IMG/VR virus record: IMGVR_UViG_3300042544_001590
Coordinates: 143,490 to 207,489 of that record
Strand: one strand, 5' to 3'
Length of the DNA stretch: 64,000 bases
This document shows, in pieces, positions 1-64,000 of this stretch. Positions within the stretch are counted from its first letter, which is position 1. Every line of letters begins with the position of its first letter. The notes under the pieces are model-generated. The model ran no database searches and was not told the DNA's origin. It was given only the letters and a program-made list of their open reading frames with translations. The translations under genes were made by a program, and so were the position numbers.

Positions 1-240
1 CAAGCATATTTAAAAGGGTTGACGGATGCCGAAGACCGAATCATCGACAACCTGATCAATCTCCTAAATGATTCCAAATATGACGTTCCGTTTCCCAACC
101 CCAAGTTGGAAATCGTGAGACATATCATCAAGGATCGCTCGGATTATTATCACAATCTTGCCAAGAGAATTAATAATATGGGTGGATCATTTAGAAAAAA
201 ATTGGCACAACAAAAGGATTATCTTGACAACGCCAGATAA
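1..240 (+). CDS. hypothetical protein, 5'-truncated by window edge
   Basis: Frame open from base 1 to TAA at 240. Confidence 0.6.
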   Translation, partial: QAYLKGLTDAEDRIIDNLINLLNDSKYDVPFPNPKLEIVRHIIKDRSDYYHNLAKRINNMGGSFRKKLAQQKDYLDNAR

Positions 241-258
241 ACAATTAAATCTACACAT

Positions 259-615
259 ATGAAAGAAAACAAGCACATCGTAATCATCGACAATATTGGG
301 CGCAACATCATCGGCAAGCTGGTGAACGAAACCGACACCACCCTGACACTCCATAATCCGGTGATCGTATTTGTCCAGCCAGAACAAAGCGGACAGATTC
401 AGGTTCAGAGCTTCCCCGTATTCTTCTTTGAGTTCATCAACAAGGACTTCAGGGGGCAAAACAATTGGACTTATCAGAAGGCTAATATCACCACAAGTGA
501 TGTTGTTCTAGATGATAGGATTCTCATTCAATATGAGAAGATCAACACTCCTCCGGAGGAACCACAGGCGGCTCCAAGCGCATCGCCTAAAATTATTTCA
601 ATCGATTCTCTGTAA
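259..615 (+). CDS. hypothetical protein, possibly Sm-like fold
   Basis: 118 aa ORF; beta-rich N-terminus IIGKLVNETDTTLTLHNP. Confidence 0.6.
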   Translation: MKENKHIVIIDNIGRNIIGKLVNETDTTLTLHNPVIVFVQPEQSGQIQVQSFPVFFFEFINKDFRGQNNWTYQKANITTSDVVLDDRILIQYEKINTPPEEPQAAPSASPKIISIDSL

Positions 616-881
616 TGTCACCTTCTGATTTCGCATACTGGTTGACCGGATACTTTGAAATCTCCGATAGTAATAATCTGAGTCCTCAACAGGTTCAGAT
701 TATTCGGGATCATCTGGCTTTGGTATTTGAAAAGGTTACACCCGATAGAAAGGGATATGAACCGTTGGATACCAGATCTACCGGATTATCAGCTATAGGA
801 TTGTGTGGACAACCGCAAGAGATTGATTGGACGAAATTACCGAAAATGAAATCATATAAAGTAGAAACAAGATACTGTTAA
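615..881 (+). CDS. hypothetical protein
   Basis: 88 aa ORF coupled to the previous stop (TAATG). Confidence 0.6.
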   Translation: MSPSDFAYWLTGYFEISDSNNLSPQQVQIIRDHLALVFEKVTPDRKGYEPLDTRSTGLSAIGLCGQPQEIDWTKLPKMKSYKVETRYC

Positions 882-884
882 ATT

Positions 885-2009
885 ATGTCAAAAGAAATAG
901 ATAAAGAATTATTCGCCTCCCTGAAATCGTTGGATGATGTGGTGCCTTATGCATCGTTCCTAAGTGAATCCACGCTGTCATCGGTTGATGATTGGATTGA
1001 TACGGGAAGTATGGTGTTGAATGCCCTGATTTCCGGTTCTCTATATGGGGGTGTCCCCAAGGGACGATTGGTGCAATTTGCGGGTCCATCAATGTGTGGA
1101 AAATCATACTTCGCATTGCAAATCGCCGCAAATGCCCAAAAGAAAGGTATGATTCCCGTCATCTTTGATTCGGAAGGTGCCATTGATCCTGAGACTGCCA
1201 AGAACTTCGGTTTGGATACCACCAAGGTCAAGTATGTGGGCTGTGAATCGGCGGAACAAACAAGAAACGCTATTTTCAAGTTCCTGACAAGTGTTAGGGA
1301 GAAGAAACAGAATGGTAAGTTTATTATCATCATTGACTCTCTGGCAAACCTCAATTCTGAGATGGAATTGAAGAGGATGGATAAGGATTCCACTTCTGCT
1401 GACATGGGAACCTTCGCCAAATCGGTGAAGAGTCTGTTGAAGACTTGCACCAATATGGGAACCTTAACAAAGACTCCGATCATCATCACCAACCATGTGT
1501 ATGATGATCCTAGCCAAATGTATCCATCATTGGAGAAGAACATGTCGGGTGGTAAGTCCGCTGTTTATCTTCCATCGGTGAACGTGCAGCTTGCCAGAGA
1601 ATTGGTTCGGGATGAGAAAAATACCCAAGTTGTGGATAAGCTTTCCGCTTCCCAGAAGAATTACTCCGGTGTCGTGCTACACGCTCTGATCACCAAGAAC
1701 CGCTTTGCCAAACAATATCTGGAAGGTAAGATTTATCTCTCCTTTAGCAAGGGTCTGGACAAGTATTTCGGTCTTCTTGATATCATGAAGGGTATGGGTG
1801 TTGTCACATTGGATGGACAGACATACAGCGATTGGGAGAAGAATAAAATCGGCAAATATAAAACATGGTCGAAGGACATTGATTTATGGGAAAATAGATT
1901 GCTTCCAGAACTTGAGAAGCGCATCAAAATCCATTGGGCATATGGTTCTTCTCCTGAAGACGATGATCTGGTGGCATTGGAAGAGGATGATGAATTAGAT
2001 GCAGATTGA
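885..2009 (+). CDS. uvsX: RecA/UvsX-like recombinase
   Basis: IDTGS..LNALISG..GG.P.GR, Walker A GPSMCGKS, FDSE, Walker B IIIDS, TNHVY, SGG. Confidence 0.93.
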   Translation: MSKEIDKELFASLKSLDDVVPYASFLSESTLSSVDDWIDTGSMVLNALISGSLYGGVPKGRLVQFAGPSMCGKSYFALQIAANAQKKGMIPVIFDSEGAIDPETAKNFGLDTTKVKYVGCESAEQTRNAIFKFLTSVREKKQNGKFIIIIDSLANLNSEMELKRMDKDSTSADMGTFAKSVKSLLKTCTNMGTLTKTPIIITNHVYDDPSQMYPSLEKNMSGGKSAVYLPSVNVQLARELVRDEKNTQVVDKLSASQKNYSGVVLHALITKNRFAKQYLEGKIYLSFSKGLDKYFGLLDIMKGMGVVTLDGQTYSDWEKNKIGKYKTWSKDIDLWENRLLPELEKRIKIHWAYGSSPEDDDLVALEEDDELDAD

Positions 2010-2115
2010 AAAAGGTATCCACTTGTTTCATGGTGATTGCTTGGAAGTCCTCAAAAAGATTCCAAGCAATTTTTGTAATGATCACCAATCGCTATTAAGA
2101 TTATCTTTCGGGTAA
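1999..2115 (+). pseudogene. N-terminal stub of an N4/N6 DNA methyltransferase
   Basis: ATG overlapping the uvsX end reads MQIEKGIHLFHGDCLEVLKKIPSN, the typical start of beta-class MTases, then runs into the 3' end of the opposite-strand Mom gene. Confidence 0.7.
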
Positions 2116-2726
2116 GGCATTGGTTTGTGTTTCAATTCACTTATTATTCTTTTACGGTCTTTTTTATGTAGAATGTAAACGTATCTATGTTTTTTCTTTA
2201 TTTTGACCCTTTCATAATTGGGATCAATTTTAAGCAATTCTTCGCGTTTAATCGTGTTATATACAACACAAACACTTCTTTGATTTGTGAGTTTTCCATT
2301 TATTCTATGTAAATAACCTTGTCCAAGCGAAAGGTTATTACCTTGATATATCCAATTCGTTGCTTGATAAATAGTTCCTAAATGATTCGCCATTGGATCG
2401 GAATAACTGACCAAAACTTTTATATTGGTATTTTTTCTCAACCAATCAAAGGTTTTGCCTATGAAATAGCTTTCACTATTTTTAGGTGCTTCATCAACAA
2501 GCCACAATCTTTTCAGTTCCAAAACATCTTTATTCTCTAAATTGGGGGTAATGGATTTAACAGTTTGTCTGCCAACGGGAAACCCATACACGGCAACACC
2601 GATCAAATTATCCTCATCAAATAATCCCAATGAATACCTAGAAGGAGTCCAACTGTGGGAATAGTGGTTTTCCTTTATTAACTTTTTCGCCAAGTTTGTA
2701 TCTATTAAATCAATCGTGTAATTCAT
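2082..2726 (-). CDS. Mom-like DNA adenine modification enzyme (GNAT fold)
   Basis: HYS, LIGVAVYG.P, LELKRL, KNSES, VSYSDP..H.GTIYQATNW motifs of the Mom family. Confidence 0.8.
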   Translation of the reverse strand: MNYTIDLIDTNLAKKLIKENHYSHSWTPSRYSLGLFDEDNLIGVAVYGFPVGRQTVKSITPNLENKDVLELKRLWLVDEAPKNSESYFIGKTFDWLRKNTNIKVLVSYSDPMANHLGTIYQATNWIYQGNNLSLGQGYLHRINGKLTNQRSVCVVYNTIKREELLKIDPNYERVKIKKKHRYVYILHKKDRKRIISELKHKPMPYPKDNLNSDW

Positions 2727-2737
2727 GATTCAATTTA

Positions 2738-4387
2738 TCACTCATTCAAAAACAACCAATGAGCATAATTTATGGGTTTTTTAAATCCACGATCTCTATA
2801 CTCTCCGATGTTGTTGAGATGTCTGTCTTTATTGACCTGTTCGGTCATGTAACCCATGACACCTTCTTCATCTTCGGGATTATCTTTTTTGAGTTTGATT
2901 AGATATTTGGATATGGCATCAATTTTTTCATAATCTGGATCATCATCATCCATCATTTCTCTTAATTTTTCTTCAATTTCTGGTGCCGACAATCCAGCAA
3001 CTTCACCTTCAATATTAATCTTCGGTTTCTTTACACCCTTTTCCTTTAATTTTTTTTCAGCTTCCCATTTCTTACCTCGTTTTTCATATTCTCCTTGACG
3101 AATCATTCTCGCGTCTTCTCTAGATTGAGCTTTTTCAGCCTTTTCATCATCTCTTGAAGATTTACTCACTATTGATAGTTTAAGTTTCGATAGAATATTT
3201 CTCCAGTTTGATAATATTCCACTTTCTTCGTCAGTTATAATCCCCTCATTAACCAAATCATCCAGAAGACCATCATCCAAAGTATCATATACAGATTGAT
3301 ATCTGTCTTTCTTGAGTAGCATTTCCGCTTCGTTTTGGTATGAAGAAGTCTTTAAATTTCTTTTATAATATTTTAAAACCACTCCACCCGCATTACCCAT
3401 AACATTAATTATAAATTTTTGAATTTTTTCATCGGTGATGTCTTGATTAGATTCAATACGAGCCTCAATATTTCTCAGTACTTCATTAAATGTTGCTTGG
3501 GGGGTATTCTTCAACAAGTCTCTTTCATATTTGATGTTTTCTTGAGTGTCTAAACCCACACCTCTCATCTCTTCATCATTATCTTTATTCAAATTTGCAA
3601 TTTGTTGTTTATATGAAATCAACTGTTTTAGAGTATCCCTAAATATAGTAAGGGGAGTGTTGTTATCAACATCGAGTTCTGGTTGAACGAAATTTGTATC
3701 GGCATGATAGATAGACGAAGTTATACCTTTTGGTAATTTTTTAGATTTTTTAAGTTTTTGAATTATTGAACGGGCTTTATTTTGAATAATATAAGCCTCT
3801 TCCATACTCATACCAAACATTTCTTCTTTTTTTGCTGTTGTTCCATATGCGAAATTGGAGCTTCCTCTTTTTTGGAAGTGCTTATCAGCATAATCATAAA
3901 TATTTTTTTGATTTAATAATTTTTTTGCAAATTGCTGGGACAACGCAATTTCTGGATACGCTTTCACTATCAATCTCAACATAAATTCTTGTTGTAATTG
4001 TGTATTATCTGCATTTTTTGGAGCAAATTTAGCATATTCGGGTGTATATGCTCTTGTTTTTCTACTTCCTATTCTTTCTTCCGGCGTGAGTGGTCTGATT
4101 GCTAAATCTTGAACACTTTGGTCAAACCCAACACTTTTATTAATTCCAATCTTTGCAAGATTCTCCGCAGATAAAAAATTGAATAAAGATTTGGTCACGT
4201 ATTCCAACCTTCTATGTCCGAGAGTTGGGCTAGGTGGTGCTTTTGGGTGTCCTTTCATTATTCCCTGCACCTGTAAATATAAATTTTCAAAGTCTGGAAA
4301 TTCATTTCTCCAAAAGGGACTAAATCGAGCCATTTCGTTCAATACCTGCACTTTTTCCACTAGATAATCAAAGCCGTAATTTCTCAT
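2738..4387 (-). CDS. hypothetical protein, putative internal head/ejected protein
   Basis: 549 aa; TAAATA-N5-ATG upstream; N-terminus FDYLVEKVQVLNE. Confidence 0.6.
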   Translation of the reverse strand: MRNYGFDYLVEKVQVLNEMARFSPFWRNEFPDFENLYLQVQGIMKGHPKAPPSPTLGHRRLEYVTKSLFNFLSAENLAKIGINKSVGFDQSVQDLAIRPLTPEERIGSRKTRAYTPEYAKFAPKNADNTQLQQEFMLRLIVKAYPEIALSQQFAKKLLNQKNIYDYADKHFQKRGSSNFAYGTTAKKEEMFGMSMEEAYIIQNKARSIIQKLKKSKKLPKGITSSIYHADTNFVQPELDVDNNTPLTIFRDTLKQLISYKQQIANLNKDNDEEMRGVGLDTQENIKYERDLLKNTPQATFNEVLRNIEARIESNQDITDEKIQKFIINVMGNAGGVVLKYYKRNLKTSSYQNEAEMLLKKDRYQSVYDTLDDGLLDDLVNEGIITDEESGILSNWRNILSKLKLSIVSKSSRDDEKAEKAQSREDARMIRQGEYEKRGKKWEAEKKLKEKGVKKPKINIEGEVAGLSAPEIEEKLREMMDDDDPDYEKIDAISKYLIKLKKDNPEDEEGVMGYMTEQVNKDRHLNNIGEYRDRGFKKPINYAHWLFLNE

Positions 4388-4392
4388 ACTGT

Positions 4393-4415
4393 TATTTAGT
4401 CATAATAATTAAATA
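4393..4415. promoter_or_regulatory. back-to-back T4-type late promoters
   Basis: TATTTA 4393-4398 and TAAATA 4410-4415, each 5 nt from an ATG. Confidence 0.75.
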
Positions 4416-4420
4416 ATGTT

Positions 4421-5152
4421 ATGATTTCATTCTCACAATACTTTCTAATCAAAGAAGCGTTTGATACTGTCACCGAATTCATGTTAAATCCTGAAAATTC
4501 AGATAAGGATTATGATGAACTTATTGCAGAATTCGAGGCATCAGGTGGGGAGGTCATCGGTTCCGGTTCGTTTGGTATCGTGTATTCCCATCCTAAGTGG
4601 CCGTATGTTCTAAAGGTTTTCTCTTGGGATGATCCTTACTTAAAATTCGCTAGATATGCTCACGATAATCCTCATCCATCTTTTCCCAAATTCTTCGGCA
4701 AACCACAAAGAGTAGTCCCCCAATTCACACGATACAAGGACGAAGCAAAACAATATTTGGCTAGAATTGAAAGGCTTAATCCGACTCCTGTTAATGTTTT
4801 GGGACTAATAGATAATAATCTGATGCTTTATTTTCATTTGAAAGAAAATCCTAAATTAATACAAGATAGGACACAATTCATGAAATTGTCTTCCAAAGTT
4901 AAATCTTTACCAAAAGCTGTTTATAATCTGTTGGAAGGATGGTATCTGCTCCGCAGAGATTTACCTGATCTGAATCCCGATTTACACGGAGATAATGTGA
5001 TGATGCGAGATGATGGTCAATATGTTTGGGTTGATCCGGTCTGGACAGGAGATGAGAATATTGATAATCCTCTGACTGCCGCTATGACATCCAAGGATTA
5101 CGAACCTAGTAACATGCTTAAAGGAGGGAGAACAAAGTTGACTTCCCGATAA
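4421..5152 (+). CDS. protein kinase-like enzyme
   Basis: Gly loop GSGSFGIVY, VLKV lysine, catalytic loop DLHGDNVM, VWVDP. Confidence 0.8.
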   Translation: MISFSQYFLIKEAFDTVTEFMLNPENSDKDYDELIAEFEASGGEVIGSGSFGIVYSHPKWPYVLKVFSWDDPYLKFARYAHDNPHPSFPKFFGKPQRVVPQFTRYKDEAKQYLARIERLNPTPVNVLGLIDNNLMLYFHLKENPKLIQDRTQFMKLSSKVKSLPKAVYNLLEGWYLLRRDLPDLNPDLHGDNVMMRDDGQYVWVDPVWTGDENIDNPLTAAMTSKDYEPSNMLKGGRTKLTSR

Positions 5153-5165
5153 GACATGGTAAGGT
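5138..5165 (+). promoter_or_regulatory. sigma70-like early promoter
   Basis: TTGACT-N16-TAAGGT with extended TG, 6 nt before ATG 5172. Confidence 0.55.
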
Positions 5166-5171
5166 AATTCC

Positions 5172-5852
5172 ATGGAAAATACTAACGTCTCGTCCAACAT
5201 CGCCATTTTTACGGCAACAAAAGGTAATAACGGACAATTCCCATTAGCCCAAACAGCGTTGAAATTGAATCTGGATGAATTTATTCACCCAAAATTCAAC
5301 AATCGCCAAGGATTACCCAAGGTTTACAACGAATTCCTAGACTTGGCTATTAGGGAGAAATTTGAATACGTCATGTTCATCCACGATGATGTCCATCTGG
5401 AACACGATCCCCGCCCAAAGCTGGAGAAGCTGTTTCAGGAATACGATATCGTAGGTGTGGCAGGATGTTCCAAAGCAGAAATAGAGTCCCCCGCACTTTG
5501 GCACATCATGGGTGGGGGGTTTGGAGGTGGCTTTCTACATGGTGCGGTAGCTCACGGCAACGCTGATAGGAAGCACATGACGAGCTTTGGTGTATATCCC
5601 CATCGCGTGGTGATGATTGATGGTGTTTTCATGGCATTTAATCGGAAAGCGATTGAAACGGTGAGATTTGACGAGGCTTGCCCATCAAGCTTTCATTTTT
5701 ACGATCTTTGCATGTGTGCTTCAGCTTTAGAAAGAGGCTTGAAAATTGGGGTGGGGGATGTTATGATAACTCACGAGTCACCGGGATTGCGAGAATTTAC
5801 AGAGGATTGGAAAGCTGGGGAGTCTTACTACCTAAACAAATATGGAAAATAA
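5172..5852 (+). CDS. GT-A fold (GT2-like) glycosyltransferase
   Basis: YN, FIHDDV (DxD-like), IVGVAG, IDGVFMA, FDE, FHFYDL, H.SPG. Confidence 0.8.
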   Translation: MENTNVSSNIAIFTATKGNNGQFPLAQTALKLNLDEFIHPKFNNRQGLPKVYNEFLDLAIREKFEYVMFIHDDVHLEHDPRPKLEKLFQEYDIVGVAGCSKAEIESPALWHIMGGGFGGGFLHGAVAHGNADRKHMTSFGVYPHRVVMIDGVFMAFNRKAIETVRFDEACPSSFHFYDLCMCASALERGLKIGVGDVMITHESPGLREFTEDWKAGESYYLNKYGK

Positions 5853-6222
5853 AGAAGAAATAGTCCTCATTAAAGGAGAAGAGTGGAAGATGACGATGAT
5901 TGATGCTCCTGATTATACCGGAAAGTCTGATAGACTCAACCCCAAGTATAATTTTGAATACAAATCGGATTTTTCGTGGGGGGATTACACGAAAGTTATT
6001 TACGATTTTATTAATGATAATTTGAAATCCGCACTGAAGAAGGATAATGTTGAAGACCTGACAGATGATGAGAAATTTGCCATTGCCCAATCAGCGGGAG
6101 TTCGTATGAATAATTTGATGGTTGATGATAAATTCAAATTGCAAACAGAAAAATGTGGCATCATTAAGGATGGTGATAAGTGGGTGGTATTAACTGAAAA
6201 TGAAGGATGGATAATGAGATGA
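5842..6222 (+). CDS. hypothetical protein
   Basis: 126 aa ORF overlapping its neighbours. Confidence 0.6.
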   Translation: MENKEEIVLIKGEEWKMTMIDAPDYTGKSDRLNPKYNFEYKSDFSWGDYTKVIYDFINDNLKSALKKDNVEDLTDDEKFAIAQSAGVRMNNLMVDDKFKLQTEKCGIIKDGDKWVVLTENEGWIMR

Positions 6223-6431
6223 GTGAAAAATTTGAAGAACCGGAATGGTCGAAGGAAGCATCGAAAGAATTTTCTAAAGAATATTGTGAAAAAGTTGACA
6301 AGTCATTTGTAGAAGCCATTAATCATTATTACAATATTCTCGGAGAAACTGATAAAATTGACATCAAAAGGTGTTTACAACAGTGTATAGATAATACCAC
6401 CAAGAGTTACGGATTTAAAGTGAATGAGTGA
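6219..6431 (+). CDS. hypothetical protein
   Basis: ATGA coupling at 6219. Confidence 0.5.
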   Translation: MSEKFEEPEWSKEASKEFSKEYCEKVDKSFVEAINHYYNILGETDKIDIKRCLQQCIDNTTKSYGFKVNE

Positions 6432-7740
6432 AATTGATTTTGATTATTTTGAGAAAGTTCTGGTGAAGAACGCGATCACAAATGGGTCTTATCTCGCTTC
6501 CATCGCTGATTACGTCCAACCAAAATATTTTACTGATAAAAATATCGCAAAATATTTTGAGATTGTCGCGGATTTCTATGAGAAACGGCAAGCTCTTCCC
6601 ACATTTTCAGAGGTTAAAACGTATCTCACCACTGATGAACTCAAGACCAACTTCAAAAAGCTGATTGAGTCTTTCAAGGAGATTGATTCCAACCACAATG
6701 AGGATGAATTATACGAGAATACGGAAAGATTTCTCAAGGAACGGGGGATGTATCACTCCATTTTGGAGTCAGCGGAAGAAATATCGGAAGGAGAAGCTGA
6801 TACTGCCAAGATCGTGGAGAAATTTGAGAAGATTGCGGGTATTAATCTCAATGTTGACAAGGGAATTGAGCTTTATGGTGATGTTGAGAAGGTTATTGAT
6901 GACATTCTGAGTGATGAAGCTACCATTTCTTCCAAATGGCCATGGTTGGATGAGGCTCTTGGTGGAGGATTTCAAGAAGCTGGTAAGGCTCTGTATGTGT
7001 TTGCTGGACAATCCAACATTGGTAAGAGTATCTTCCTTGGTAACGTTGCTGCAAACATGGCATCCCAAGGTAAGCATGTGCTTGTGGTGACTTTGGAGAT
7101 GAGTGAAACGCTCTATGCCAAGAGAATTGCGTCCAATGTGACGAAGATTCCCATGAAGGAGTTCCGAAATTGTGTTCCCACGCTTAGACATGCTCTGGAA
7201 GAGGAACATAAGAACACTGATGGTAGAATTTACATCAAGGAATTTCCCCCATCAACGATTACTCCCAAGCAATTGGGAGCGTTCATCAAGAAGATGAAGG
7301 ATTCTGGTATTAGGATTGATGCTATTGTTCTTGACTACATCACCTTGATGACTGCTGCTGGTGTAAATTCCTATGAGAAAGGCAAGAACATCTGTGAACA
7401 GATCAGAGCGTTGACGTATGTATTTAAATGCCCTATAATTAGCGCATGTCAGCTAAATCGATCTGCTGTGGGGCAAAATAACCCTGATATGTCGGGTGTT
7501 GCAGAGAGTTTGGCAATTGTCATGACTGCTGACGTTATCACATCCATCTTCCAGAACGAGGAAGATCAGGAAATGGGTATTATCCGTCTGGGAATGATGA
7601 AAAACCGATTTGGTATGCGGGGAATGGTTCAAGCCATGAGGATTGACTACCAAACGCTCACCGTTTATCAATCGGAGGAAGATGAGGAAGAGTTGATGAA
7701 CGATGAAGAACTTAGTCTGCTTGAGAAGCTTTCGGAATAA
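6424..7740 (+). CDS. DnaB-like replicative helicase (T4 gp41)
   Basis: Walker A AGQSNIGKS, TLEMSE, IKEFP, LDYI, CQLNR, AES, KNRFG. Confidence 0.93.
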   Translation: MSEIDFDYFEKVLVKNAITNGSYLASIADYVQPKYFTDKNIAKYFEIVADFYEKRQALPTFSEVKTYLTTDELKTNFKKLIESFKEIDSNHNEDELYENTERFLKERGMYHSILESAEEISEGEADTAKIVEKFEKIAGINLNVDKGIELYGDVEKVIDDILSDEATISSKWPWLDEALGGGFQEAGKALYVFAGQSNIGKSIFLGNVAANMASQGKHVLVVTLEMSETLYAKRIASNVTKIPMKEFRNCVPTLRHALEEEHKNTDGRIYIKEFPPSTITPKQLGAFIKKMKDSGIRIDAIVLDYITLMTAAGVNSYEKGKNICEQIRALTYVFKCPIISACQLNRSAVGQNNPDMSGVAESLAIVMTADVITSIFQNEEDQEMGIIRLGMMKNRFGMRGMVQAMRIDYQTLTVYQSEEDEEELMNDEELSLLEKLSE

Positions 7741-7753
7741 AAAACAATTTTAC

Positions 7754-7759
7754 TAAATA
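7754..7759 (+). promoter_or_regulatory. late promoter
   Basis: TAAATA-N5-ATG 7765. Confidence 0.65.
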
Positions 7760-7764
7760 ATTAA

Positions 7765-8262
7765 ATGAATAATTATTTCAAAGAATTGGGTTTAATTTAT
7801 GAAAATATTTTATTAGAGGCAAATTTATCAAATAAAAATCTTTTTTATGGCTTAAAAAGTATGCTGGATGGTGGAGATGATTTTGTATTGTTGACTGATA
7901 GAAACATCGACACGGACAACCAACAAACTATGAGTTGTCAATTTATTTATAAAGGAACTAGACATATTAAAGTTTTCACAGGAGCATTTTTTGAAAATAA
8001 AAATTATAATAATGTTTCACATATTACTGTTACTATATTTGAAGTAACCCCAGAGGGTAAAACAATATCTAAATTGGATACTAATGTATTCTATAATAAA
8101 GGTGGACACCTTGATCTTTCACACGATCCAGTAATATCTACGGTTGAGAATTTTGTAAAATATGTAAAATCAGTATTGGATAGGTCTGATAGGGATGGTG
8201 ATGATGAAATATTACCACCGAAATCTCCAAGCCCGATGAGTAAAAAATTGTTATCAGTTTGA
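7765..8262 (+). CDS. hypothetical protein, putative internal head protein
   Basis: AT-rich ORF with late promoter; N-terminus LIYENILLE-A. Confidence 0.6.
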   Translation: MNNYFKELGLIYENILLEANLSNKNLFYGLKSMLDGGDDFVLLTDRNIDTDNQQTMSCQFIYKGTRHIKVFTGAFFENKNYNNVSHITVTIFEVTPEGKTISKLDTNVFYNKGGHLDLSHDPVISTVENFVKYVKSVLDRSDRDGDDEILPPKSPSPMSKKLLSV

Positions 8263-8276
8263 TAGTGTCCTTTGTA

Positions 8277-8304
8277 TTGATTTGTCCTGATCCCATGCTA
8301 AGAT
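8277..8304 (+). promoter_or_regulatory. sigma70-like early promoter
   Basis: TTGATT-N16-TAAGAT with extended TG, 6 nt before ATG 8311; a second TTGACA at 8324. Confidence 0.45.
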
Positions 8305-8355
8305 TCCTACATGGAATCACCCCTTGACAAATTCATAGAGAATACTAATTATAGT

Positions 8356-9210
8356 ATGTCTCGCGTATTTGCTTGGGTCAACTCAGATTTAGATGGAATT
8401 GGATCAACAATTCTATTGGGAAACCTTTTCAAAAATTTTGAGTATCGCCACTGTTTCTTCGGTAAATTTGAGGAGCAATACCTACCATGGGCGAAGGAAA
8501 ACGCGGATGATTATGATAAAATCTTCATCGTTGGCATGGTCTTGGATCAAAATCTAATCAAAAAGATTGATGATCACCGTGTCGTGTTCGTTTCAGACCG
8601 TCCCGATGACTTCAAAACATGGGATTCCACCAAGATTCAGGAAGAATGTTCATCTTGCACCAAGATGTTATATAAAAAATTCAAGGAAAAGGTGGAATTT
8701 ACTAAAGATTTGAAGAAATTTTTCCTTTACGTTGACGATTATAATTCATATGATCTGAAACATGAGGAAACCAAGTATCTTAATGCTCTTTACCGCAAAT
8801 CAGGGGGAAATCGCTTTATTAATTTTGTAAATCGCTTCTGGAACGGGTTTGATGGGTTCACCACTACCGAAGTTAAGCTTGCTGAAGATTTTTTTGAGAG
8901 ATTAGACGATGAATTGGTTGATATTACATTATATTCAGGAGAGTGGGAAGGATATAAGGTCATCTCCACGATTTCCAAGTTCTCCGTGAATGAATTATCC
9001 CATGCCATCATGGAAAATTACCAAGGAGACGCTGTGATTGTAATGAATGCGGATACTCAATTTGTATCTTTTAGGAAATACAAAGGATCAGAGGTTGACA
9101 TTGCGAAAATGGCTGGTAATCTGTGTGACGGTGGTGGCGGCGAATGGGCTGCTGGTGGAAAAATCACCAAGGAATTTTTGAAATTTAGTGAAACATTGAG
9201 AGAAATATAA
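8356..9210 (+). CDS. DHH/DHHA1 family phosphoesterase-like protein with degenerate motifs (alternative start 8311)
   Basis: NSDLDG motif I; C-terminal VSFR...GGGGEWAAGG resembling DHHA1 GGGH..AAG. Confidence 0.7.
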   Translation: MSRVFAWVNSDLDGIGSTILLGNLFKNFEYRHCFFGKFEEQYLPWAKENADDYDKIFIVGMVLDQNLIKKIDDHRVVFVSDRPDDFKTWDSTKIQEECSSCTKMLYKKFKEKVEFTKDLKKFFLYVDDYNSYDLKHEETKYLNALYRKSGGNRFINFVNRFWNGFDGFTTTEVKLAEDFFERLDDELVDITLYSGEWEGYKVISTISKFSVNELSHAIMENYQGDAVIVMNADTQFVSFRKYKGSEVDIAKMAGNLCDGGGGEWAAGGKITKEFLKFSETLREI

Positions 9211-9599
9211 ATTATGGAACAGATACAATACCCAATTAAAGTTTATGGTTATACTATAAAAGGATTTAATATTGATGGATTTAATATATTTGAAAGAATT
9301 TTTGATCATCCATCAGATGGAATCGTAGATGAAATAGATGATGGTAAATTTATTAGAAAAACACCAGAGGATGTTGTAAAATTTAAATCTGATAATATGT
9401 TTAATTATAAAAGTTATTGGGTGAATTTTGACGAATTTAAATTATTTATGTGTGAACAAATTAAAGATTTTAAATTGAAGGCTGATGTAGAGTATAAAAA
9501 TAAAATTGAAAATATGAATGAATGTATGGTGGAATTGGAAAAAATAACACCAAGGAATTTTTGAAATTTAGCGAAACACTGAACGAAATTTAAATTATG
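9165..9599 (+). repeat. imperfect 52-bp direct repeat (9165-9216 and 9548-9599) flanking an inserted gene
   Basis: 47/52 identical by manual alignment. Confidence 0.9.
9214..9564 (+). CDS. hypothetical protein (inserted, AT-rich)
   Basis: 116 aa ORF between the direct repeats. Confidence 0.6.
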   Translation: MEQIQYPIKVYGYTIKGFNIDGFNIFERIFDHPSDGIVDEIDDGKFIRKTPEDVVKFKSDNMFNYKSYWVNFDEFKLFMCEQIKDFKLKADVEYKNKIENMNECMVELEKITPRNF

Positions 9600-9884
9600 A
9601 GTAATCCTTCTCCATCTTCTGCAATTATAGAAAGCGAAAGCGATCACCTATTCCTTTGCTATTGTTCCTTCGTGAACCATCTCAAGGGCAAGAAATTGTC
9701 CATCCAGAACGTTTTCGTGACCACTCTCCAAGAGGAGAAGCTGAAAACGATCCTGAAAACGATATTGTCTCTTGACTCTGATCAGGAACTTGTTAAGGTT
9801 TTCCTAGACCAAGACAACGCTCTTGCAAAGTCGAAATACGTTACGAAATTTATCAGGGGGGAACAGAAGAAGAAAAAGAAATGA
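9597..9884 (+). CDS. hypothetical protein
   Basis: 95 aa ORF with core-gene codon usage. Confidence 0.6.
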   Translation: MSNPSPSSAIIESESDHLFLCYCSFVNHLKGKKLSIQNVFVTTLQEEKLKTILKTILSLDSDQELVKVFLDQDNALAKSKYVTKFIRGEQKKKKK

Positions 9885-10180
9885 AATACACATACTCAAT
9901 CCAATGCCCATGTCTAAACGATTGGAACTCTTTCATCAAAGACGAAATCAAATCTTATTGCGATGGCTACATGGATGCCATGAAAGGAGAGATGCCACGG
10001 ATTCACCTGAGAATGGTTCGTTCAGATGGTAAGATCATCAGAGAAATAACAGAACACGATGATGTGGGTATTGGCATGATCGCTGGATTTCCCACTGCCG
10101 AACAATATGAACGGGCTGCGGAGAGGGCATTGGAGAGAGCAAGGAAAATTAGGGAAAATCAAGAGAAGAACAGACGATGA
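9881..10180 (+). CDS. hypothetical protein
   Basis: ATGA-coupled ORF. Confidence 0.6.
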   Translation: MKYTYSIQCPCLNDWNSFIKDEIKSYCDGYMDAMKGEMPRIHLRMVRSDGKIIREITEHDDVGIGMIAGFPTAEQYERAAERALERARKIRENQEKNRR

Positions 10181-10497
10181 TTACTAATTTAGGCGATACT
10201 GGTTCACAACATTCCCATCGCAATTATTATTGTCCAACATGTAAATGTTTTGGTTGGAGAACACCACACGAAGAAGGCTGCGTTGGGGAGAAGGTTATGA
10301 TTTCAGCCACCGCTAGAATACCGAGAAAAAATGCTTCTAAAAAGACATGGGATGAATTTTATGATAAGTTCGTCCTCCAGAAAGATTTGAAAGAATTTTT
10401 ATCAAAACCTAAAAAAGAATCCAAATCAATGAAGACTTGGAGAATACGGAGAAAGTTGAAATCATTCGACGTTAAAACCAATAAATGGTATGACTGA
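10177..10497 (+). CDS. hypothetical protein with possible zinc site
   Basis: CPTC...H...C; ATGA-coupled. Confidence 0.55.
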   Translation: MITNLGDTGSQHSHRNYYCPTCKCFGWRTPHEEGCVGEKVMISATARIPRKNASKKTWDEFYDKFVLQKDLKEFLSKPKKESKSMKTWRIRRKLKSFDVKTNKWYD

Positions 10498-11116
10498 TTT
10501 TCAAAAAAGAATATATAACTCCCATCTCGCCATCTCCCGCAAGATGCGTGACAAACCATTTCGGATTAGAAAAGATTTCTCCGATATGGATCAAACCAAG
10601 CTGGATTACCTTGCTTCTCTGGAAAGGTTCTTCAATAGTTATAATAATATTAAAATTGATGATTACTTCTCTGCTCCTTATAGGATTTTTGAGGACACTG
10701 ATTATTTTGATTTGGAATTCTACTTGACTTCCAAGGCGAAGAAGGCATACTCCCAATATATGAAGAAGATTGAGATGGACGATCCCGATTCCGAAAGCTC
10801 TCTCAAGCGATTGGCAGATAGTCTCAAATTTGTCAAAAATTTCTGCAAAGAAAAGGGCTTGACTTTGGAAGAATATCCACTATATATAGAGGTATCGCTG
10901 CCGAACATGATTGAGCATCTAAAGAACCATCACATTAATATGTATTGTTTGCATTCTTTGGGTGTCTCAAAAATCGAGGTGGATAATCGGATTTTGGATT
11001 TCATATTCTCGGATTTTTGGATTACATTCCAGAAGACGAAGAATAAATACTTTCTCAGTAAGAAAATGAAGGATTTTGGGAAAAAAGCAATAACAAAAAT
11101 ACGAACACAATTATGA
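10490..11116 (+). CDS. hypothetical protein, possible helicase loader (gp59 position)
   Basis: 208 aa, basic and aromatic, helical, upstream of gp32; function is inference only. Confidence 0.4.
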   Translation: MTDFQKRIYNSHLAISRKMRDKPFRIRKDFSDMDQTKLDYLASLERFFNSYNNIKIDDYFSAPYRIFEDTDYFDLEFYLTSKAKKAYSQYMKKIEMDDPDSESSLKRLADSLKFVKNFCKEKGLTLEEYPLYIEVSLPNMIEHLKNHHINMYCLHSLGVSKIEVDNRILDFIFSDFWITFQKTKNKYFLSKKMKDFGKKAITKIRTQL

Positions 11117-11355
11117 ACATGCGAGCTAAATTCAGAGTAACAGAAGTTAAAACACCATACGAAGGTCAGGAAGAATTACATTGGGTTCCCGTGACGGAAT
11201 CTCCATTTAATGAGCATGGTATTAGTGAAGATAATACTTATTCAAAATGGACACCCAGCGGTGAACTTAGAATGGTAATCACTAATCCAGCACTACTTGG
11301 AAAATATGAAGTCGGGGATAAATATTATCTCGACTTCATAAAAGCAGAACAATAA
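11113..11355 (+). CDS. hypothetical phage protein
   Basis: RAKFRV...N..YSKWTPSGEL...YYLDF ORF. Confidence 0.6.
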   Translation: MNMRAKFRVTEVKTPYEGQEELHWVPVTESPFNEHGISEDNTYSKWTPSGELRMVITNPALLGKYEVGDKYYLDFIKAEQ

Positions 11356-11388
11356 TCTCACAACAAAAACAAACAAAATAACTAAAAT

Positions 11389-12303
11389 ATGAGCAATACA
11401 AAAACAAAAAGCAAATTCGGCGCAGCTATGTTCGATTCGATCAAAGCAGCATTAAACAAGAGCAACGATTCATCGGGAGGTCAATTCTCCAATATCATGA
11501 GTTTCCCCGCAGGACACACCTACACGCTTAGGTTGATCCCCAACGTGGAAAACTTTGAGAAGAGCGTCTTTGCTCATTGGGTGCATGGATTTACCAGCAA
11601 GGCGAGTGGTAAATACATGAGCTTTCTTGGTCTTCAAACCATGGGAGATCGTGATCCGATTTCAGATCTTCGTTGGAAGCTTTTCAAAAGCTGGAAAGAA
11701 GCAAATCCCAAGGCTGAAAACAAAGAATACAAGGCGGAAATCTCTCAAAAGGAGCAATGGCTTGTGAATGTCTATGTGATCAACGATCCCGCAAAGCCTG
11801 AGAACAATGGCACGGTGAAGATTCTTCGCATGGGTCCACAACTCAAGAAGATCATTGACGATGCTACCGAAGGGGAGCGTTCCGATGAACTTGGATGGGA
11901 TATCTTTGATCCTACCAAGGGACATGATTTCAAGATCGTGGCAGAGAAGAAAGGTGATTACACCACGTTTGAATCTTCGTTCATCACCACCAAATCCAAG
12001 ACTGTTCTGGATGAGGAAGAGATTGAAAAGATTTGTTCGGAAATCCATGATCTGGAAGCTGTGTATTCCGTGAAGACTTATGATGAGCTTCAGGAAGTTC
12101 TCAATGAACACTTCTTCGTTGGCGAGGAAAAGGAAGAGCGTAAGCCTCTTAAACAAGCCAAGCAGGAAGCAGCTAAAGTTGAGGACGACGATGACGACAT
12201 TCCCATGGTTCACGAAGAAAAGAAATCAGCGGCAAAACCCAAGAAAGTGGAAAAGCAAGAGGACGATGAAATTGACGAACTCCTTGCAGGACTAGATGAC
12301 TAA
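11389..12303 (+). CDS. single-stranded DNA-binding protein (T4 gp32-like)
   Basis: LRLIP, HGF, DPI, NVYVINDP..PENNG.VKI, FDP..G.DF, acidic tail IDELLAGLDD; lacks the T4 zinc cysteines. Confidence 0.9.
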   Translation: MSNTKTKSKFGAAMFDSIKAALNKSNDSSGGQFSNIMSFPAGHTYTLRLIPNVENFEKSVFAHWVHGFTSKASGKYMSFLGLQTMGDRDPISDLRWKLFKSWKEANPKAENKEYKAEISQKEQWLVNVYVINDPAKPENNGTVKILRMGPQLKKIIDDATEGERSDELGWDIFDPTKGHDFKIVAEKKGDYTTFESSFITTKSKTVLDEEEIEKICSEIHDLEAVYSVKTYDELQEVLNEHFFVGEEKEERKPLKQAKQEAAKVEDDDDDIPMVHEEKKSAAKPKKVEKQEDDEIDELLAGLDD

Positions 12304-12310
12304 CCCGATT

Positions 12311-12347
12311 CCCTCCCCATCAAGTCGGTGGGGAGGGTTTCCTTTTT
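12311..12347 (+). terminator. intrinsic terminator
   Basis: CCCTCCCCA...TGGGGAGGG stem followed by a T-rich tract after gp32. Confidence 0.85.
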
Positions 12348-12353
12348 AATAAT

Positions 12354-12770
12354 ATGAATCCAGAAATTCCAGAAGAATACAAAACGATGGCTGCTCTGCT
12401 TGGGGAGAGTGCTGCCATTGATTCGTTGATGATTAATAATCCAACGACATTGGCTACCAATACCAACACCCTCAAACGAGGCATTGCTGAATACCAAGAG
12501 CAACAGAAGCGGGAACGTATGCAACCACAACAACCCGTTCCAACCCATTATTATGGTGAAACTGCAACAGCGGTTCCCGTTTATATCCCACCCCAACCTC
12601 TTCCACAAGCTCCCCAATATGCTCCCATGCCCCAAAAAGTGGATGATGGACAATTGGAACTGAATCTGGAACCATCCAAGGCGGATATCATCATCAATCT
12701 GTTGAAAGAGATTTCCGTAAAGTTGACAAAACAAAATAGTATGTTAGAAAAAAAACAAACCGGAAAATAA
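12354..12770 (+). CDS. hypothetical Pro/Gln-rich protein
   Basis: 138 aa ORF. Confidence 0.6.
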   Translation: MNPEIPEEYKTMAALLGESAAIDSLMINNPTTLATNTNTLKRGIAEYQEQQKRERMQPQQPVPTHYYGETATAVPVYIPPQPLPQAPQYAPMPQKVDDGQLELNLEPSKADIIINLLKEISVKLTKQNSMLEKKQTGK

Positions 12771-12772
12771 TT

Positions 12773-12901
12773 ATGGGTGATTGGATAGCTTTTATTTCAT
12801 TTTGGGTGGTTTTCACAGTTGGATTGATAGTATCAATTTGTGGTATTTTATCATTTTTAATTAAAATTTTAAACAAATTTACTGATTGGGAGAGACGATG
12901 A
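12773..12901 (+). CDS. small membrane protein (not in ORF track)
   Basis: 42 aa MGDWIAFISFWVVFTVGLIVSICGILSFLIKILNKFTDWERR; one TM segment; ATGA-coupled to the clamp gene. Confidence 0.55.
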   Translation: MGDWIAFISFWVVFTVGLIVSICGILSFLIKILNKFTDWERR

Positions 12902-13605
12902 ATTTAAATCTAAAGAAAAAAGAATTTCAATATCTCCTTCAAAGCCTCGCCCAAATCCATGACACGTGTGTTCTGGAACTGAGGGAAGATGGTATCCACG
13001 GGATTGCCTCCAGCGAGGATAATTCCATGTTTGCCCATGCTTATCTGTCAGGAGAGTATGAGGATCAGAATCTCAATCTACCTTCTCTGAAGAAGCTTTC
13101 CAAAGCTTTGGATATGATTTCTTCCGATGATATCAAGCTCAAGCTGAATAATAATCATCTGGAATACAAGAACAAGTCTCTGAAGTTCAAGTATCATCTC
13201 CATGAAGATGGGGTGATCACCAAACCGAAGTTGTCTCTGGAAAAGATTCGTAATTTTGAATACAATCTCCAATTTGATCTGGATTTTGAGTTCCTTTCCA
13301 ATGTTCTCCAAAAATCATCCATCACAAATACCAACAAGCTCTATCTATTTACTGAGAACGATTCTCTGGTGTGGAAGCTGGGGGATGAGACGGTTCCCAA
13401 TAGTGATACTCTGAGCATCGTGGGAGATGAGGTGGATTTTGAATTGGAATCTTTTATTCTAAAGATCGATAATCTAAAGCTGCTGTCCAAGGTATCCAAG
13501 ACGGGAAACATTTTCAAGATCAATTCCAAGCTTGGGGTCGGCTGCATCATCACGAAGAGTGGAGATTTTGAGATGGAATACATTTTATCGAGCCTTAAAA
13601 ACTAG
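12898..13605 (+). CDS. DNA polymerase sliding clamp (gp45-like)
   Basis: 235 aa with two-domain beta/alpha clamp pattern, in replication cluster. Confidence 0.7.
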   Translation: MNLNLKKKEFQYLLQSLAQIHDTCVLELREDGIHGIASSEDNSMFAHAYLSGEYEDQNLNLPSLKKLSKALDMISSDDIKLKLNNNHLEYKNKSLKFKYHLHEDGVITKPKLSLEKIRNFEYNLQFDLDFEFLSNVLQKSSITNTNKLYLFTENDSLVWKLGDETVPNSDTLSIVGDEVDFELESFILKIDNLKLLSKVSKTGNIFKINSKLGVGCIITKSGDFEMEYILSSLKN

Positions 13606-13613
13606 AATACAAT
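13595..13613 (+). promoter_or_regulatory. conserved TTAAAAACTAGA-H-TAnnnT motif, copy 1
   Basis: TTAAAAACTAGAATACAAT; TAG is the clamp stop codon. Confidence 0.7.
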
Positions 13614-13734
13614 GAATGACCTTGAAAAAATATTGGATGATATTTTGGAAATTACCGAAAGGAAATATATCATTCCTGAAATTGAAGATTATTACAACGA
13701 TTTGAAAGAAATTAAACAACGAATTGAAAATTAA
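13612..13734 (+). CDS. small hypothetical protein (not in ORF track)
   Basis: 40 aa MNDLEKILDDILEITERKY... filling the gap. Confidence 0.45.
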   Translation: MNDLEKILDDILEITERKYIIPEIEDYYNDLKEIKQRIEN

Positions 13735-13735
13735 C

Positions 13736-13948
13736 ATGCAACAACACAGATTCAGGATTGAGGAGACTAAAGCAGTCATTGAACAGCTTCAACAAGCACA
13801 GAATAATCTCTATGATGCGCTAATCGATATGATCGAACCAACAGAAGAACAAGAGCCTTGGTTATGGGATTACGTGTTCAACACATACCCCAAGGACAAT
13901 TCGGAATACAACCAGATGGTGGAAAGGGGAATTTACGGTGAGCTATAA
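13736..13948 (+). CDS. hypothetical protein
   Basis: ORF in run of small genes. Confidence 0.55.
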   Translation: MQQHRFRIEETKAVIEQLQQAQNNLYDALIDMIEPTEEQEPWLWDYVFNTYPKDNSEYNQMVERGIYGEL

Positions 13949-14186
13949 CGATATAACTTTGAAAGCAATAAAGACTGGCATCCAGAACAAAGCCTATGAT
14001 GAGGGTTGGGAGCGCATCTTCGCCAAGAAGACCGCTCATGAATGGCTTGAAACAATGCCCGATATTCGGCTGCTTGATCCTGATGGATGGAGATGGGATG
14101 ATGGGGTGACTATGGATACTCCTATCAAATGGTCGGATTTCAATAATCGTTTGAACCACTCAACGCTCACTGGATTGATTAAATAA
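13938..14186 (+). CDS. hypothetical protein
   Basis: 82 aa with LDPDGW motif; GTG start. Confidence 0.55.
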   Translation: MSYNDITLKAIKTGIQNKAYDEGWERIFAKKTAHEWLETMPDIRLLDPDGWRWDDGVTMDTPIKWSDFNNRLNHSTLTGLIK

Positions 14187-14190
14187 GTAA

Positions 14191-14790
14191 ATGCGTCCGT
14201 TTTACGATTTTTATCTAGAGAAATTTTCTGATTTGGGTAAATTATCCCCCGAACAATTGAGAAAAGGTCAGAGACTTGATCCAAACAACCCCGATAACTT
14301 CCAACAGGTGAGCGGGAGGGTGTTTTCTCAAGCCCTTACCAACATCACAAAGAATGATGAATTTCGCCGAACGGTAAATCCAAAGTTTTTCAAGAATATC
14401 AAGAACAATCTCAGTGTTTATAAAGTTGAAGAATATCAGCGCATGAAATGTTTCCTTGGAAAGAACAATTCCAGTGGTTTTGCCATCAAGGATGGGGATG
14501 AATTGGTGTCAGTATTCTCTTCTCAAGAATCTTCTGGTAATGCGCTGGTTCAGGAAGCGATTCGGCAAGGTGCCACACGATTGGATTGTTTTGCCACACA
14601 AGATGAAAACGGTAATATCAAGGATGAGGGTTTATACAGGCTTTATAGTAGGAATGGGTTTGTGATTGACAAAACGCTGAACATGGACGGAGAATATCCT
14701 GTCAAGAATGGGATATCCTACTTCGTGGACGAAAATGGAAATGTTGATCCCACCAATCCTACCGTGGTGATCTTCATGGTTAAAAACTAG
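14191..14790 (+). CDS. GNAT-like domain protein, putative internal head protein
   Basis: ELVSVFS...GNALVQEAIRQGATRLDCF...LYSRNGF; TAAATA (14180)-N5-ATG. Confidence 0.55.
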   Translation: MRPFYDFYLEKFSDLGKLSPEQLRKGQRLDPNNPDNFQQVSGRVFSQALTNITKNDEFRRTVNPKFFKNIKNNLSVYKVEEYQRMKCFLGKNNSSGFAIKDGDELVSVFSSQESSGNALVQEAIRQGATRLDCFATQDENGNIKDEGLYRLYSRNGFVIDKTLNMDGEYPVKNGISYFVDENGNVDPTNPTVVIFMVKN

Positions 14791-14798
14791 AATACAAT
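14780..14798 (+). promoter_or_regulatory. conserved motif, copy 2
   Basis: TTAAAAACTAGAATACAAT-N7-ATG. Confidence 0.7.
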
Positions 14799-14805
14799 TT
14801 AATCA

Positions 14806-15102
14806 ATGAAGATACTTTATCCTGAAAAATATCAAGAAAACGCGCCAAAATCAGAAGATGTTGATTTTGATAATATCGTCAATTTTCACATTGGAAATAA
14901 TTTGTCTGGTTTTTTAGATACTGTTGTGATTGTGGTGGAACACTGTGTAAATGTTCATTATTTGAATTTTGAATCTTGGATTGAAGGAAGGGCGAATACC
15001 ATTTATGTGAAAACATTGGTTGATTGTAGATATCACTCTGATAATCTCAAGTTCTTGATTGAGAAATTTAGAAAAATTGAGGAGGTTTGGAATGAAGGAT
15101 GA
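14806..15102 (+). CDS. hypothetical protein
   Basis: 98 aa AT-rich ORF. Confidence 0.55.
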   Translation: MKILYPEKYQENAPKSEDVDFDNIVNFHIGNNLSGFLDTVVIVVEHCVNVHYLNFESWIEGRANTIYVKTLVDCRYHSDNLKFLIEKFRKIEEVWNEG

Positions 15103-15910
15103 TTTAAACATACGGGAGCTTTACCAAAAGATAATTGAGGAGAGGGCGGCAGCTAGAGGCGTGATCTTGATGGAAAATGTGAAGATTCCTTCCAATAATT
15201 CCAGTCCCGATCAGGTCAATTTTGATGGAAAGTCATATTCTTATGAATTGGGGGACGCTTTTTCCCTCATAGGAGACACACTTTACCATACGGAGAACAC
15301 CCACCCATACATTTTCAATTCACTTTTAAAAATTAAAAACGATCCAAAGGATTTTAAGAGGATATTAAAATCGTATTATGTGGAAATATGTGGAAAATTC
15401 AACAAATCCGATTTGGAATACTTTTTCAATAACCAGAAAGCGGAAAGCATGGGAGATACCAGAATCAACACTCAATCTGGAAGAATCTGGAAAGATATCA
15501 CCTCAACATCCGCTAAAAAGGATGTGTCGGTGGTGGTGTTTTGGTGTAGGGAGAAAGATATCCAACCGGACACGCTTAAAAAAATCAAGAAGTGTTTTAC
15601 TAAAAATGATATTTTTTGGGCTGCAACCGATTCCAAGAATTTCAACCATTTTGGGGATTCTTATCAAGACACTCCATCTGGAGAAATCAAGGAATTGAAA
15701 AGTAAAATATATCCAGAGCTTTCTCACGAAGATATTGTGGATATCCTGATGAGAGCGCATTCAAATTTCAAGATATCTCCCTTTGAGAAGAAGGTGGTGT
15801 GGGAATTCCGAGGAATCAACCCAGAAGATTTGAAAGTTATTGATGGAGGATACCCATCGGTGGCGGAATTCAGGGATAAACAAAAATTTAGCGAAAATTA
15901 TGAAAAATAA
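15092..15910 (+). CDS. hypothetical protein, putative internal head protein
   Basis: Likely ATG 15092; N-terminus IRELYQKIIEE. Confidence 0.6.
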   Translation: MKDDLNIRELYQKIIEERAAARGVILMENVKIPSNNSSPDQVNFDGKSYSYELGDAFSLIGDTLYHTENTHPYIFNSLLKIKNDPKDFKRILKSYYVEICGKFNKSDLEYFFNNQKAESMGDTRINTQSGRIWKDITSTSAKKDVSVVVFWCREKDIQPDTLKKIKKCFTKNDIFWAATDSKNFNHFGDSYQDTPSGEIKELKSKIYPELSHEDIVDILMRAHSNFKISPFEKKVVWEFRGINPEDLKVIDGGYPSVAEFRDKQKFSENYEK

Positions 15911-16559
15911 ATTTGATGAATTGTATGAACAGGTGATTATTGAAAGTGGTCTTTCAAGAGTATGGAGAAAGATTCAAAATCATTCTTCTGGCACCATCAC
16001 GGCTTTTAGGGGTGATGTCCCATATCAGCAGAATATTAGAAATAATAAAAAGATACTTGCTTATCTACAATCTAAAGGATATTCGGTGACATCTATTATG
16101 GGGACATACATTGAAAATTTTAGAGATGAAGAAAAAAAGGAGGAGATTCACGCTAGAAATGCTGGAGGTGATCCATATGATCCCGAAGAAAGACATGTTC
16201 AAGAAAGATCATTTTTAGTAGTAAATGATAGGGTGGAAGGTGATGATGGTGGTAAATTGGCGCACGATCTTTTTAAATTGGGGGTAGCTTTTGATCAGGA
16301 TTCGGTTATGATTATTCCCGTTGGTGGTAATAACGCATATCTGTGGGGAACATCCAAAAGAGAAGAATCGTATCCCGGTTACAATATCAAAGCTCCAGTT
16401 GGTAGTGGTAAATATGGAAAAACATCAGGAGCATTTTTATCTAAGATTAAGGGGCGAGAATTCGCGTTTGAGGCTATCAAATCACCACAAACCATAAATG
16501 GCAAGCGTGGTCAAATGATTTCGTTGAAAGAAGTTAAGAAACAACTCAATGAAATATAA
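15900..16559 (+). CDS. hypothetical protein, putative internal head protein
   Basis: Likely ATG 15900; MKNKFDELYEQVIIE-SGLSR, ITAFR, FDQDSV. Confidence 0.6.
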   Translation: MKNKFDELYEQVIIESGLSRVWRKIQNHSSGTITAFRGDVPYQQNIRNNKKILAYLQSKGYSVTSIMGTYIENFRDEEKKEEIHARNAGGDPYDPEERHVQERSFLVVNDRVEGDDGGKLAHDLFKLGVAFDQDSVMIIPVGGNNAYLWGTSKREESYPGYNIKAPVGSGKYGKTSGAFLSKIKGREFAFEAIKSPQTINGKRGQMISLKEVKKQLNEI

Positions 16560-16950
16560 TATTTTTCTGGACGACATTCGGTTTCCCAAGGATGCTTTTC
16601 TCCAAAAAGAATTGGCATATCTCACGGAATATTCTAAAATTCCTGAAAACGAATGGGTGATCGTGAGGAATTATGAGGATTTTGTGAAAACGATTGAAGA
16701 ACGCGGTATTCCAGCGGCAGCGAGTTTTGATTGTGATTTAAATTCTGAACATTTTAGACATTATGTTAAGGATAGTATTAATTCCGGTATTTATGAATGG
16801 GAAAATTTCAAATCTAAATGTGGAATTCATTGTGCTTTATATTTGAAATCTTTATTGTGTGATGGAGATGACACAAAAGTTTTTATACATAGTGCTAATA
16901 TTATTGGTAGTATGATTATTAGAGAAATGATGAGGGCATATTTATTTTAA
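16549..16950 (+). CDS. receiver-like (cyclic-phosphate processing REC type) domain protein
   Basis: IFLDD.R.P, W.IVRNY, SFD.DL, G..CA, HSAN..G. Confidence 0.65.
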   Translation: MKYNIFLDDIRFPKDAFLQKELAYLTEYSKIPENEWVIVRNYEDFVKTIEERGIPAAASFDCDLNSEHFRHYVKDSINSGIYEWENFKSKCGIHCALYLKSLLCDGDDTKVFIHSANIIGSMIIREMMRAYLF

Positions 16951-17909
16951 ATATTTTTATTTTTTGGGATTAAAATCCATCCTTTATGTATTCCTGTTTT
17001 TGATGGTTTGTTTTCTTTTCCAGCTTTTGCTAAAAAATTAAAATCCAAATTTTTTTCTCTACAAAATTCCGCGACATTATGTATTAAATATTCCTCTCCA
17101 GTGTAAATATTTTTAATAATTCTTTTAGTTTCTTGAAAAGAATCAATATTTTTTATAAATTTTTCATATTTTCTATCTAATCTAATAGATTTTGTAGAAT
17201 CTTTATAAATCCATTCCAAAAATTTGAATGCATCTTTTTGAATTGATATACTACAAAGGTTTACATATTTAGTATAATATATTTCTTGAGTTGTTATCTC
17301 TATGGTTTTTAGATAATCTTTAATAAAAATTAGACATTCTGAAGTGCTTAGAAGATTTATTCTGTATCTGTTATTGATAATAGTAACATTACCATCTCCA
17401 TCAAATATACCCCTAACGAAGTGTGAATAATATTTTTCTTCGATAATTGGAAATTTAAAAGATTTTGATTTATTTTCATCAACACCGTGATTTTTTATAT
17501 ATTGGCAAAATTCTTTAGAATTGACTTGTAAAAATTCTATATCATAGGTTTTTCCTGTACGTTTGTCATATCTATTGATACTTGAAATTGGACTTCCAGA
17601 ATCTATAGCCTTTTTAAATTTTGGTAAAACATCTTTATCCTTTACACCAATAGTTAATTTATAGCCAGATTTTTGAATACATCCATCTGCAACAATAAAA
17701 CCCAACCAGTAAGCTTTTTCGGCAGAATCAATTTTTTCGAAATATTTTATATCTAATGATCTTTTTCTCATAGGTGTTGGAATTCCATTAGAATCTAATA
17801 TTTTTTTGATATGTCTAACTGTTATGTTTAAATTCTTAGAAACCTTACTCAAACTTTGGAGCTTGAGGTATTCATCTATAACTGTTTGATGTTTTATAAA
17901 TTCTTTCAT
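16947..17909 (-). mobile_element. free-standing LAGLIDADG homing endonuclease
   Basis: Two motifs AYWLGFIVADG and HFVRGIFDGDG; AT-rich; opposite strand to neighbours. Confidence 0.85.
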
Positions 17910-17957
17910 AATTATTCGGGTGTATGTTTATACTTAGTCTCCTAATCTAAAAAAACG

Positions 17958-17996
17958 CGTATTATCCGTGATATTATGAAAGAATATCTTGCTTGA
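17958..17996 (+). pseudogene. orphaned 3' end of the REC-like gene
   Basis: Reads RIIRDIMKEYLA*, matching MIIREMMRAYLF* at the end of 16549-16950. Confidence 0.65.
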
Positions 17997-18024
17997 CATC
18001 CAAAATTCTTCATTAAGTATTAAC

Positions 18025-18375
18025 ATGAAGAACAACGTAAGCACACAGGGGTATTTCATCAAGAGACTTAGAGATTCTGGATTCGCTACCATCAAGCTGT
18101 TTGACAATTATGCACAACACGATCCTCGCAAGTGGTCGATCATGGTCGATCCCAATAATACTTCCGTGATCATCACTTGTTACCAGAACAAGGAAGCTGT
18201 GGGTGATGTGATGTTTGAGTTCAATGATGGGGGTAATCGCTTCATTAAGAACTTTAATCTCAAGACGCAGAGCATGGAAATCGTTGTCACCACCCTGATT
18301 GAAAAAGGGGTGGAGCAAATGAATATCAACTCTGAGTATGTAAAGTCTAAGTATGAATATGGCCAAGAAGGATGA
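18025..18375 (+). CDS. hypothetical protein
   Basis: TAAGTA-N5-ATG 18025. Confidence 0.6.
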   Translation: MKNNVSTQGYFIKRLRDSGFATIKLFDNYAQHDPRKWSIMVDPNNTSVIITCYQNKEAVGDVMFEFNDGGNRFIKNFNLKTQSMEIVVTTLIEKGVEQMNINSEYVKSKYEYGQEG

Positions 18376-18676
18376 TGATCAACCGGAGGAAATCTTCAAG
18401 GATGAGCAGGTTTTGGAAGTTCTTCGGGAATCCCTGAAAAAGAAGCTTAGGAATGAGCGTAAGAAAGGTTCTCCACCACTGACAAATGATGCTCTGAAGG
18501 CTATTTTAAAGGAGTTCATGGTTTGTGGGAAACTTTTCGGATATGATCTGGATGGGAATGTCGTGGAAATCGCATTCCACGACAATAAGATGGAGGATAA
18601 TGCCATGCAGAACCTTTTTATTCAGAAATTTGGAGAGTTCATGGCTGGTAGGATGAATATTTTGGATGATTTTTAA
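18359..18676 (+). CDS. hypothetical protein
   Basis: ORF with core-gene codon usage. Confidence 0.6.
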   Translation: MAKKDDDQPEEIFKDEQVLEVLRESLKKKLRNERKKGSPPLTNDALKAILKEFMVCGKLFGYDLDGNVVEIAFHDNKMEDNAMQNLFIQKFGEFMAGRMNILDDF

Positions 18677-18691
18677 AAACTAGATTACCAT
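18673..18691 (+). promoter_or_regulatory. conserved motif, copy 3
   Basis: TTAAAAACTAGATTACCAT-N6-ATG. Confidence 0.7.
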
Positions 18692-18697
18692 CCACGT

Positions 18698-18856
18698 ATG
18701 GGAAATTACAACATATACGAAATCGAAACATTTGACGATAAGTGTCCGAATTGTGGATTGGATATTTACCAATTATTACACGTTGAAGAGTGGGGTAGGA
18801 CTTTTTGTGTCGATTGTTTGGACAGAGAACTTGAAAAATATGATAAACATTTTTAA
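18698..18856 (+). CDS. small zinc-finger protein (not in ORF track)
   Basis: 52 aa with CPNC...CVDC, starting 6 nt after motif copy 3. Confidence 0.6.
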   Translation: MGNYNIYEIETFDDKCPNCGLDIYQLLHVEEWGRTFCVDCLDRELEKYDKHF

Positions 18857-19115
18857 AAAACAAAAGATCAAAAAAGGTGACGTTTACGCAGTCCAAACTG
18901 GTGATTTCGTTGGGCAGCTATTCAATTTCATTAAAAAAGATGGGGATGATTACGTGTTTCTCTCCGTTCCAGATATAAAAATCCAAAGGGTTCCGATAGA
19001 AAAATTTGACTTTGGCAAAGAACATGAGATTATCGAATTCGTTGAACATCTCCCAAAAAATATCCGCCGCGTTATCGAAGCCCAATACGAAGTCCTTGCA
19101 AAAGAGGATGATTGA
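18840..19115 (+). CDS. hypothetical protein
   Basis: Likely ATG 18840. Confidence 0.55.
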   Translation: MINIFKKQKIKKGDVYAVQTGDFVGQLFNFIKKDGDDYVFLSVPDIKIQRVPIEKFDFGKEHEIIEFVEHLPKNIRRVIEAQYEVLAKEDD

Positions 19116-20130
19116 GTTTCCCACGGATTATGTGGTGTCCAAATTCTACGAATATGGATATAAAGTTTCTTTTAGCTCCCATAATGGAAATTATAATTGC
19201 TGTTGCCCCATATGCAGAGAGGGTAAAAGCTGGGGCAAAAAGAAAAGATGTTTCTACATTCCCGAAAATGACAATATCTTCTGTCATAATTGCGGTTGGT
19301 CGTCCAAACCTTTCAAATGGATTAAGGAAGTGTCGGGACTGTCATTCAATCAGATGGTGGATGAAATCGAGAAAGGTAATTACGGGATGATAAATGTCAT
19401 GGACATGGAGGATAAGCAGGAAAAGCCCAAATCAGCATCCCTACCCATTGATAGTATCAACTTATTTGATAAAACCCAGACGGATTACTACAAGAACAAT
19501 AAGATCGTCCAAAAAGCTCTGGCTTACATCAAGGAAAGACGGCTGGATACCGCTGTAAATCGACCAGATGCCTTCTACATCTCTTTGAAGGATGAGAAGC
19601 ATGATAAGCGTCTGGTGATCCCCTTCAAGGACGAGACGGGCAAGATTGTTTATTACCAAAGCAGACGATTGATGGATGATGAATCTCCTTCTTATCTCTC
19701 AAAAGATGGGGGTGACAAGAGTATCTTTGGAATTGAGCGCATATCCCCCGATCTGGATAAGGTTTTCCTTATTGAAGGTCCATTGGATGCCTGTTTTGTT
19801 AAAAATGGGCTTGGTCTGGGGGGTATTACTAAGGGAGATCAGCTTTTCACCGCATATCAACAGGAACAGATGGATGGTCTGAAGTTCTTTGAGCGTATTT
19901 GGGTGTTGGACTCGCAGTGGATAGATGAAACGGCGCGAAAGAAGACCCTAAAGCTCATAGAAATGGGGGAAAAGGTGTTTATCTGGCCTGAATACGATGG
20001 TAAACGCTTTAAAGACATAAATGCCGTGTGTATGGCTTATGAAATGAACGAATATCCCACAGATTTGATTTTAAAAAATAGCTGCAAAGGTTTGGCAGCT
20101 ACGGTAAAAATGAAAATGATTAAAAACTAG
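19108..20130 (+). CDS. DNA primase (T4 gp61-like)
   Basis: Zinc ribbon CPIC...CHNC, RLVIPF, YQSR, TOPRIM IEGPLD, VLD, KDIN. Confidence 0.92.
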   Translation: MIEFPTDYVVSKFYEYGYKVSFSSHNGNYNCCCPICREGKSWGKKKRCFYIPENDNIFCHNCGWSSKPFKWIKEVSGLSFNQMVDEIEKGNYGMINVMDMEDKQEKPKSASLPIDSINLFDKTQTDYYKNNKIVQKALAYIKERRLDTAVNRPDAFYISLKDEKHDKRLVIPFKDETGKIVYYQSRRLMDDESPSYLSKDGGDKSIFGIERISPDLDKVFLIEGPLDACFVKNGLGLGGITKGDQLFTAYQQEQMDGLKFFERIWVLDSQWIDETARKKTLKLIEMGEKVFIWPEYDGKRFKDINAVCMAYEMNEYPTDLILKNSCKGLAATVKMKMIKN

Positions 20131-20138
20131 AATATACT
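20120..20138 (+). promoter_or_regulatory. conserved motif, copy 4
   Basis: TTAAAAACTAGAATATACT-N6-ATG; TAG is the primase stop codon. Confidence 0.7.
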
Positions 20139-20144
20139 ACGATT

Positions 20145-20477
20145 ATGGAAATTGAAATTTTTGACCAACAAATTATTCAAAAAAAGTGGAAAAATTATGA
20201 TGCTCATACGCAAGATTATTTACCACATATTGGTTACGGTGCGTCTGGTACATATGACTCTATAACAAAAAAGGGAACGATTAGATCGTATATGAAAAAA
20301 TGTAAGGAACTTGAAAAGGCAGGTTACAAAAATTTAAAATTTTGTAACGGGGGCGATGACGACTGGTTGGTGGTAGATCACGATGCCAAAGAATTTGGAT
20401 TTTTTGAAGATTACGCTCCCTCTTTAGAAAGGGCTGTGAAATTTGACAACCTCACCACACTTTGGAATAATCATTGA
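20145..20477 (+). CDS. hypothetical protein
   Basis: 110 aa ORF after motif copy 4. Confidence 0.55.
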   Translation: MEIEIFDQQIIQKKWKNYDAHTQDYLPHIGYGASGTYDSITKKGTIRSYMKKCKELEKAGYKNLKFCNGGDDDWLVVDHDAKEFGFFEDYAPSLERAVKFDNLTTLWNNH

Positions 20478-20887
20478 GACTTTTTAGCAGTCATAAACGA
20501 TTGTTGAAGAGCAGCAAGATCAGAAGCAATGCGACCAATCTTCACTTGTTGATTCTTCAGATTGCCCAACATCGACTCAGGATTGGCGGTAGCCAGAACG
20601 CTCTGAATGCTGTTTGGTTGATCACCATTGAGATAACCAAGGAACTTATCAATATTTGCATTCCACTTATCAACAACACTAACCATTTGCTCATTCTGAC
20701 GAGCCATAGCATCCCCAATCTCATCAACAGCGGATGGATCAACTTCCATATCCACATCATAATCATCCATGGCAACATCGTCGTCTAAGGACATCTCAGC
20801 AGCATCGCGCTCCAAATCAGGATCGATGTCAAGTTGGGGAGCTTCTTGGAGAATACGGAGGAATTTAGCGTGGAATTTATTAGCCAT
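20471..20887 (-). CDS. acidic hypothetical protein, putative head core protein
   Basis: Late promoter; N-terminus KFLRILQE-A. Confidence 0.6.
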   Translation of the reverse strand: MANKFHAKFLRILQEAPQLDIDPDLERDAAEMSLDDDVAMDDYDVDMEVDPSAVDEIGDAMARQNEQMVSVVDKWNANIDKFLGYLNGDQPNSIQSVLATANPESMLGNLKNQQVKIGRIASDLAALQQSFMTAKKSQ

Positions 20888-20892
20888 ACCTT

Positions 20893-20915
20893 TATTTAGT
20901 CAAAAGTGTTAAATA
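20893..20915. promoter_or_regulatory. back-to-back late promoters
   Basis: TATTTA 20893 and TAAATA 20910, each 5 nt from an ATG. Confidence 0.75.
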
Positions 20916-20920
20916 TCTAT

Positions 20921-21271
20921 ATGTCTGCTTCAAATTCTCCCTATTCCACCGCAATCGCCTCTGGTGCCATTGATTTCGACTTTGAAAGTTCGTTGAATCC
21001 TTCGGAACAGATGCGAAAATACAAGACGGATGAGAAAGAAGCCAAGGCTCCCCACACTTTACCGTTTGAATTCGGAGAATTGCCCCAACAAATGGCAAAT
21101 ATCGTGGATAATGCGTTTGCAGCGTCCAAAAATCTGGAAAATCTCCTGAAAATGGAGGAATTCCAGAAAAACGGGGAACTCATCAAGCTCAAGGGTAATC
21201 TGGAGAAGATGATCATGTATTTGATGCAGAACGGGGATAAAACGCTTGAGAAATTCACGATTGGTGTTTAA
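20921..21271 (+). CDS. hypothetical late protein
   Basis: TAAATA-N5-ATG 20921. Confidence 0.6.
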   Translation: MSASNSPYSTAIASGAIDFDFESSLNPSEQMRKYKTDEKEAKAPHTLPFEFGELPQQMANIVDNAFAASKNLENLLKMEEFQKNGELIKLKGNLEKMIMYLMQNGDKTLEKFTIGV

Positions 21272-21286
21272 AAACTAGACTACAAT
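21268..21286 (+). promoter_or_regulatory. conserved motif, copy 5
   Basis: TTAAAAACTAGACTACAAT-N5-ATG. Confidence 0.7.
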
Positions 21287-21291
21287 AGGGT

Positions 21292-21462
21292 ATGACTTCA
21301 AAAACACTTCAAGACTTCCCCAGAGATGAGCAACTTGCGATTCTGAAAGATATCTGTAACAAAATTTATATCGCTCGGAACATTTCAATGTCTCCTGACA
21401 CGATTATTGAGAATCTGGAAGAGATTGATAGGCTTTTTCGAGATAACGAAAATTATAATTGA
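21292..21462 (+). CDS. small hypothetical protein (not in ORF track)
   Basis: 56 aa MTSKTLQDFPRDEQLAILKDIC... Confidence 0.55.
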   Translation: MTSKTLQDFPRDEQLAILKDICNKIYIARNISMSPDTIIENLEEIDRLFRDNENYN

Positions 21463-21471
21463 TGGTAATAA

Positions 21472-21879
21472 GTGGCACATATCCAAGGTAAAATAATGAA
21501 AAATCAGCAAAAATGGCTAACATCCAAGCTCAAAGGTTCTTGGGTGGACAAGGATGGACTATTGGAAATATGTATTTTTGAATCTCTTGTTCATTTTGTG
21601 GAGAAAGAGCGTGGTCTTTGTGATAATCTTGATGAATTATACAAAGAACAACTTGAGAAAGGGTATGTGACGCAAGAGACTGTTGATCTAATCAAGACCA
21701 GAGAAGGATTACTCAAACATTGCTACGATTGGATTAAAGTGGAGCGGGTTGAAATACAAAAATTGCTTGACTCTATTGAGGATTGGAGAGAATATGAGCG
21801 GATTGAACAAGAACTTTATGATGAGGATTCAGCGGTAATGAAAATTATCATTGAACAGCGCGGATACCTCTGGACATGA
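21472..21879 (+). CDS. hypothetical protein
   Basis: 135 aa; W.DKD...LVHFVEKE...RGYLWT. Confidence 0.6.
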   Translation: MAHIQGKIMKNQQKWLTSKLKGSWVDKDGLLEICIFESLVHFVEKERGLCDNLDELYKEQLEKGYVTQETVDLIKTREGLLKHCYDWIKVERVEIQKLLDSIEDWREYERIEQELYDEDSAVMKIIIEQRGYLWT

Positions 21880-22418
21880 AAATTATGAACGAAAAAACAA
21901 AAAGAATAGGATTGCAAATATTGGGAGGAATTGGCATTTCCCTCGGATTGGCATTCGGGTTGACTACAAATGAGACAGATTTCCTACGGTATTTCGTATT
22001 ATCTATGATTGGATGTGTAGTGGGAATGTTCTGGTGGGACAACCGCAAGCAAAAGGATGACAGGGTTGCCGATTTAGAGAACCAGCTTGAGAAAAAGCAG
22101 ACTGATGAGCGTGTGATTGCTCTGGAAAAGATGCTTCAGGAAGCGGATGGCGTGATGGTTGAACAGGAGGATGTGATTAAAAACTACGAGAGTATGTTGG
22201 ACGAAGCGACTGTTAGATTTCCCTGCAATTGTGGACAGAACATGTTTGAGGGGATATTCAAACCGGAGGAGGAATATGAAGTGAAATGTGATGCCTGTAA
22301 CAACACGTATTCCGTCACTCTAAAGATTGATAGCATACTAATTACCGAACCAATTGAAGACTTGAACATAGATAATCTAATTAAAACAAAACTGAATGAT
22401 AACAATAAAAACAAATAA
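21876..22418 (+). CDS. membrane protein with coiled coil and zinc ribbon
   Basis: Two hydrophobic segments, heptad region, CNC...CDAC. Confidence 0.6.
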   Translation: MKIMNEKTKRIGLQILGGIGISLGLAFGLTTNETDFLRYFVLSMIGCVVGMFWWDNRKQKDDRVADLENQLEKKQTDERVIALEKMLQEADGVMVEQEDVIKNYESMLDEATVRFPCNCGQNMFEGIFKPEEEYEVKCDACNNTYSVTLKIDSILITEPIEDLNIDNLIKTKLNDNNKNK

Positions 22419-22626
22419 AAAGGGGTTGGTCAAAATGACCATGGAGGAATTTGCAAAATGGGCTTGCTTGGTGGAAGCATTCCATTTCATTCAACAGAGG
22501 GCGGAAGAGCTTGAAGTGAATCCAATCAACATGATCAAACCAGCAGCAATCGAAAAGTATATTGAGGAAAGATTTGAGGCAATGCTTTGGGACACTCGGA
22601 TTGAACATCAATTAGGAAATATTTGA
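22396..22626 (+). CDS. hypothetical protein
   Basis: 76 aa ORF. Confidence 0.55.
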   Translation: MITIKTNKKGLVKMTMEEFAKWACLVEAFHFIQQRAEELEVNPINMIKPAAIEKYIEERFEAMLWDTRIEHQLGNI

Positions 22627-23451
22627 TAACATAACAGCTTCCACTTCAATCTTGTTCATATCATCCACGGATACAACACTTTTGAACTGTTCCTTGAGAA
22701 CTTTGGTATCCTGTCCCAATTCGTGGTGTCCAATCATGTAATTGCGGAAGCGATCCTTTAGGTCGTTCTTGTATGGAATGCCAGCGGGACGTTCAAAGCG
22801 GTGTAGCCAGCGCAGGAAGGGCAAGCAGAGCGTCTTCTTACCGTGTTGGCGATACTTCTCATGGATATACTTCTCCTCGCCTCCAAAGCCCCGAAACGCC
22901 TTGTTAAAGCCCAACCATGAGTCTGTTCTACAAGAGAACAATCCCATGCCTTGGGCTGGTATTTCAAATGGGGGAGCATCAACATCCTTTCCTCTTTCAT
23001 CTGTTTGCCAAGTTCCCCACATGTGGGAACTCCAAGTGTCGTCAAAGTGGGTGGAATAATGATGGAAATCGTCATATAGTAATGGACCTTGTAAAAGATT
23101 TCCAGCATCTCCCCCACAATCATACAAATGAATCAGCTTTTTCAAAGCACCGGGGACGATCATCACATGACTGTCCATGCAAAGGGTGTATGGGGTATCG
23201 GACAGGGAAAAAACCTTATTTTTAACGGTTGATGCGTTGTATTTGGTGAATGGTAGATACTGATAGGGTTCCTTGATCCAATTTGTCAGATTTCTATTTG
23301 ATTGTCCATGGGGGGAATCTGGATTATTATCAATGATAATAAATTCAATATTATTTAGGACTTCTCGATGATATGTTCTAATGGCTTGAATGCTGAAATA
23401 TAATCCGTCGTAATCATTGTAGGTGGGAATACCAATCGTGAGTTTTCGCAT
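22612..23451 (-). CDS. GT2 family glycosyltransferase
   Basis: LTIGIPTYN, IIIDN, CMDSHV, GFGGEE, WLHRF. Confidence 0.85.
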   Translation of the reverse strand: MRKLTIGIPTYNDYDGLYFSIQAIRTYHREVLNNIEFIIIDNNPDSPHGQSNRNLTNWIKEPYQYLPFTKYNASTVKNKVFSLSDTPYTLCMDSHVMIVPGALKKLIHLYDCGGDAGNLLQGPLLYDDFHHYSTHFDDTWSSHMWGTWQTDERGKDVDAPPFEIPAQGMGLFSCRTDSWLGFNKAFRGFGGEEKYIHEKYRQHGKKTLCLPFLRWLHRFERPAGIPYKNDLKDRFRNYMIGHHELGQDTKVLKEQFKSVVSVDDMNKIEVEAVMLSNIS

Positions 23452-23462
23452 GTGAATAATTA

Positions 23463-23948
23463 TCAGAACCCAAGCTTTTTACAATAACTTTCACATTCAA
23501 TAGGCACAACTGTTCCAGTTCTTGGAACAGTTGTTGTGGTCGTTGTGGTCGTAGTCGTTGTTGTGGTGGTCGTAGTTATTTGAATGGTGAATGGATTGAG
23601 AGATGTCGGGGGTATTAGATCAATAACTAACGGGGGAATGGTTCGTGTTGTAAAGTTCGGAATGACGGGGGAATTGATTACTGGTGGGTTTGGAGGGGGC
23701 GCACAGCAATCACTTAAAGATGGTGTCGTGGAAGAACCTGATGGTGTTGTTCCAGTGGTGCTTGTGGGGGGTTCTGGCGTGGTGGTGCCTGAGAGAGTAG
23801 TGGTGGTGCTTGTGGGGGGTTCTGTAGTGATGGGGGGTTCTGGCGTGGTGCTGGTAGTACTCGTGGTGCCTGAGAGAGTAGTGCTGGTGCTTGTGGTGGG
23901 TTCTGGCGTGGTGGTGCCTGAGAGAGTAGTGGTGGTGCTTGTGGGCAT
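23463..23948 (-). CDS. Thr/Pro/Ser-rich mucin-like protein
   Basis: Repeated TSTTTTLSGTTTPEP, a poly-Thr run, and Cys at CC and CESYC. Confidence 0.7.
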   Translation of the reverse strand: MPTSTTTTLSGTTTPEPTTSTSTTLSGTTSTTSTTPEPPITTEPPTSTTTTLSGTTTPEPPTSTTGTTPSGSSTTPSLSDCCAPPPNPPVINSPVIPNFTTRTIPPLVIDLIPPTSLNPFTIQITTTTTTTTTTTTTTTTVPRTGTVVPIECESYCKKLGF

Positions 23949-23971
23949 TACAGTGTCAAAGTATATTTACA

Positions 23972-24439
23972 TTATACGATCATATAATTTACATCGGAAA
24001 CGATGTAAAAAGTGTTGGAATCGTTGGAAGCCGATAGTGTTGACCACTCAACCGAAGTGACCCGAACCAGATTATCAATCTGAACACCCCCCAGAGCTTG
24101 GTTTGTATCACTAATCACACCAGAACCTCCAATTTTTTCCCAATCGGATAATAGAGAACCATCATTTACAGATAGGCGATATAATACATTCGCATCACTA
24201 TTATATGCTAGATCGCCAATTTCAGCAGGGGCAAAGATAGTAACATCTGGATTCGATCCTTTAAACACATTACCTGTCAACACTCCCCCATTATCAGCAC
24301 CATTCCCGATGAAAAGACGTTCGGTATCGGTGGTGAATGCGAATTCCCCGGAATTTAAAAGGACATTTAAACGTTCTGCGTTAGTTCCTTGACGGGCAAG
24401 CAACTTTAAAAGGGTGTCGTTGGTGATTGATATTGACAT
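23972..24439 (-). CDS. fibre/baseplate-associated protein with Mtd-N-like domain
   Basis: KLLARQGT...GEFAFTTDTERLFIGNG. Confidence 0.65.
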   Translation of the reverse strand: MSISITNDTLLKLLARQGTNAERLNVLLNSGEFAFTTDTERLFIGNGADNGGVLTGNVFKGSNPDVTIFAPAEIGDLAYNSDANVLYRLSVNDGSLLSDWEKIGGSGVISDTNQALGGVQIDNLVRVTSVEWSTLSASNDSNTFYIVSDVNYMIV

Positions 24440-24440
24440 A

Positions 24441-25499
24441 TTAGTATGTGAAGATTGGGATTGCGAATCTATTTACCGTTTTTCCGGTTTCGGATGTATT
24501 CCCCGCAAATGTGATGAATCCAGCGGAAGATAAGGTGATTGATATGGAAGAAAGACCATTGGAAGACAGTGCTGTGAAACTTGTCAATTGTATTCCGGGA
24601 ACCACACCATCCGTGAGTTGTGATGGACTACCATTGAATAGTGTGGATAGGGAATTATTGGTGGAATTTCCAGTCAGAGTATCATAAATTGTCAGCGCGT
24701 CCTTGGAAATGGCTTCCCAATTTGATAATGCCGTGGATGGCAATGATTGTAATTGGTAGATTACTTTATCAACCGATGCAGTGTTCCCTACTTTGGCGGG
24801 AAGTCCACTGAGGGCATTATAGGCAGACACGGGGAGGTGTGATTGGGTGTTTAGACCATAAGCTGAAATTCTGGCGTAATTTGCCGAAAGTATTCCAGAC
24901 TGGAATGTGAAATCGGTGGGGGAAACGGTCAGAGATATCGGTCTTCCATTACCACCACTCAATCCATTGCTAAATGAAGACGATAAAAGTTCTCTTGTAG
25001 TGATTCCACCAGTCTTGATTGAAAGTTGGTTGGATGATATTTCAAAAAAGTTTGTTCTATAATTTAGTTGGATTTTTCCATCAATGATATTGACACCATT
25101 TGTAACGGTGTTTGGGTTAATTTTGGAAGCGGATAATCCACTAACAGCCATATTAACGGTGGAAGACGAATCATATATAAATTCGGAAGAGAATTTGGTT
25201 CTCATGTCCCCCCAATTTGTTATGACACTATAAGGGGATGCTGTAAGCTGATACCAGATGGAATTAACGGAAACTAAGTCTCCAACTTCAGCCAAAGTGG
25301 TGCTAAGGCTATAATAATTATTCAGAGGGGGGTGAATTTTGCTGGAAACTGGATTACCCCCACTCAACACTCCATTACCAACGAATAGACGTTTGGAATC
25401 TGTTGCGTGAACAAGTTCTCCTTGGTCGAAACGGGTTGAATTGATCTCAGCGTTTGTTCCTCTACGAACTTTGATTTTTGAAATGTAAATGTCTGCCAT
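24441..25499 (-). CDS. tail fibre-like protein with Mtd-N-like domain
   Basis: KIKVRRGT...QGELVHATDSKRLFVGNG; Ser-rich. Confidence 0.65.
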   Translation of the reverse strand: MADIYISKIKVRRGTNAEINSTRFDQGELVHATDSKRLFVGNGVLSGGNPVSSKIHPPLNNYYSLSTTLAEVGDLVSVNSIWYQLTASPYSVITNWGDMRTKFSSEFIYDSSSTVNMAVSGLSASKINPNTVTNGVNIIDGKIQLNYRTNFFEISSNQLSIKTGGITTRELLSSSFSNGLSGGNGRPISLTVSPTDFTFQSGILSANYARISAYGLNTQSHLPVSAYNALSGLPAKVGNTASVDKVIYQLQSLPSTALSNWEAISKDALTIYDTLTGNSTNNSLSTLFNGSPSQLTDGVVPGIQLTSFTALSSNGLSSISITLSSAGFITFAGNTSETGKTVNRFAIPIFTY

Positions 25500-25511
25500 G
25501 GTTCTATTTTA

Positions 25512-26141
25512 TTATGTTAAGCGTTTCCATATATAAACACCAAAAGACGGTGGGGTGATGTTATGTGCTAATGATCCACCCGTTTCTTCTATAATATTAC
25601 TGTAAGAACCATATTCCAAAATGCTGTCCATACCAGAAAAACCGTTTCCGTCTCTGAGTGTGTCGGTGTTTTCTCCCCCGGTGCCGTTCCTTACTCTGTG
25701 GCTATGTGCTGGAATTTCATTTGTTGTTAATGTGTGTTGATATTCTCCAGCATTTGATCCGGGAGATATCGTTTTATTTACCCCGTTGGTATCCGTTCCA
25801 GTGCCAACTCCCGCCAAGAATACACCATCAGAAATTTTAACCCAAGTGGTTCCCACAAATCGAGTTTGGGGATTGACATCTAAAGTATCAAGATAAACTG
25901 CCCCGACCGGATAAAGATAATCGATAATACTGGGATAACCAGTCAATGTGAGACAATCCGCTGATAAACACCCACTAACAGATGCACCGTTTCCAGCAGA
26001 ACCCAACCTTAAAGAAGATTTGTTACCCAATCCATCATAAACAGGGGGTAAATTTGCTTCAGATAGTGGAACATTTGCAGTGTGTAGAACACCTTTGTAA
26101 CTATCAGCGACGAATAAATTGGTTAAATCTGGTAAAGCCAT
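25512..26141 (-). CDS. baseplate/short fibre protein with gp10 C-terminal-like domain
   Basis: YPVGAVY, NP, HTLT..EIPAHSH, AHNITPP...YIWKR; TAAATA-N5-ATG. Confidence 0.75.
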   Translation of the reverse strand: MALPDLTNLFVADSYKGVLHTANVPLSEANLPPVYDGLGNKSSLRLGSAGNGASVSGCLSADCLTLTGYPSIIDYLYPVGAVYLDTLDVNPQTRFVGTTWVKISDGVFLAGVGTGTDTNGVNKTISPGSNAGEYQHTLTTNEIPAHSHRVRNGTGGENTDTLRDGNGFSGMDSILEYGSYSNIIEETGGSLAHNITPPSFGVYIWKRLT

Positions 26142-26149
26142 ATTGTTAT

Positions 26150-27928
26150 TTATTCGGTGGATGTTAAGTTGGCAACTAATTGTTTTTGCAAGTTTGTCAA
26201 TAATGTTAAAATTCTTTGTAACATTAAAACGTTGATTGTTTCATTACCATTCATATAAAGATTGTTAGTGTCATATGTGATTTCCTGAATTTTGTTCAAA
26301 AACACATCATTTTTACCAATTGAATAGGAATTGGTGGCTTTGGTGTAAAGGGTTAATACATCTTTTAAAATATATGAGATGGTTTTATTTAAAAACAGAC
26401 CAAAAGATGTGTCTGAACAACGGATACCGTCATATGTTTTCACCAAATCCAATGAAACGGATGCAAGATATGAATTTAATATATTTTGACGAATTGGATA
26501 GATTCTACCGGAATTTAGAAGAAACAAATAATTTTTATCTGATTTAGTAATACTATCAAACATATAATTAGTGAAAAAATTGGAATCCGTTGTTTCGGTG
26601 TTCCATTTTAATACTCCATCACCGAATTTTTGTAAATAATTCTTGAATGTCTCTTTCTTCACATATTTTAGATTGTTTTCTCTCATTTGTCCCACTGGAT
26701 ATGTGGGGTTAGATATCATACGAGTGTGAGATTGCATAGTGCTATTCAAATAAAACACGTTTGAATCATAGGTTGAAAACGAAATTCTATAATTATCACT
26801 ATCATTAAACTCGAAAATTTCCTGATCCAATAAACTGTTCTCTATATCAAGAGGGTCAAAAAATGTCACATGGAATTTTTCAGATTTTTTATGCAGGATG
26901 AGAACACAATCATCAATAACCCTAATATTAACGTCCAATAGTTGATTAATACCAAGGGATTCTAAATTAAAGTCAACAATTTTATCAGTTGAATACTTAT
27001 TTCTAAGAGTGAGGTTATCCCCTTCAATGGATGTTCTGTAATTATTGCCAAACCGTATGAATTCCGTGGAATATTCTGTGAGGTTATAAAATTTACGATT
27101 CCATTTACCAATTAAATTTTTATATGCTTTTTGAGTTCCCCAAGTGAGAATTTCAGAATCAACATCCCCCAATTTAATACTGTCAATCAATACCAGAGTA
27201 TCACATGTGATATAATTGATTGAATCATACACCAACAATTCCCCAAGAATGATGATTGTTATTTTATTTTCAAATTCATCATAATCAATCCCATATATCT
27301 CTTGCCCAAATTCCAATTCTTGAATGGAATATTCAATATACCCCTCATCTGTAAATGATCCTTTAAGTGTATATAATTCAAATCCGGTGGAACAGAGGTA
27401 TTTGAAAGTTTGATCCGAGCTAACGAATAATGCACCATATTTAATTTTTTCCAGAAATGCCCATTCCGGGGAATATCGAAATGGATCAATGTGGGAGATG
27501 TTTTTCTTCCCAAGCATGAGATCGTCATTTCTCATGTCAACGATGGTGGATGACAACCCGTAATAATGGGAGTCGTTTTCCGTGAAATTGATGATTTGAG
27601 GATTATTAACAATCAGAGATTTGAAAACAATTAGATTATTCTGGTTGATGATGGATAATAATCTTTCCATCTCAACCTTGTTGAGAACATCAAAAACATT
27701 GGCTGTTATATCGGATGTTTCCGTGATTGAATCAAATTGATTGTCAAATTCCATTTTATTGAGATAGAAATCTGAAATGAAAGTGTTCTTCGGAGTAAGT
27801 TGCTCAGAAGTCTCGCTTTTTTTGCGTTCCGTATATGCAACCCCTTCTTCAACGTGGAAGAATCCAGAGTAATCGGCACCATTTAAGGTAAATGCTTCAC
27901 CGGATGTAAATTTGAAATAGGAAATCAT
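26150..27928 (-). CDS. putative baseplate structural protein
   Basis: 592 aa in baseplate operon. Confidence 0.5.
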   Translation of the reverse strand: MISYFKFTSGEAFTLNGADYSGFFHVEEGVAYTERKKSETSEQLTPKNTFISDFYLNKMEFDNQFDSITETSDITANVFDVLNKVEMERLLSIINQNNLIVFKSLIVNNPQIINFTENDSHYYGLSSTIVDMRNDDLMLGKKNISHIDPFRYSPEWAFLEKIKYGALFVSSDQTFKYLCSTGFELYTLKGSFTDEGYIEYSIQELEFGQEIYGIDYDEFENKITIIILGELLVYDSINYITCDTLVLIDSIKLGDVDSEILTWGTQKAYKNLIGKWNRKFYNLTEYSTEFIRFGNNYRTSIEGDNLTLRNKYSTDKIVDFNLESLGINQLLDVNIRVIDDCVLILHKKSEKFHVTFFDPLDIENSLLDQEIFEFNDSDNYRISFSTYDSNVFYLNSTMQSHTRMISNPTYPVGQMRENNLKYVKKETFKNYLQKFGDGVLKWNTETTDSNFFTNYMFDSITKSDKNYLFLLNSGRIYPIRQNILNSYLASVSLDLVKTYDGIRCSDTSFGLFLNKTISYILKDVLTLYTKATNSYSIGKNDVFLNKIQEITYDTNNLYMNGNETINVLMLQRILTLLTNLQKQLVANLTSTE

Positions 27929-30150
27929 GGAATTGTTAAATTATTTATCTCTGTTGTAATCGGAGAACGATCAACAATCTCTGAAGATATACGATTATGA
28001 AGTCCAACCATATCAGAATCTTCCAATTCAACATTTTTGATGAATATATTAACAAAATTCGATTTATAAGCTTGATTGCTGCACACGCTTTGAAGGTATT
28101 CAACCGTGTCGGTGCTGTTCCTCATACCGCAAGGTAAAGTAATTGTAATTGGGTCTATTTTAGATTCCCCATCAAGCATTGGAGTGATAAATGCGAGATT
28201 TTCTGATGTATATTCTGTGGTTACACCAACTTTCAACAAGGTATTTTGGTTAAAAATGTCCTCATCATTCACCACAAAATCTCCAAACACCAATCTTTTC
28301 CCATAAAATTGGTAAATATCAAAAGTGTAATACCCCACAATTTGATTATTGAGAAAGAAATATAATTGTCCGGTCACAGTATCAATTGAAACACAAACAA
28401 AATTGCGCTGGGATGGTTTATACACAACCGTTTCCGTGAAAGTGGTGGTTTCAACGAATCCGGGATTATAAAGGTTCATTTCAAATATCAGATTATCACC
28501 TCTTTTTTCAATGGTGAGTCCTCCATTGGTATTATTTCGTTTGCTTTTGAATTTCCAATTTTGTCTATTACCATCAAAATAAAATTTTACGGTGAATTTA
28601 CCAGCATCATTCAATTGTTTGAAATAATTAATATTATTTCCGGTTGTTATTAGGGATTGACAGGGTGTTATCACCACCGGATCGGTTATAGATTCTTCCG
28701 CTTTAATTCTTTCATATGTATATTTTCCATTTGGAATGAATACCATATCGCTTTTTTTATCAAACACTGTGAAAGATGAGAGACTGTCTTGTATCGAGGT
28801 GTTTGCCGCCACCAATTCCTCCACCACATCATCATATGTAGGATTGAATGAATTATCTCCCATCAGTGCTAAGGATTTTTCAATCAAATCGGGGTAATAG
28901 TAACGATCCACCCAAACTTTTTCACTACCAAGGGGGGAACCGGACAACCAAGTGCATAGATATGTTTGCCCATCATCATAGCTCACTGAAACATCGGAGC
29001 GATATACCTTATCTGCATATTCGGGCGTTGGATATCCAAATGCCCCCGATTCCACGAATTTTGTATCATTGATATTGATCCTGCTGAATGGGGACATGTT
29101 ATCCGGCGCAGTAAAACGATTCAGTCCGGGAAGAATTTCATATGATTTGTTGTAAAGAACATAATTTAGAGCTAAAGTCTCATCTTTTTCAGTGTCAATA
29201 TCATTGAAAATGGATGTATAATTTCGCATACCATCAACGAAAAATTTCAGGTCTTGAGAAGATAGTAATGTGTTGCCCGATGTGAACGTATTGTCTTGGG
29301 TGAGTTGATTCTTTAGAACAATGATATCAGTTGAATCGTTTTCACGGTGTAACAGATAGTTATTCTCCAAATCCTTTAGTATTCCGTTTTCCGATATGGT
29401 ATTATCGTCCTCATATTCGACATAAGAAGTATTTGGATTGATATTGAAATCGGAATATATGTCTTTGCTCAGATAAATGGGATTGGCATACACACTCGCT
29501 TTATTTGCGGATGTAGATGGGGATAGTGTGAGGAGGTTTCCGGTTTTTCTGACAAAATGAGTAATCCCTGATAAGGTTTGAAATAGAAATATTGCCTTAT
29601 TTGGGCGAGAATATATGTATTTGAAATTAGATGCAGTTAATCCCAGATTTTGAGTGTAAAAATTTAATTCATCATTAGCATTTCTAGTCAAATAATACTT
29701 TTTGTAATCGTAATATTGGTAAATATCGCAGACATTATCAGATTTTAGTGTGATGACGAAATTGGTTGACAAAGTATCACCGTTGGTTGTGAAATTATAA
29801 TTGCCATAGTATTCACTCTCATTGTAAATACCCAATAATCCCAATTGTCTATTATCAGCATTTTGAAACGCCAAAAAATTACCCCCAAAGTTCAGATTGG
29901 TCAACAACGAATCGGATTTCAGAATTTGATCTTCCTTTTCGAGAATGTTCGATACTTTGGTGTTTCTAGTCAGTAAGAAATTGGTATAATTCTTATTTTT
30001 GACATCAACGATACCCGAAAGAGCGTTGTAAAACGTCAGAGTATAATCTCCTTGATAATATCTTGAAAAATTCTGAAACCTTACATCCTCCAAATTTGAG
30101 GAAAGGGGAACAGATTCACAGGATGATAATTTATCAAACAAAATAGCCAC
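27925..30150 (-). CDS. putative baseplate structural protein (GTG start at 30150)
   Basis: TAAATA-N5-GTG fixes the start; possible LamG-like C-terminal region. Confidence 0.55.
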   Translation of the reverse strand: MAILFDKLSSCESVPLSSNLEDVRFQNFSRYYQGDYTLTFYNALSGIVDVKNKNYTNFLLTRNTKVSNILEKEDQILKSDSLLTNLNFGGNFLAFQNADNRQLGLLGIYNESEYYGNYNFTTNGDTLSTNFVITLKSDNVCDIYQYYDYKKYYLTRNANDELNFYTQNLGLTASNFKYIYSRPNKAIFLFQTLSGITHFVRKTGNLLTLSPSTSANKASVYANPIYLSKDIYSDFNINPNTSYVEYEDDNTISENGILKDLENNYLLHRENDSTDIIVLKNQLTQDNTFTSGNTLLSSQDLKFFVDGMRNYTSIFNDIDTEKDETLALNYVLYNKSYEILPGLNRFTAPDNMSPFSRININDTKFVESGAFGYPTPEYADKVYRSDVSVSYDDGQTYLCTWLSGSPLGSEKVWVDRYYYPDLIEKSLALMGDNSFNPTYDDVVEELVAANTSIQDSLSSFTVFDKKSDMVFIPNGKYTYERIKAEESITDPVVITPCQSLITTGNNINYFKQLNDAGKFTVKFYFDGNRQNWKFKSKRNNTNGGLTIEKRGDNLIFEMNLYNPGFVETTTFTETVVYKPSQRNFVCVSIDTVTGQLYFFLNNQIVGYYTFDIYQFYGKRLVFGDFVVNDEDIFNQNTLLKVGVTTEYTSENLAFITPMLDGESKIDPITITLPCGMRNSTDTVEYLQSVCSNQAYKSNFVNIFIKNVELEDSDMVGLHNRISSEIVDRSPITTEINNLTIP

Positions 30151-30154
30151 AAGA

Positions 30155-30640
30155 TTATTTAATGAGTAATTCCAATAGATAACCACCTTCATCAGTCACC
30201 AACTGATGAATCTTTGAACCGCTCTGTAAATAATCTGTATTTACAAGCTTAACATCTCTCACTGATGTCGCATAATCATAGTTGGTGATGGATAAAGGTA
30301 ATGTAAAAGTTGATATATCAGTATTGGTATAATATAAGGAAACCGTCGCTGTCAGTGTTTGGCTTGTGGAGATGGCAGATGGGAAGTATTCGTGTGTGTA
30401 GGTGGTCATCAGAAGAGATGAAAACACGTTGGATGCAATGTTTTGATTCTGTAGTATATCATTTTCAAAGAAATCTTCCACATTATCTCCCCAATCAATG
30501 GTTAGGTGTGTGGGAAAAATTCGTTCAGTGGCTCCCGATAACGATAATGTCAACAAGGTATGATCAACCACACCTATTGTTGAATAGGTGGTGGTTTGAT
30601 TGGTGTTTGTTGAAGACAAGGATAGGAATTTGGTGTTCAT
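30155..30640 (-). CDS. putative structural protein, PKD-like
   Basis: IDWGD...THEY. Confidence 0.5.
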   Translation of the reverse strand: MNTKFLSLSSTNTNQTTTYSTIGVVDHTLLTLSLSGATERIFPTHLTIDWGDNVEDFFENDILQNQNIASNVFSSLLMTTYTHEYFPSAISTSQTLTATVSLYYTNTDISTFTLPLSITNYDYATSVRDVKLVNTDYLQSGSKIHQLVTDEGGYLLELLIK

Positions 30641-33201
30641 CGTTGTTTGATTTGCTTATGGTTAATCATGGAGAACGGATTCAATTTGAAATCGAATTCC
30701 TGAATGATGAATTGATTGTCCACGGTTTTCATGAGGAATGATATATTATATTGATCGGAGCGATTATCATAGGTGAACATGGGTTCTTCCGCCTTGATGT
30801 ATGCTTCCGATCCTCCCGACACAGCATAGAAGTTGGTCAAACCTCCCACTAAATGAATTTTTCTAATATGTTTGGTAGTATCAATTTCATAAATTGTTGG
30901 ATATATTTTGAAATCGTTACCCACCACTGGATAAGTCTCAACATCCAATCTTGCGTAATACACCTTATCTTTTTTCTTATATCTCTTGGATATCTTTTGG
31001 TAAGGATTATCGTTGAACGATGTGACATATGTAGATTCTTTGGGATTTACAAATTCCCCGTTCTCGAAAAGGATTTTTTGGACGATTAGATTGTTATCGG
31101 TTTGGATAAACATGGTGTCACCCACCACTTCAAACGATAAAACACCTGACAATTCATTGTAAACGGAACTCAACAAGGTTGTTGAGAGATAACCGAATGT
31201 TGTTTGGAGTGGTTTCACTTCTTTGGTGTATGCATTTCTAACATACATGGTGCCAGTAGATGACAATCTTGTGAAATAATTCTCAGTGGGGGAAGATGAA
31301 AGATTGTAAACGCTGGTTTGCAGCACTGTAGGATCGTAGTAGATGGATGGAAGCTGGAATTGTATATCACATAGCGAATTTGTTACTTTACCACCATCAA
31401 TCATGAAAGTCGTTGTTTCATCGGGAACAATTTCTTGGGTAGCGTTTGCAGTCAGGGTTGGATACGAAGGATCAACCAAGGCTCTTTGCAGGGGGGACGA
31501 GTCATGAACACCCCCTTCGATCAAACGGGAGTAATAGTAAGTGCCACTGAGAGGATAGCCACTCAAATCAGATGAAATGGTATCGGTCGCGGGAACTCCA
31601 TTGCGGAAAACATTATAACCTTCCAGAATTTGACAACTTGGATAAAAATCGGGAGGATATACGAACTCATCAGTGAATTTACCACCAAAGAGGATATAAT
31701 GACGGGAGAAATCCGTGGTGAAACCTCCAGTGTATGAGGATAACCCCGATCTTGTGGTGTATGGGAAGGTGGAATCATCAACTGTTGAATAATCGAAGGC
31801 ATATCCTTCCCCATATTTGAAATCGTAAAATGTGTGACCATCCAGAATGATATATTGTTTTTCCGTTTCGGGAATTACCTTGATGGTTTGCTTGAAGCTT
31901 CCATCATTTTTAAACAAACCATAGAGATTGTTATAGATATCCTCCTTGGCATCCTGAATGTAACCCGATTCAAACACCTTATCCAGATATTTGGAAGGTG
32001 TCGTCTCCGTTTGGGATATATAACCGTAATATTGGGAATCGCTTTTATTACTAATCGGTTGATTTTTGGCTTTTCCCGAAGAATCATTGCGTTTCAGGAA
32101 CAAATCGTTGTTCACAAACGTGAGAACACCATCATTATTACCTCTGATATCAGGATCAGGAAAATAATAGATGGTATTTGGTTCCAAATTATTAAAATTG
32201 AAGGAATATGAAGGTCTTTCCCCATCAATTAAAATAATGGATAGCTTGTGGGGGCGAAAGAACCCCATTTCCATGGGTGTTTTGAACTCTTTTCTCTGCG
32301 TGGAGGCTGTTGTGGGGTATTTGGTATTGAAAAAAGAAGCTGCCGGATTATCAGCGTCCAACATCTTACCAGAAATAAAATCATATACAGTGGAACCCGT
32401 GGAAAGATAATAATAATTGGAGGAAATATATTTTTCCGTCAATTTTCTTTTATTATCCAATAAGGAATCCCCTTCTTTCAGTTCTATCAGGGGAGCGGAT
32501 ACACCCGCGAAGATTTCAGGAATGAGTTCCGCATTGGTTTTGAGGAAAATATCCAACCCATAATCCAAATCCTTGTTGTCATATATCTGATCATTGGGAG
32601 TCTGATTGAAGTATTCAGGATATGTTTCATACAATTCTTCAATTTCAACTTCCAAATTGTTTTTCAGATTGGAAAAGTCATAATTGATCTTTCTGTTATC
32701 AATATTTTCCAGATAATTTATGGTGATATCCTTGATATCCTTGGTCAATCCAAAATTTGTTCCTGAAATTCGCTTCTTGGTGATCTGAAATTTGGCTTCT
32801 TCCCGTTTTTTATTGTAATATTCCGAAATTTCAATCAATTTACGGGAATAAAACGGAATGGCAATATCAAGGTCAAGCGGATCATTGAAATCTAGCTTGG
32901 AAAGGAATTTCTGTTCCTCCAAAGTGGTGTATTCCAGATTGACATCCTGAATGAATTCCCGATAACGCTCAATGATTACGGAATTAGCATCAACAGTCTT
33001 GGTATTCTTTACAAAATTCCATACCTTGAGATATGCTGTGTAATAATCCTGATTCTTGGAAGGATTGAACGACGCATCCATCGTTTTGATGAATTGTAGG
33101 AAAGAAAGGGGAGTATTCGCATCCAGAGCATCACGAACCATCACATTTGGATTGGTGATGGACTTGGGAATGTTCGGATAACCTAATGATGTTAGAGTCA
33201 T
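30637..33201 (-). CDS. putative baseplate structural protein
   Basis: 854 aa; TAAATA-N6-ATG. Confidence 0.55.
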   Translation of the reverse strand: MTLTSLGYPNIPKSITNPNVMVRDALDANTPLSFLQFIKTMDASFNPSKNQDYYTAYLKVWNFVKNTKTVDANSVIIERYREFIQDVNLEYTTLEEQKFLSKLDFNDPLDLDIAIPFYSRKLIEISEYYNKKREEAKFQITKKRISGTNFGLTKDIKDITINYLENIDNRKINYDFSNLKNNLEVEIEELYETYPEYFNQTPNDQIYDNKDLDYGLDIFLKTNAELIPEIFAGVSAPLIELKEGDSLLDNKRKLTEKYISSNYYYLSTGSTVYDFISGKMLDADNPAASFFNTKYPTTASTQRKEFKTPMEMGFFRPHKLSIILIDGERPSYSFNFNNLEPNTIYYFPDPDIRGNNDGVLTFVNNDLFLKRNDSSGKAKNQPISNKSDSQYYGYISQTETTPSKYLDKVFESGYIQDAKEDIYNNLYGLFKNDGSFKQTIKVIPETEKQYIILDGHTFYDFKYGEGYAFDYSTVDDSTFPYTTRSGLSSYTGGFTTDFSRHYILFGGKFTDEFVYPPDFYPSCQILEGYNVFRNGVPATDTISSDLSGYPLSGTYYYSRLIEGGVHDSSPLQRALVDPSYPTLTANATQEIVPDETTTFMIDGGKVTNSLCDIQFQLPSIYYDPTVLQTSVYNLSSSPTENYFTRLSSTGTMYVRNAYTKEVKPLQTTFGYLSTTLLSSVYNELSGVLSFEVVGDTMFIQTDNNLIVQKILFENGEFVNPKESTYVTSFNDNPYQKISKRYKKKDKVYYARLDVETYPVVGNDFKIYPTIYEIDTTKHIRKIHLVGGLTNFYAVSGGSEAYIKAEEPMFTYDNRSDQYNISFLMKTVDNQFIIQEFDFKLNPFSMINHKQIKQR

Positions 33202-33210
33202 TTATCTTAT

Positions 33211-35295
33211 TTAAGCCGAATGGAATAATGATAAAGACTGATAAAGAGTATCCCGCAAAGAAATGTTCATCATTTCCGAGTTATAATCAAAATCAAATTC
33301 CTCAAAGATCGGTTCCGATGTTTCAGTGAGAATTGGATCACCATTCTCATCCCTCAGAACATGTTTGGATGAAAGGTTATCATAGAGGGTGTAATCATAC
33401 ACAATGCTATTGTCAACGAGGGTGTTTTCATATCCTGATTGATATTCAAAGAACAGATAATACTTCTCCAGATCAGAATATTGGTATGTATCGGGAAGAA
33501 CCAAAGGCCAACCCCAATTTGCATTGTATCCAGATAGCATGTAAGCACTCAGTCCGGTTGATTCCGTGGGTTGCTCGGTGTTTAACAACACATAGCGGTT
33601 GGAGAATTTTTCGAGGGCTACAATGGGAGTTCCCGCTGATATGATGTAGGTATCAGTGTTTATCTCATCCCCCAGATTGGTTCCAAAGATTTCTTTGGAG
33701 GAGAATCCCTTGATATCAAAATTCTCCTTAAATTTGTTATTATATCCAATCAACTTGTTCTTGCTGATTGATCCCAAGTCCAGAATACGCTTGATTTTCT
33801 CAGGATATGTGAAAAGGTTGGATTCAAACACATCATTGTCAACTCCCGTCATTTTCATTTGGGAAATCAGGGAGAATATTTCTCCTCTATCCACATCTTG
33901 GGTGTTTTCCACGAAATTGGTGATCTTTTCATAGATTTTCTTACCAAGGGTGTCATAAGAAGAACTAAGTGTTCCAAACGCCGATCCCATAAAATCATCA
34001 AACAATACCGTCTTATCCAAAAGGAATTCTTGGAATCTCAAACCCTTAAATGTCTCTTGGGCATCAAAATCTTCATTTCTCTTTTCAATGGAAATATAAT
34101 TTTTAGGATATACGTCGAAATAATCGGTGACACCAGCCAAGGAATAAGAAGTTCCCTGATCGTTAGTGGTAGTGAGGGAAGCACTCAACTGGACATAATG
34201 AACAACACTATCGATGTTGAATTTCACCTTACCTCTGGCCGAACCGTAATAAGCTCCCACATCTTCCAATTCATAATAGGAAGAATTCATAACATCGCCG
34301 CTTGACAATACTATAACATTGACATCAGAAGCGGAAAGCAAGGGGAAGTTCTTGACGCTGAAATTCTCCGAATCCTTGATCTTGACTACAAATGGGATAT
34401 CAACTTGAGCAAATTTTCTCCCATCAATGTTGAAAGAATCAATCTCATAGAATTCCCCATCCAGACCATTGCTGGTGATGGACAAATCTTCAACTTCATC
34501 ATTATCCACGATAAGAGCCGATAGAGAAATCTTGGCATTATTCCGATTGTTGAGATATTCCACACTTCTATCGAAAAACAGGTCAATGTTGATTCGGTTG
34601 ATGGAATCATCCTTGAAATGGATATCCTTGGTTCCCGATACCCCCACAAAAAATGAATTGTTGTCGCTTTCCGTGGCATTTATCAGATTGGTTCCCGATA
34701 TCTTGGCATAGACGGAAGTATTTTCAGTGGTAATGCGATCAATCTCCTGATATTGGTAGCTTGAGAGATAATTATTATAAATTTTCTCGTGGAAAGCATA
34801 GGTCTTATCCAAATGACGGAATTTATCCACATCATCGAAGTAATAATCGCTGTTGCTGCCACTGATACGATAGAATAGGCTTGTGATGGGAATGGTGGGG
34901 GGATAATATGCTCGTATTGTGATAGGATCACTAATTTGCCCCAATTTCCATGAAATATTATCATAATAGGTGGGACTATCAAAATCTACGGTGAACGTGT
35001 GCTTGAGATAATCAATGATGTGGATGATCTTGTATTCTGTGGAAATCACAGCATTGGAATAGCAATCATAGAGGGTGAAATTGACGACATATTTACCCGG
35101 ATTTTCCCAATACTTCTGAGCAGTCAGAGAAGAGGAAATCGTACCATCTCCAAAGTCCCATAAGACCCGAACATAGCTGAAATCATCCAGATCGGGAATG
35201 AACCGAAGCGGTGTCTGTTCCAAAGCATAGGAACTCAATACATTTTCGTTCTTCCAATCCAGAACATCAAATTCAATATCGCTAAAAATGCTCAT
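33211..35295 (-). CDS. baseplate wedge protein (gp7 position) with PKD domain
   Basis: WDFGDG...PGKY; directly downstream of gp6. Confidence 0.55.
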   Translation of the reverse strand: MSIFSDIEFDVLDWKNENVLSSYALEQTPLRFIPDLDDFSYVRVLWDFGDGTISSSLTAQKYWENPGKYVVNFTLYDCYSNAVISTEYKIIHIIDYLKHTFTVDFDSPTYYDNISWKLGQISDPITIRAYYPPTIPITSLFYRISGSNSDYYFDDVDKFRHLDKTYAFHEKIYNNYLSSYQYQEIDRITTENTSVYAKISGTNLINATESDNNSFFVGVSGTKDIHFKDDSINRINIDLFFDRSVEYLNNRNNAKISLSALIVDNDEVEDLSITSNGLDGEFYEIDSFNIDGRKFAQVDIPFVVKIKDSENFSVKNFPLLSASDVNVIVLSSGDVMNSSYYELEDVGAYYGSARGKVKFNIDSVVHYVQLSASLTTTNDQGTSYSLAGVTDYFDVYPKNYISIEKRNEDFDAQETFKGLRFQEFLLDKTVLFDDFMGSAFGTLSSSYDTLGKKIYEKITNFVENTQDVDRGEIFSLISQMKMTGVDNDVFESNLFTYPEKIKRILDLGSISKNKLIGYNNKFKENFDIKGFSSKEIFGTNLGDEINTDTYIISAGTPIVALEKFSNRYVLLNTEQPTESTGLSAYMLSGYNANWGWPLVLPDTYQYSDLEKYYLFFEYQSGYENTLVDNSIVYDYTLYDNLSSKHVLRDENGDPILTETSEPIFEEFDFDYNSEMMNISLRDTLYQSLSLFHSA

Positions 35296-37103
35296 TATTC
35301 GCTATCCGTGATTAGGATTCTATCTCCGATTGTTTGTGGTCTATAAAAATATGGGAACTTGAAAAATGGAAGTGTTGTGGTTTGGTTCACAAATTCCTCA
35401 TCAACCCCCTCATAGACAGGATTCCAGCTTATGAAGGAGATTCCGTTGAAAATCTCGTTTCCGTTGCGGGTTCTGATCTTGTCAACACCTTCCAATCCAA
35501 GAATTGTGGATGTCAGGTCTGATAGATCAAGTCTTTGTCCCAGAGAATTGTTGAGAGGATTGAAGAAATCCAGAATAATATTAATAATTCTCTTTTTCAG
35601 GTTTTCCTTGTTGATCTTGGAATTGGATGTGCGAACGATTTCCAGCTTGGATGTCAAATACACATCCTTATCAGCAGCTTGAGCCGAATATCCAATATCA
35701 AATGCCGTGTAGATCGGATCACGGGGAACAACTTCATGACTAAGCATCTTTTTATCGGAAGTGGAGTCGATGATTAGGTTTTTCAGGCTGTTTGAAAGGA
35801 ATGGGGGATACTCCGCATCCGTTTGAACCACGAATTTGGGAACCACGAAGATATTCACATTGTTGAAGTCACAAGAATCCGCAAAATTCACCTGATTTAG
35901 TATAACCCTGTTCGATTTGTTGGGGTCAACGCAGATACGATAAAAATAATCAATATATTCCCCAATGAATCGCTTGTTATTCACCACTTCCACCGATTGG
36001 AGAACATTGGAAAGGTTTTTGGTGAGATATGTATCATAATCCACCTCAGTCACAAGCCTAAGCTGGGAACTGAGATACTTGGGAACATTCTGGCGAATCT
36101 GATCCACTGTCTCCCCATCGGAGATTGCCGTGGAATTGGCAGTATTGGAGAAATTCAGGGTAGCATTGTTTGTCAGGTCAATTATGGATGAAGGATCGAC
36201 GGTAATCACATCATTGTAGATTGCCGTGAATTGGGAAGTGTTGAAATTGAACAATTTGTTACCATTGATGACGTTCTTGCTGATAATACCCTTGTTATTA
36301 TCACTCAGGATATAATAAACGGCAACCTGATCACCTTCGGCAAGTTTCTTACCAAACACATCATTACCGAACTTGATTTCATAATGACCATTCTCATTGA
36401 GACGAACGCTGTAATATCTATCGGAATCGGGAGTGAGGAACAGATTGTCAATCTCTTCCCATTCATACCAAGTGGCATCTCCGATTTCTTTCACATAAAC
36501 ACTGAGAGTTCCATGGGCAATGAAACGGTCATCGTTCTCATCCACCAGATTATCCACAACAACAGGGAACGTTTCAAATTCCTTACCTTCCGCTGTGTAG
36601 ATGGGGTATTCCTGAACGGTTCCCTGATACAGAATGAGATTATTTTCAATGGAATCAATTTTCTCCGATCCGCTTGTGGTTTTCTCAAAGGAGAAATCGT
36701 TCAGGACGGTGTATTGGATGTTATTGACAAGGAAATAGGAATACTTGCGGAGAGTGTAGTTCCCCGCTGCTAGAGAGGCACTGGCGGTGCAAGTAACGGG
36801 AACAAGGGACGTTTGCTTGCCCGTAGGATTGTAACCCACAAGGTTCACAATCTTGTTCATGTTTTCATAGAGCGATGTCTGGGAGAAAAGGGCTTCCGAT
36901 CCCGTCTGGTTCAAATAGAAAAGCAGGGTGTGGTAGCTGTAAGCGATAATGTCGATGAAAGAAGCCAGATTACTCCCCTCGTAATTCTGATCCGTGAATT
37001 TGGGATTCTCATTCAACCGTTGAATGATGAAATCTTTCAGGGACAACGCATCAAAGTTGATATAGGCGTTTTTGGGCAGGTTATACTCAAGAGAATCATT
37101 CAT
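35295..37103 (-). CDS. baseplate wedge subunit (T4 gp6-like)
   Basis: DF..LK, FTD.NYEGSNL, GYNP, FGNDVFGK, ET.DQIR, Q.RLVT..DY. Confidence 0.88.
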   Translation of the reverse strand: MNDSLEYNLPKNAYINFDALSLKDFIIQRLNENPKFTDQNYEGSNLASFIDIIAYSYHTLLFYLNQTGSEALFSQTSLYENMNKIVNLVGYNPTGKQTSLVPVTCTASASLAAGNYTLRKYSYFLVNNIQYTVLNDFSFEKTTSGSEKIDSIENNLILYQGTVQEYPIYTAEGKEFETFPVVVDNLVDENDDRFIAHGTLSVYVKEIGDATWYEWEEIDNLFLTPDSDRYYSVRLNENGHYEIKFGNDVFGKKLAEGDQVAVYYILSDNNKGIISKNVINGNKLFNFNTSQFTAIYNDVITVDPSSIIDLTNNATLNFSNTANSTAISDGETVDQIRQNVPKYLSSQLRLVTEVDYDTYLTKNLSNVLQSVEVVNNKRFIGEYIDYFYRICVDPNKSNRVILNQVNFADSCDFNNVNIFVVPKFVVQTDAEYPPFLSNSLKNLIIDSTSDKKMLSHEVVPRDPIYTAFDIGYSAQAADKDVYLTSKLEIVRTSNSKINKENLKKRIINIILDFFNPLNNSLGQRLDLSDLTSTILGLEGVDKIRTRNGNEIFNGISFISWNPVYEGVDEEFVNQTTTLPFFKFPYFYRPQTIGDRILITDSE

Positions 37104-37109
37104 TGTTAT

Positions 37110-37133
37110 TATTTAGGAGGATGATATTAAATA
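37110..37133. promoter_or_regulatory. back-to-back late promoters
   Basis: TATTTA 37110 (N6 to ATG) and TAAATA 37128 (N5 to ATG 37139). Confidence 0.75.
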
Positions 37134-37138
37134 ATCAT

Positions 37139-38419
37139 ATGGAATTTGATAAGCTGTATCGTGAATTGATGTTGGAGTTCTCGGAAGGAGCGATCCGTAA
37201 CATTGTGAAGAAATTCCAAAACGATGCCACGGAACAAGAAATCCGTAGAGAGGTTCAGGATTTTGAAAAGTATAAGAACGCTTTACAAAAGAAAGACCCT
37301 TTCCAATATAAATCGTGGATAGAGTTCACGGAAGCGATCCATGCTGCAAAGGGTAAGGCTGAATTTAAAAGGAAAAAAGCACCAACCCAAGATGTTGTTG
37401 CCAATCAGGATGATATCATAGCCGATGATGAGAACGTGACCATCTATCGGGGAGATTCCCAAGACAAGTGCGTGTTATATGGAAAGGGTTATTCTTTCTG
37501 TATCTCAAGACAGGTTGGAGGTAATATGTTCTCTAACTATCGTTTGGGTAAAGAATCTACATTCTATTTCATATATTTCAAGAAGAAACCGAAGAGTGCG
37601 GTTGACCATATTATGGTGTTGGATCATACCAAGCATGGGTATGAATGGACTTTTGCCGATAATGATACTAAAAAGGTGAATGGTGGGTGGGATGAGGTGG
37701 TGGGTAAATATCCAGAATTAAAGAAATATGAAAAATTATTAGTTAATAAAAAGTTGGATGATGAAGAGAGTGAATTTATAAAAGTGTTAAAGAATTTTTC
37801 TAAAAATCCAAGATTAGAAAATTTTAATAAATTCTCTTATGAACAAAAAGCACAAGCTCTTAAAAGTGTTGTTGATTTAAGTGATCAAATATGGAACGCT
37901 TTAGATTCTACTTTGAGAAATGAATTTTTGAGCATAGGTCCAAATTTAACAAAACATCAAGCATTTAATCTTAAACCTAATGAAATTGAACGGTATAAAA
38001 AAACAAGAAATCTTTCCAGACAACATTTAATTGATGATTATAAATATAAGGAAAATATATTTGATTTTTCAGATGATGAAAGATTGGCATTGGAGTATAT
38101 GGAAAAAGTTGGAAGTTCAAAATTTTTCAAAGATGATAGATTATCTAATAAAAAATTAAAGTTTGAAACATCTAATGATTATGAAAGGTCTATTTATGAC
38201 TTGGTTTTTGATGAAAACGGTGCATTAGTGACATATCAAAATATTGTAAGAGATGTTTTTGGGGGGAATCCAGATGATGTTTTATACATAAAGTATGATA
38301 CGAATGGAAATATTATTAATATTGAATCAAGCTATGATGATATTGAAGATACTTCAAATTATAATGAATCTATCCATTTTGATAAATATTATCAAAAGAT
38401 AATGTCAAGTCTCTTTTAA
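37139..38419 (+). CDS. hypothetical protein, putative internal head protein
   Basis: MEFDKLYRELMLE; lies antisense between gp25 and gp6. Confidence 0.6.
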   Translation: MEFDKLYRELMLEFSEGAIRNIVKKFQNDATEQEIRREVQDFEKYKNALQKKDPFQYKSWIEFTEAIHAAKGKAEFKRKKAPTQDVVANQDDIIADDENVTIYRGDSQDKCVLYGKGYSFCISRQVGGNMFSNYRLGKESTFYFIYFKKKPKSAVDHIMVLDHTKHGYEWTFADNDTKKVNGGWDEVVGKYPELKKYEKLLVNKKLDDEESEFIKVLKNFSKNPRLENFNKFSYEQKAQALKSVVDLSDQIWNALDSTLRNEFLSIGPNLTKHQAFNLKPNEIERYKKTRNLSRQHLIDDYKYKENIFDFSDDERLALEYMEKVGSSKFFKDDRLSNKKLKFETSNDYERSIYDLVFDENGALVTYQNIVRDVFGGNPDDVLYIKYDTNGNIINIESSYDDIEDTSNYNESIHFDKYYQKIMSSLF

Positions 38420-38901
38420 ATAATTGAATAACCCGTGGAATTCAGCTTCGATTTCAGGGAAAGCCCCTTGACACCCAGAGATGGAACATCAATTTGCAGA
38501 GACACATCATATTCCTGCGCGTCCTCATTACCCACAACACTCACGTTTCTCACGACAATGCGTGGTTCCGAACGGGGTAATTTCCGTTCAATGTCATCCT
38601 GAATGTCTTCCGCTGTGAATTCATCCACTGGTTCAAACAGATAGCGTCTCAGATCAATGCCAAAGGTTGGATTGAGTATCTTTTGACCGGGAGATGTAAG
38701 GAAAGCATTGGAAATGCTTGTCTTGATGGCTTCCACATCGAAAATAGCCTGAATATCCTTCAGTTGCTCTTTGCGATTGAGTTGGTTGTTGAAAGAATAC
38801 GAAGGTTCCAGATCAAACGACACATCCTTGTAGAGATAATCGTTTTTCAGGGATACTTCATCAATCTTGGATGCTTGAAGTGATTTGATTTTGATGTTCA
38901 T
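38416..38901 (-). CDS. baseplate wedge subunit (T4 gp25-like)
   Basis: D..AIK.SI.N...T.PG.K..NP.FG..L..YLFEP, EPRI. Confidence 0.9.
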   Translation of the reverse strand: MNIKIKSLQASKIDEVSLKNDYLYKDVSFDLEPSYSFNNQLNRKEQLKDIQAIFDVEAIKTSISNAFLTSPGQKILNPTFGIDLRRYLFEPVDEFTAEDIQDDIERKLPRSEPRIVVRNVSVVGNEDAQEYDVSLQIDVPSLGVKGLSLKSKLNSTGYSII

Positions 38902-40740
38902 TTACCAATTCTTGCAGCTTTCGGCTTTGGGGGTTCCGGGTTTCGCTTTATCGCAACCATGTCTTGCTCGAAATGCTTTCTTTCTATCAGTGTTTCCACT
39001 ATCACCAGTTGCTTTCACACCTTTTTGTCCAAAATGGATTCTTTTATAACCCGAACCATCGGGGTCTTTTACACATTTAGTATATTTTTTACCCTTACGA
39101 TCACTGGATGCTTTTTGAGTAACTTTGGTGCATTTCTTGGATTTTTCTAAGAACACGGCAACTTCCTGAAGATCAATCATGAAGTCGTTGATATCAACAT
39201 TGAAAGATGATGCGTATTTGTTTGCCAATTCATCAAAGGATTCGTTCACCGTTCCTTCATCTCTCATTCCTTGCACGGTGGACAACAATTGCGTTGCACT
39301 GTTAGCACCACTTCTGGTTATAGACCAAAATCCCTTGAGTCGTGAATTGATAATATCCTTGGATGTTTTATTAAATGGTAAATTCTTGACAAGTTTCTTT
39401 AATTCTGGGATGGCGGCATTCCATTGATCCTTTGACTTGATTTCTTCCAATTTCTTGATGAACTCTTCCATTGCCATATAACGGGGATCAACATCCAAAT
39501 TCTCCAAAGGAATGGTTTTTCTTTCCATACCTCGACCCGCAATGGAATTGAAGAATTTTTGTAATGATTGTGCTGGAAGTTCTCCGACTCTCCGCATCAC
39601 TCCAATGTTTATGTTGCGATTCAATGTGCGGGGATCAAAATTTTCCAATCCTCTATCGAATCGATTTACATGATAATCAATAAATGAAAATATGGGATTA
39701 TCATCAGTTGTTAATTTTTTCAATAATCCCAATTTATAAAGAAAATCTGTTTTATTAACATTTAAAAAATCAACCCCGGTGGGTATTTCACTATCTGATA
39801 TTCCATGCTCTATTTTTAACATATCCAATATCCCTGCTGCTTTGTTGTTGATTAAACTTTTCACCTTCGCCAATACAGTATCATTGGATTTCATATTGTT
39901 GGATGTTTTTGTTTCTATTTTTGAATTTATTTCTTCAAATCGTTCATCCGCAGCGTTTGAAGCCTTTATAGCATTTATCAATTTTTTTTCAGCATCTTCT
40001 AATTTACTTTGAACGGAAGATAATTTTTTAACATCTTGTAAAAGAATAGATAATTCTATCTCCGCTTGCTGGATTTGACCGCTTAGGGTTTCCTTTTTTT
40101 CTTTAATCCTAGTATTCTTTTTTTCGGTTTTTTTTCTTTGGATAAAGGATTTGATTTGATCGATTCTATCACTACCATATAAAGAACTATCAAGAATTTC
40201 TTTGAGTCTATTCACTTCGTCTCTCGCATCCGAAGCTTGTCCCGCTCTTTTTTGTTGAGAGACGAGAGCATTATTCCACTCTTTTTCATTATCATCATTT
40301 ATAGTATCTATTCTTAATCCTCCTACCAGTTTAATTTTACCATCTATATCTTCTTTCTTTTCACCGCTGTATATTTTTTTAAAATCTTCAAAGAATGTTT
40401 TGGAATTGAATAGGATTGCAAAAGCATTAGCCATTTCTCTATCTCGCGCAGCTTTCAATTCATAGGTATCCTGTTGACTAACACCTTTGGAGGTGTCATA
40501 AAGATATTTTTTCATCTGATCTATTGGTTTTTGCTTTTCAAAATTGTCAACTTTGCCAACAGGACTGGACGAATAACCAGAGGAAGTTGATGCTCCAGCA
40601 ACTCCCCCATCGGCTGTAATACCAGCTTGTTGCCCACTGATATTCTGTGGTCCTATATTTCGTTGCGCCCTAAAATACGCATCTCCCCCGCGAGTTCCCT
40701 TTGCTTCCAGCGCCAAATTATATAAATCATCAAAGTTCAT
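38902..40740 (-). CDS. coiled-coil protein with basic C-terminal domain, putative internal head protein
   Basis: MNFDDLYNLALE-A; C-terminal IHFGQ...RKKAFRARH.C. Confidence 0.6.
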   Translation of the reverse strand: MNFDDLYNLALEAKGTRGGDAYFRAQRNIGPQNISGQQAGITADGGVAGASTSSGYSSSPVGKVDNFEKQKPIDQMKKYLYDTSKGVSQQDTYELKAARDREMANAFAILFNSKTFFEDFKKIYSGEKKEDIDGKIKLVGGLRIDTINDDNEKEWNNALVSQQKRAGQASDARDEVNRLKEILDSSLYGSDRIDQIKSFIQRKKTEKKNTRIKEKKETLSGQIQQAEIELSILLQDVKKLSSVQSKLEDAEKKLINAIKASNAADERFEEINSKIETKTSNNMKSNDTVLAKVKSLINNKAAGILDMLKIEHGISDSEIPTGVDFLNVNKTDFLYKLGLLKKLTTDDNPIFSFIDYHVNRFDRGLENFDPRTLNRNINIGVMRRVGELPAQSLQKFFNSIAGRGMERKTIPLENLDVDPRYMAMEEFIKKLEEIKSKDQWNAAIPELKKLVKNLPFNKTSKDIINSRLKGFWSITRSGANSATQLLSTVQGMRDEGTVNESFDELANKYASSFNVDINDFMIDLQEVAVFLEKSKKCTKVTQKASSDRKGKKYTKCVKDPDGSGYKRIHFGQKGVKATGDSGNTDRKKAFRARHGCDKAKPGTPKAESCKNW

Positions 40741-40745
40741 ACTAT

Positions 40746-40768
40746 TATTTAGAACAAATGACTAAATA
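40746..40768. promoter_or_regulatory. back-to-back late promoters
   Basis: TATTTA 40746 and TAAATA 40763, each 5 nt from an ATG. Confidence 0.75.
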
Positions 40769-40773
40769 ATCCT

Positions 40774-41541
40774 ATGGGCAAGAAATTTGATGCTATCTAT
40801 GAAGCTGTTGTGAGTCGTTCCGAAGTGGGGGGTTATCTTCCCGGCGATATCATAAAATTTAGGGATGGATATAAAAACACGGAAACTTACAAGTATATGC
40901 CATTCACTCTCAGGAAAGAAGTGGATGAATTGGCGACTTGCGGATTGAACATCAAAGTCGTTCAGGTTGGAGACAAACAATCAGGATATTCCATTGGAAA
41001 TCAATTCAAACCAGCATCCCAGATCGTTCTCACCATTGCTGCTGATCATGGTGGTGGTAGAACTTATGGTAGAGTGGTTGTCTGTCCCGCCATGGTTGAT
41101 ATGGTGGATGTGAGCGCAGGAGTTCCGGTTCCCGATCAATTCAAGCGCAAGGATACTGTCATCATCAAGCCCAAACCCTTAAAAATTGATCCAAAGATCA
41201 TCACCAATGTCACTGACAAGGGAAATGGTAAGAATACCCCCACCGATCTGAAATTGGCGGGAGAATCCAAGGCTTGGGAATCCACCAAGGAATTGGCTGA
41301 TTTGTATATGGAATCTTTGGGGGAGGTTCCCCTGAGAAATATGCCTCCAGAAAAATCTTTAGGGGAGGTTCCTCGGCGTGATCCGAACACACAACCCCCA
41401 ACAAAAAACAGATTGAATTTGCTTTATGATAGATTACCAGAACTTAAAAAAGCTATAGAAGATGTGAGGTATGGTTCTTTTAAAGAGTTCTATAACAAAA
41501 TTTCAGAGTTTAAGGATTTTCTTGATAACGAGTTTGTTTAA
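40774..41541 (+). CDS. hypothetical late protein
   Basis: MGKKFDAIYE; duplicated SLGEVP.R near the C-terminus. Confidence 0.6.
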   Translation: MGKKFDAIYEAVVSRSEVGGYLPGDIIKFRDGYKNTETYKYMPFTLRKEVDELATCGLNIKVVQVGDKQSGYSIGNQFKPASQIVLTIAADHGGGRTYGRVVVCPAMVDMVDVSAGVPVPDQFKRKDTVIIKPKPLKIDPKIITNVTDKGNGKNTPTDLKLAGESKAWESTKELADLYMESLGEVPLRNMPPEKSLGEVPRRDPNTQPPTKNRLNLLYDRLPELKKAIEDVRYGSFKEFYNKISEFKDFLDNEFV

Positions 41542-41569
41542 AAATAACAATCAAATAATAAATAACATC

Positions 41570-42286
41570 ATGGCACAATATAATAACAAAGATCAGCGCA
41601 ATCTGGAAGAACTCCTTGAAGAAGGGTGGATGGATCGTCTCAAGGCACGGGGAGCCGAAGCTTTGGGTTCCGTCAAAGGAGTGGGGCAACAAATCAAAGG
41701 TGGCTTTCAACAAGCTGCTGGCAGTGGCTTGAGTAAGGCTGGAGATTGGCTTGAAAGCGATAAGATTTCTCGTAAAGGGGATAAATACACGCAACAAGGT
41801 CAAAAAAGTGAGCGAGAAGGAAGCGTCTCTGGTCACAATGCCAAAGTCCAGTATCTTCAGAAGAATATTGACAAACGTATTGACTCATTTGTTGCCGATA
41901 TCAAAAATGATATTAAAAAGCTTGGTCTGGACATTGGTAACATTGAAATCGTGTCTGGTATCAATGCTGCTCTTGGACAACTCAAGAAAAGCGTGAGCGG
42001 TGCAACACCTCCTCCTTTACCACAACAATCTGGCGCAACACCTCCTCCTTTACCCCAACAATCTGGCGCAACACCCCCACCACTTCCAAAACAACAAACA
42101 CCGGAGCCAGAAGAGGATGAGCCGGAAAATCCCGTGGAATACTCTTACAGAAAAGCTATTAGTAGGAAGAAAAAAACACAACCAAACACTAATCCCCGTA
42201 AAAGTAAGGTGAGAAAAGACCCATTTGCAAAATATGCCGCTCCCGAACAGGAAGAGGATTTGGACAAGATGTTTTGGGAACGCTAA
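41570..42286 (+). CDS. hypothetical late protein with PPPLP repeats
   Basis: TAAATA-N5-ATG 41570; LEELLEE-G. Confidence 0.6.
   Translation: MAQYNNKDQRNLEELLEEGWMDRLKARGAEALGSVKGVGQQIKGGFQQAAGSGLSKAGDWLESDKISRKGDKYTQQGQKSEREGSVSGHNAKVQYLQKNIDKRIDSFVADIKNDIKKLGLDIGNIEIVSGINAALGQLKKSVSGATPPPLPQQSGATPPPLPQQSGATPPPLPKQQTPEPEEDEPENPVEYSYRKAISRKKKTQPNTNPRKSKVRKDPFAKYAAPEQEEDLDKMFWER
41996..42094 (+). repeat. 3 x 33-bp coding tandem repeat (SGATPPPLPQQ)
   Basis: Seen directly. Confidence 0.9.
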
Positions 42287-43197
42287 AACAATTCCTCAAG
42301 CTGTAACAAGCAAGCAATACCACAAATCTCCCTGTCCGTAACGGATATCATCTTAAACAGGTTCTCCGCAATGATAAGGATAGCCTGTTTTTTTGTGGTA
42401 TCATCCAAGGATAAATCATAAAAATAGTTCAACAGGTCTTTCAGAAGGGATTCGTGATCGGAATCGAACAATTCCTCGTTCTCAATCAGAAATTTGCGTG
42501 TTTTCAGGGTATCTCCCGATTTGAGATTGGTGTAAATCAAATCCATCACCTGATTGGTGTCTTTTTTCGTCTCAATGGAGAGAATCCCTGATTTTGAATA
42601 TTTTTCCAATTCATTGATACATTTCCTGATATCGGGATAATGGCTTTTGATCAGGGCAACCAATGGTTTCTTCTGATCATCAGGAATCTCAATTTCCTCT
42701 TTTTTCAGAATCTCCAGACACCTACGAGTAACATCTTTCAGGGATGTGTGGAGTGTGAGACTCTGGCAACGCGATTGGAGGGCGGGAATGATGCGATGCT
42801 TGTAATTGCCCGTGAGAATGAAACGTGTGGTGGATGAATAGGATTCCATGACATTCCTCAAAATTGCCATGGAACTTTTTGATAGATAATCAGCCTCATC
42901 CAAAATGACAATTTTCAATCCCCCGTCAAAGCTCTTCGTTTGGGAGAATCCGATAACTTTATCCCTGATCGTATCCACCCCATTCTCATCGGAAGCGTTA
43001 ATGTAAAGATAATCACAATTTAGGATATCCTTTGCCAATATTTTGGCCAATGTTGTTTTACCAACACCACAAACCCCCGTCAATAATAGATTTGGAACAT
43101 CTTTACCAAAATCTTCGATGATTTTTCTGGTGGTGTCATCCACCATTAAATCGTCTAGCGTCTGTGGTCTGTAACGTTCTGTCCAAGGATTGCTCAT
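42283..43197 (-). CDS. clamp loader ATPase subunit (T4 gp44/RFC-like)
   Basis: W.ERYRP, GVGKTT, NASDE.G, ILDEAD, ALQSRC, PDIRK. Confidence 0.93.
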   Translation of the reverse strand: MSNPWTERYRPQTLDDLMVDDTTRKIIEDFGKDVPNLLLTGVCGVGKTTLAKILAKDILNCDYLYINASDENGVDTIRDKVIGFSQTKSFDGGLKIVILDEADYLSKSSMAILRNVMESYSSTTRFILTGNYKHRIIPALQSRCQSLTLHTSLKDVTRRCLEILKKEEIEIPDDQKKPLVALIKSHYPDIRKCINELEKYSKSGILSIETKKDTNQVMDLIYTNLKSGDTLKTRKFLIENEELFDSDHESLLKDLLNYFYDLSLDDTTKKQAILIIAENLFKMISVTDREICGIACLLQLEELF

Positions 43198-43946
43198 ATG
43201 CCTACCAAACCAATAGCATGGTTTGAGCGATTGTCAATAGTCCGAACCAAATTTGCACAATCCAATAGACTGTCATATGTGCCAACGTCGAACCAAAATC
43301 CATCCAATTTCTCAACACCAACACCTTCTTTATCATTCATCATGCGAATCAGGTCAACAATTTCCAGTTCTCCTCTAGCAGATGGTTTGACTTTTTTAGC
43401 CATTTCCACAACTTCATTGGAAAACACATAAAGACCAATCACTGCATCTTCGGAAATAAATTCTTTCGGTTTCTCCACAATTTGAATAATATTGCCATCT
43501 TCATCTGTTTCAACCACACCATAGGCGGATGGGTCTTTCACTTTATATGTGTAGATGGTGTTCGGTTGTGGTTGTATTGGGGAATTACCAATAATAACAT
43601 TATCACCAAGAATCAGGCAGATTTCATCTGCATCTTTGACAAATTCTTCCCCAACGATAAAAGCATCGACTAATCCTTTGGGAGAATCTTGGATTGCGTA
43701 TGATAGATTTAATCCGAATTTACTCCCATCTCCAAGTAGAATCTTGAATTGTTTTTGTTGATCCTCGTCGGCATTAATGATGAGGATATCAACATATCCC
43801 ATATCTTTCAGCGTTTGAAGTGGAAATGCGATGCAGGGCTTGTTGAAAATTGGTAAAAGTTGCTTTGATATAACCTTGGTAATCGGGTATAATCTCGTAG
43901 CTTTTCCGCCCGCCAAAATTAGACCACGTTTAATCGTTTCTTGCAT
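43194..43946 (-). CDS. rmlA: glucose-1-phosphate thymidylyltransferase
   Basis: GLILAGG..TRLYP.T...SKQLLP, LGDN, EKP, SARGELEI, W.D.GT. Confidence 0.9.
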   Translation of the reverse strand: MQETIKRGLILAGGKATRLYPITKVISKQLLPIFNKPCIAFPLQTLKDMGYVDILIINADEDQQKQFKILLGDGSKFGLNLSYAIQDSPKGLVDAFIVGEEFVKDADEICLILGDNVIIGNSPIQPQPNTIYTYKVKDPSAYGVVETDEDGNIIQIVEKPKEFISEDAVIGLYVFSNEVVEMAKKVKPSARGELEIVDLIRMMNDKEGVGVEKLDGFWFDVGTYDSLLDCANLVRTIDNRSNHAIGLVGI

Positions 43947-44847
43947 ATTTCTCCTCTATTTCGTTTTTAATTCTCTTATCTTCCGCTTGTTTCTCAAGCA
44001 TTTTCTCAAAACATTCCTTCATCACATCCTTCTCAAATCGCATCTCATAGATTTCCTTTGATTTGGAGCCATCCAGAACACAATTGCTTCTTCCAGTGGC
44101 AATGGGAAGATCGGCAAGATATACGAATTTCCAATTATCGTTGTGGAATCCGTATTCTTTCATGACATCACACACTTCCTGTGTGGTTAATGCCTGTGGA
44201 TTGATGACATTGTAGATGTTCTGTCCTTTCCATTTACCGACTTTTTTAATCAAAAGATTCTTCACAAATTCGCAGAAATCGGGGATATATGTCTTGGAGT
44301 TCTTGAAATTGATCAAATCGTCGTATTGTCTAATTTTGTTCAAATAATTCCTATTAGATGATTCGTAATGGAATGGCATACGAACCCTCAGAATGATATT
44401 ATCCATATTTTTTGATAAATTTTCAAAAGCGTGTTTTGATTTGGAATAAAATGAAGCCCTATTACAGAATAATCCATAATTTGGGGAATCTTCCTCGTTC
44501 CACACTTTCTCATATCCATCATAAACACAACCAGAAGAAACATGGAGATAATTCACTTCATGTAATTGACATACAGCATTTACTTTTAAAGGAGAAACTG
44601 TATTGAGTTCCCAACACAATTCTTTTTTCATCTCCGCTTCATCAATGTTGGGTCTTCCCGTGAATCCCGAACAGTTAATCACGGTATCAATGGTATTATT
44701 GAGAAGAAATTTGTGGAGGATTTCCACTTTATGATAATCAATCTCTTCCGCTGATTTGATAATCACGTTAAAATCGTTTTTCAAATGATTGTAAAGATGA
44801 TTACCAACGTAACCCTTCCCTAAAATTAATAAATTAAGCTTGCTCAT
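43930..44847 (-). CDS. RmlD-like NDP-4-keto-6-deoxyglucose (epimerase/)reductase
   Basis: Likely ATG 44847; G.GYVG, GFTGRPNID, SSGCVY, YSKSK, LRVRMP. Confidence 0.8.
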   Translation of the reverse strand: MSKLNLLILGKGYVGNHLYNHLKNDFNVIIKSAEEIDYHKVEILHKFLLNNTIDTVINCSGFTGRPNIDEAEMKKELCWELNTVSPLKVNAVCQLHEVNYLHVSSGCVYDGYEKVWNEEDSPNYGLFCNRASFYSKSKHAFENLSKNMDNIILRVRMPFHYESSNRNYLNKIRQYDDLINFKNSKTYIPDFCEFVKNLLIKKVGKWKGQNIYNVINPQALTTQEVCDVMKEYGFHNDNWKFVYLADLPIATGRSNCVLDGSKSKEIYEMRFEKDVMKECFEKMLEKQAEDKRIKNEIEEKYARND

Positions 44848-45055
44848 ATGTGTTTTCAATAAATTCCCGAACGTTTTCCAAATTACAAATATCATTTTCG
44901 TATAGATATTCCTGTATGCCCTCACATAAATCATCAGCCATTTGGGAAATCTCTTCGTCATCCACAGTATGAAGGAAATCCTGTAAATCCATAATGGATT
45001 TTATGATTTTCTCTTCGTGTAGTTCCAATTTTTTCAGTATCGTATTCTTTTTCAT
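44834..45055 (-). CDS. hypothetical protein
   Basis: 73 aa; first gene of the rml/gp44 operon. Confidence 0.55.
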   Translation of the reverse strand: MKKNTILKKLELHEEKIIKSIMDLQDFLHTVDDEEISQMADDLCEGIQEYLYENDICNLENVREFIENTYEQA

Positions 45056-45125
45056 TTATGTAGGGATTTATTTAGGTTTTGGTTGATGTCAATACGAAAT
45101 ATGGGTTGATTTGTTAAATAGTATT

Positions 45126-46229
45126 ATGCCAAAGATTTCCCAATTAACATCTGCAACATTACCTATTGTTGGTAATGAGGTGGCTATCATCAATCAAAAT
45201 GGAACCACTTATTCAAGTGCTTTAAGTAATTTTATTGGGGGTGGATCGAACGTGTCATCCTTATCTTCAAATTGGCAGAACACTTACACCACATTTTCCT
45301 CAAATTCTGCCAATTATGCAAAGGTTAATGTCAATAATAATTTTTCATCTACCCAAACGTTCACCACAGGTTCAATAAATGTCGGAGGATTTCCTTTATC
45401 TGCGACAGTGAGTAATAGTTTGTTTGGTGGTAATCTCGCAGGTTTCGGTGCTACGTGTGCATGTTTCTCCAATTTCTTTGGTTATAACGCAGGTAACGGT
45501 GCCACATGCGCATCCAATTCCAATTTCTTTGGTCAAGGCGCGGGTTACAATACCACAAACGCATATAGCTCCAATTTCTTTGGTTCAAACGCAGGTTTCG
45601 GTGCCACAAACGCATCCAATTCCAATTTCTTTGGTTCAAACACAGGTTTCGGTGCCACAAGCGCATGTAATTCCAATTTCCTTGGTTCAAACGCAGGTTA
45701 CGGTGCCACAAACGCATCCAATTCCAATTTCCTTGGTAGATACTCAGGTAACGGTGCCACAAACGCATCCAATTCCAATTTCCTTGGTTCAAACGCAGGT
45801 TTCGATGCCACAAACGCATCCAACTCCAATTTCCTTGGTAGATACGCAGGTAACGGTGCCACAAACGCATCCAACTCCAATTTCCTTGGTAGATACGCAG
45901 GTTACTATGCCACATACGCATCATTCTCCAATTTCCTTGGTCAAGGCGCAGGTAACGGTGCCACAAACGCATGTCACTCCATATTCATTGGTTCAAACGC
46001 AGGTAACGGTGCCACAAACGCATGTCACTCCATATTCATTGGTTATAACGCAGGTTTCGGTGCCTCTCTGTCAGCTTCAATCGCCCTTGGCTCTTGTGCT
46101 ATCCCCACATCACACAATCAATTAGTGTTGGGGTCGTCAGCATACCCACTATCAACTGTTAATAGCGGCAACTGTTTAGTTGTAAACATAAATGGAACTA
46201 TGAAGAAAATAGCGTTGCTTTCCGTTTAA
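45126..46229 (+). CDS. fibre/adhesin-like protein with 17-aa beta-roll repeats
   Basis: TAAATA-N5-ATG; MPKISQL N-terminus; SNF(F/L)GxxAGxxATxAxx repeats. Confidence 0.7.
   Translation: MPKISQLTSATLPIVGNEVAIINQNGTTYSSALSNFIGGGSNVSSLSSNWQNTYTTFSSNSANYAKVNVNNNFSSTQTFTTGSINVGGFPLSATVSNSLFGGNLAGFGATCACFSNFFGYNAGNGATCASNSNFFGQGAGYNTTNAYSSNFFGSNAGFGATNASNSNFFGSNTGFGATSACNSNFLGSNAGYGATNASNSNFLGRYSGNGATNASNSNFLGSNAGFDATNASNSNFLGRYAGNGATNASNSNFLGRYAGYYATYASFSNFLGQGAGNGATNACHSIFIGSNAGNGATNACHSIFIGYNAGFGASLSASIALGSCAIPTSHNQLVLGSSAYPLSTVNSGNCLVVNINGTMKKIALLSV
45471..46065 (+). repeat. about 12 x 51-bp coding tandem repeat
   Basis: Units start at 45471 + 51n. Confidence 0.95.
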
Positions 46230-46234
46230 TGCTA

Positions 46235-46242
46235 TATAAATA
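46235..46242 (+). promoter_or_regulatory. canonical T4 late promoter
   Basis: TATAAATA-N5-ATG 46248. Confidence 0.8.
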
Positions 46243-46247
46243 GCAAT

Positions 46248-47120
46248 ATGATAAAAAATGCTATTTTTCATATTGAGGGGGGGTTGGGTAAAAACATTGT
46301 AGCCACTTCGGTTATCCGTTCCTATAAAAAGGAACATCCAATCCACAACATTATAGTAAATTCTGCATATCCTGACATTTTTCAAGGAAATCCTGATATT
46401 GATAGGTGTTATCTATTGGGAAATACTCCGTATTTTTATGAGGACTTTATCTTTGATAAAGATTGTGAAATATTTGCACATGATCCATATAAAACAACGG
46501 CACATATCACCAAACAACAAATATTGGTGAAATCGTGGTGTGATATGATAGGGGTTACTTATGATGGTTTAAATCCGAATATCCATTTTAATTTTAGGGA
46601 AATGGAAATATCCAGAGCGTTACTACCTCAAACTGATAAACCCATTCTCATCTTTCAACCATTTGGAGGCGCACAAAACCAAGAATTTCCATACTCATGG
46701 ACAAGGGATATTCATCCTTTCATTGCCCAAGAAATAATCAATAATCTTAAAGAACAATATACAATATTGCATATTTGTCACCCCCACCATCCTCAATTAC
46801 AAAATGTGATTCGCTATGATAAAAATCAAAATAAAAAGATTTTATGTGCCATGTTGAATCTTTCTAAAAAAAGAATTCTAATCGACTCTTCCTTACAACA
46901 TGCTGCGGCTGCCATGGGATTACCATCAACAGTGGTGTGGGTTGGGACACAACCGGAAGTATTTGGTTATGATATGCATAATAATATAACTCCCCATGTT
47001 ACCTTTCCAAAGGGTAATATTAATTCGTATTTATATGATTATAGTTTCAATGGAATCATCCACGAATGCCCATATGATAACATTTATCAAATTTTCAATA
47101 TCGAAAACATCATAAAATGA
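46248..47120 (+). CDS. GT9-like (GT-B) glycosyltransferase
   Basis: GGLGK, NPDID, IDSSLQHAAAA.G.P..VVW. Confidence 0.75.
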   Translation: MIKNAIFHIEGGLGKNIVATSVIRSYKKEHPIHNIIVNSAYPDIFQGNPDIDRCYLLGNTPYFYEDFIFDKDCEIFAHDPYKTTAHITKQQILVKSWCDMIGVTYDGLNPNIHFNFREMEISRALLPQTDKPILIFQPFGGAQNQEFPYSWTRDIHPFIAQEIINNLKEQYTILHICHPHHPQLQNVIRYDKNQNKKILCAMLNLSKKRILIDSSLQHAAAAMGLPSTVVWVGTQPEVFGYDMHNNITPHVTFPKGNINSYLYDYSFNGIIHECPYDNIYQIFNIENIIK

Positions 47121-47908
47121 GAGATATATTTTATGTGTCCGGCTTACCCAGATCGGGAAGCACTCTTCTGATGAATCTGATGGCACAAAATCCTAAAGTA
47201 TTCTGTACTCCTACATCGGGTTTGAATCAATTGATGAATAATATCAAAACATCGTGGGGTAATATCATTGAACATCGATCTGATAAAAACGCTGGTAATG
47301 ATGAAAATTTGAAGCGTATCCTAAACACTATATTACATTCCTACCATAATACCGAAAAACCGTATGTCATCGACAAATGTAGGGGGTGGGGATTCTCCAT
47401 TGAAATGTTGGAGGCAATCACCAATAAAAAAACCAAGATCATAGCACCAGTTAGAGATATAAAGGATGTTCTTGCGTCTTTCGAATTATTATATCGAAAG
47501 GGTTCCTACAAGTTCAACCCCCAAGGACCAATGCCCCAATGTTTAACAACTGAAGGTAGGATGATGCATTGGGCAAGTTTGGATGGGGAAGTCGGTGCTG
47601 CTTACGCAATATTAAAGGATGCTTTTTTAAGAGGATTGGGGGATAGATTCCTTTTGGTGGATTATGATTATCTGACACATAATCCTAAAATTGTCATGGA
47701 CGTAATTTGGGATTTCCTCAATATACCCAAATGTGAACATGATTTTGAAAACATATTGAACCAAACACCAGAAGATGATGGTGTTTATAATTATGTCGAT
47801 TTACATAAAATTAAGAGTAAAGTCGCACCATCCAGTTCAAAAGCTAAAGAAATTTTGGGGGATGAAATATGTAAAGGATTGGATGGTTATGAATTTTGGA
47901 AGAAATGA
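47117..47908 (+). CDS. sulfotransferase
   Basis: 5'-PSB GLPRSGSTLL; 3'-PB VRD..DVLAS. Confidence 0.85.
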   Translation: MRDIFYVSGLPRSGSTLLMNLMAQNPKVFCTPTSGLNQLMNNIKTSWGNIIEHRSDKNAGNDENLKRILNTILHSYHNTEKPYVIDKCRGWGFSIEMLEAITNKKTKIIAPVRDIKDVLASFELLYRKGSYKFNPQGPMPQCLTTEGRMMHWASLDGEVGAAYAILKDAFLRGLGDRFLLVDYDYLTHNPKIVMDVIWDFLNIPKCEHDFENILNQTPEDDGVYNYVDLHKIKSKVAPSSSKAKEILGDEICKGLDGYEFWKK

Positions 47909-47920
47909 CTAAATAATGAT

Positions 47921-48289
47921 ATGTCCATATTAGGTAATAACACACTACCAACACCACCCCCGACGCCCAATAAGGAAGTCCTATTGAAACAAGCGGTATC
48001 CCGTATCAAAAATCTTTCCAAGGAATGTTTCGGTAATTTGGTGAGAACCCAACGAGAAGGTATTAAGATTGTTTGGGAGAACGAAAACCTCACCCCGCAG
48101 GAAATAATTGATGAGATGGGGTCGGATGTTTTTAAGATTTTTCAATTCCATGGGGAGCTTACACAATTTATTCTGATGTTGGCCCAAGAGGATGGAGCAA
48201 CGGTTGATGTTAAGTATCCCACCCACTCATTCACCGCAAACCTTAGTGCTGGAACTATCACCGTCCACGATACACCTTACCAACAATAA
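47921..48289 (+). CDS. hypothetical late protein
   Basis: TAAATA-N5-ATG. Confidence 0.6.
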   Translation: MSILGNNTLPTPPPTPNKEVLLKQAVSRIKNLSKECFGNLVRTQREGIKIVWENENLTPQEIIDEMGSDVFKIFQFHGELTQFILMLAQEDGATVDVKYPTHSFTANLSAGTITVHDTPYQQ

Positions 48290-48293
48290 TTAT

Positions 48294-49322
48294 ATGAAAA
48301 AACAACCGACATTGGGAGATATATATGGACAAATGCTGAACAGTGTTCAAGTCGTTCAAGAGAACGCACAGGAAAACATCAACAAGTCCAAAAAAATTCC
48401 CAAGCAATCCAAAAACGCTTTCAACGAAACAAATCCCTTGCAAAAAGGTGGTCCATCTGAGAAAAGCGGTTATCACAAAGCTCTGAATGATACTTATGAT
48501 GAGGATGAAGAGCGTAAGTATGCTAATCTTGATAAACTTAAAGAAAAGTTGAAGAATCCCAATCTTTCTGATAAACAGAAGGAATCTCTCAAAAAAGAAA
48601 TTGCAAGAATGGAGAGTGGAATCCAAAGAGAGGAAGCGGAAGAGAGAATTCACAAGGAATCTAAAAAAATTGCAAGAGATAGACTAAATACATTTATGAC
48701 TAAGAAATCTACATTTGATAAGTTGTTTGAATCCGTTATGGGTAATAATTTTGACCAGCAAGAGGATGCTCAAGAAGTTGATGCCCTCGGCCTTGGTGAT
48801 GCTCCCATGGACGATGAGTTTGGAGATGACGAATTCGGTGACGACGAAGACCAAGTTACATTTACTCTTGATCGTGCCACAGCACAAAAGCTTCACGATG
48901 TTTTGATGGGAGTTCTTGATGGTGGTGGTATGGAAGATGAAGGCGATGATCTGGACTTCGATACTGAAGATGATTTTGGAGGAGACGATGAAATGGACGA
49001 AGACAACGAAGAAGAAGACGATTTCTCCTATGACGAAGACGAAGAGCGCGGAACCTTCCCAACTGACAAGGTTGGTAATGATGGAACCGTTGGTGCCAAG
49101 GATGGCAAAGGTGGTGGTCAACAACACAAGCTCCAAGGTCGTAGCAATAAGGTCAATGGTCGTCCTCAACCAAAAGGTCAAAAAACCAAGGTAGTGGGAA
49201 CCACTGACAAGGTTGGTAATGACGGTGATTACGGTCATGCTCTCCATGGTGCAAAGCAACCCGATATGGGCAAGCAGAACAAAGTTTCAGACATTCGCCA
49301 AGCGGAAGATTTCTTCCGTTGA
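48294..49322 (+). CDS. acidic low-complexity protein, possible prohead core/scaffold, with nested start at 48696
   Basis: Asp/Glu-rich; internal TAAATA-N5-ATG; TDKVGNDG twice. Confidence 0.55.
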   Translation: MKKQPTLGDIYGQMLNSVQVVQENAQENINKSKKIPKQSKNAFNETNPLQKGGPSEKSGYHKALNDTYDEDEERKYANLDKLKEKLKNPNLSDKQKESLKKEIARMESGIQREEAEERIHKESKKIARDRLNTFMTKKSTFDKLFESVMGNNFDQQEDAQEVDALGLGDAPMDDEFGDDEFGDDEDQVTFTLDRATAQKLHDVLMGVLDGGGMEDEGDDLDFDTEDDFGGDDEMDEDNEEEDDFSYDEDEERGTFPTDKVGNDGTVGAKDGKGGGQQHKLQGRSNKVNGRPQPKGQKTKVVGTTDKVGNDGDYGHALHGAKQPDMGKQNKVSDIRQAEDFFR

Positions 49323-49345
49323 ATGTGAATTAAAAAAATAAACCT

Positions 49346-49380
49346 AAGAAGAGGGGATCGTGATGATTCCCTCTTTTTTT
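49346..49380 (+). terminator. intrinsic terminator
   Basis: AAGAGGGGATC-GTGAT-GATTCCCTCTT followed by a T run. Confidence 0.85.
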
Positions 49381-49393
49381 GTTAAGTATTATC

Positions 49394-50191
49394 ATGAAGT
49401 CCTTTCTGGAATTTTTTGAAGAGCGTAACGGTGTTCTATTGGAATACCGTCACAGGGATGGTTTTGGGGGTATTAAACAATCCCTCCATGCCAACAACAA
49501 AAAAGGGGGCAACATCACCCGTGATCCTCTGACACGCAAGATACCATGGAACAAAGGACCGTATAAGAAAATCAGAACAGCGGGAGAGATTCTGATCGGA
49601 GATGATCTGTTGAAAGAATTGGGTTCTATGGGAGGCGTGGAGTTCAAGGATGGTAAGGAGATCAAAAGAAAAAATAGTAATCAAATTTTAAAATTGTTCA
49701 CAAATCTTCATGGACAACAATGTGGAAAAATAGTGGAGGTAAAAAACCGAAACGCTTTTACTGAAAAAACAGATTATTATGGTAATTGTGTTGATCTGTG
49801 TAATCAATTTACTGTCGATACTGATGAAGATGATTATGACGGTGATTATGAAAATTATTATGAAGATGATGGTAGCGGCGCAGCAGAATGGATGATCAAC
49901 GTTTTATCAAATGATAATAATGTTATTAGGTTAAACAAAGAAACCTTTGATCAGTATGTAGACATTTCAGGTATCCCACAAGACAGAATTGAAAATTTAT
50001 CAAGTGATGAGTATTATTATATTATAGATGGTAGAGGACACCCTAACGGATATGTTAATTTTGTTTTATATGGTGAGAATAGGAATGGTGATGATATACA
50101 TTATTTTTTCAATGTATCACCTGATCCTAATTTAGAAAATAAAAAATTGCCGAAATTGCCAAATGGATATGGGGCAGGTTCTAATATGTGA
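49394..50191 (+). CDS. hypothetical protein, putative internal head protein
   Basis: TAAGTA-N5-ATG; MKSFLEFFEE. Confidence 0.6.
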   Translation: MKSFLEFFEERNGVLLEYRHRDGFGGIKQSLHANNKKGGNITRDPLTRKIPWNKGPYKKIRTAGEILIGDDLLKELGSMGGVEFKDGKEIKRKNSNQILKLFTNLHGQQCGKIVEVKNRNAFTEKTDYYGNCVDLCNQFTVDTDEDDYDGDYENYYEDDGSGAAEWMINVLSNDNNVIRLNKETFDQYVDISGIPQDRIENLSSDEYYYIIDGRGHPNGYVNFVLYGENRNGDDIHYFFNVSPDPNLENKKLPKLPNGYGAGSNM

Positions 50192-50202
50192 TAAATAAAA
50201 AT

Positions 50203-51075
50203 ATGTCCTCTGGTTGTCCAACAATTCCTTTATCGTGTCTAACACCTGAAAACATCTTTGCTGGTGTCTATCGCCCCAATTGTGGGGGATTTGCCGATCC
50301 ATCCAACTTTCAGGCGGAAAGAGCCATATTCAATTCCCAATTCGGGGAGCTTATCAACAATTATGGGGTGGAGATTGATTATTTTGTCAATACTTTCAAT
50401 CCCAAGGCGATGAACTCCATCTATGGGGAACATACGCTCATGTATTGGCTTGGTCCAACAACCATCAAGGCATATATCCAGATGGAAAACGGTTCCCCCA
50501 TATATGCTCTGGCTGGTATGGATTCTCCCGATACCCTGACACTATATTTACATATTGATGACTTCAACACCAAGTTTGAAGGACTCAGCATTTTTGATGG
50601 ATTTTTATACGATGAATCAAATAATAAGATTTTAACGGAAACTGGGGAACCGATCATTGTTGATAGGGACGATGGGCCATTTGTTCCCGAACCTAAATCA
50701 CAGGATAAGATTCGTGTAACACCATTTGGTTGCGATAGACCAAATGGTAGGGGAGCCAAGATATTTGAGGTTACGGAAGCCATGGATGAGGATCAGAGCG
50801 AACTCAATCCTGCGATGGGACATTATGTGTGGAGACTGAAAGCTGTCCGTAGCGAACATAACTTCACCACCAACGAGCCAAGGGAGGAATATAACCAGCA
50901 GATTGCGGACAATTCCTATTTTGGTAAGCTCTCCTCTGTCATGTTCCCCGAACTCTCAAGTGTGTTGGATGATAACAAGGTATATACGCAAAATTCCGAT
51001 GAAATCGTGCAAAGGGACGTGTTTCCTCCATCTACGGGAGGAAGTGATGGGAGTGTTTACGGTAATTATTTCTAA
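50203..51075 (+). CDS. neck/head closure protein (gp14-like)
   Basis: ELI..YG....Y, YGE, EP...D.I, IFEV, YVWRLK; precedes terminase. Confidence 0.6.
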   Translation: MSSGCPTIPLSCLTPENIFAGVYRPNCGGFADPSNFQAERAIFNSQFGELINNYGVEIDYFVNTFNPKAMNSIYGEHTLMYWLGPTTIKAYIQMENGSPIYALAGMDSPDTLTLYLHIDDFNTKFEGLSIFDGFLYDESNNKILTETGEPIIVDRDDGPFVPEPKSQDKIRVTPFGCDRPNGRGAKIFEVTEAMDEDQSELNPAMGHYVWRLKAVRSEHNFTTNEPREEYNQQIADNSYFGKLSSVMFPELSSVLDDNKVYTQNSDEIVQRDVFPPSTGGSDGSVYGNYF

Positions 51076-51084
51076 ATAATACAA

Positions 51085-52854
51085 ATGGCAGCTAAAAAGA
51101 AACATGAATACATGGGGAATCCGAATCTCCCCACTGCCAATGCGGTGTTTGAATATACACCGGAAATGGTGGTGGAAATTCAAAAATGTAAAGAGTCTCT
51201 AATACATTTTGCTGAAAATTATTTTTATATTATCGATCCCGATGAAGGTAAAAAGGTTATTCCACTCTTTGATTACCAAACGAGATTATTGAAGGCGTTT
51301 GAAGATTTCAAACAAAATATAGTTTTGAGTTCTCGCCAGAGCGGAAAAACGACGGTGATGACTATATTAGCATTACACGTAGCATGTTTTGAAAATCATA
51401 AAAATATTGTTATTGTTGCGAATAAAGAGGAAACAGCTAAAAACATATTCAAACGTGTTAAGTTGGCTTATGAAGAATTGCCTAACTGGTTAAAACCCGG
51501 AATTAAAAAGTGGGGAGATACTTCAATGGAATTGGCGAATGGTAGTTGTATTGAAATTTCAACCACTACTGGAAACGCAGCGAGGGGTAAATTTGTCAAT
51601 TTGTTGCTATTGGACGAATTAGCATTTATCGATCCGCCAAGCATAGTTGAAGACTTCTGGAGATCGGTGTATCCAACAATTTCCCGCGCTAAAACATCTA
51701 AAATTCTTATTACATCAACACCAAACGGAGTTGGTAATTTGTTTCATAGATTATATACTGGATCGGTAAAAGGTGAAAACAGATTCCACTATGAAAGAAT
51801 TGATTGGTGGGAAGTTCCGGGTCGTGATGAAGAATGGAAAAAAGATCAAATTAAAGATTTAGGTTCCCACGAGGCGTTCATGCAGGAATATGGGAACGAA
51901 TTCCTAGACAATAGCCAACAATCCATTGATGAAGCCCTATTTGACCGTCTCAAAAACGAATGCCGTGAACCCAAACACATCCTCAAGGAAGGTGCCTATA
52001 AAATATGGGAAGAATATGATCCCGAAAAAATATATGTTATTGGGGGGGACGTTTCCGAAGGTCTTGGTCTGGATGCATCCGTTCTCCAAGTTCTGGATGT
52101 CACCAATCCCAAGGAAATTATACAAGTTGCCGAATACTGGACAAATACCAAAGGGCCATCGGAATTCACCAACGAAGTGGTGGATGTTTGTGGACATTGG
52201 GGAAATCCTCTGCTATTGATTGAGCGAAACAACCAAGGAACGGGTGTTTGTGACACTTTGGCGAACACCCACATGTATCAGAACCTTGTGTCTTGGGGAG
52301 CTAAGGAAGCGCATAAGAATAAGCAGAACGGTATGATTTCCCATATCAACACCAAATATAAAGCGGTGGAGAACCAAAGATATTTCGTCAATGAAGCGCA
52401 ATCTGTGGTATTCCGCAACATTGACACGCTGAAAGAATTTAAGAATTTTGTGCGCTACCCCAATGGCTCTTGGAAAGCCAAAAGTGGGGAACACGATGAC
52501 CGTGTGATGGCATTCGTATGGGCATTGATGGCTCTCTACAAGGATATCACGGAATTATATTTTGAAATTGAGGAATTGGATGATTGCGATAAGCCTCTTG
52601 TGATCAAACCCATTGATCAGGGACTCCACCAATACAGATCGGCAACTTCCATCTACACCAACGAAGAAGTGCCTAAAATTGAGAATTCCAACATTGCCCC
52701 CATGCTCTTTGGAGGATACGGGGGGGCTGCTGTTAGTGACATGGCGGAATTGGAAGCTGCGGGATGGGCATTGCCTGATCATTCGGTGTTCTCCAATCCT
52801 GAAAGGAATATCAATCCTGATCAGTGGGCAGCGATGGAGAAATATTTCGGTTGA
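51085..52854 (+). CDS. terminase large subunit (T4 gp17-like)
   Basis: Y.GNPNL, SRQSGKT, LDELAF, STPNG, QEY, DVSEG.G.D, IERN, HDDRVMA. Confidence 0.95.
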   Translation: MAAKKKHEYMGNPNLPTANAVFEYTPEMVVEIQKCKESLIHFAENYFYIIDPDEGKKVIPLFDYQTRLLKAFEDFKQNIVLSSRQSGKTTVMTILALHVACFENHKNIVIVANKEETAKNIFKRVKLAYEELPNWLKPGIKKWGDTSMELANGSCIEISTTTGNAARGKFVNLLLLDELAFIDPPSIVEDFWRSVYPTISRAKTSKILITSTPNGVGNLFHRLYTGSVKGENRFHYERIDWWEVPGRDEEWKKDQIKDLGSHEAFMQEYGNEFLDNSQQSIDEALFDRLKNECREPKHILKEGAYKIWEEYDPEKIYVIGGDVSEGLGLDASVLQVLDVTNPKEIIQVAEYWTNTKGPSEFTNEVVDVCGHWGNPLLLIERNNQGTGVCDTLANTHMYQNLVSWGAKEAHKNKQNGMISHINTKYKAVENQRYFVNEAQSVVFRNIDTLKEFKNFVRYPNGSWKAKSGEHDDRVMAFVWALMALYKDITELYFEIEELDDCDKPLVIKPIDQGLHQYRSATSIYTNEEVPKIENSNIAPMLFGGYGGAAVSDMAELEAAGWALPDHSVFSNPERNINPDQWAAMEKYFG

Positions 52855-52878
52855 CATTGGGTGATTTTGTGGTAATTT
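52851..52878 (+). promoter_or_regulatory. sigma70-like early promoter overlapping the terminase stop
   Basis: TTGACA-N16-TAATTT with extended TG, N5-ATG 52884. Confidence 0.6.
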
Positions 52879-52883
52879 TAGGT

Positions 52884-53108
52884 ATGACTGACACAGGTGA
52901 AGTGAGGGAAGAACATTTGGTAAAGGAACGATACTATCAAGAGTGTATTTCCGACATGCATTATAAAGCTGGTCTTTATGAAAAAGAGGCTATGAAAATG
53001 TTTATCGATGGTAAGCAATTACATCAAGCTCATAGTGCCATGGATAATGCGAGAGCATTGAGAACCGCTGCGAACATTATGGACAATACAGCTTGTAATG
53101 GAGGATAA
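52884..53108 (+). CDS. hypothetical protein
   Basis: Likely ATG 52884. Confidence 0.5.
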   Translation: MTDTGEVREEHLVKERYYQECISDMHYKAGLYEKEAMKMFIDGKQLHQAHSAMDNARALRTAANIMDNTACNGG

Positions 53109-53111
53109 AGT

Positions 53112-53621
53112 ATGAAGTGTTATTCTGATTACATCACCGATCTAAAAAATGATGAAGTCTTTGTATTCACTTCGAATTCATATGGTTTTCATGGTGCTGG
53201 GTCGGCTGGTTACGCATCTTTTGGAGAATTTGGTAATGTCTGGAGAAATCATGATTATGGTAGCAAACCAGATGGGTGGAAAGGTAGATGGAATGTGAAA
53301 GGAATTGCGGAAGGTATTCAAGAAGGACGGGAAGGAAAATCCTATGCGATAAGGTCTGTATTAGCACCGGGATGTAGAAGATCAATAACCAAGGGACACC
53401 TAAAAGCTAACATTCAGGATTTTTATGATTTTGCGTGTGAAAATCTTGATTGGAAATTCTATGTTGCTCAAGATGCCAAACCGGGATACAATGGTTATTC
53501 AGTGGAAGAGATGGTGGAAATGTGGTCTGTTGAATATCCTCCAGATAATGTTTATTTTTATAAACCATTCTATGATTTATTAAAGGAGCGTTTCCCATTA
53601 AATATGTTTAGTGTCAACTGA
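53112..53621 (+). CDS. phage non-structural protein, possibly macrodomain-like
   Basis: EVFVF.SN..G.HGAGSA, G.SYAI, KFYV. Confidence 0.5.
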   Translation: MKCYSDYITDLKNDEVFVFTSNSYGFHGAGSAGYASFGEFGNVWRNHDYGSKPDGWKGRWNVKGIAEGIQEGREGKSYAIRSVLAPGCRRSITKGHLKANIQDFYDFACENLDWKFYVAQDAKPGYNGYSVEEMVEMWSVEYPPDNVYFYKPFYDLLKERFPLNMFSVN

Positions 53622-54216
53622 AATAAAACAATCATTCTTAAATCGCAGCAGGAAGGATAAATTCCTTCTCGTTTTCGATTTACCCCCCATTCTCAAGAGA
53701 ATCCAATCCAATTACACAAGGAATGATAATACCATCATTCCCGATAGTGTCCAATTCAGCATCTACGGGACAATGGTTCCGGGTCTGACTATCAAAGCGG
53801 TTGCCACCCGATATGCGGGAGATACGCTTTATGTGTCAAGCCATAGCAAAGACCCTTATCCTCCCGTGAACGTCAAATTCAAGGTGGATTCAGGATATAA
53901 TAATTATTGGGCAATTTACCAATGGTTGAATCTCCAACATGACCAAAAGACAGGTCAATTTAATGCGAAAGGTATCATAGTGGATGGTAATTTTTCGGAT
54001 TATCAGACGGATATCACGATGTATGGACTGGATGAATATGATAATAAAGTGATTCAATTCAAATATACCAAGGCTTTCATAACATCAATCGATCAGCTTG
54101 AATTTTCCCAAAATTCTGATGGTGATATGGAGATAGAAAGTGGTTTTACATTTGTTTTTTCCCAAATGCACATAGAATTGCTAGGATGTGATAGGTATAA
54201 TCAAACTTTGAGTTGA
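53611..54216 (+). CDS. tail tube family protein (gp3 tube terminator/gp19-like)
   Basis: VPG, F.VD..Y.NY..IY.W, F.YT.AF.TS; TAAATA-N6-GTG. Confidence 0.65.
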   Translation: MSTEIKQSFLNRSRKDKFLLVFDLPPILKRIQSNYTRNDNTIIPDSVQFSIYGTMVPGLTIKAVATRYAGDTLYVSSHSKDPYPPVNVKFKVDSGYNNYWAIYQWLNLQHDQKTGQFNAKGIIVDGNFSDYQTDITMYGLDEYDNKVIQFKYTKAFITSIDQLEFSQNSDGDMEIESGFTFVFSQMHIELLGCDRYNQTLS

Positions 54217-54240
54217 CATTTCAATTTTCCAGTTTAAAGT
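54213..54240 (+). promoter_or_regulatory. sigma70-like early promoter overlapping the upstream stop
   Basis: TTGACA-N16-TAAAGT-N6-ATG. Confidence 0.6.
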
Positions 54241-54246
54241 AATTCC

Positions 54247-54642
54247 ATGAAAAATAAATTTGATGAATTTATTCTTTTTTGCAATCTTTACAAAAAAGAA
54301 ACCGGAGAGAATATAACCCAAAAGTTGGTCGATAGATATGAAAAAATATATAACCATGTCACAACTCCATCTACATGGTTCCAGCATCCAAATGGAGTTG
54401 TAGTGAAAGGGAATGTATATAAATTTTGGAAAAAACAATCATCTGATTGTAAATTGGGATTGATGCATATTCCTCTTAAAGAGGATAGTGGGTATGTATA
54501 TTCTCTTCATACTGTTGGTATAGTTGAAGATTTTATACCAGATAAAATATTAGAAGTTATGTTGATGGATGGTTTTTTAACATTTGATTTTGAATTAGAT
54601 AGTAACAAAAATAGAATGGAGGAATTAAAAAATTATGAATGA
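54247..54642 (+). CDS. hypothetical protein
   Basis: 131 aa AT-rich ORF. Confidence 0.55.
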   Translation: MKNKFDEFILFCNLYKKETGENITQKLVDRYEKIYNHVTTPSTWFQHPNGVVVKGNVYKFWKKQSSDCKLGLMHIPLKEDSGYVYSLHTVGIVEDFIPDKILEVMLMDGFLTFDFELDSNKNRMEELKNYE

Positions 54643-54805
54643 TATATTTTTAGGAAAATTACCAACAATGGTTCAAGGAGACGAACCATTGGGAGCAGAA
54701 TTGATAGCCAAATTGGAAAAATATGCGGAAGATAATAAATTACCATCTTTCAAGATTGTCGAGGATATTGATGGGAATTCCGTGGCAGAGATAATTAAAA
54801 AATAG
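54635..54805 (+). CDS. small hypothetical protein (not in ORF track)
   Basis: 56 aa MNDIFLGKLPTMVQGDEPLG... Confidence 0.5.
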   Translation: MNDIFLGKLPTMVQGDEPLGAELIAKLEKYAEDNKLPSFKIVEDIDGNSVAEIIKK

Positions 54806-54809
54806 TGGA

Positions 54810-54854
54810 ATTGCTGTTTAGGAAATTTTTGGCGGGGATTTGCTAAATAGTAAT
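54810..54854 (+). promoter_or_regulatory. RNA hairpin enclosing the sheath late promoter
   Basis: About 20-bp stem with G-U pairs and one mismatch; TAAATA 54844-54849, ATG 54855. Confidence 0.6.
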
Positions 54855-57257
54855 ATGGCAACACGCACAATAAATTCGGCTGGGGTAGAGATATTTGAGA
54901 GAGATTTAAGTCTAGTCGCACAGACGAACGTAGGCACGAATGTCTTTGTAGCTGGATATACCCCCCAAGGTTATTCCGACGAGGTTTTGAAAATCACCAC
55001 CAGAGATGAACTGGAATCAATCTACGGAACCCCAACCAATAGCGCAGAACGCTATTTCTATTACACTGTCCGCGAACTACTCAACTCTCCTGCAAACATC
55101 TACACTTTCCGCCTTCCATATGGATCGGGAACTGGAGATGGATTTGGAACACAACATTCCGCTCTTGTATATCCTGTTGTTGCCGCTACTCCAACTGATG
55201 TAACAACAACCAGAAGCCTTGATCTTTCTGCTGCAACCTATTTCCTTGGAAAACCCTATCAGATTACCCTATCTGAAACGGAATTTGCCCAAGCCATGGA
55301 AGGAACCCTCTTCGATTGGTCTTCCACTGCTGGAAGTAGAGCGGAACTTATTTCTGGATTTTCCACTGACCCTCTTAGTGCGCTAACCTTAAAACAACGT
55401 ATGGGCAATGCTGGTGTCATTGTCTTTGATAAAGCCCAAACCACGATCAATAGCCAATTTGAAGGTTATTATGTCGGTATCGCAGATAACGTCAATCTCA
55501 ATCCTGCATCCAATTTTGATGCAATCACCCGCGCCTATACCACAAGCCTTACTGCTGGGGTGATTTCGGATTATACCCAGATTCCAAACGGAACTCTCCA
55601 ATTCAATCTCTCAGCTACTGCTGGAGGTGCCACTGGTAGTATCTCCCAAGTCATGGAGAACCTTACCGATTATAACATCGATGGTAGGGAAGATGATGAC
55701 CTTCTGAATGTTGGTGTGTTTAAGCTCCGCAAGAGTGTTTATGCAACCGAAGCGTTTAAACTGGATTATGTGCTTGATGACCGTATCGTGGGTTCCATTG
55801 ATACCTTCAGAACTCAACTCAATCCAAATGGTGGACCATCGGTTCCATTCTTCCTTGAGACTCAGGATACCAATTCCCGCAACGTGGAAATCATGGTCAA
55901 CCCATTCATCTCCAACAAATTCACACAATCCTCGCTGGATTCTTCGGGTAATCCTCTCAAGAAAATCCGTGTGGTGACTGAGAGCTTGCTTAATACTGAA
56001 TATGCATCCATTTCTGCTGCATTAGGTATTACAACCACTACCTCTACCGCGCCCGCTCTTAGTGCTAACTTAACGGTAGCCAATACATATGCTCTTTCTG
56101 GTCTTGATGCAAGCGTGGGAGTCGCAAATGCCCTGTATCCTCTTGGTGTTTACAACCCTGTCAAGATTACCCAAAAGATCATCGGCAATGTTCCAACCAA
56201 GATCAACCGCGCTCTGGAATCCATCAAGAATGATGAAATCTATGACATTGATGTGGTTGTCGAAGGTGGTCTGGGAACGATCTTTACGATGATGTCTGCT
56301 GCGGGAACTGATTACTATGATGACACCCTCTACAATACCGCTCTGAAGACCAAGGTGGATACCCTGAGAACTTCGGGTGACATTTCCAATGATGCGGTTG
56401 CAACCGATCTCCGTGCCAATTACAGCGCGATCTTCAACCAATTTGAGAATTTCTGTAACCTTCCAAGCAATACTGGTGGTCGTGGAGACTGTGTGTTCAT
56501 TGCTGATCCAATCCGCCACATCCTTGTTACGGGTAGAAACACCAAGATTCTCTCCGATAGAAACAAAAATTTCCAAAAGGATGTTTATTGGGCAATGCGT
56601 CACCAATTTGAATTGGAAAACACTTCCTATGCTGCCACCTATGGTAACTGGATTCTGGGTTATGATGATTTCAGCGGTGAAAAGGTTTGGCTTCCATTCT
56701 CTGGATACCAAGCTGCTATCATGGCCCGTAGCGATGCTGCGGAATTCCCATGGTCTGCTCCTGCCGGATTTACCCGTGGTCTGGTGACTAATGCTCTGGA
56801 TATTGCAATCAATCCGAATCAGAAACAGCGTGATGAGTTCTACAAGATCAACATCAACCCTGTCATGTTCTCTCCCGCCCAAGGTGTGGTTGTGTTTGGT
56901 CAGAAAACTATGAGCCGCAAACCAAGTGCATTTGATCGTATCAATGTCCGTAGGCTCTTCCTCGCTCTGGAAAGACCTACCAAGAAAGCTGCTCAATTCT
57001 TCGTGTTTGAACCCAACAACGAATTCACCCGCACTCGCTTGGTGAACGTTCTCACTCCGATCTTCGAATTTGCGAAACAGAACGGCGGTTGCTACGATTA
57101 TCTGATCGTTTGTGACGAACGGAATAATACTCCCCAAGTCATTGATACCAATGAGTTGAAAGTTGACATTCTTATCAAACCAACGAGAACCGCCGAGTTT
57201 ATTTTAATAACTTTTACGGCTACCCGTAGTGATGCCAACTTTGAAGAGTTGATTTAA
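54855..57257 (+). CDS. contractile tail sheath protein (gp18-like)
   Basis: S.GVEI.E.DLS, PW.APAG..RG, INP, FGQKT, SAFDRINVRRLFL, FEPN. Confidence 0.95.
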   Translation: MATRTINSAGVEIFERDLSLVAQTNVGTNVFVAGYTPQGYSDEVLKITTRDELESIYGTPTNSAERYFYYTVRELLNSPANIYTFRLPYGSGTGDGFGTQHSALVYPVVAATPTDVTTTRSLDLSAATYFLGKPYQITLSETEFAQAMEGTLFDWSSTAGSRAELISGFSTDPLSALTLKQRMGNAGVIVFDKAQTTINSQFEGYYVGIADNVNLNPASNFDAITRAYTTSLTAGVISDYTQIPNGTLQFNLSATAGGATGSISQVMENLTDYNIDGREDDDLLNVGVFKLRKSVYATEAFKLDYVLDDRIVGSIDTFRTQLNPNGGPSVPFFLETQDTNSRNVEIMVNPFISNKFTQSSLDSSGNPLKKIRVVTESLLNTEYASISAALGITTTTSTAPALSANLTVANTYALSGLDASVGVANALYPLGVYNPVKITQKIIGNVPTKINRALESIKNDEIYDIDVVVEGGLGTIFTMMSAAGTDYYDDTLYNTALKTKVDTLRTSGDISNDAVATDLRANYSAIFNQFENFCNLPSNTGGRGDCVFIADPIRHILVTGRNTKILSDRNKNFQKDVYWAMRHQFELENTSYAATYGNWILGYDDFSGEKVWLPFSGYQAAIMARSDAAEFPWSAPAGFTRGLVTNALDIAINPNQKQRDEFYKININPVMFSPAQGVVVFGQKTMSRKPSAFDRINVRRLFLALERPTKKAAQFFVFEPNNEFTRTRLVNVLTPIFEFAKQNGGCYDYLIVCDERNNTPQVIDTNELKVDILIKPTRTAEFILITFTATRSDANFEELI

Positions 57258-57263
57258 TCCTAT

Positions 57264-57299
57264 AAAAAACCATATCTAATTATAGATATGGTTTTTTTT
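57264..57299. terminator. bidirectional intrinsic terminator
   Basis: AAAAAACCATATCTA...TAGATATGGTTTTTT. Confidence 0.85.
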
Positions 57300-57327
57300 G
57301 TATCTATTTGCTAAATACTAATGAAGT

Positions 57328-59154
57328 ATGAATGGGCTTATTGAAGATAACAACACTAAAGAGTATATTTTAAATCGTAAAAATAATGGAATGCCCTTAT
57401 CGAAATCTTTATTTAAAAGAAAATTTCAAAGTATCTTAAATGAAATAAATGATCATAATAACAAATACCTCTTAAAAAATGATAAATTTTCACAAGAAGT
57501 GTATAATTGGATATTTGATATTAAAGAAAATCCAAAATGTCCGCTAACTGGATTGGATTTAAAATTTGATTATCATAAATTTAAATACAGACCAGTTAGA
57601 GGGAAAGGCAAACATTTACCAGACGTTCAACAAATTATAACAAGCAAAAGATTGAAAAATTTTAGTTATAAGAAGTTGTATGAGTCTAAAAGAAATGTTG
57701 AGCCAGTTGAAATATCATTTGAAAAAATAAGAAAATTATTAAATAAAAATTTCAAAAATATTACTAATTTTGGGGGGTTTACCACCAAATTCTTATCAAG
57801 ATTTCCAGAATATTATAATTATGTGGATTCGGATCAATTTTTACCATGGTGTGAATCCTTTCAGGAAAAAATATATTGTATTATCAACAATATTCCAGAA
57901 TCAATAGGTAAAAAATACATGGGATTTGGAAAGGGATATTCCAAATATGCTGATTGGGTGGAGTATCGTAGAAGTAAAGCTGCCAAAAAAATGAATGCTG
58001 CCGTAGATTACGACAAAGATAAGACCATATTAGAACTTAATAAAAGAATCGAAGAGTTAAAATTAGCCAATAAAGCAACCAATAATTTACGACAATCTTT
58101 TATGGGAACCGATCCAAATTTAGTTAGAAGTATTTTTACCCATACCTCAGAGTATCCAGATATAAAATTCAGCAATAGGGTATTTTTATTACTCAATGGG
58201 CAACCAGTTCCAGATAAAGGTTATATAAAACCAGTATTTTTCAGTTTGGATAAAGGATATAGTATGAGATTTTCATCTCAAAATGGAACTTCCAAACCGG
58301 AACAAGAATTATTTGATTGGTTGGGGGGATACATACCAAATCTAAAAAAAGATAGAACGGTGTTAAATGGTAGAGAAATAGATGTATTTTCTGAAGAGAA
58401 TGGTGTAGGAATTGAATATGATGGTGTATATTGGCATAATTATGAAATAGTGGGTGATAAATCATTATTTTTGAAAAATCAATTGGCGAAATCAAAAAAC
58501 ATAAGATTATTACACATTTTTGAAACTGAATGGCTACAAAAACAGGATATTGTTAAGAGTATTATTCTTTCTAAATTTAATATTTTTGAAAATAAATATC
58601 ATGCTAGAAAATGTGATATTAGAACGGTTGATAGTAAAATTTGTGTTGATTTTTTAAACGAAAATCATTTACAAGGTAAAGATAATTCAAAATATAAATA
58701 TGGACTCTATCATAAGGATGAGTTGGTTTCGGTGATGACGTTTGGGCAACGAACCATTACGAAAAATCCACAAATGGAATTGATTAGATTTTGCAATAAA
58801 AAAAATACTACAGTTATTGGAGGTGCTGGTAAATTATTCAAACATTTCATTAAAACGCATAATCCAACATATGTTAAGACATACGCAAACGCCAGAATAA
58901 GTGATGGTGATATGTATAAAAAATTAGGATTCTCTTTCAAACACCACTCACCCCCAAATTATTGGTATTATAAACCAGAAGCAGCCAAAAAGATCAAATT
59001 GATGCATCGAAGTGGTTTTCAAAAACATAGGCTGTCTGGGATTCTTGAAAGATTTGACAAGGGTAAAACGGAATGGGAAAACATGAGCGATCATGGATAT
59101 AAGAAAATCTACGACTGTGGCAACCTTGTTTTTGAATATCAAAGAGAAAATTGA
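57328..59154 (+). mobile_element. Hef-like putative homing endonuclease with C-terminal GNAT/Mom-like domain
   Basis: S..E, EID, IEYDG.YWH, HIFE.EW nuclease motifs; then NHLQG, ELIRF, GGA.KL, Y..LGF, IYDCG; AT-rich; between sheath and tube. Confidence 0.7.
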
Positions 59155-59175
59155 TCCGAAAAGCTAAATAATAAC

Positions 59176-59745
59176 ATGGCGACCACAATTGAAAACTTTT
59201 TTAATCAGGCTTCTCAAAAGCAATTTGCAAGGGACTTCCTATTCCGTGTTAAACAAATCAGTGTTACTGGTCTTTCCTTAAATGGGGAGACTGATCTGAT
59301 TTATGCAAGAACCGCAACTTTTCCGGGACGAAACATCCAGAATAAGCAAGTCAACTTCAGTGGTCAAACATTCAACCTACCGGGAAAATCTGAATATCCC
59401 GGAGCAGAAGCATGGTCTATTGAATTCTATGTTGATCAAGACCTTGATATTCGTTCCAAATTGGAAGCTGCATCGAGAGTTTTATTCGATAATGAAACGA
59501 CCACTGGTAACATTTGTATGCCGGGATATGAATCCGTGATTACTCTTGATGTTCTACAAATCCCATGTCAACGTGGATCGAATGTTACATCTGGGGGGGA
59601 ACTTCAAGTTGGTAAAACAATTGAACTGATTGGTGCTTCCCTTAGAGACATTGGTGAAATTTCTTATGAGATTGCTGACGGAACGGGAGAAGTTAAAACC
59701 TTCAATGCGACTTTTGCATATCATTTCTACAAGAAATTTACGTGA
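59176..59745 (+). CDS. tail tube protein (gp19-like)
   Basis: R.FLFRV, PGR, W.I.FY.D, F.ATFAY; TAAATA-N5-ATG. Confidence 0.8.
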   Translation: MATTIENFFNQASQKQFARDFLFRVKQISVTGLSLNGETDLIYARTATFPGRNIQNKQVNFSGQTFNLPGKSEYPGAEAWSIEFYVDQDLDIRSKLEAASRVLFDNETTTGNICMPGYESVITLDVLQIPCQRGSNVTSGGELQVGKTIELIGASLRDIGEISYEIADGTGEVKTFNATFAYHFYKKFT

Positions 59746-59772
59746 GCTTAATCTTACGGATTAAGTATCTAC

Positions 59773-60375
59773 ATGGCTGGTCCTCAAATTAACGATTTCC
59801 TACAGGCATTTTCTGGTGATGCCAAATACTGCCTATCAATACCAGTATTATGGACTGTATCCATTGATGGTGTCACGGAATCGGCAATCAATAGCGTTCT
59901 ATCGGATGCTGGACAGAAATGGCAAGCTAAGATCGCTCCCAATGCCATGACGAAGAGCGGCACGATCCTCCCAGCCCAAGCAGTTACAATCCCACAAGAA
60001 TCATCCAATTTCTCCGCAATGGTAGCGGGGAATTCGTATGGTGGTTTCCTGCCGGGGTATGCTATGGATTCCCGTGCCGATTTCCTCTCCCGCAGCTTCT
60101 CCATCAACTTTCTAGAAACGAGACAGGATTTGGAACATGAGTATTTTCGTCCTTGGCAGATCGCCATTGGTATCAAGGGTTTGGTTGAGCGTGGAGTGAA
60201 TCTGAAGTCCACCATCACCGTGAAACAATACACCAATGATGGACAGCTTAGGAAAGGATACCGATTCAAAAGGGCATTCCCCACCGCTGTTGAGGGATTC
60301 ACCATGGATTATAATAACACGGATTATCCAATCAAGAGTGTGACATTTGCTTGTGAAAATTATGAGCAATTATGA
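59773..60375 (+). CDS. tail tube paralog/baseplate-tube initiator (gp54/gp19-like)
   Basis: INFLET, FRPW, AFPT, VTF; TAAGTA-N5-ATG. Confidence 0.65.
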   Translation: MAGPQINDFLQAFSGDAKYCLSIPVLWTVSIDGVTESAINSVLSDAGQKWQAKIAPNAMTKSGTILPAQAVTIPQESSNFSAMVAGNSYGGFLPGYAMDSRADFLSRSFSINFLETRQDLEHEYFRPWQIAIGIKGLVERGVNLKSTITVKQYTNDGQLRKGYRFKRAFPTAVEGFTMDYNNTDYPIKSVTFACENYEQL

Positions 60376-61070
60376 AGATTACTTTTAAAAATCTTAAAGA
60401 AATCTCCGAAAACGGGGACGATCATCTGATTGATTATCTTAACCAATTTTCAGGATATAATATTTACGAAAAGTTCTTAACAGTTCTCAAATGCTGGGAG
60501 CGTGATGTCTCCTATGACATGGGATTCACCGTGGAAGAGAAGAATGTGAAGGTATCCCTTTCATATTTTATAAAAGAATTGGAAAATTACGATAAGGAAC
60601 CCCTGATCATCAAAACCGATAATCTGGAATTTGAATTGGATGTCCCTCCACTATTTAAAAAGGGTTATGATATTTTTTCCATATCGGAGACGATCCGAAA
60701 GGTGAAATATGGAAAATCCGTTCTGGATTTCGCCAATGTTGGGGATAAATCTGCCTTGATTGAACAGCTTCCCGCATCCACATACAATATGCTGATCAAT
60801 GCCCTTCTTAAAAATGAATCCAAAACAGTCCGTTTTACCAATTCATCCCTAAAAAATATAAAAGTTAACTTTATGAGTAACGCTCCATATGAATTATTAA
60901 AAGGTCTTTGTAATCCCTATGGGGAAGATTACTATCGGGAAATCATATATCACTTGTCGTCCAAAATAGATGGTAATATACTCCTGAATTCCACCATGCG
61001 TGATATTGATTATTATGTGGATAAGCTCAATACTGAGAATACTTCAGAAAAAACACCACAATTGGGTTGA
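60372..61070 (+). CDS. putative baseplate hub assembly protein
   Basis: Position between tube genes and tape measure. Confidence 0.4.
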   Translation: MKITFKNLKEISENGDDHLIDYLNQFSGYNIYEKFLTVLKCWERDVSYDMGFTVEEKNVKVSLSYFIKELENYDKEPLIIKTDNLEFELDVPPLFKKGYDIFSISETIRKVKYGKSVLDFANVGDKSALIEQLPASTYNMLINALLKNESKTVRFTNSSLKNIKVNFMSNAPYELLKGLCNPYGEDYYREIIYHLSSKIDGNILLNSTMRDIDYYVDKLNTENTSEKTPQLG

Positions 61071-61102
61071 TTTTTTGAAATGACGGTGTAAATATGGTTA
61101 AT

Positions 61103-61300
61103 ATGAAATTGCGAGAGTTAATCGAAAAGCTTAATCACTATGACATGGATAGTGATGTGACTGTCCACGCCGCGAATGGAACAAAATCTTTAAAAATTAA
61201 AAGTTTTAATCTCCATACAGAACGCGAAATGGGAGATACTACAGAGCCTAGATTAACTTTAATTTGTTATGATGATTTTACGGTTTATACCCACAATTAA
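61103..61300 (+). CDS. hypothetical protein
   Basis: MKLRELIEKL..YD.D..V small phage protein pattern. Confidence 0.5.
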   Translation: MKLRELIEKLNHYDMDSDVTVHAANGTKSLKIKSFNLHTEREMGDTTEPRLTLICYDDFTVYTHN

Positions 61301-61322
61301 TTTTAATCTTAAATAAACACAT

Positions 61323-62057
61323 ATGGAAAACAACGTTCAACAATTCCTTGACAGCATTCAGGAACTCAAGGCAAAGAAATTCAAGGCATACCAAGCTTCT
61401 ACCAAAAAGGAAGTGGATTGCTCTCCCCTCACCTTCAAGCAACAGAAAGATATCATCGCCACGGTAGCGGACGGGACGGTGGGAGTTCTCAAGTTCCAAA
61501 AAATCCTCAATGACATTCTCATTGAAAATACCGAATCCGACACCCTTAAAGTGGAGGATAAGCTACCCCTGATTCTCAGAATTCGGGGAGAAAGCCTTGG
61601 ATATGATCTGAAGCTGGATGGAGAAGTCGGCAACATTGAAAGTAATGTCGAAAGCTCCCGTAAGATCAAATCTCCCAAGGAAAAGACGATCAATGGTGCT
61701 GTGGATGTGGTTCTGGCTACTCCCACTCTCAAGGATGAGAATAAGGTCATCAATTACTCCATTGAAATTCTCAAAAAGGATGGGGATAAGGATGCAGGTA
61801 AAAATATCGGTAATATCTACACTTTTGAAATCGTAAAATTTATCAAATCCGTGAAATTCGGGGAAAATGAGATTGTCTTTGCCGATACTCCCGTGAAGGA
61901 TCGTGTGCGGATCGTAGAAAATCTACCACTTTCCATTAATAAGGAAATTATCAAATATATCGAAGCTTTCAAGGAGGATGAACAATCCCATCTGAAAGTT
62001 ACGATCAATGGTGAGGAAAAGGCGTTTGATATTGATGTGAGTTTCTTTGATAATTGA
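61323..62057 (+). CDS. baseplate hub assembly protein (gp26-like)
   Basis: PLT.KQQK, D...L.LRIR..S.G, P.L, FF C-terminus. Confidence 0.65.
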   Translation: MENNVQQFLDSIQELKAKKFKAYQASTKKEVDCSPLTFKQQKDIIATVADGTVGVLKFQKILNDILIENTESDTLKVEDKLPLILRIRGESLGYDLKLDGEVGNIESNVESSRKIKSPKEKTINGAVDVVLATPTLKDENKVINYSIEILKKDGDKDAGKNIGNIYTFEIVKFIKSVKFGENEIVFADTPVKDRVRIVENLPLSINKEIIKYIEAFKEDEQSHLKVTINGEEKAFDIDVSFFDN

Positions 62058-62076
62058 TGCCTGATTAAATAATAGA

Positions 62077-64000
62077 GTGAATGTCGCTTTATTAGAAGAA
62101 CTTTTAGGATTGCTGAAAACGCTGAATGAAACCATTGGCGTTCCGCAGGGGGAATCTATAGAGGATAAGAACGTATTGCAGGGTAATAATCCCTCCGATC
62201 CCAACAAAAGGGTGACACCAACGCTCAATAGCAATGAGCGCAAGAGAACCACGGAAATCGCTTCCCTGTTCGCCAAAACATTCTTCGATTTCCAAAAGAA
62301 GAAGACACCCGATAAGGCGATCAAGACTTCCATTCAAAAAGTAACGGGTAAAACAGGGGAGAAAATCCAACAAGGGGGTGATAAGGTTGACAAAAAATCT
62401 TCTTGGTGGAAGATTCTTTTGCCATTAGTGATAGGTATTGGAGCATTAATAACTGGATTGATGACAGATGGCCCATTTAAAGGTGCTTTGAAAATACTTG
62501 CTAGATTAGGGTTGGGTATCGTTCAGAGGCAAATTAAAATGATACTCAGATTAGCACGGGGACTAATGCCCGATAAGTTAATAGGTAACTTGTTTGAAAA
62601 ATTAATACCGAAAAATTTCATAGGTAATTTAATTAAAAGATTATTACCCATTGATGATATTATCAAAGTTATCACAGGGGGTATGACAGGATTTATAAAT
62701 TCCCTGAAAGGGATGATAGGTGCGCCTTTCAAAGCTCTGGGGGGTATGGTAAAGGGTGGTGGTATAATGGCTAAAATGTTGAAATTTTTAAAGCCGATGC
62801 TATTGGTTCTCAAGAGAATCCCTCTAATTGGAACTATCATATCTTTCGGTTTTGCCATCTCTCGTTTCAGTAGTGGAGATACTGTTGGGGGTGTAATCGA
62901 TGTTTTAAGCGGATTGGCGGGATTACTCGATTTGGTAGCTCCCGGACTTGGCACAACTTTATCCATAGGCTTGGATGTTCTCAACGCATTTTTGGATGTT
63001 AAAACTGGTGGTGCCACTGGTAAACAACAAGGAGCTAAAATGGACTTGCTTGGAGATATGGCTAAAGGAATTGGTAAGTGGATATGGAAAAACGCTCTAT
63101 GGATTCCAGTTCTTGGAGGATTTAAGAGAATGTCTATGTCTTGGGATGCTTTCAAAAGCGGTGATATTATGGGTGGTCTTTATCAATTTGGTATGTCATT
63201 GATATCATTTACCGGAATGGTACCGCTTGTTACTGGTATTGAGATGCTGCTAGGATTTGGGGGAAAGAAAGAAAAGGATAAATCATTATCTCCTAAAACG
63301 GGATGGTTCTCTGGTTTAAAATCGTGGATTAAGAAGAAGTTAAAAGACTTGCCATGGGTTATTAGGAAGCCTTTGGAATGGTTTGGTATTTTGGATGATA
63401 CTGATGATAATACTGCCATTAAAACAAGTTTAATGAATAGTGCATATGATAACTTAAAAAAGTTTGCTTCTGCTATGTGGAGCGGAATTACGAGTGGTTT
63501 AACTTTAGTGGGTGATGCGTTGGTAAAAGGTATTACAATGCTTTATAATAATGTAAAGCAAACGCTTAATGACGCGGCTAAAGCGGTAAAGAAATCCGCA
63601 GTAGAGGTTCACAACAAGCAAGTCAAAAAATATCAGGGTCTTGCAGAAAAAGATGCAGCTACTAGGGTGGTGGAAAGTGTGAAAAATCCAATTGGAACCA
63701 TATATGGGGCAGGAGCGGAAATAGTCGGCATTGGAGCTACACGGAAACGTGCTGCTGCAAGCAAGGCGGCGGGTGATGAGACGCAAAAAAGGTTAATAGA
63801 ACGCGGAATCCTCAATCCAGATGGAACTCCTAAAAGCTACGATGAACGGGTAAAATCGGGTGTATCAAAACCGCGCCCATCACAGGAGAAAACGGTGGTA
63901 TCCGATGCAATCAATACTGTAAAGATTCCCCAAAAATCACAGGAGAAAACGGTGGTATCCGATGCAATCAATACTGTAAAGATTCCCCAAAAATCACAGG
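62077..64000 (+). CDS. putative tape measure/hub protein, 3'-truncated by window edge (not in ORF track)
   Basis: TAAATA-N5-GTG; frame read as open to the window end; Gly/Leu/Lys amphipathic helices, LKRIPLIG, hydrophobic segments. Confidence 0.7.
   Translation, partial: MNVALLEELLGLLKTLNETIGVPQGESIEDKNVLQGNNPSDPNKRVTPTLNSNERKRTTEIASLFAKTFFDFQKKKTPDKAIKTSIQKVTGKTGEKIQQGGDKVDKKSSWWKILLPLVIGIGALITGLMTDGPFKGALKILARLGLGIVQRQIKMILRLARGLMPDKLIGNLFEKLIPKNFIGNLIKRLLPIDDIIKVITGGMTGFINSLKGMIGAPFKALGGMVKGGGIMAKMLKFLKPMLLVLKRIPLIGTIISFGFAISRFSSGDTVGGVIDVLSGLAGLLDLVAPGLGTTLSIGLDVLNAFLDVKTGGATGKQQGAKMDLLGDMAKGIGKWIWKNALWIPVLGGFKRMSMSWDAFKSGDIMGGLYQFGMSLISFTGMVPLVTGIEMLLGFGGKKEKDKSLSPKTGWFSGLKSWIKKKLKDLPWVIRKPLEWFGILDDTDDNTAIKTSLMNSAYDNLKKFASAMWSGITSGLTLVGDALVKGITMLYNNVKQTLNDAAKAVKKSAVEVHNKQVKKYQGLAEKDAATRVVESVKNPIGTIYGAGAEIVGIGATRKRAAASKAAGDETQKRLIERGILNPDGTPKSYDERVKSGVSKPRPSQEKTVVSDAINTVKIPQKSQEKTVVSDAINTVKIPQKSQ
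63880..64000 (+). repeat. perfect 57-bp tandem repeat, 2 copies plus start of a third
   Basis: Encodes SQEKTVVSDAINTVKIPQK in frame. Confidence 0.95.

Follow-up and report, generated by a model that had tools for sequence, protein, structure and literature searches.

A repeated promoter-like box that most likely serves as the main gene-start signal of an uncultured T4-like lake phage

The repeated element examined here is most likely the main gene-start signal (promoter) of an uncultured, distantly T4-like lake phage, in whose 207-kb genome it occurs about 120 times on the same strand directly in front of start codons, supplies the stop codon of the gene before it, and marks the points at which small genes are swapped between related phages. 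The window, that is, the whole 64,000-nucleotide stretch of DNA that was analyzed (IMG/VR record IMGVR_UViG_3300042544_001590, positions 143,490 to 207,489), holds only 5 of these copies. The genome-wide consensus is wTAAAAACTA(G/A)n-n-tAnaaT-N5-C-ATG, in which the hexamer carries the two hallmark positions of a sigma-70 -10 element and the A of the ATG, or a conserved CA, lies exactly 7 nt downstream.

The observation behind the original prediction, five copies of a 12-mer directly before a -10-like hexamer, is confirmed. All five copies of TTAAAAACTAGA-N-TAnnnT are found on the + strand at window positions 13595, 14780, 18673, 20120, and 21268, against 0 in 100 dinucleotide shuffles, and the stop codon of the preceding ORF lies inside the 12-mer in all of them. 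An ATG follows the hexamer after 7, 6, 6, and 5 nt at copies 2 to 5. Copy 1 (13595-13613, +, hexamer TACAAT) contains the TAG stop (13603-13605) of the sliding-clamp gene (12886-13605, +, with the true ATG probably near 12898), is not followed by a properly spaced ATG that opens a real ORF, and is a synteny breakpoint in 8 relatives. Copy 2 (14780-14798, +) contains the TAG stop (14788-14790) of ORF 14191-14790, with CA at 14804-14805 and the ATG at 14806 opening a 98-aa ORFan (14806-15102, +) predicted to be expressed with a 1-nt leader. Copy 3 (18673-18691, +, hexamer TACCAT) contains the TAA stop (18674-18676) of ORF 18353-18676, and the ATG at 18698, which lies 7 nt after the hexamer, opens a 52-aa ORFan (18698-18856, +) predicted to be leaderless. 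Copy 4 (20120-20138, +, hexamer TATACT) contains the TAG stop (20128-20130) of a primase-like ORF (19024-20130, +) and precedes the ATG at 20145 of a 110-aa ORFan (20145-20477, +), also predicted to be leaderless. Copy 5 (21268-21286, +, hexamer TACAAT) contains the TAA stop (21269-21271) of ORF 20906-21271 and precedes the ATG at 21292 of a 56-aa ORFan (21292-21462, +) predicted to be expressed from it.

The three proteins whose frame ends on the TAG terminate in LKN*, VKN*, and IKN*, in agreement with the shared KN C-termini originally noted for a clamp, a GNAT-like protein, and a primase. Of these identities the clamp is confirmed (phrog_223, E 1e-8), whereas the "GNAT-like" protein only matches a family of unknown function and the primase rests on weak DnaG-type matches below Pfam cut-offs. 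The 12-mer, described as invariant, is so only among these five copies and reads wTAAAAACTA(G/A)(A/C/G) genome-wide, and a near-copy at 22177 is conserved coding sequence and not a site.

A scan of the whole genome identified 41 exact and 86 one-mismatch copies of the 12-mer, 85 forward and 1 reverse, while the reversed-pattern control gave 5 and 5. The core AAAAACTA occurs 120 times on the + strand and 5 times on the - strand, and the one exact reverse copy precedes a minus-strand gene at the correct offset. Among the 120 copies, position 2 of the hexamer is A in 115 and position 6 is T in 114, with a weaker first T (75/120). The region upstream of the box carries no information at -35, TTGACA is present in only 2 copies, and there is no TG at -15/-14 (T at -15 in 0/120, G at -14 in 13/120). 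The ATG lies exactly 7 nt after the hexamer in 74/120 copies. At the position expected for a start, C is found in 89/120 and A in 105/120, and CA is kept there in 20 of the 37 sites whose ATG lies elsewhere, against a background of 6.7%; these are sequence counts only, as no RNA run was found to hold this phage. In 90 of 97 cases the upstream ORF ends inside the box, on its TAA or TAG. Relatives (the genomes G1, G3, G5, and others) hold 17-83 copies with the same strand bias and the same +23 ATG, and 95 of the 97 IMG/VR stretches that hold the 19-mer belong to the same clade.

The same geometry relative to the ATG is observed for two other promoter classes of the genome, namely 11 exact TTGACA-N16/17-TAnnnT-N5-7-ATG promoters and 56 T4-late-like TAAATA promoters, the latter accompanied by a gp55-like late sigma factor. 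Shine-Dalgarno (SD)-like motifs are no more frequent than chance (5/87 and 28/277 against 12% at random positions). Together with the -10-like signal about 10 bp before the start codon, this satisfies the sequence criterion for leaderless genes (PMC3160421), a consequence of the spacing that the original prediction missed and that extends to all promoter classes of the phage. Of the genes without a promoter, 82/142 overlap or abut the upstream stop. The first 40 nt of the predicted mRNAs are less structured than controls (-2.66 against -4.73 kcal/mol, p 9e-13).

We therefore favor, with fairly good confidence, the reading that the motif is the core of the dominant promoter class of this phage lineage. 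In this view, RNA polymerase holoenzyme reads the tAnaaT hexamer as a sigma-70-type -10 element at -12 to -7, the 12-bp box at -25 to -14 replaces the missing -35 element, and transcription starts 7 nt after the hexamer at a conserved C(-1)A(+1), which in most copies is the A of the ATG, so that the mRNAs would be leaderless or carry 1-3 nt of leader. With no SD sites in use, a gene would be translated either from a 5'-terminal AUG or by coupling to the stop of the gene before it, which would explain why nearly every small gene has its own promoter. As the genes are packed end to end, the upstream ORF would run into the promoter and end on its built-in stop, producing the shared KN C-termini. 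The abundance, orientation, hexamer profile, spacing, stop-codon overlap, and breakpoints are shown by the sequences, whereas promoter activity, the start site, leaderless translation, and a lineage-specific factor that reads the box, most likely a phage-encoded or virion-delivered protein, are inferred.

The interpretation offered by the original prediction, a third, middle-type promoter class recognized by a phage activator or sigma factor next to the -10 or, alternatively, an integron-like recombination site, is partly supported. The promoter reading has strong but indirect support, and the box does lie next to the -10 (1 bp away), unlike a MotA box. However, it is not a minor third class but by far the most numerous promoter of the genome, and middle-type timing and a phage activator or sigma factor remain conjecture. 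Searches of the complete genome for MotA (PF09158) and AsiA (PF09010), which left out the MotA N-terminal domain family, gave no match at E <= 10, and a T7-type RNA polymerase, a second sigma-70-family or gp55-type protein, and HTH hits under TTGACA promoters were all negative.

This lack of a candidate reader leaves open, as a tentative alternative, that the box is read by the unmodified host holoenzyme, for example as a spacer, curvature, or UP-like element with its A5 tract; for an unidentified host this cannot be excluded. These would then be true early promoters that need no phage factor. The copies do sit in front of about 115 tiny ORFans in a hyperplastic region, where T4 places its early promoters (PMC2839356), and the two copies with a perfect TTGACA 16 bp upstream of the hexamer (genome 22022 and 71831) suggest that the box is compatible with sigma region 4 binding. 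On the other hand, the canonical TTGACA-N16 promoters indicate that the host sigma factor reads a normal -35, yet about 115 box promoters lack one and lack TGn. Twelve nearly invariant base pairs in a region that holoenzyme does not normally read base-specifically point to a dedicated reader. The motif is also confined to one phage clade and is not enriched in five candidate host genomes, where it is rarer than the control pattern.

One observation at odds with the favored start site is that tRNA-Met (genome 59643) and tRNA-Arg (59738) begin immediately after the hexamer (exactly 1 nt after it), and a start 7 nt downstream would truncate them. This could reflect initiation right after the hexamer, as at a T7-style contiguous promoter of about 19 bp, or from an overlapping TAG(A/C)nT read as the -10 (TAGAAT or TAGCnT overlaps the box in most copies), giving 5-6-nt leaders on mRNAs and tRNAs that start at their mature 5' end. 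We consider this unlikely, as no phage RNA polymerase was found and T4-like phages use the host enzyme, the alternative hexamer has T at its last position in only 75/120 copies against 114/120 for the downstream one, CA is conserved at +7 from the downstream hexamer, and other tRNAs (Leu 59071, Met 72695) fit the rule of hexamer, 6 nt, then 5' end. A signal acting only in polycistronic RNA, such as a cleavage or processing site, a gene-end signal, or an A-rich enhancer of SD-independent translation, appears still less likely. The motif would be transcribed if upstream transcripts read through, no terminators lie between genes, and it is A-rich and just before start codons in a genome without SD sites. 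However, the A(2)/T(6) profile and the CA at a fixed 7 nt are signatures of transcription initiation, the other two promoter classes share the spacing, and exact 12-mer conservation is not needed for an unstructured leader.

Whether synteny breaks at the motif had been named beforehand as a test, and it does. At four of the five window copies, which are exact breakpoints, relatives keep the upstream gene and the motif but carry unrelated downstream genes: besides copy 1, the downstream gene is replaced at copy 3 in the relatives L096, L074, and L088, at copy 4 in L063 and L081, and at copy 5 in L063, L096, L081, and G3, the 110-aa and 56-aa ORFans being the variable cassettes at the latter two. 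Overall, 25 of 77 alignment-block ends lie at the motif against 3.7 expected (p 1e-14), although gene boundaries in general are breakpoint-prone, as 28% of gene starts without the motif also have a block end nearby, against 48% with it. At 97-99% identity, the cassette order is A-B-C-D-E in the genome designated G0 and A-C-X-D-B-E in G3, with junctions in the motif, and insertion X is flanked by a 125-nt direct repeat. Neighboring promoters are more alike than random pairs. The recombination alternative is thus also partly right, but a motif that is primarily an integron-like recombination site or selfish repeat, with an incidental promoter-like appearance, is very unlikely. No tyrosine or serine recombinase was detected (PF00589 and PF00239, no match at E <= 1), the motif is asymmetric with no attC-like hairpin or inverted repeat, and strict co-orientation with genes and the fixed distance to the ATG are not explained by such a role. 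The homology at the junctions extends variably beyond the motif (32 to 125 nt), as expected for homologous rather than site-specific exchange. We infer that, as a by-product, about 120 near-identical 20-35-bp promoters give homologous recombination a place to act, with promoter-plus-gene cassettes inserted, replaced, and reordered between relatives.

If the prediction holds, the phage shows how far a genome can be compacted when transcription start and translation start coincide, a cassette being 19 bp of promoter that also ends the previous gene, followed directly by an ORF. It would provide a new, very information-rich box whose reader could be a new way of redirecting bacterial RNA polymerase, at a position different from MotA/AsiA, and would extend modular shuffling of the promoter-early stem-loop (PeSL) type to a deep-branching T4-like clade without terminator stem-loops. 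Practically, the motif allows near-perfect start-codon annotation of more than 100 tiny ORFs per genome in this abundant group of lake phages, and the complete lack of SD sites is a usable clue to the host. A bolder reading, which we regard as somewhat less likely than not, is that a whole lineage of T4-like phages runs its entire expression program on leaderless transcripts, with all three promoter classes placing the start on the A of the ATG and some tRNAs starting at their mature 5' end, so that every non-coupled gene would need its own promoter. The dominant class would then depend on an undescribed factor reading a box at a position used by no known activator or sigma-appropriation system, and the same promoter would serve at once as stop codon, transcription start, translation start, and recombination joint of a minimal mobile gene cassette.

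Among known systems, T4 middle promoters likewise combine a host-type -10 with a phage-specific box that replaces the -35 element, in a phage that uses the host polymerase through sigma appropriation by AsiA and MotA (PMC2988021). However, the MotA box, (a/t)(a/t)(a/t)TGCTTtA, is unrelated in sequence to wTAAAAACTAGa and lies 12 +/- 1 bp from the -10 (centered at -30) rather than 1 bp (centered near -19.5). There are about 60 copies of it against about 120 here, where no MotA or AsiA homologue was found and the transcripts are predicted to be leaderless. Extended -10 (TGn) promoters are also -35-independent with extra information directly upstream of the -10, but positions -15/-14 are here G/A and A/C/G and the conserved stretch is 12 bp, not 2. 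T4 late promoters (TATAAATA; gp55, gp33, gp45) correspond to the separate TAAATA class of this phage (at -12 to -7 of 56 ATGs), whereas the box promoters carry an ordinary TAnnnT hexamer and precede small accessory genes, not structural ones. Leaderless middle and late transcripts of Thermus phage phiYS40, and the "-10 adjacent to ORF" pattern of Deinococcus-Thermus and Actinobacteria, provide a precedent for a -10 a few bp before the start codon, so that the start site coincides with the AUG, and for a phage relying largely on leaderless mRNAs (PMC3594737 citing Sevostyanova 2007; PMC12340547; PMC3160421), but here all three promoter classes, early-type included, show the pattern, on sequence evidence alone, in a T4-like phage with a 12-bp box accompanying the -10. 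Finally, the PeSLs of T4-type phages share a repeated promoter cassette in hyperplastic regions of small ORFans (here 65 copies lie in 50-68 kb with a median spacing of 237 bp, and the downstream ORFs have no family), with indels, replacements, and reordering between close relatives having their junctions in the repeat, and the repeat-flanked insertion fits the mini-circle model (PMC2839356, PMC4122927); no back-joints were seen in the material at hand, which was limited to assembled contigs of lake metagenomes. They differ in that no stem-loop or terminator half adjoins the motif (MFE of the upstream 52 nt -8.5 against -7.5 for controls, strong hairpins in 7/113 against 21/600, terminator scan 20 against 16.6 expected), the promoter lacks a -35 element, and the repeat contains the upstream gene's stop codon and abuts the next ATG.

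The pattern TTAAAAACTAGA-N-TAnnnT was found five times in the window, always on the + strand, at 13595, 14780, 18673, 20120 and 21268, while none was found in 100 dinucleotide-preserving shuffles. In each copy the stop codon of the preceding ORF lies inside the 12-mer, being TAG in three copies and TAA in two, and the three proteins read in the TAG frame end in KN, as the original prediction had stated. An ATG that opens an ORF of 52-110 codons follows the hexamer by 5-7 nt at four copies. Copy 1 has no such ATG; it is followed at window 13612-14186 by three short ORFs in successively shifted frames, and since relatives carry two different intact genes at this place, it looks like a decayed or truncated cassette. 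Copies with two mismatches are at chance level in the window (17 against 12.2 expected), and the one at 22177 is conserved coding sequence. The observation of the five copies is confirmed, and it is greatly extended by the analysis of the complete record.

The window is the last 64 kb of a 207,489-bp virus record from lake-water metagenomes. The T4-like genes identified include gp32, a T4-type large terminase, tail sheath, gp6-like baseplate protein, portal, gp23-like capsid protein, DnaB-like helicase, sliding clamp, ribonucleotide reductase and a gp55-like late sigma factor, while a search for a T7-type phage RNA polymerase found none. The terminase (TerL) and the capsid protein (MCP) are at most 37% and 34% identical, respectively, to those of any cultured phage, which places this phage in a deep, uncultured T4-like lineage. 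Attempts to identify the host gave no assignment: the closest cellular relatives of a phage sugar dehydratase are scattered over many phyla, neither WhiB nor ribosomal protein S21 was found, and the motif is not enriched in acI, Pelagibacter and three other genomes. The presence of a canonical TTGACA -35 argues against Bacteroidota, although the lack of SD sequences would fit them.

Over the whole genome there are 41 exact copies of the 12-mer and 86 with at most one mismatch, 85 forward and 1 reverse, whereas the reversed control pattern gives 5 and 5. The core AAAAACTA occurs 120 times on + and 5 times on -, and the single exact reverse copy precedes a minus-strand gene at the correct offset. 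Nearly all copies lie at 7.5-73.6 kb and 157-165 kb of the genome, with 65 copies in 50-68 kb at a median spacing of 237 bp, that is, about one per tiny gene. Box subtypes cluster along the genome, CTAGA being dominant at 7-47 kb, CTAAA at 50-60 kb and CTAGC at 60-67 kb, which could reflect local gene conversion or sub-classes with different regulation.

Aligned on the core, the copies give the consensus wTAAAAACTA(G/A)(a/c/g)-n-tAnaaT-N5-C-ATG. Nothing is conserved upstream of the box, so there is no -35 element, and there is no TG at -15/-14. The hexamer has the profile of a sigma-70-family -10 element, with A at position 2 in 115/120 and T at position 6 in 114/120, position 1 being weaker. 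The ATG lies exactly 7 nt after the hexamer in 74 copies and 3 nt further in 16. Among the 37 good copies whose ATG is not at that point, 20 still have CA there, against a background of 6.7%, so that a pyrimidine-purine pair is fixed relative to the hexamer independently of the start codon. This is the appearance expected of a transcription start site, although it is inferred from sequence alone: searches of sequencing runs for this phage identified only DNA runs that contain it, and RNA runs from the same study as one of these, or found through related proteins, yielded no transcripts.

The rest of the genome agrees with this arrangement. Eleven promoters with an exact TTGACA, a 16-17-bp spacer and TAnnnT place their hexamer 5-7 nt before an ATG; they stand in front of DNA polymerase, thymidylate synthase, glycosyltransferases and other genes, with ATGs at window 5172, 52884 and 54247 and at genome 139914, 102700(-), 81388(-), 79674(-) and others, and form a third class next to the box and late types. 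Fifty-six genes, mostly structural, have the T4-late type sequence (c/t)TAAATAat with TAAATA at -12 to -7 of the ATG (for example at window 51072-51084 and 54842-54854), including the terminase, sheath, baseplate, portal and capsid genes, which implies leaderless late mRNAs; the matching gp55-like sigma factor is at genome 132842-133291. At window 40741-40773 and 4388-4420, back-to-back divergent late promoters (attatttag ... ctaaataat) fill the whole 33-nt gap between oppositely oriented genes. A late-type promoter is also found for ORF 45126-46229 of the window, which contains a 51-bp tandem repeat of 11.7 copies (83% matches) at 45467-46064 whose copy register varies against the relative G3.

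SD-like sequences are no more frequent than at random positions, and the GGGAGAG that precedes the likely ATG of the clamp gene (about 12898, within window 12880-12900) is one of the very few in the genome. Of 142 genes without any promoter motif, 82 overlap or abut the stop codon of the gene before them, and the first 40 nt after the predicted starts are A-rich and much less structured than controls. We infer that this phage translates either from 5'-terminal AUGs or by coupling, which would make a promoter in front of every independent gene a necessity. What the analysis establishes directly is the abundance, orientation, spacing and conservation of the motif and its coincidence with stop codons and synteny breakpoints, whereas promoter activity, the position of the transcription start, leaderless translation and the existence of a dedicated reader are inferences from these patterns.

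Thirteen phage tRNA genes are present, and an Rfam search of the 40-80 kb region found only tRNAs. Two of them do not readily fit a start 7 nt downstream, since tRNA-Met and tRNA-Arg (genome 59643 and 59738, within 59643-59814) begin directly after a standard box-promoter hexamer. Either they are made from upstream promoters and then processed, or an overlapping TAGCnT hexamer is used there and initiation falls on the mature 5' end. Several others, including Leu at 59071 and Met at 72695, do fit the rule of hexamer, 6 nt, then mature 5' end, and this hints that tRNAs too may be transcribed without a 5' leader.

Of 97 copies with a long ORF running into them, 57 ORFs end on the TAA of the box and 33 on the TAG or TAA at CTAG/CTAA, and 28 of 364 predicted proteins end in KN. 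In the relative G1 the box reads CTAC in most copies, so the TAG is not essential. The stops look like a consequence of packing genes against an A/T-rich promoter that closes two of the three frames, and do not look like a function of their own.

The 19-mer occurs in 97 IMG/VR stretches, all but two of which share DNA with this phage or its relatives. Five large relatives hold 17-72 copies of the 9-mer TAAAAACTA on their main strand, with the same strand bias, and in G1 and G3 the 8-base core AAAAACTA occurs 83 and 41 times and keeps the ATG at +23. At window copies 13595, 18673, 20120 and 21268 the relatives keep the upstream gene and the motif, then continue with unrelated genes. Against G3 (85% identity), 25 of 77 alignment-block ends in motif-bearing regions lie within -10 to +40 of a motif start, against 3.7 expected (p 1e-14), although part of this is a general gene-boundary effect, as 48% of gene starts with the motif have a block end nearby against 28% without it. 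The clearest case is genome 27.3-31.5 kb, where at 97-99% identity the cassette order is A-B-C-D-E here and A-C-X-D-B-E in G3, and every junction lies in a roughly 32-nt stretch made of box, hexamer and ATG. Insertion X (1,032 nt; G3 162546-163577) is flanked by a 125-nt direct repeat that contains a motif copy, 124/125 identical, which fits the footprint of a single crossover with a circular intermediate. Within X, each of three ORFs is preceded by the repeat ACGAACACGAAACGAACATT instead of the box promoter, a different, CA-rich leader type. Neighbouring promoters resemble each other more than random pairs.

The alternative raised in the original prediction, that the motif is a recombination site for integron-like shuffling of small gene cassettes, is also supported by these data, as a by-product of homology rather than as an integron; no integrase or resolvase and no hairpin was found. 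Contigs of four lake DNA runs showed no joints at the motifs; the only joint was a 404-nt skip inside an endonuclease gene, where a contig of one lake sample skips 17042-17447 of the window. This gene (window 16947-17909, minus strand) is one of several homing-endonuclease-like genes (GIY-YIG/NUMOD3 and HNH/Mom-like paralogues), the others being at window 57328-59154 and at genome 15368-16186, 88887-90572 and 103757-105208.

The protein that would read the box is not identified by our searches. The coexistence of canonical TTGACA promoters means that the host sigma factor reads a normal -35, and a class of about 115 promoters with neither -35 nor TGn, but with 12 nearly invariant bp at a predicted -25 to -14, therefore most likely needs a dedicated factor. 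Searches for the MotA C-terminal domain, AsiA, a T7-type RNAP, Sigma70_r2, gp55 paralogues, and Pfam or PHROG hits among proteins behind TTGACA promoters were all negative, except that Sigma70_r2 returned the gp55-like protein, the only sigma-like protein found. The box is confined to this clade and is not enriched in the five cellular genomes tested. We favour a phage-encoded or virion-delivered factor, and regard recognition by the host holoenzyme alone as possible but less likely. The interpretation in the original prediction, a promoter class recognised by a phage activator or sigma factor next to the -10, is thus supported in part: the promoter reading is well supported by indirect evidence, without any RNA data, while the phage factor remains a hypothesis.

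A literature search found no paper describing the motif in a phage-promoter context, but each of the features that it combines has a known counterpart. As a phage-specific box next to a -10 element it can be compared with T4 middle promoters, but the solution of T4, a MotA box 12 +/- 1 bp from the -10 together with AsiA (PMC2988021), is excluded by sequence, by position and by the absence of any match to the MotA C-terminal domain or AsiA. Inferring leaderless genes from a -10 signal about 10 bp before the start codon is an established approach (PMC3160421, PMC12340547), and a phage that relies on leaderless transcripts has a precedent in Thermus phage phiYS40 (PMC3594737). The rearrangements match PeSL-mediated modular shuffling in T4-type phages (PMC2839356, PMC4122927), except that the terminator stem-loop is missing. 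Relative to these box plus -10 promoters, PeSL-type cassettes and leaderless expression, the architecture of the present element is unusually extreme and internally consistent.

What the first reader, a model, noticed from the sequence alone, without database searches (positions are those of the whole stretch)
16549..17996. LAGLIDADG endonuclease invaded a REC-like gene and left the old 3' end behind
Seen: the REC-like gene ends IIREMMRAYLF*. On the far side of the antisense endonuclease gene, the intergenic DNA reads IIRDIMKEYLA* (17961-17996), same length and register. The 3' half of the current gene is more AT-rich than its 5' half. Known: free-standing homing endonucleases spread with a cleavage-resistant allele of a neighbouring gene. 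Inference: the target lies in this accessory REC-like gene, an unusual target, and the element carried a replacement tail.
Basis: partly seen in the sequence, partly recalled or inferred. Interest (0 to 1): 0.6.

Follow-up and report, generated by a model that had tools for sequence, protein, structure and literature searches.

The report
Endonuclease cassette left orphan gene tail
A selfish DNA-cutting enzyme gene entered this phage genome carrying a substitute end for the neighbouring gene and stranded the last 13 codons of the old gene beside it; it is a clean natural record of how such elements move, of a kind known from fungal mitochondria and T4 phages.

Summary
The cREC_REC gene (16549-16950) ends IIREMMRAYLF*. 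Beyond an antisense LAGLIDADG endonuclease gene (16947-17909), 17961-17996 reads IIRDIMKEYLA*. Endonuclease-free relatives end in exactly that peptide (L030-L034: 11/11 residues, 36/39 nt) and run on into the same 28-nt spacer and downstream gene.

Positions 16732-17955 form one foreign block of 25% GC in a 38% GC genome. It holds the last 73 cREC codons, the endonuclease gene and its 46-nt leader. The left join is a homologous crossover at 16710-16731. The right join, at about 17950-17957, is illegitimate.

In nine other phage lineages this endonuclease subfamily sits head-to-head with a NIF/HAD phosphatase gene. Two of those lineages keep orphan NIF heads cut exactly after the DxD codons. 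All eight endonuclease-linked NIF alleles depart from the D[IL]DET motif of endonuclease-free ones. The family probably homes into NIF, and the window copy, which has no NIF neighbour, looks ectopic.

It is a new variant of a known kind, of moderate interest.

The parts
16549..16731 (+). Native 5' part of the cREC_REC gene (codons 1-61)
   Evidence: 88-90% nt and 90-95% aa identical to endonuclease-free kin L003, L176 and L178; GC 38.3%
16710..16731 (.). Left (homologous) crossover interval, in the codons for the conserved SFDxDL block
   Evidence: Best breakpoint is 16730 against L014 (Fisher p 2e-11) and 16709 against L176 (p 7e-14). L015 shows the same breakpoint position against L020
16732..16950 (+). 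Foreign 3' part of cREC (codons 62-133 plus stop), the replacement tail; in frame and full length, with all family-invariant residues kept
   Evidence: About 58% nt and 50-55% aa identity to kin; GC 25.6%, GC3 15.3. 92.7% nt identical to L005, where it again abuts the endonuclease gene. dN/dS 0.16
16947..17909 (-). Free-standing LAGLIDADG homing endonuclease gene, 320 aa, convergent with cREC; the stop codons overlap
   Evidence: PF14528 in two stretches. Both motif aspartates are invariant in 15 homologs. dN/dS 0.11 against L005. Absent from L003, L030 and L178 at the same locus. No Rfam intron
17910..17955 (-). Endonuclease leader, part of the cassette. It ends at the position where relatives have the NIF start codon, and contains TATAAACA (17932-17925 on the - strand)
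   Evidence: Homologous to the leaders of L004 and L006, with the shared end AATCTA(A/C)AAAAA followed there by the ATG of NIF; GC 26.1%
17950..17957 (.). Right (illegitimate) junction between the cassette's A-run and the resident cREC codons
   Evidence: Homology to endonuclease-free cREC tails begins at about 17956. Only A/G-rich microhomology is present
17956..17996 (+). Orphan native cREC 3' end (13 codons plus stop); no start codon, frame closed upstream
   Evidence: IIRDIMKEYLA* is the C-terminus of L030-L034 (11/11 aa, 36/39 nt); 8/11 to L003 and 10/11 to P0020
17997..18024 (+). Native 28-nt spacer, as in endonuclease-free, NIF-less relatives
   Evidence: Same length and about 85% identity in L003, L030 and L178
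18025..18375 (+). Downstream gene (116 aa), marking the native right flank
   Evidence: 85-87% nt identical to L003, L030, L176 and L178
17900..17912 (.). Arm 1 of a perfect 13-nt inverted repeat; covers the endonuclease start codon
17973..17985 (.). Arm 2 of the inverted repeat, inside the orphan tail
   Evidence: predicted RNA stem with z -4.75

Best explanation
Positions 16732-17955 are one imported cassette: the last 73 codons of a diverged cREC allele, a convergent free-standing LAGLIDADG homing endonuclease gene, and its 46-nt leader.

Shown: on the left the cassette is joined to the resident cREC gene by a homologous crossover in the SFDxDL codons. On the right it is joined without homology to the last 13 codons of a resident-type, endonuclease-free cREC allele. 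Those codons continue into the native spacer and the downstream gene. The hybrid cREC gene is full length and conserved. The old tail is a non-coding orphan.

Inferred: the endonuclease belongs to a subfamily whose normal place is head-to-head with a NIF/HAD phosphatase gene. Its normal insertion point is right after the DxD codons of the catalytic DxDxT motif, and the element restores NIF with its own replacement head. The donor was therefore of the type cREC'-endonuclease-NIF'. This phage line has no NIF at this locus, so homology existed on the cREC side only. The other end was sealed by illegitimate, microhomology-type double-strand-break repair, as shown experimentally for one-sided intron homing in T4.

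Not resolved: whether this happened in one step (a break in the NIF-less recipient) or in two (normal homing next to NIF, then replacement of NIF' from a NIF-less relative).
For: Endonuclease-free kin.
- L003 has cREC, a 28-nt spacer, then the same downstream gene, with no endonuclease.
- L030-L034 tails equal the orphan at 11/11 aa and 36/39 nt.

Mosaic structure.
- Nucleotide identity to L003 is about 90% up to 16731, about 58% from there to 16950, and 80-93% again from 17962.
- Breakpoint p is 2e-11 to 7e-14.
- The N-half is 90-95% aa identical to kin and the C-half 50-55%.
- GC is 38.3 in the native part, 25.6/24.9/26.1 across the cassette, and 34-42 beyond it.
- The leader is homologous to the L004 and L006 leaders and ends where their NIF ATG stands.
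- A second lineage shows the same mosaic: L015 against L020 has the cREC 3' half at about 65%, NIF at about 72% and the flanks at about 88%.
- Cassette integrity: endonuclease dN/dS is 0.11 and new-tail dN/dS 0.16, with equal dS of 0.27-0.29 against L005.

NIF link.
- NIF/HAD is the divergent neighbour in L004, L006, L007/8, L009-12/L175, L095, L183, L184, L185 and the P0057 place. All of these neighbours are mutually homologous.
- Orphan NIF heads end at DxD and abut the endonuclease stop in L009 and L184.
- D[IL]DET is found in 9 endonuclease-free lineages and in 0 of 8 linked ones.
- The window genome's own NIF lies 90 kb away and reads DIDEC, a non-consensus type.

One-sided illegitimate repair is documented in T4 (Parker et al. 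1999, as reviewed in PMC2988022).
Against: - No donor with a near-identical cREC'-endonuclease-NIF' arrangement was found. The closest complete relative of the endonuclease is 59% identical.
- The only close copy, L005, is a 947-bp contig that stops before the leader, so the orphan is seen in one lineage only (plus the identical L002).
- No cleavage data exist.
- The cassette ending exactly at the NIF ATG position is unexplained by a random illegitimate join.
- The two lineages closest to the window copy (window and L004) both have cREC' fused stop-to-stop with the endonuclease gene. That would also fit a cREC-directed enzyme.
- The D[IL]DET contrast has two exceptions among endonuclease-free genes (L180 and the window genome's own NIF), and the lineages are not fully independent.
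Confidence: 0.75

Rival explanations
1. The endonuclease recognises the cREC gene itself. It cut the endonuclease-free allele just upstream of the orphan, and repair copied the endonuclease gene together with a cleavage-resistant cREC 3' half. The broken right end began at codon -13.
For: In a one-sided repair, the position of the orphan places the break at or left of codon -13. The stretch just upstream (codons KVYVHSANEEGRR, equivalent to window 16868-16910) is the best-conserved 3' stretch among endonuclease-free alleles. It is changed at 8-12 of 22 positions in the window allele and at 5-9 of 22 in L015, including a TCT-to-AGT serine switch. cREC' is fused stop-to-stop with the endonuclease gene in both the window and L004. 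The window genome's own NIF, 90 kb away, has not been invaded.
Against: Across the subfamily cREC is only one of several convergent neighbours; the others are Metallophos, HD and unknown genes. NIF/HAD is always the divergent neighbour. The two orphan NIF heads put the insertion point in NIF.
Confidence: 0.2
2. The endonuclease gene is a passenger. Ordinary recombination between co-infecting mosaic phages, with one illegitimate junction, produced the arrangement without any endonuclease-made break.
For: These phages are mosaics throughout. The upstream gene switches partner at about 16165. L178 carries a window-like patch without any endonuclease gene. No single relative is closest on both flanks. 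If the enzyme targets NIF, it had nothing to cut at this NIF-less locus.
Against: The same divergent tract surrounds the endonuclease gene in two lineages, with the same cREC breakpoint. The gene is under purifying selection. It shows presence/absence polymorphism at fixed loci.
Confidence: 0.2
3. Duplication of the cREC tail in place when the endonuclease gene inserted, followed by divergence of the upstream copy.
For: The two tails have the same length and register.
Against: The divergent tract starts 220 nt upstream of the stop, far beyond the 41-nt duplicated part. It has the GC content of the endonuclease gene, not of the genome. It is under purifying selection. The orphan, not the coding copy, matches relatives.
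Confidence: 0.02

Closest known systems
Mobile endonuclease ORFs (mORFs) that create hybrid genes in fungal mitochondria: Allomyces macrogynus atp6; Glomus atp6, atp9, cox2, nad3 (PMC3630166)
   Same: An endonuclease ORF (LAGLIDADG in most of the Glomus cases) arrives with a foreign C-terminal coding piece that completes the host gene. The native C-terminus stays downstream as an unused copy, and that copy is the one resembling close relatives.
   Different: This case is in a phage, not an organelle. The endonuclease gene is on the opposite strand with its own leader, not in phase with the host gene. The orphan is only 13 codons. The host gene is an accessory cREC gene. In relatives the same endonuclease subfamily does the mirror operation on the 5' head of NIF.
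Free-standing homing endonucleases of T4-type phages (seg, mob; 'intronless homing') (PMC2988022)
   Same: The host is a T4-like phage (gp32 nearby in relatives; primase 29% identical to a cyanomyovirus). The endonuclease gene is not in an intron or intein. It shows presence/absence polymorphism, co-conversion of flanking DNA, and a possible hairpin over the start codon with a late-promoter-like motif in the loop.
   Different: The enzyme is LAGLIDADG rather than GIY-YIG or HNH. The element sits inside, or abutting, the gene it affects and supplies a replacement gene end. Orphan gene ends are left behind.
[quoted passage not shown]
   Same: There is homology on one side only, and the other junction forms at microhomology after resection. 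This allows invasion of ectopic sites.
   Different: That was an engineered cross. Here it is inferred from a natural genome.
Nuclease genes at boundaries of genetic exchange in ICP1 and other phages (PMC10448857)
   Same: An endonuclease gene lies at the edge of a recombinant tract between related phages.
   Different: No orphan gene ends or replacement ends are described there.

Membership tests
LAGLIDADG homing endonuclease | Two LAGLIDADG motifs in one chain (monomeric type) | tested here: met
   PF14528 matched in two stretches, E 8.7e-10. The motifs lie around residues 66-76 and 163-173 and are conserved in 15 homologs.
LAGLIDADG homing endonuclease | Catalytic acidic residue at the end of each motif | tested here: met
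   D75, D170 and D172 are invariant in alignment A4.
LAGLIDADG homing endonuclease | Site-specific cleavage of the element-free allele | not testable with these tools
   Needs an enzyme assay.
LAGLIDADG homing endonuclease | Similarity to solved members | tested here: inconclusive
   Only 2dch (a putative homing endonuclease), at E 0.0039 with the profile.
Free-standing homing endonuclease (intronless homing) | Not inside an intron or intein | tested here: met
   It is on the opposite strand to its neighbours. The cREC ORF is complete. No Rfam match in 16300-18200 at E<=1.
Free-standing homing endonuclease (intronless homing) | Presence/absence at a fixed locus among related genomes, with a co-converted flank | tested here: met
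   Window against L003/L030/L178, and L015 against L020.
Free-standing homing endonuclease (intronless homing) | Over-transmission in mixed infection | not testable with these tools
   Needs phage crosses; no cultured host is known.
mORF-type hybrid gene (foreign C-terminus plus native C* orphan) | Foreign 3' piece in frame that restores a full-length gene | tested here: met
   133 aa, as in kin, with all family-invariant residues kept.
mORF-type hybrid gene (foreign C-terminus plus native C* orphan) | The native 3' end is retained downstream and is closer to relatives than the coding copy is | tested here: met
   The orphan is 36/39 nt identical to L030, while the coding tail is about 58% identical to kin.
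mORF-type hybrid gene (foreign C-terminus plus native C* orphan) | Endonuclease ORF co-oriented, or in phase, with the host gene | tested here: not met
   The endonuclease gene is antisense and convergent.
cREC_REC (PF20274) | Profile match above the curated cut-off | tested here: met
   51.8 bits against a cut-off of 27. The domain was defined in PMC7824862 as a predicted cyclic-phosphate-processing Rec domain linked to HAD phosphatases.

The most novel reading that the evidence does not exclude
This is one stranded copy of an undescribed family of phage LAGLIDADG endonucleases. The family homes into the catalytic DxDxT codons of NIF/HAD phosphatase genes without any intron or intein. It keeps the host gene alive by bringing, on the opposite strand, its own leader and a replacement gene head, and it leaves the old head (or, in this window, an old cREC tail) as an orphan. 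In this window the orphan has since been recruited as one arm of a hairpin that hides the endonuclease start codon, in the manner of T4 I-TevI, segB and mobE.
Probability: 0.35. Interest if true: 0.65.

Novelty: new variant of a known kind. Interest (0 to 1): 0.5.

Why it matters
The locus preserves both junctions of a homing-endonuclease acquisition in a natural phage: one homologous and one illegitimate. This gives a natural counterpart to the one-sided repair seen in engineered T4 crosses, and it shows how such elements can reach sites that lack their normal target.

The comparison with relatives suggests a way for an endonuclease gene to sit inside an essential motif of a protein gene without an intron or intein, by carrying a substitute gene end. 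Until now this has been documented for 3' ends in fungal mitochondria.

The genes affected, cREC and a NIF/HAD phosphatase, form a predicted RNA-end or nucleotide-signal processing pair in large phages (PMC7824862). The element therefore shuffles alleles of a probable counter-defence module.

For annotation, it explains a short conserved 'intergenic' stretch and warns that the cREC gene is a chimera.

Tried and rejected
1. Orphan extending back to about 17925. A first alignment hinted at remains of the KVYVHSAN codons with a 1-nt deletion. Rejected: 17910-17955 matches the endonuclease leaders of L004 and L006 better, including a shared 12-nt end.

2. A decayed orphan NIF head under the endonuclease 3' end (a T-run followed by GGGAT, 16959-16971, resembling the IFWD codons). 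Rejected: those bases are the reverse of the I/V-P codons conserved in the endonuclease family.

3. Group I intron or other RNA family: none found.

4. A conserved start-codon hairpin in relatives: none in L004, L006, L007 or L009, with z between -0.9 and +1.5.

5. A clear mosaic around the L009 insertion: not seen, because no close endonuclease-free relative was available.

6. Other low-GC islands of the window as further endonuclease genes: no Pfam endonuclease hits.

7. Near-identical DNA in GenBank phages: none. The metagenome scan with the endonuclease gave only an L009-type locus.

8. Whether the HEG-linked cREC 3' halves of the window and L015 form a group of their own: no. They are 56% identical to each other, no closer than either is to other alleles.

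The large representative protein search, structure prediction and complex prediction were not used. No alternative genetic code was used.

Full report
SETTING. The window is the last 64 kb of a 207,489-bp IMG/VR phage record with direct terminal repeats. The phage is a distant T4-type virus. Its primase-like protein is 29% identical to that of cyanomyoviruses, and relatives carry gp32 a few genes away. No GenBank phage is close at the DNA level.

THE OBSERVATION. It holds.
- ORF 16549-16950 (+) is a 133-aa cREC_REC protein (PF20274, E 1.4e-13) ending IIREMMRAYLF*.
- ORF 16947-17909 (-) is a 320-aa two-motif LAGLIDADG protein. The two stop codons overlap.
- 17961-17996 reads IIRDIMKEYLA*.
- Only these two peptides in the six-frame translation of the window precede a stop with at least 6/11 identity. 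Twenty shuffles gave none.
- The 3' part of cREC is AT-rich as claimed: 25.6% GC (GC3 15.3) against 38.3% (GC3 37.7) for the 5' part.

Endonuclease-free relatives exist.
- L003 has the same upstream gene end, a 133-aa cREC gene, a 28-nt spacer and the same downstream gene, with no endonuclease.
- L028-L034 and L178 have the same layout.
- Their cREC proteins end ...EEGRRIIL/RDIMKD/EF/YLA. L030-L034 end in exactly the orphan's 11 residues, with 36 of 39 nt identical. P0020 matches 10/11.
- The orphan is therefore the genuine 3' end of an endonuclease-free allele. It begins at about 17956 and is 13 codons plus the stop.

THE CASSETTE.
- Divergence. Against L003, nucleotide identity is about 90% from 16165 to 16731, about 58% from 16732 to the stop, absent across the endonuclease gene, and 80-93% again from 17962 onward. 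The best breakpoint is 16709-16730 (Fisher p 2e-11 and 7e-14). In protein terms the N-half is 90-95% identical to kin (P0005, P0003, L003) and the C-half only 50-55%.
- Composition. The cREC 3' part (25.6% GC), the endonuclease gene (24.9%) and the 46-nt leader (26.1%) form one block in a 38% GC genome.
- Leader. It is homologous to the leaders of the related endonuclease genes in L004 and L006. It ends in the same AATCTA(A/C)AAAAA that in those loci is followed at once by the ATG of a NIF phosphatase gene. The cassette is thus 16732-17955. Its right junction, at about 17950-17957, has only A/G-rich microhomology.
- State of the genes. The hybrid cREC gene keeps every family-invariant residue. 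In L005, a 947-bp contig, the endonuclease (92% aa identical) again abuts the same unusual tail. dN/dS is 0.11 for the endonuclease gene and 0.16 for the tail, with equal dS. The two have been kept together and functional.

A SECOND LINEAGE. L004/L015 carries an endonuclease 59% identical to the window's. It is again convergent and stop-overlapping with cREC, and is followed by a leader, NIF and the same downstream gene. Against its endonuclease-free kin L020, identity is about 86% up to cREC codon 58 and about 65% in the cREC 3' half. NIF is about 72% identical, and identity returns to about 90% after NIF. In endonuclease-free genomes cREC and NIF overlap (ATGCTAA or ATGA).

WHERE THE FAMILY REALLY LIVES.
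- Every other member of the subfamily whose context could be read sits head-to-head with a NIF/HAD-type phosphatase gene: L004, L006, L007/L008, L009-L012/L175, L095 (endonuclease frameshifted), L183, L184, L185 and the P0057 place (NT5C). These neighbours are mutually homologous (Pfam NIF for most).
- The convergent neighbour varies: cREC, Metallophos, an HD protein, or unknown genes.
- In L009-L012 and L175, the 31 nt between the cREC stop and the endonuclease stop are the first ten codons of a NIF gene (MINRIFWDID, 27/30 nt identical to L042). The functional NIF on the far side starts MINRIYFDADETL.
- In L184 an orphan MISTHKNKLFFDLD likewise abuts the endonuclease stop.
- Both orphans end exactly after the second Asp codon of the DxDxT motif.
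- Endonuclease-free NIF genes read D[IL]DET in nine lineages. The exceptions are L180 (DNDQC) and the window genome's own NIF (DIDEC). All eight endonuclease-linked NIF genes read otherwise: DCDET, DYDEC, DLDST, DADET, DIDNC, DLDNS, DIDHT and DIDEA.
- Counting lineages, with the linked alleles at 0 of 8 consensus and the free alleles at 9 of 11, a Fisher test by hand gives about 6e-4. The lineages are not fully independent.
- The simplest reading is that the family homes into the DxD|xT codons of NIF and carries a replacement head. This is inference; no cleavage was tested.

THE WINDOW COPY IN THAT LIGHT.
- This genome has no NIF beside cREC. Its only NIF lies 90 kb away (G000:C1:70133-70648), has no endonuclease gene next to it, and has a non-consensus motif.
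- That NIF is 85% aa identical to the endonuclease-linked NIF of L185. L185 shares a 98% identical segment with that locus, so the other NIF locus is also polymorphic for an endonuclease in this phage group.
- The orphan, spacer and downstream gene match the NIF-less layout (L003, L030, L178), not the cREC-NIF layout of L176.
- The cassette was therefore joined to a NIF-less backbone with homology on the cREC side only, and the other end was sealed illegitimately. One-sided, microhomology-mediated repair of this sort is documented for T4 intron homing (PMC2988022).
- Two routes fit. In one step, there was a break in a NIF-less recipient. In two steps, ordinary homing beside NIF in an L176-like ancestor was followed by replacement of NIF' from a NIF-less relative. 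The second route would explain why the cassette stops at the NIF ATG.
- Flank identities do not decide between the routes.

A target in cREC cannot be excluded.
- The orphan's position would place the break at or upstream of codon -13.
- The codons just upstream (KVYVHSANEEGRR) are conserved among endonuclease-free alleles and heavily changed in both endonuclease-linked alleles.
- The family-wide data nevertheless point to NIF. I give the cREC target about 0.2.

AN EXTRA FEATURE.
- A perfect 13-nt inverted repeat pairs the endonuclease start codon region (17900-17912) with the orphan (17973-17985).
- Only one other such repeat exists in the 64 kb, and shuffles give 0.17 per window.
- The endonuclease-strand RNA folds at -22.8 kcal/mol (z -4.75) with the AUG in the stem. 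TATAAACA, close to the T4 late-promoter consensus, lies in the loop.
- This resembles the hairpin-plus-late-promoter control of I-TevI, segB and mobE (PMC2988022). Relatives have no such hairpin, so it may be a lineage-specific co-option or chance.

COMPARISON WITH THE KNOWN. The closest known phenomenon is the mORF hybrid gene of fungal mitochondria, with a foreign C-terminus and a native C* orphan (PMC3630166). The closest mechanism is intronless homing with one-sided illegitimate repair in T4 (PMC2988022). The differences are:
- a phage host;
- a LAGLIDADG gene on the opposite strand with its own leader;
- an accessory cREC/NIF module, which PMC7824862 predicts to process cyclic and linear phosphate ends;
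- in relatives, the mirror-image replacement of a gene head.

I rate it a new variant of a known kind, with interest 0.5.

LIMITS. No donor was found. The orphan is seen in one lineage only. There are no enzyme data.

Noticed in passing
window 17900-17912 and 17973-17985: A perfect 13-nt inverted repeat joins the endonuclease start codon to the orphan cREC tail. The predicted RNA stem has z -4.75, and a late-promoter-like TATAAACA (17932-17925, - strand) lies in the loop. Relatives have no equivalent.
   Followed up: partly
L009:3982-4011 (- strand), also L010-L012 and L175; L184:2978-3019 (- strand): Orphan 5' heads of NIF/HAD phosphatase genes (MINRIFWDID; MISTHKNKLFFDLD). Each ends exactly after the DxD codons and abuts the stop of a related endonuclease gene. 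This is the mirror image of the window's orphan tail.
   Followed up: yes
NIF heads in L004, L006, L007, L009, L095, L183, L184, L185 against L017-L047 and L176: Endonuclease-linked NIF alleles all depart from the D[IL]DET motif found in endonuclease-free alleles. This may be an immunity signature at the catalytic motif.
   Followed up: partly
G000:C1:70133-70648 (locus L173:1492-2016, - strand): The window genome's only NIF gene lies 90 kb from cREC and reads DIDEC. It is 85% aa identical to the endonuclease-linked NIF of L185. L185 shares a 98% identical 323-nt segment with this locus but has an endonuclease gene upstream of NIF.
   Followed up: partly
window 15840-16559, with window 14191-14790 and L003:3535-4011: The upstream gene (S-AdoMet lyase family) is itself a mosaic. 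Its last 390 nt or so are 90% identical to L003, and the 5' part is unrelated. The N-terminus of the L003 gene instead resembles the N-terminus of window ORF 14191-14790.
   Followed up: no
L178:268-669 (protein P0002): An endonuclease-free cREC allele has a window-like patch (equivalent to window 16729-16848, 67-90% identity per 30-nt bin against 47-80% for L003) and an L003-type tail. It may be the footprint of partial co-conversion or of endonuclease loss.
   Followed up: partly
L095:2447-3476: A frameshifted (broken) copy of the endonuclease gene lies between a NIF-like gene (WWDIDEAL head) and an HD-domain gene.
   Followed up: partly
L012:539-1411: A GIY-YIG/NUMOD1 endonuclease gene lies beside the PTH2 gene. 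It is absent from the otherwise collinear L009-L011, so this is a second endonuclease polymorphism in the same neighbourhood.
   Followed up: no
window 7641-8180, 9101-9720, 37621-38500, 57101-58960: Further low-GC islands (23-26% GC in 400-nt windows). Their ORFs have no Pfam match, and no endonuclease domains were found.
   Followed up: partly
window 57264-57298: The only other perfect inverted repeat of 13 nt or more with a short loop in the window. It is probably a hairpin or terminator.
   Followed up: no

What the first reader, a model, noticed from the sequence alone, without database searches (positions are those of the whole stretch)
23463..57257. L-S-[A/G/S] tripeptide enriched in outer virion proteins: candidate sequon of a phage virion glycosylation system
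Seen (hand counts of LSA/LSG/LSS): 9 in the 352-aa fibre (24441), 10 in 694 aa (33211), 7 in 854 aa (30637), 7 in about 740 aa (27925), 5 in the sheath (all in its variable middle region), 3 in the mucin-like repeats and 3 in the 45126 fibre. Many ISA/VSA/ISG/VSG variants also occur. By contrast I count about 5 in roughly 2600 aa of UvsX, helicase, gp32, primase, clamp, clamp loader and terminase together, about five- to six-fold fewer per residue. The carriers are largely unrelated proteins, so shared ancestry does not explain it. The window also encodes three GTs, a sulfotransferase and dTDP-sugar enzymes. Inference: a phage-encoded, sequon-directed Ser O-glycosylation (perhaps sulfated) coat over tail and baseplate, for shielding, adhesion or mimicry of host polysaccharide. 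This is my best candidate for an undescribed system.
Basis: partly seen in the sequence, partly recalled or inferred. Interest (0 to 1): 0.88.

Follow-up and report, generated by a model that had tools for sequence, protein, structure and literature searches.

The report
Leu-Ser-small motif on outer virion proteins
An uncultured group of aquatic T4-like phages carries a sharply defined three-residue motif (Leu-Ser-small residue) many times over on the exposed proteins of its tail and baseplate but not on inner or replication proteins. This looks like a recognition site for a phage-encoded modification such as sugar attachment, though no modification has been shown.

Summary
All hand counts reproduce exactly. 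In a blind scan of all 8000 tripeptides, LSS, LSG and LSA are the three most enriched in the four core proteins (33 seen, 4.3 expected). Local-composition shuffles of eight carrier proteins give 45 seen against 9.3 ± 2.8. Codons are diverse, so the signal is at the protein level.

The enrichment holds across an uncultured clade down to about 40% identity. It covers at least eight protein families strongly and two weakly; the two families tested by profile comparison are unrelated and have different folds. It is absent from gp6, gp25, hub, terminase and replication proteins, from T4, and from a cyanophage. In the sheath, all 44 sites lie in the exposed insertion domains.

The logo is sharp: Leu much more than Val or Ile; Ser much more than Thr; then Ala, Gly, Ser or Cys.

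A clade-core GT2 glycosyltransferase sits at the end of the fibre operon and is almost always paired with a Thr-rich, mucin-like protein. That supports virion glycosylation in general, but nothing ties GT2 to the Leu-Ser motif.

Best reading: a trans-recognised acceptor motif, most likely for Ser O-glycosylation (confidence about 0.4). Rivals are a structural motif or another trans-acting factor. Burial could not be computed.

The parts
33211..35295 (-). 694-aa peripheral baseplate protein just downstream of gp6. It has four tandem Ig-like/PKD beta-sandwich domains, then a helical part and a mixed C-terminal part. It carries 10 L-S-[AGS] sites.
   Evidence: 10 seen, 1.1 expected. Family of 120 homologues: 956 seen, 126 expected, with invariant L20-S21 and L587-S588 and near-invariant L258-S259. 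AF2 pLDDT 81. Foldseek finds Ig/FN3 folds.
30637..33201 (-). 854-aa peripheral baseplate protein with 7 sites.
   Evidence: 7 seen, 0.84 expected. Orthologues below 85% identity: 157 seen, 41.9 expected.
30155..30640 (-). 161-aa protein with 2 sites. LSS at residue 8 is conserved across the family.
   Evidence: Orthologues: 62 seen, 9.9 expected. Site positions.
27925..30192 (-). Peripheral baseplate protein (recorded aa, starting 14 codons inside the ORF) with ConA/LamG-like jelly-roll domains. It carries 7 sites.
   Evidence: Family of 119 homologues: 593 seen, 120 expected, with an invariant LSG at residues 402-404. AF2 pLDDT 76. Foldseek finds CBM40, pentraxin and LamG folds.
24441..25499 (-). 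352-aa fibre protein with an Mtd_N N-terminal domain and 9 sites.
   Evidence: 9 seen, 1.5 expected; 2.0 under local shuffles. Orthologues: 174 seen, 26.5 expected.
45126..46229 (+). Ser/Ala/Gly-rich fibre-like protein with 3 sites. Not significant on its own, but enriched across the clade.
   Evidence: P = 0.16 alone. Orthologues: 108 seen, 31.9 expected.
50203..51075 (+). About 290-aa protein of unknown function just upstream of the large terminase, possibly a neck or collar component. It has 2 sites.
   Evidence: Orthologues: 77 seen, 10.1 expected, with conserved sites near residues 65 and 217. No Pfam, PHROG, NCBIfam or PDB match.
54840..57257 (+). Tail sheath. Its 5 sites all lie in the insertion region (residues 129-419), outside the conserved sheath core.
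   Evidence: Pfam sheath domains at residues 596-794. In 9 distinct orthologues, all 44 sites lie between residues about 115 and 495. Orthologues: 41 seen, 12 expected.
25512..27928 (-). gp10_C-domain protein (25512-26141) and a 592-aa protein (26150-27928). Both are only weakly enriched.
   Evidence: Pfam Gp10_C. Orthologues: 2.4-fold and 2.25-fold.
23463..23948 (-). Thr/Pro-rich, mucin-like 161-aa protein (37% Thr, with a run of 16 Thr) and a conserved Cys-containing C-terminal part. It is the last structural gene before GT2.
   Evidence: Translation. The L019 orthologue is also Thr-rich but has no LSG. A Thr-rich ORF lies next to GT2 in about 50 of about 65 loci.
22612..23451 (-). GT2-family glycosyltransferase at the end of the fibre operon. 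It is a core gene of the clade.
   Evidence: Pfam PF00535. 531 relatives found in IMG/VR; the best 80 loci kept are 57-100% identical and include the contigs of the most distant 33211 relatives. No homologue in cultured phages or the PDB.
43194..44961 (-). RmlA-like sugar-1-phosphate thymidylyltransferase (43194-43946) and an RmlD-like reductase/epimerase (43930-44961).
   Evidence: Pfam. NCBIfam best matches are rmlA and rmlD, below the equivalog cut-offs. RmlA is found in 23 clade loci.
47117..47908 (+). Sulfotransferase.
   Evidence: Pfam Sulfotransfer_3 and Sulfotransfer_1. Present in 11 loci.
35295..37103 (-). gp6 baseplate wedge, an inner virion protein that lacks the enrichment. It serves as an internal negative control.
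   Evidence: PHROG 219. 1 seen, 0.69 expected. Orthologues: 35 seen, 40.8 expected.
38416..38901 (-). gp25 baseplate wedge. It has no motif and serves as an internal negative control.
   Evidence: Pfam GPW_gp25. Orthologues: 1 seen, 6.6 expected.

Best explanation
L-S-[A/G/S/C] is a short motif recognised in trans. Selection keeps it at high density on the solvent-exposed proteins and domains of the tail, baseplate periphery and fibres in one uncultured clade of aquatic T4-like phages.

The most likely recogniser is a phage-encoded cytoplasmic enzyme that modifies the Ser hydroxyl during late infection, and the best candidate modification is O-glycosylation. On this reading the phage supplies an activated sugar through its RmlA-like and RmlD-like enzymes. 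One or more phage glycosyltransferases transfer it to Ser, probably on nascent or not-yet-folded chains because Leu is usually in a beta strand. The sulfotransferase may then modify the glycan. The result would be a glycan coat on the outside of the tail.

Shown: the motif, its specificity, its clade-wide conservation, its restriction to exposed parts, and the presence and conservation of the enzymes. Inferred: that the motif is modified at all, which enzyme does it, and what the coat is for.
For: 1. Statistics. LSS, LSG and LSA are the top three of 8000 tripeptides. The result repeats independently in a relative about 43% identical in the 33211 homologue (L056).
2. Sharp logo from 41 proteins of 8 genomes. 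At -1: Leu 5.7-fold, Val 2.0, Ile 1.6, Phe 1.1. At 0: Ser 5.7-fold, Thr 1.7. At +1: Ala 8.6, Cys 5.2, Gly 5.1, Ser 4.8, Thr 2.2, with Asn, Gln, Glu, Pro and Lys depleted. A preference for Leu over beta-branched residues is not what strand propensity alone would give.
3. Eight families are clearly enriched and two weakly. The two tested by profile comparison are unrelated, and their folds differ.
4. The motif is absent from inner and non-virion proteins of the same genomes: gp6, gp25, hub, tape-measure-like protein, terminase and clamp loader. It is also absent from T4 (9 seen, 9.65 expected) and from a cyanophage giant baseplate protein (0 seen, 5 expected).
5. In the sheath, 44 of 44 sites are in the exposed insertion domains.
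6. The sites behave like sequons. A few are invariant and many turn over (69 alignment columns in one family). Some shift register in a mutually exclusive way, 36 against 36 sequences with 2 carrying both.
7. The secondary-structure context is heterogeneous: strand, strand end, hairpin turn, helix cap and loop.
8. GT2 is a clade-core gene inside the fibre operon and is paired with a mucin-like Thr-rich protein. Sugar-nucleotide and sulfotransferase genes sit among the virion genes.
9. In a more distant phage, a GT2 orthologue lies next to a 1097-aa protein with 18 sites against 2.4 expected.
Against: - No chemical evidence exists.
- Nothing links GT2 to the Leu-Ser motif. Its conserved neighbour is the Thr-rich protein, which usually has no motif.
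- Most sites are in confidently folded beta structure rather than the flexible segments typical of bacterial O-glycosylation. Only 4 of 17 sites fall in low-pLDDT blocks, about the background rate. Leu there is probably buried.
- Several sites are invariant at 40% identity, which also fits a structural role.
- Some GT2 orthologues (57-62% identity) lie next to large proteins with no enrichment.
- The motif matches no described sequon (my own knowledge).
- The glycan genes could instead serve DNA hypermodification or remodelling of the host surface.
Confidence: 0.4

Rival explanations
1. A structural or assembly motif with no modification. A hydrophobic Leu anchors a strand, and Ser plus a small residue form a tight turn, cap or packing contact. 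This clade's exposed beta-rich modules have converged on the arrangement, for example for stability in the environment or for packing between subunits.
For: Many sites sit in strands, at strand ends, in hairpin turns or at a helix N-cap in confident model regions. Several are invariant across families. Three different proteins have LSS near the N-terminus.
Against: The two families compared are unrelated and have different folds. The secondary-structure context is heterogeneous, and there is no preference in the flanking residues. The motif prefers Leu over Ile and Val. It is absent from T4 and from cyanophage beta-rich baseplate proteins, and from the beta-rich inner proteins of the same virion. 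Sites shift register.
Confidence: 0.25
2. The motif is recognised in trans, but not by a glycosyltransferase. It could be the acceptor for another Ser modification (phosphorylation, acylation, ADP-ribosylation or direct sulfation), or a docking site for a chaperone or a decoration protein that coats the exposed parts of the tail.
For: The arguments for trans-recognition are the same as above. A sulfotransferase and several conserved proteins of unknown function lie among the virion genes.
Against: No kinase, acyltransferase or ART domain was found in the window with Pfam, PHROG or NCBIfam. A tripeptide is short for a protein docking site. The glycan-related genes are the only modification machinery identified next to the carriers.
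Confidence: 0.2
3. A chance or compositional artefact: Ser-rich and Leu-rich fibrous proteins, with the motif chosen after looking at the data.
For: The fibre 24441 has an L/S-rich patch with three LSS within 15 residues. The three LSG in 23463 count as one duplication event.
Against: The motif ranks 1-3 of 8000 in an unbiased scan. Local-composition shuffles give z of about 12. Permuted-motif controls are far lower. The result repeats in distant genomes and in hundreds of homologues.
Confidence: 0.02

Closest known systems
Mycobacteriophage virion glycosylation (Freeman et al. 2023, as summarised in PMC12619734)
   Same: Phage-encoded glycosyltransferases decorate virion proteins in the host cytoplasm, and the glycans are proposed to shield the particle.
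   Different: There the glycans sit on the C-terminal tails of the capsid and tail-tube subunits of actinobacterial siphoviruses, and no tripeptide sequon is described. Here the candidate sites are internal, on the baseplate periphery, fibres and sheath of a T4-like myovirus. The tube protein has none. The GT2 has no homologue in any cultured phage.
Sequon-directed glycosylation: N-X-S/T glycan shields of enveloped viruses, and the Bacteroidetes O-glycosylation motif D-(S/T)-(A/I/L/V/M/T) (own knowledge)
   Same: A three-residue acceptor motif with a hydroxyl or amide residue and a restricted neighbour. It is dense on exposed proteins, and sites are a mix of conserved and shifting ones.
   Different: The motif itself differs: Leu at -1, and only small residues at +1. 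The compartment is the cytoplasm rather than the ER or periplasm. No glycan has been shown here.
Cytoplasmic multi-site glycosylation of bacterial adhesins: HMW1C on HMW1, and the heptosyltransferases Aah/TibC on AIDA-I/TibA (own knowledge)
   Same: A soluble cytoplasmic glycosyltransferase modifies dozens of sites on a beta-rich surface protein before it reaches its final folded or assembled state.
   Different: Those enzymes belong to other GT families and have different acceptor rules. There is one substrate per enzyme rather than about ten unrelated substrates.
Mucin-type O-glycosylation (GT-A-fold polypeptide glycosyltransferase acting on Thr/Pro-rich tracts; own knowledge)
   Same: The GT2 (a GT-A family) is paired across the clade with a 20-44% Thr protein.
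   Different: This concerns the Thr-rich protein, not the Leu-Ser motif. The enzyme is a GT2, not a GT27. No glycan has been shown.
Chlorovirus PBCV-1 capsid glycosylation (own knowledge)
   Same: Virus-encoded glycosylation machinery acts in the cytoplasm on structural proteins at non-canonical acceptor motifs.
   Different: That is a eukaryotic giant virus with N-linked glycans on the major capsid protein.

Membership tests
Sequon-directed protein glycosylation system | A short, defined acceptor motif centred on a hydroxyl or amide residue | tested here: met
   L-S-[A/G/S/C] with a sharp preference at each of the three positions and none in the flanks.
Sequon-directed protein glycosylation system | The motif is concentrated on exposed target proteins and absent from non-targets | tested here: met
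   Eight families are enriched 3.4- to 7.6-fold. gp6, gp25, hub, terminase, clamp loader and sugar enzymes stay at or below about 1-fold. Sheath sites occur only in the insertion domains.
Sequon-directed protein glycosylation system | A dedicated glycosyltransferase co-occurs with the motif | tested here: inconclusive
   GT2 is present in all clade genomes examined, including the most distant ones, so there is no contrast to test. Its conserved neighbour is a Thr-rich protein without the motif. Some GT2 orthologues have unenriched neighbours.
Sequon-directed protein glycosylation system | The acceptor residue is solvent-accessible | tested here: inconclusive
   Only secondary structure and pLDDT were returned, not coordinates. 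Sites are in strands, strand ends, turns and loops.
Sequon-directed protein glycosylation system | A glycan is covalently attached to the motif residue | not testable with these tools
   This needs mass spectrometry.
Known sequons (N-X-S/T; D-(S/T)-(A/I/L/V/M/T)) | The motif is identical to a described sequon | tested here: not met
   Position -1 is Leu (5.7-fold), and no other residue at -1 exceeds 2-fold. The comparison with known sequons rests on my own knowledge.
Mycobacteriophage-type virion glycosylation | Glycosyltransferases homologous to those of glycosylated cultured phages | tested here: not met
   tblastn of the GT2 against 50,697 phage records found no match.
Mycobacteriophage-type virion glycosylation | Acceptor sites on the C-terminal tails of the capsid and tail-tube subunits | tested here: inconclusive
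   The tube protein (59773-60375) has no motif. The capsid gene is outside the window and was not reached.
Mucin-type module (GT-A enzyme plus Thr/Pro-rich acceptor) | A Thr/Pro-rich protein is encoded next to the transferase, and the pairing is conserved | tested here: met
   The adjacent ORF has 20-44% Thr in about 50 of about 65 loci at 57-100% GT2 identity.
T4-like contractile-tail baseplate | gp6, gp25, gp10 C-domain, sheath, tube and T4-type large terminase are present in a syntenic late region | tested here: met
   The nearest cultured relatives are only 21-26% identical in gp6.
dTDP-L-rhamnose pathway (RmlABCD) | All four enzymes are present | tested here: not met
   Only an RmlA-like and a weak RmlD-like protein were found, both below the NCBIfam equivalog cut-offs. 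No RmlB or RmlC was found among the ORFs scanned.

The most novel reading that the evidence does not exclude
A phage-encoded, sequon-directed Ser O-glycosylation system whose sequon is L-S-[A/G/S/C]. It would coat the exposed tail, baseplate periphery and fibres of a widespread uncultured clade of aquatic T4-like phages, alongside a separately glycosylated mucin-like Thr-rich virion protein. This would be the first defined sequon for phage virion glycosylation and the first glycan shield on a contractile tail.
Probability: 0.3. Interest if true: 0.88.

Novelty: new variant of a known kind. Interest (0 to 1): 0.72.

Why it matters
Post-translational decoration of phage particles is almost unexplored outside mycobacteriophages, and no acceptor rule is known. 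A three-residue signature that can be read from sequence would have several uses.

- It would predict which virion surfaces are modified.
- It would give a function to the many orphan glycosyltransferase, sugar-nucleotide and sulfotransferase genes in aquatic phage genomes.
- It would offer a simple test: co-express the enzyme with a fragment and compare Ser-to-Ala and Leu-to-Ala variants.

If the motif turns out to be structural or to bind a partner, it is still a new, clade-specific rule shared by about ten virion protein families (the two tested are unrelated), and that needs an explanation.

Tried and rejected
- **Global composition artefact.** Rejected by whole-protein shuffles.
- **Local composition (Ser-rich patches).** Rejected by 15- and 30-residue block shuffles.
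- **Post-hoc motif choice.** Rejected by the all-tripeptide scan and by replication in a distant genome.
- **DNA-level motif.** Rejected because the codons are diverse.
- **Hidden shared ancestry or shuffled domains.** No BLAST similarity among the carriers, hhalign probability 0.2% for the one pair compared, and different folds.
- **A generic property of T4-like baseplates or Ig-rich virion proteins.** Rejected with T4 and cyanophage ACG-2014f.
- **A single structural context (helix N-cap or hairpin).** Contexts are heterogeneous.
- **A longer motif (Y-N-x-L-S-G).** No significant flanking preference was found.
- **The mucin-like repeat as a motif carrier.** This is incidental, because orthologues lack it.
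- **Searches that found nothing.** No cultured-phage homologue of 33211, GT2 or the region DNA. No PDB or family hit for 50188, 48192, 46248, 41471, 37103 or GT2.
- **Reaching the capsid module to test the major capsid protein.** Not achieved. Walking gave hub and lysozyme genes only.
- **Solvent accessibility.** Model coordinates are not exposed to scripts.
- **Freeman et al. 2023.** The paper is not held in the library, so it is cited second-hand through PMC12619734.


Full report
**What the window is.** The window is the last 64 kb of a 207-kb IMG/VR contig, a coordinate mapping I derived. It comes from a distant T4-like myovirus. The annotated genes are:
- UvsX, DnaB-type helicase, gp32, primase and clamp loader;
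- T4-type large terminase, sheath and tube;
- gp25, gp6 and a protein with the gp10 C-terminal domain.

The nearest cultured phages are only 21-26% identical in gp6. The proteins of interest have no cultured-phage homologue at all. Hundreds of metagenomic relatives exist in freshwater and marine samples.

**Checking the observation.** Every hand count reproduces. Expected counts from each protein's own composition are 0.8-1.5, against 7-10 observed in the four core proteins (24441, 27925, 30637, 33211). Poisson P is 3e-7 to 5e-5, and 0-1 of 5000 shuffles reach the observed count.

Shuffling only within 15- or 30-residue blocks removes any effect of Ser-rich patches. It still gives 45 observed against 9.3 ± 2.8 over eight carrier proteins.

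In the core four, LSS (17 seen, 2.3 expected), LSG (10 seen, 1.25 expected) and LSA (6 seen, 0.8 expected) rank first, second and third. They also rank first to third in 14 structural proteins. The remaining 12,249 residues of the window show 14 seen against 11 expected.

Permutations of the same residues (SL[AGS], [AGS]SL, S[AGS]L and others) give 2-14 occurrences against 33. The codons used for the motif are diverse, so the signal is in the protein and not in the DNA.

The three LSG in the mucin-like protein 23463 have identical codons. They count as one duplication event.

**The signal is a property of a clade, not of one genome.**
- The 33211 family (120 homologues, 41-94% identity) has 956 motifs against 126 expected.
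- The 27925 family (119 homologues, 36-100% identity) has 593 against 120.
- I surveyed all ORFs in the 87 clade loci held at that point (80 returned by the profile scan) and pooled orthologues less than 85% identical to the window.

| Family | Seen | Expected |
|---|---|---|
| 24441 fibre | 174 | 26.5 |
| 30155 | 62 | 9.9 |
| 33211 | 478 | 68.9 |
| 27925 | 85 | 19.3 |
| 30637 | 157 | 41.9 |
| 45126 fibre | 108 | 31.9 |
| Sheath | 41 | 12 |
| 50203 (unannotated, beside the terminase) | 77 | 10.1 |
| gp6 | 35 | 40.8 |
| gp25 | 1 | 6.6 |
| Hub protein 38902 | 14 | 14.6 |
| Terminase | 11 | 11 |
| Clamp loader | 5 | 7.5 |
| RmlA-like | 3 | 3.1 |
| 48192 family | 0 | 7.1 |

The gp10_C protein and 26150 are weakly enriched, at about 2.3-fold. 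Inner hub, tape-measure-like and lysozyme genes in L089 have 1 site in about 2,000 residues.

A blind tripeptide scan in L056, a relative whose 33211 homologue is 43% identical, again puts LSA, LSG and LSS first to third. In the other proteins of that locus they rank below 2000th.

**Controls outside the clade.** Twenty-one T4 structural proteins have 9 motifs against 9.65 expected. The 4225-aa Ig-rich baseplate protein of cyanophage ACG-2014f has 0 against 5. The signature is therefore not a general feature of T4-like baseplates or of beta-rich virion proteins.

**Anatomy of the motif.** I pooled 41 carrier proteins from eight diverse genomes, 22,420 residues in all.

| Position | Enrichment |
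|---|---|
| -1 | Leu 5.7-fold (214 seen, 37.6 expected); Val 2.0; Ile 1.6; Phe 1.1 |
| 0 | Ser 5.7-fold; Thr 1.7; all others about 1 |
| +1 | Ala 8.6; Cys 5.2; Gly 5.1; Ser 4.8; Thr 2.2; Asn, Gln, Glu, Pro and Lys 0.4-0.6 |

No preference extends into the flanks.

Within families, a few sites are invariant while the third residue wanders among small residues. These are L20-S21 and L587-S588, with near-invariant L258-S259, in 33211, and LSG 402-404 in 27925. Many other sites turn over. The motif occupies 69 alignment columns in one family and 44 in the other.

Some regions keep a motif but shift its register in ungapped alignment. One example has 36 sequences with one register, 36 with the other, and only 2 with both.

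**Are the carriers related or alike?** BLAST finds nothing between them except the shared Mtd_N domain of 23972 and 24441. Profile-profile comparison of the two large families gives probability 0.2%.

The AF2 models show different architectures:
- 33211 is four tandem Ig-like/PKD sandwiches followed by helical and mixed parts (pLDDT 81).
- 27925 contains ConA/LamG-type jelly rolls (pLDDT 76). The many toxin-binding-domain hits in that list only reflect this common lectin fold.

In the models the motif sits in strands, at strand ends, in hairpin turns, at one helix N-cap, in 3-10 helices and in loops. Only 4 of 17 sites are in low-confidence blocks. So there is no single structural context, but the sites are also not concentrated in disordered linkers.

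**Exposure.** The carriers are the peripheral baseplate proteins, the fibres, the sheath and a small protein next to the terminase. The non-carriers include the inner wedge, hub and tube. Within the sheath, all 44 motif sites in 9 distinct orthologues lie between residues about 115 and 495. That is the variable insertion region, which by analogy with T4 gp18 forms the outer surface. None lie in the conserved N- and C-terminal core.

**The glycosylation genes.** Pfam confirms two glycosyltransferases, not three.
- GT2 at 22612-23451 is the last gene of the fibre operon.
- A Glyco_tranf_2_5 protein at 5172-5852 lies beside a Mom-family gene and the replication genes. It more likely serves DNA modification.

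An RmlA-like thymidylyltransferase, a weak RmlD-like reductase and a sulfotransferase lie among the virion genes. RmlB and RmlC were not found among the ORFs scanned.

GT2 is a core gene of the clade. The profile scan found 531 relatives; the best 80 loci kept are 57-100% identical and include the contigs of the most distant 33211 relatives. In those genomes GT2 is better conserved (63-68%) than 33211 (40-45%).

In about 50 of about 65 loci that have flanking sequence, the ORF next to GT2 is a protein with 20-44% Thr. In the window this is 23463, which has a run of 16 Thr. The pair looks like a mucin-type acceptor plus its transferase, and it is good circumstantial evidence that this clade glycosylates a virion-associated protein.

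The pair also cuts the other way. The Thr-rich proteins usually have no Leu-Ser motif, so the obvious substrate of GT2 is not the motif.

In one more distant phage, a GT2 orthologue is followed by a 1097-aa protein with 18 motifs against 2.4 expected. In others, GT2 orthologues lie next to large proteins with no enrichment.

**Interpretation.** A tripeptide with a sharp three-position specificity has been gained repeatedly in about ten virion protein families, two of which were directly shown to be unrelated with different folds. It is kept at a few fixed sites and allowed to shift at others. It is confined to exposed proteins and domains, and it is absent from the same kinds of protein in other phages. 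The simplest explanation is that something recognises it in trans.

The only modification machinery found next to the carriers is glycan-related. For that reason I rank Ser O-glycosylation first, at about 0.4. It would probably act before folding, as cytoplasmic adhesin glycosyltransferases do.

A purely structural motif is the main rival, at about 0.25. The invariant sites, the beta context and the probably buried Leu favour it. The diversity of folds, the heterogeneous context, the Leu-specific logo, the register shifts and the outside controls argue against it.

Another trans-acting factor, meaning a different Ser modification or a coat or chaperone protein, remains open at about 0.2. Chance or composition is excluded.

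**Comparison with known systems.** Phage virion glycosylation is known from mycobacteriophages, where glycans sit on the C-termini of capsid and tail-tube subunits (PMC12619734, citing Freeman et al. 2023). Sequon-directed glycosylation is well known elsewhere. The motif here matches no described sequon, the enzyme has no cultured-phage homologue, and the targets differ. If the reading is correct, this is a new variant of a known kind. If it is not, the signature itself remains undescribed and unexplained.

**Verdict.** Interest is 0.72.

Noticed in passing
window 22612-23948 (-); loci L098-L192: GT2 and a Thr-rich (20-44% Thr), mucin-like small protein form a conserved gene pair at the end of the fibre operon across the clade. 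This is a candidate mucin-type acceptor and transferase module, separate from the Leu-Ser motif.
   Followed up: yes
window 2082-6222: A Mom-family protein (2082-2726), a 549-aa unknown protein, a 243-aa unknown protein and a Glyco_tranf_2_5 glycosyltransferase (5172-5852) cluster beside UvsX and the DnaB-type helicase. This is a likely DNA hypermodification module.
   Followed up: partly
window 57328-59154 (+): A 608-aa ORF lies between the sheath and tube genes. It matches homing/HNH endonuclease PHROGs and, weakly, Mom-like proteins. It looks like a mobile insertion in the tail module.
   Followed up: partly
window 16947-17909 (-): A LAGLIDADG homing endonuclease sits in a patch of 30% GC. 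In relatives (L019 and the P0110 locus) a LAGLIDADG domain is fused into a terminase of about 950 aa.
   Followed up: no
window 37103-38419 (+): A 438-aa ORF of unknown function lies on the opposite strand between gp25 and gp6. It is absent from L018 and L019, where gp25 directly precedes gp6.
   Followed up: partly
window 48192-49322 (+) and 29 orthologues: This conserved late protein has 0 L-S-[AGS] in 29 orthologues against 7.1 expected. This may be avoidance of the motif, or simply phylogenetic non-independence.
   Followed up: partly
window 45126-46229 (+); L040 5046-7712; L073 1323-2531: The Ser/Ala/Gly-rich fibre has its own internal repeat. SNF, ATN, TNA and FLG are the top tripeptides in relatives, and the protein expands to 888 aa in L040.
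   Followed up: no
window 23972-25499 (-): Two adjacent fibre proteins carry the Mtd_N (major tropism determinant N-terminal) domain. I did not look for a reverse transcriptase or template repeat.
   Followed up: no
window 62077-64000 (+): An ORF of more than 640 codons runs off the end of the window and of the contig. The ORF lists do not show it, and the minus-strand ORFs listed there are probably spurious.
   Followed up: partly
33211 family columns 393-402; 27925 family columns 519-523: The motif shifts register by 1-4 residues in a mutually exclusive way, in ungapped alignment.
   Followed up: yes

Follow-up and report, generated by a model that had tools for sequence, protein, structure and literature searches.

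A 51-bp tandem repeat array in a T4-like lake phage probably encodes the trimeric shaft of a fibre with seven variable positions

A tandem array of 51-bp units in a T4-like phage from lake water probably encodes the shaft of a homotrimeric fibre or adhesin, in which recombination between units and selection at a small set of variable codons would together shape a surface that likely binds a host polymer. The 17-residue repeat family to which the array belongs is undescribed and the kind of system is known; known processes suffice to account for the locus, and a new mechanism is unneeded. Host range is set by phage receptor-binding proteins, and fibre variation in uncultured aquatic phages has mostly been inferred from poor read recruitment, for example in 'metaviromic islands' (PMC3909814). 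The locus described here is a concrete route to such variation, with a homogenised array, seven diverse positions and a number of coils that, as assembled, differs between strains that are about 99% identical.

Genome setting and anatomy of the array

The window, by which we mean the whole stretch of 64,000 nucleotides that was analysed, is the final 64 kb (143490-207489) of a 207,489-bp virus record with direct terminal repeats, which is rated 100% complete. Taken together, the following four genes place the genome, on sequence evidence, among the T4-like myoviruses:

35295-37103: baseplate wedge protein (phrog_219)
42283-43197: gp44-like clamp loader (Gp44_lid)
51085-52854: large terminase of the T4 type (Terminase_6N/6C)
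54840-57257: contractile tail sheath (Phage sheath)

The locus was detected in lake and freshwater metagenome runs from 18 studies. The fibre protein is encoded at a single locus in the genome, where its gene adjoins replication and sugar-metabolism genes and lies outside the baseplate block, with the clamp loader and sugar-nucleotide genes on one side and a sulfotransferase on the other. The parts of the gene are:

45126..46229, + strand: fibre-like gene, 367 aa from ATG (open reading frame list, translation)
45126..45419, + strand: N-terminal part, residues 1-98, a 'PKISQL...G.E....NQ.G.T' head and linker
45420..46082, + strand: predicted beta-solenoid shaft of thirteen 17-residue coils, residues 99-319 (units in register, AF2 model)
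45471..46031, + strand: eleven complete near-identical 51-bp units (Tandem Repeats Finder, in-frame units)
to 46065, + strand: partial twelfth unit
46083..46229, + strand: putative C-terminal cap, residues 320-367 and stop codon (inter-chain contacts in the trimer model)

Translation was restricted to genetic code 11. The mechanically called open reading frame starts at an in-frame TTG at 45111 and the ATG lies at 45126; the orthologues have the N-termini MPKISQ or MSTLNNRMPKISQ. The N-terminal motif is common to many viral proteins with differing distal parts (L040-L055), and this part of the protein may be a virion-attachment module. Compared with the related lineage L006, the N-terminal part has a pS of 0.239 and a pN of 0.047; this purifying selection indicates that the gene is real. 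When the Atlas was queried with residues 1-97, scores did not exceed 0.83 (T4_gp9_10_N and Mtd_N included); these are leads only and were not used. The C-terminal cap is near-identical to that of the L006 lineage, and the final 195 nt of the gene, which start 48 nt upstream of the cap, differ from L006 at 4 sites. Beyond the gene, a T4 late-promoter motif, TATAAATA, stands at 46235, ahead of the downstream gene; across the window this motif shows no enrichment (5 found against 4.9 expected).

Tandem Repeats Finder reported the array at 45467-46064, with a period of 51, 11.7 copies, 83% matches and no indels. The initial annotation had described eleven complete 51-bp units sharing six invariant codons, and alignment of the units in frame confirmed both the units and the codons (numbered by their place, or slot, in the 17-codon unit: 2 TTC, 4 GGT, 8 GGT, 12 ACA, 14 GCA and 17 TCC). 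The alleles that it had listed for the remaining slots match the in-frame units exactly: YN/QG/SN/RY at slots 5-6, AAC/TAC/TTC at slot 9, GGT/AAT/GAT/TAT at slot 10, AAC/TGC/AGC/TAC at slot 13 and SN/YS/CN/SF/CH at slots 15-16. The variable slots are thus seven (5, 6, 9, 10, 13, 15 and 16). Searched by motif, the shaft contains 13 coils, among them a degenerate first (45420) and a degenerate last (46032) coil, with the consensus N-F-[LFI]-G-x-x-A-G-x-x-A-T-x-A-x-x-S. The earlier impression that the third codon position is mostly kept holds as a tendency only, with 9/17, 8/17 and 5/17 variable columns at codon positions 1, 2 and 3, respectively.

The order of alleles along the array carries some record of how it grew. 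Slot 3 reads FFFF-LLLLLL-I over the eleven units, with I again in the partial twelfth, and a silent AAT/AAC marker at slot 16 also shifts along the array; together these patterns point to local duplication of adjacent units. The further proposal that alleles reassort between non-adjacent units fared less well: a four-gamete test was positive for 2 of 10 slot pairs, a signal that recurrent single-base change could mimic.

Concerted evolution and diversity at the variable slots

The invariant codons had initially been read as a constant scaffold. In the rest of the genome, TTC accounts for 44% of Phe codons and TCC for 28% of Ser codons, with GGT at 38% (Gly), ACA at 29% (Thr) and GCA at 31% (Ala); the invariance of these codons in the array exceeds such codon bias. 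Orthologues were collected by identity from 4 assemblies (L002-L005) and from about 30 IMG/VR contigs (L006-L035), and their scaffold codons are uniform inside each array and differ among lineages. Slot 11 is GCC in the window, L006, L019 and L033, and GCT in L015, L018, L024 and L027; L019 has ACC at slot 12, where the window array has ACA; at slot 17, lineages have either TCC or TCT. Because other lineages use other synonymous codons with the same uniformity, a constraint on the codons themselves is contradicted, and the uniformity of silent sites is, by these comparisons, a product of concerted evolution via unit duplication, deletion or conversion.

Comparison of units across the orthologues indicates duplication or conversion within the gene, of which conversion had been suggested earlier. 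Of 139 units, 88 have their nearest relative in the array to which they belong (15 expected), and no unit is common to any two lineages, even as protein. Differences at four-fold scaffold sites fall from 0.368 between arrays to 0.141 within them, whereas those at variable slots barely change (0.570 between and 0.495 within). Homogenisation therefore erases silent differences but not slot differences, which fits selection for diversity.

The same asymmetry is seen inside the window array, where diversity is 0.439 at positions 1-2 of the variable slots and 0.026 at four-fold scaffold sites (17-fold); 13 of 14 variable-slot sites segregate, compared with 1 of 7 four-fold scaffold sites (Fisher p=0.00085). 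Eight related arrays have corresponding ratios of slot to silent diversity of 1.7-8.1, and a distant, old array with saturated silent sites has a ratio of 1.0. This contrast between slots and four-fold scaffold sites is the informative one; the whole-unit pN/pS of 1.5 and the within-slot ratio of about 1 (0.359 vs 0.348, Nei-Gojobori) are uninformative alone. The excess of slot over silent diversity is consistent with the annotated claim of diversifying selection, which fits as the driver of slot diversity in these sequence comparisons. A site-specific mutation bias could in principle also lie behind the slot excess.

The pattern extends to the whole family. Among 1,280 units from 120 proteins, slots 5, 6, 9, 10, 13, 15 and 16 have an entropy of 2.7-3.8 bits, with Y, N, S, Q, G, D and R abundant. 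In 73-93% of units, N occupies slot 1, F slot 2, A slots 7, 11 and 14, and S slot 17; T occupies slot 12 in 58%. The unit search pattern preset slots 4 and 8, so their conservation is uninformative. As the same seven slots vary family-wide, their variability belongs to the architecture of the family and is not a peculiarity of one array.

Such family-wide variability would also be expected if the locus were a neutral VNTR, in which the slots are unconstrained surface positions that drift and diversifying selection is unneeded. The within-slot pN/pS near 1 is compatible with this reading, as are the closest strains, which lack an excess of slot substitutions: at about 99% identity, the slots have point changes (in L004, 2 in ~105 nt) at no higher a frequency than the flanks. 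Neutral drift, however, should not raise diversity at slot positions 1-2 above that at four-fold sites, and it is raised in the window array and in all eight related arrays with ratios above 1; nor does it sit well with a within-array loss of diversity that strikes silent sites and largely spares the slots. We therefore regard neutrality as rather improbable and selection for slot diversity as the better reading.

A second alternative places the source of variation in a diversity-generating retroelement (DGR) or another targeted mutator that writes NNC/NNT changes into the slots. Many slot codons do look like AAC-derived NNC codons (TAC, TTC, TGC, AGC, GGC, CGC, CAC), C-ending codons are a minority in the genome (AAC 31%, TAC 27%), and high slot diversity beside low silent diversity is what such a system would leave. 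The initial annotation had doubted this resemblance, and rightly so. A search for reverse transcriptase (PF00078/RVT_1) gave 0 candidates in the complete 207-kb genome, with control genomes positive, and blastn-short of the array against the genome found, outside the array, only four chance matches of 14-15 nt in place of a template copy. Of the departures from the consensus, 25 are at C, 22 at A, 11 at T and 8 at G, with no adenine bias, and the adenines of AAT at slot 1, of ACA and of GCA are untouched. The occurrence of identical arrays in eight samples also speaks against a mutator. On these searches a DGR is excluded, and we give targeted mutation of any kind almost no credence. The NNC appearance arises because the slot codons descend from C-ending codons in which positions 1-2 changed and the third base was inherited.

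The number of units differs among close relatives, with 6 in L002 and L005, 7 in L003, 5 in L004 and 15 in L006 and L009. In all of these the N-terminal 294 nt and the C-terminal 195 nt of the gene are mutually 100% identical as DNA; the flanks of the 5-, 6-, 7- and 15-unit versions are 98-99.75% identical, and they are therefore distinct strains. Length differences between these ~99% identical strains are exact multiples of 51 bp. Relative to the 15-unit array, the short arrays lack 459 bp (L002), 357 and 51 bp (L003), or 459 and 51 bp with additional point changes (L004). Most of the joins coincide with identical stretches, which are 71, 39 and 37 nt long; that of the 51-bp deletion in L004 has none and is surrounded by point changes. 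Judged from sequence, such joins would match the traces of homologous recombination or slippage, and equally those of assembly collapse, as the assemblies are from short reads.

It is accordingly conceivable, though in our view unlikely, that the differences in unit number are short-read assembly artefacts, the arrays having been collapsed and their true lengths being equal. The short arrays correspond to the long one minus whole units, with most joins at exact repeats of 37-71 nt, and the short versions sit on contigs of 2.3-4.6 kb, with one of 27 kb. Logan contigs, built with k=31, break inside the array and cannot resolve units. On the other hand, the contigs with short arrays depart from the 15-unit strain by 0.25-2% in their flanks, as separate strains would, and the L004 array holds point changes as well. 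The 15-unit array was assembled identically eight times, and lineages further away have other numbers of units, drawn from entirely different sets. Exact repeats are at most 71 nt long, below the usual read length; usual reads and the largest assembler k-mers both exceed 71 nt. Real differences in unit number between strains are thus the preferred reading.

Within a clone the array changes little. Eight contigs, each from a different metagenome, carry the 15-unit allele without any difference; in a ninth, one silent base is changed. Pieces of the window array recur exactly in three further runs, and a fourth run holds a variant piece with 6 differences. From the recurrence of the 15-unit allele in eight samples and of window units in three runs it follows that there is no rapid change on the time scale of sampling; the array stays stable in a clone and differs from one strain or lineage to another. 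Other lineages have about 15-30 units, which gives the orthologues a range of 5-30. Both hallmarks of a VNTR adhesin, namely units that are more alike within an array and a polymorphic unit number, were found in these exclusively short-read assemblies.

Predicted fold, trimer packing and place in the virion

An AF2 model built with 24 sequences shows residues ~100-290 as a solenoid (pLDDT 94-98) with one short strand, formed by slots 1-3, in each coil; the N-terminal linker (residues 38-69) has a pLDDT below 50, and the C-terminus was also poorly modelled. Foldseek against the PDB returned generic solenoids only, with TM values of 0.1-0.2. Full structural comparison listed the Andhra tail appendage (Z 18.3), TibA and Vag8 (15.9), Ag43 (15.3), phi29 gp12 (Z 15.0, with an rmsd of 3.0 A over 242 residues) and the Pam1 tailspike (Z 14.5). 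Right-handed helices superpose on the model at ~3 A rmsd, and left-handed ones (UspA1, LpxD, GlmU, YdcK) at 8-10 A. This rmsd pattern, rather than inspection of coordinates, is the reason for considering the fold to be probably a right-handed beta-helix and not a left-handed beta-roll of the YadA type. Of the beta-roll originally envisaged, the solenoid with one coil per unit is retained in the AF2 model and the beta-helix matches, and the left-handed roll is disfavoured.

Modelling of three copies of residues 95-367 gave a score of 0.91, compared with 0.00 for the best control; contacts agree to 97% or more among the three runs, with a partner pLDDT of 90. In calibration, 21 of 30 solved pairs and 0 of 23 single chains attained the pass mark; these figures were obtained with two copies and are rough for three. 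The models thus support packing of the solenoid as a homotrimer, and the geometry that follows is that of the prediction. Slots 1, 3, 4 and 5 belong to the interface in 13/13 coils, slot 16 in 12/13 and slot 17 in 10/13, whereas slots 6-14 make no contact with other chains and slot 15 makes one. Slot 3 meets slot 3 at the trimer axis, slot 1 contacts slot 4 in the adjacent chain, and towards the C-terminus residues 321-323, 325-338, 340-345 and 350-367 take part.

The variable slots 6, 9, 10, 13 and 15 accordingly lie off the modelled interface, and slots 5 and 16 at the seam between chains. The residues found at slots 6, 9, 10, 13 and 15 (R, Y, Q, D, H, N and S) would be unlikely to fit into the core of so small a coil. 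Absence from the interface and residue types, not coordinates, suggest that slots 6-15 are exposed in the model. The expectation that the variable slots face outward is thus consistent with the trimer model for five of them and must be qualified for slots 5 and 16, which touch the neighbouring chain. As slots 5 and 16 line the seams, slots 5-6 and the next chain's slots 15-16 probably border a groove.

From these elements the preferred mechanism can be assembled. Each 51-bp unit would encode one 17-residue beta-solenoid coil, built by F2, A7, A11, T12, A14 and two glycines, and three chains would be packed together by N1, L/F/I3, G4 and S17. Slots 6, 9, 10, 13 and 15 would point away from the trimer axis, with slots 5 and 16 lining the seams. 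In-register recombination or slippage between units would add, delete and homogenise coils, while selection would keep and renew the differences at the seven slots. The outcome would be a binding surface that varies in length and chemistry, with a polymer on the host surface as its most likely target, and no dedicated mutagenic enzyme would be required.

The fibre protein has no Pfam match at E up to 1 and no PHROG match, tail families included; a profile built from 24 relatives found no match among PDB sequences at E up to 1, and megablast of the locus against GenBank phages gave none. With tblastn, matches were limited to gp257 of Sphingomonas phage PAU and a 'virion structural protein' of an archaeal virus, in both cases over the repeats alone. 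A word search recovered 392 relatives, several of which carry Peptidase_S74 or are named 'tail fiber domain-containing protein'; by Pfam scan, Peptidase_S74 is absent from the fibre protein itself and present in distant relatives such as P0006 and P0110. Atlas neighbours include proteins with YadA_head, Peptidase_S74, PTL_trimer or collagen. Among viral folds (BFVD), a phage protein labelled 'YadA-like head domain' matched best, followed by proteins of a Tenacibaculum phage, Prochlorococcus phage P-SSM5 and phage PAU. The relatives in phage PAU and in Tenacibaculum phages make a freshwater Bacteroidota a candidate host. Homology and fold resemblance of this kind suggest a location in the virion and a part in receptor binding.

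The tail is not the only place where a trimeric solenoid might serve, and the protein could instead decorate the head or neck as a fibre, form a whisker or act as an adhesin outside the virion. The gene is set apart from those for baseplate and tail, and its product matches no PHROG tail family; moreover, conservation is highest at the C-terminus and lowest in the shaft, an unusual arrangement for a tail fibre that binds with its tip. The distant relatives with Peptidase_S74 and those with 'tail fiber domain-containing protein' names nevertheless favour the tail, as do the phage tail appendages and tailspikes that rank best among the structural matches. A site other than the tail is consequently the less probable alternative, albeit one to be taken seriously, and the tail fibre or adhesin shaft is kept as the working model.

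A bolder extension of that model, which we consider improbable, treats the coils as modules that together read, in a 'programmable' way, a periodic polymer of the host, for instance an O-antigen, a capsule or an S-layer glycan. Slots 5-6 and the next chain's slots 15-16 would then form a ladder along each inter-chain groove, and one or a few coils would recognise one polymer repeat. If this were true, swaps, gains and losses of 51-bp units would re-tune specificity and reach, as TAL repeat-variable residues do, and host range would be partly predictable from slot sequence.

The repeat family is widespread, with hundreds of viral and Bacteroidota proteins, and the Pfam copy searched contains no model for it. 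A description of its fold and slots would aid the annotation of many 'hypothetical' fibre genes, and the coil could serve as a compact scaffold for studying or engineering binding surfaces.

Comparison with known systems

TAL effectors are encoded by near-identical DNA units with few variable codons, which recombine with one another and vary in number. Their repeats are helical, bind DNA and follow a proven code of one repeat to one base with two variable positions, as opposed to seven here; the likeness is therefore one of evolutionary pattern only. Proteins diversified by DGRs, such as Mtd of Bordetella phage, share with the window array NNC-type variation at defined surface positions and, on the working model, a phage receptor-binding role; a DGR, however, depends on a reverse transcriptase and a template repeat and leaves adenine-specific changes, none of which was found here.

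The bacterial adhesins AIDA-I, TibA and Ag43, with 19-residue repeats, are regular short-period beta-helices like the window coils, but they are monomeric and bacterial, have another motif and share 10-11% identity. TibA is glycosylated by a dedicated heptosyltransferase; the sugar genes adjacent to the window fibre prompt the speculation that it, too, might be glycosylated. Its neighbours include genes for a nucleotidyl-transferase, an epimerase, a 290-aa protein and the sulfotransferase, any of which might modify the fibre.

Closer still are the heads of YadA-type adhesins. A YadA-like head is, like the modelled shaft, a trimer of short-period solenoids with a motif of small residues, Gly and Asn-Ser, and the trimeric autotransporter adhesins UspA1 and CbpF are among the fold matches. 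The BpaC head consists of 42 tandem layers, and gain or loss of layers via DNA repeats has been proposed to alter its length and binding surface (PMC9543794). Repeat-bearing, YadA-like fibre genes are also variable spots of aquatic phage genomes (PMC3909814). The canonical YadA-head repeat has ~14 residues and the motif GxNSVAIGAxSxAx (PMC9543794); against this period of ~14-15 residues, the units here have 17 and a different motif. No PF05658 (YadA_head) match was found in the fibre protein or 23 relatives (24 aligned, E up to 0.1). Membership of YadA_head was rejected on HMM, period and motif. As to coiling, slot 3 lies at the modelled trimer axis and the rmsd pattern favours a right-handed helix.

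Among phage proteins, phi29 gp12, the Andhra appendage and the Pam1 tailspike have the arrangement modelled here, in which each chain forms its own beta-solenoid and three stand side by side, although sequence identity is only 7-9%. Compared with these, the window coils are regular and minimal, at 17 residues and one DSSP strand each, and the DNA that encodes them is a near-perfect tandem array; a Pfam scan recognised no enzymatic domain in the window fibre. Trimeric beta-helix tailspikes bind host polysaccharide on their lateral faces or in inter-chain grooves. To the extent that the models hold, such tailspikes and appendages are the closest functional analogues of the array, with YadA-type heads also close.

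Sequence change across the array

The neighbourhood of the fibre gene was compared with L011, an IMG/VR contig carrying an orthologous gene, over positions 43200-49750 of the window. Upstream of the array of 51-bp units the two are ~85% identical; over the array and the sequence beyond it, identity is 93.6%. In the fibre gene itself, the two sequences differ at 30 of the 294 nt of the N-terminal part, as against 4 of 195 nt in the C-terminal part. Seen against L011, there is a mosaic (recombination) boundary in or near the array.

In the lineage of the window, the variable codon positions (slots) of the unit often hold cysteine (TGC/TGT), both in the array at 45420-46082 and in the 15-unit array of the relative L006. 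Examples are found at slots 13 and 15 in the former, and at slots 6, 10, 13 and 15 in the latter. Across the repeat family the variable slots seldom hold this residue, and cysteine makes up 1.15% of residues genome-wide.

Gene neighbourhood of the fibre

The fibre gene is part of a conserved block (42283-47908), which comprises, in order:

first, - strand: clamp loader
second, - strand: nucleotidyl transferase
third, - strand: RmlD-type epimerase
fourth, - strand: 73-aa ORF
fifth, + strand: fibre
sixth, + strand: 290-aa protein (phrog_8954, function not known)
seventh, + strand: sulfotransferase

At least part of this block, with its order kept, is present in all four relatives recovered by identity from four assemblies (L002-L005), and L002 carries it entire. 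The enzymes of the block might modify either the fibre or the surface of the host. The T4 late-promoter consensus TATAAATA lies at 46235-46242, and the 290-aa gene downstream of the fibre starts 6 bases on; across the window the motif is not enriched (5 observed vs 4.9 expected). Further along the block, in each of two runs a contig connects 46987 directly to 47173, with 185 bases missing. It probably derives from another organism or a variant, given that both sides carry unrelated loose ends and the shorter side is just 22 letters.

Elsewhere in the window, a second tandem repeat (42002-42075; period 33, 2.2 copies, 97% matches) lies in an ORF at 41471-42286, for which no family match was found. 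A 608-aa ORF (57328-59154) directly follows the sheath gene; its PHROGs matches are to homing/HNH endonucleases, with a weak match to a Mom-like DNA modification protein.

Other carriers of the repeat and the host

The same 17-residue units also sit within other architecture in very large ORFs of two further viral loci:

L036, 2-6295: viral ORF of >2,097 aa, cut at contig end, with 17-residue units inside
L037, 2-3289: viral ORF of >1,095 aa, cut at contig end, with 17-residue units inside

The repeat is also present in the gp257 protein of phage PAU, named as a 'Sphingomonas' phage although its host has since been reclassified as Sphingobacterium (PMC3738902), and in Tenacibaculum phages, as well as in many Bacteroidota proteins. 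This distribution hints that the host of the lake phage is a member of the Bacteroidota.
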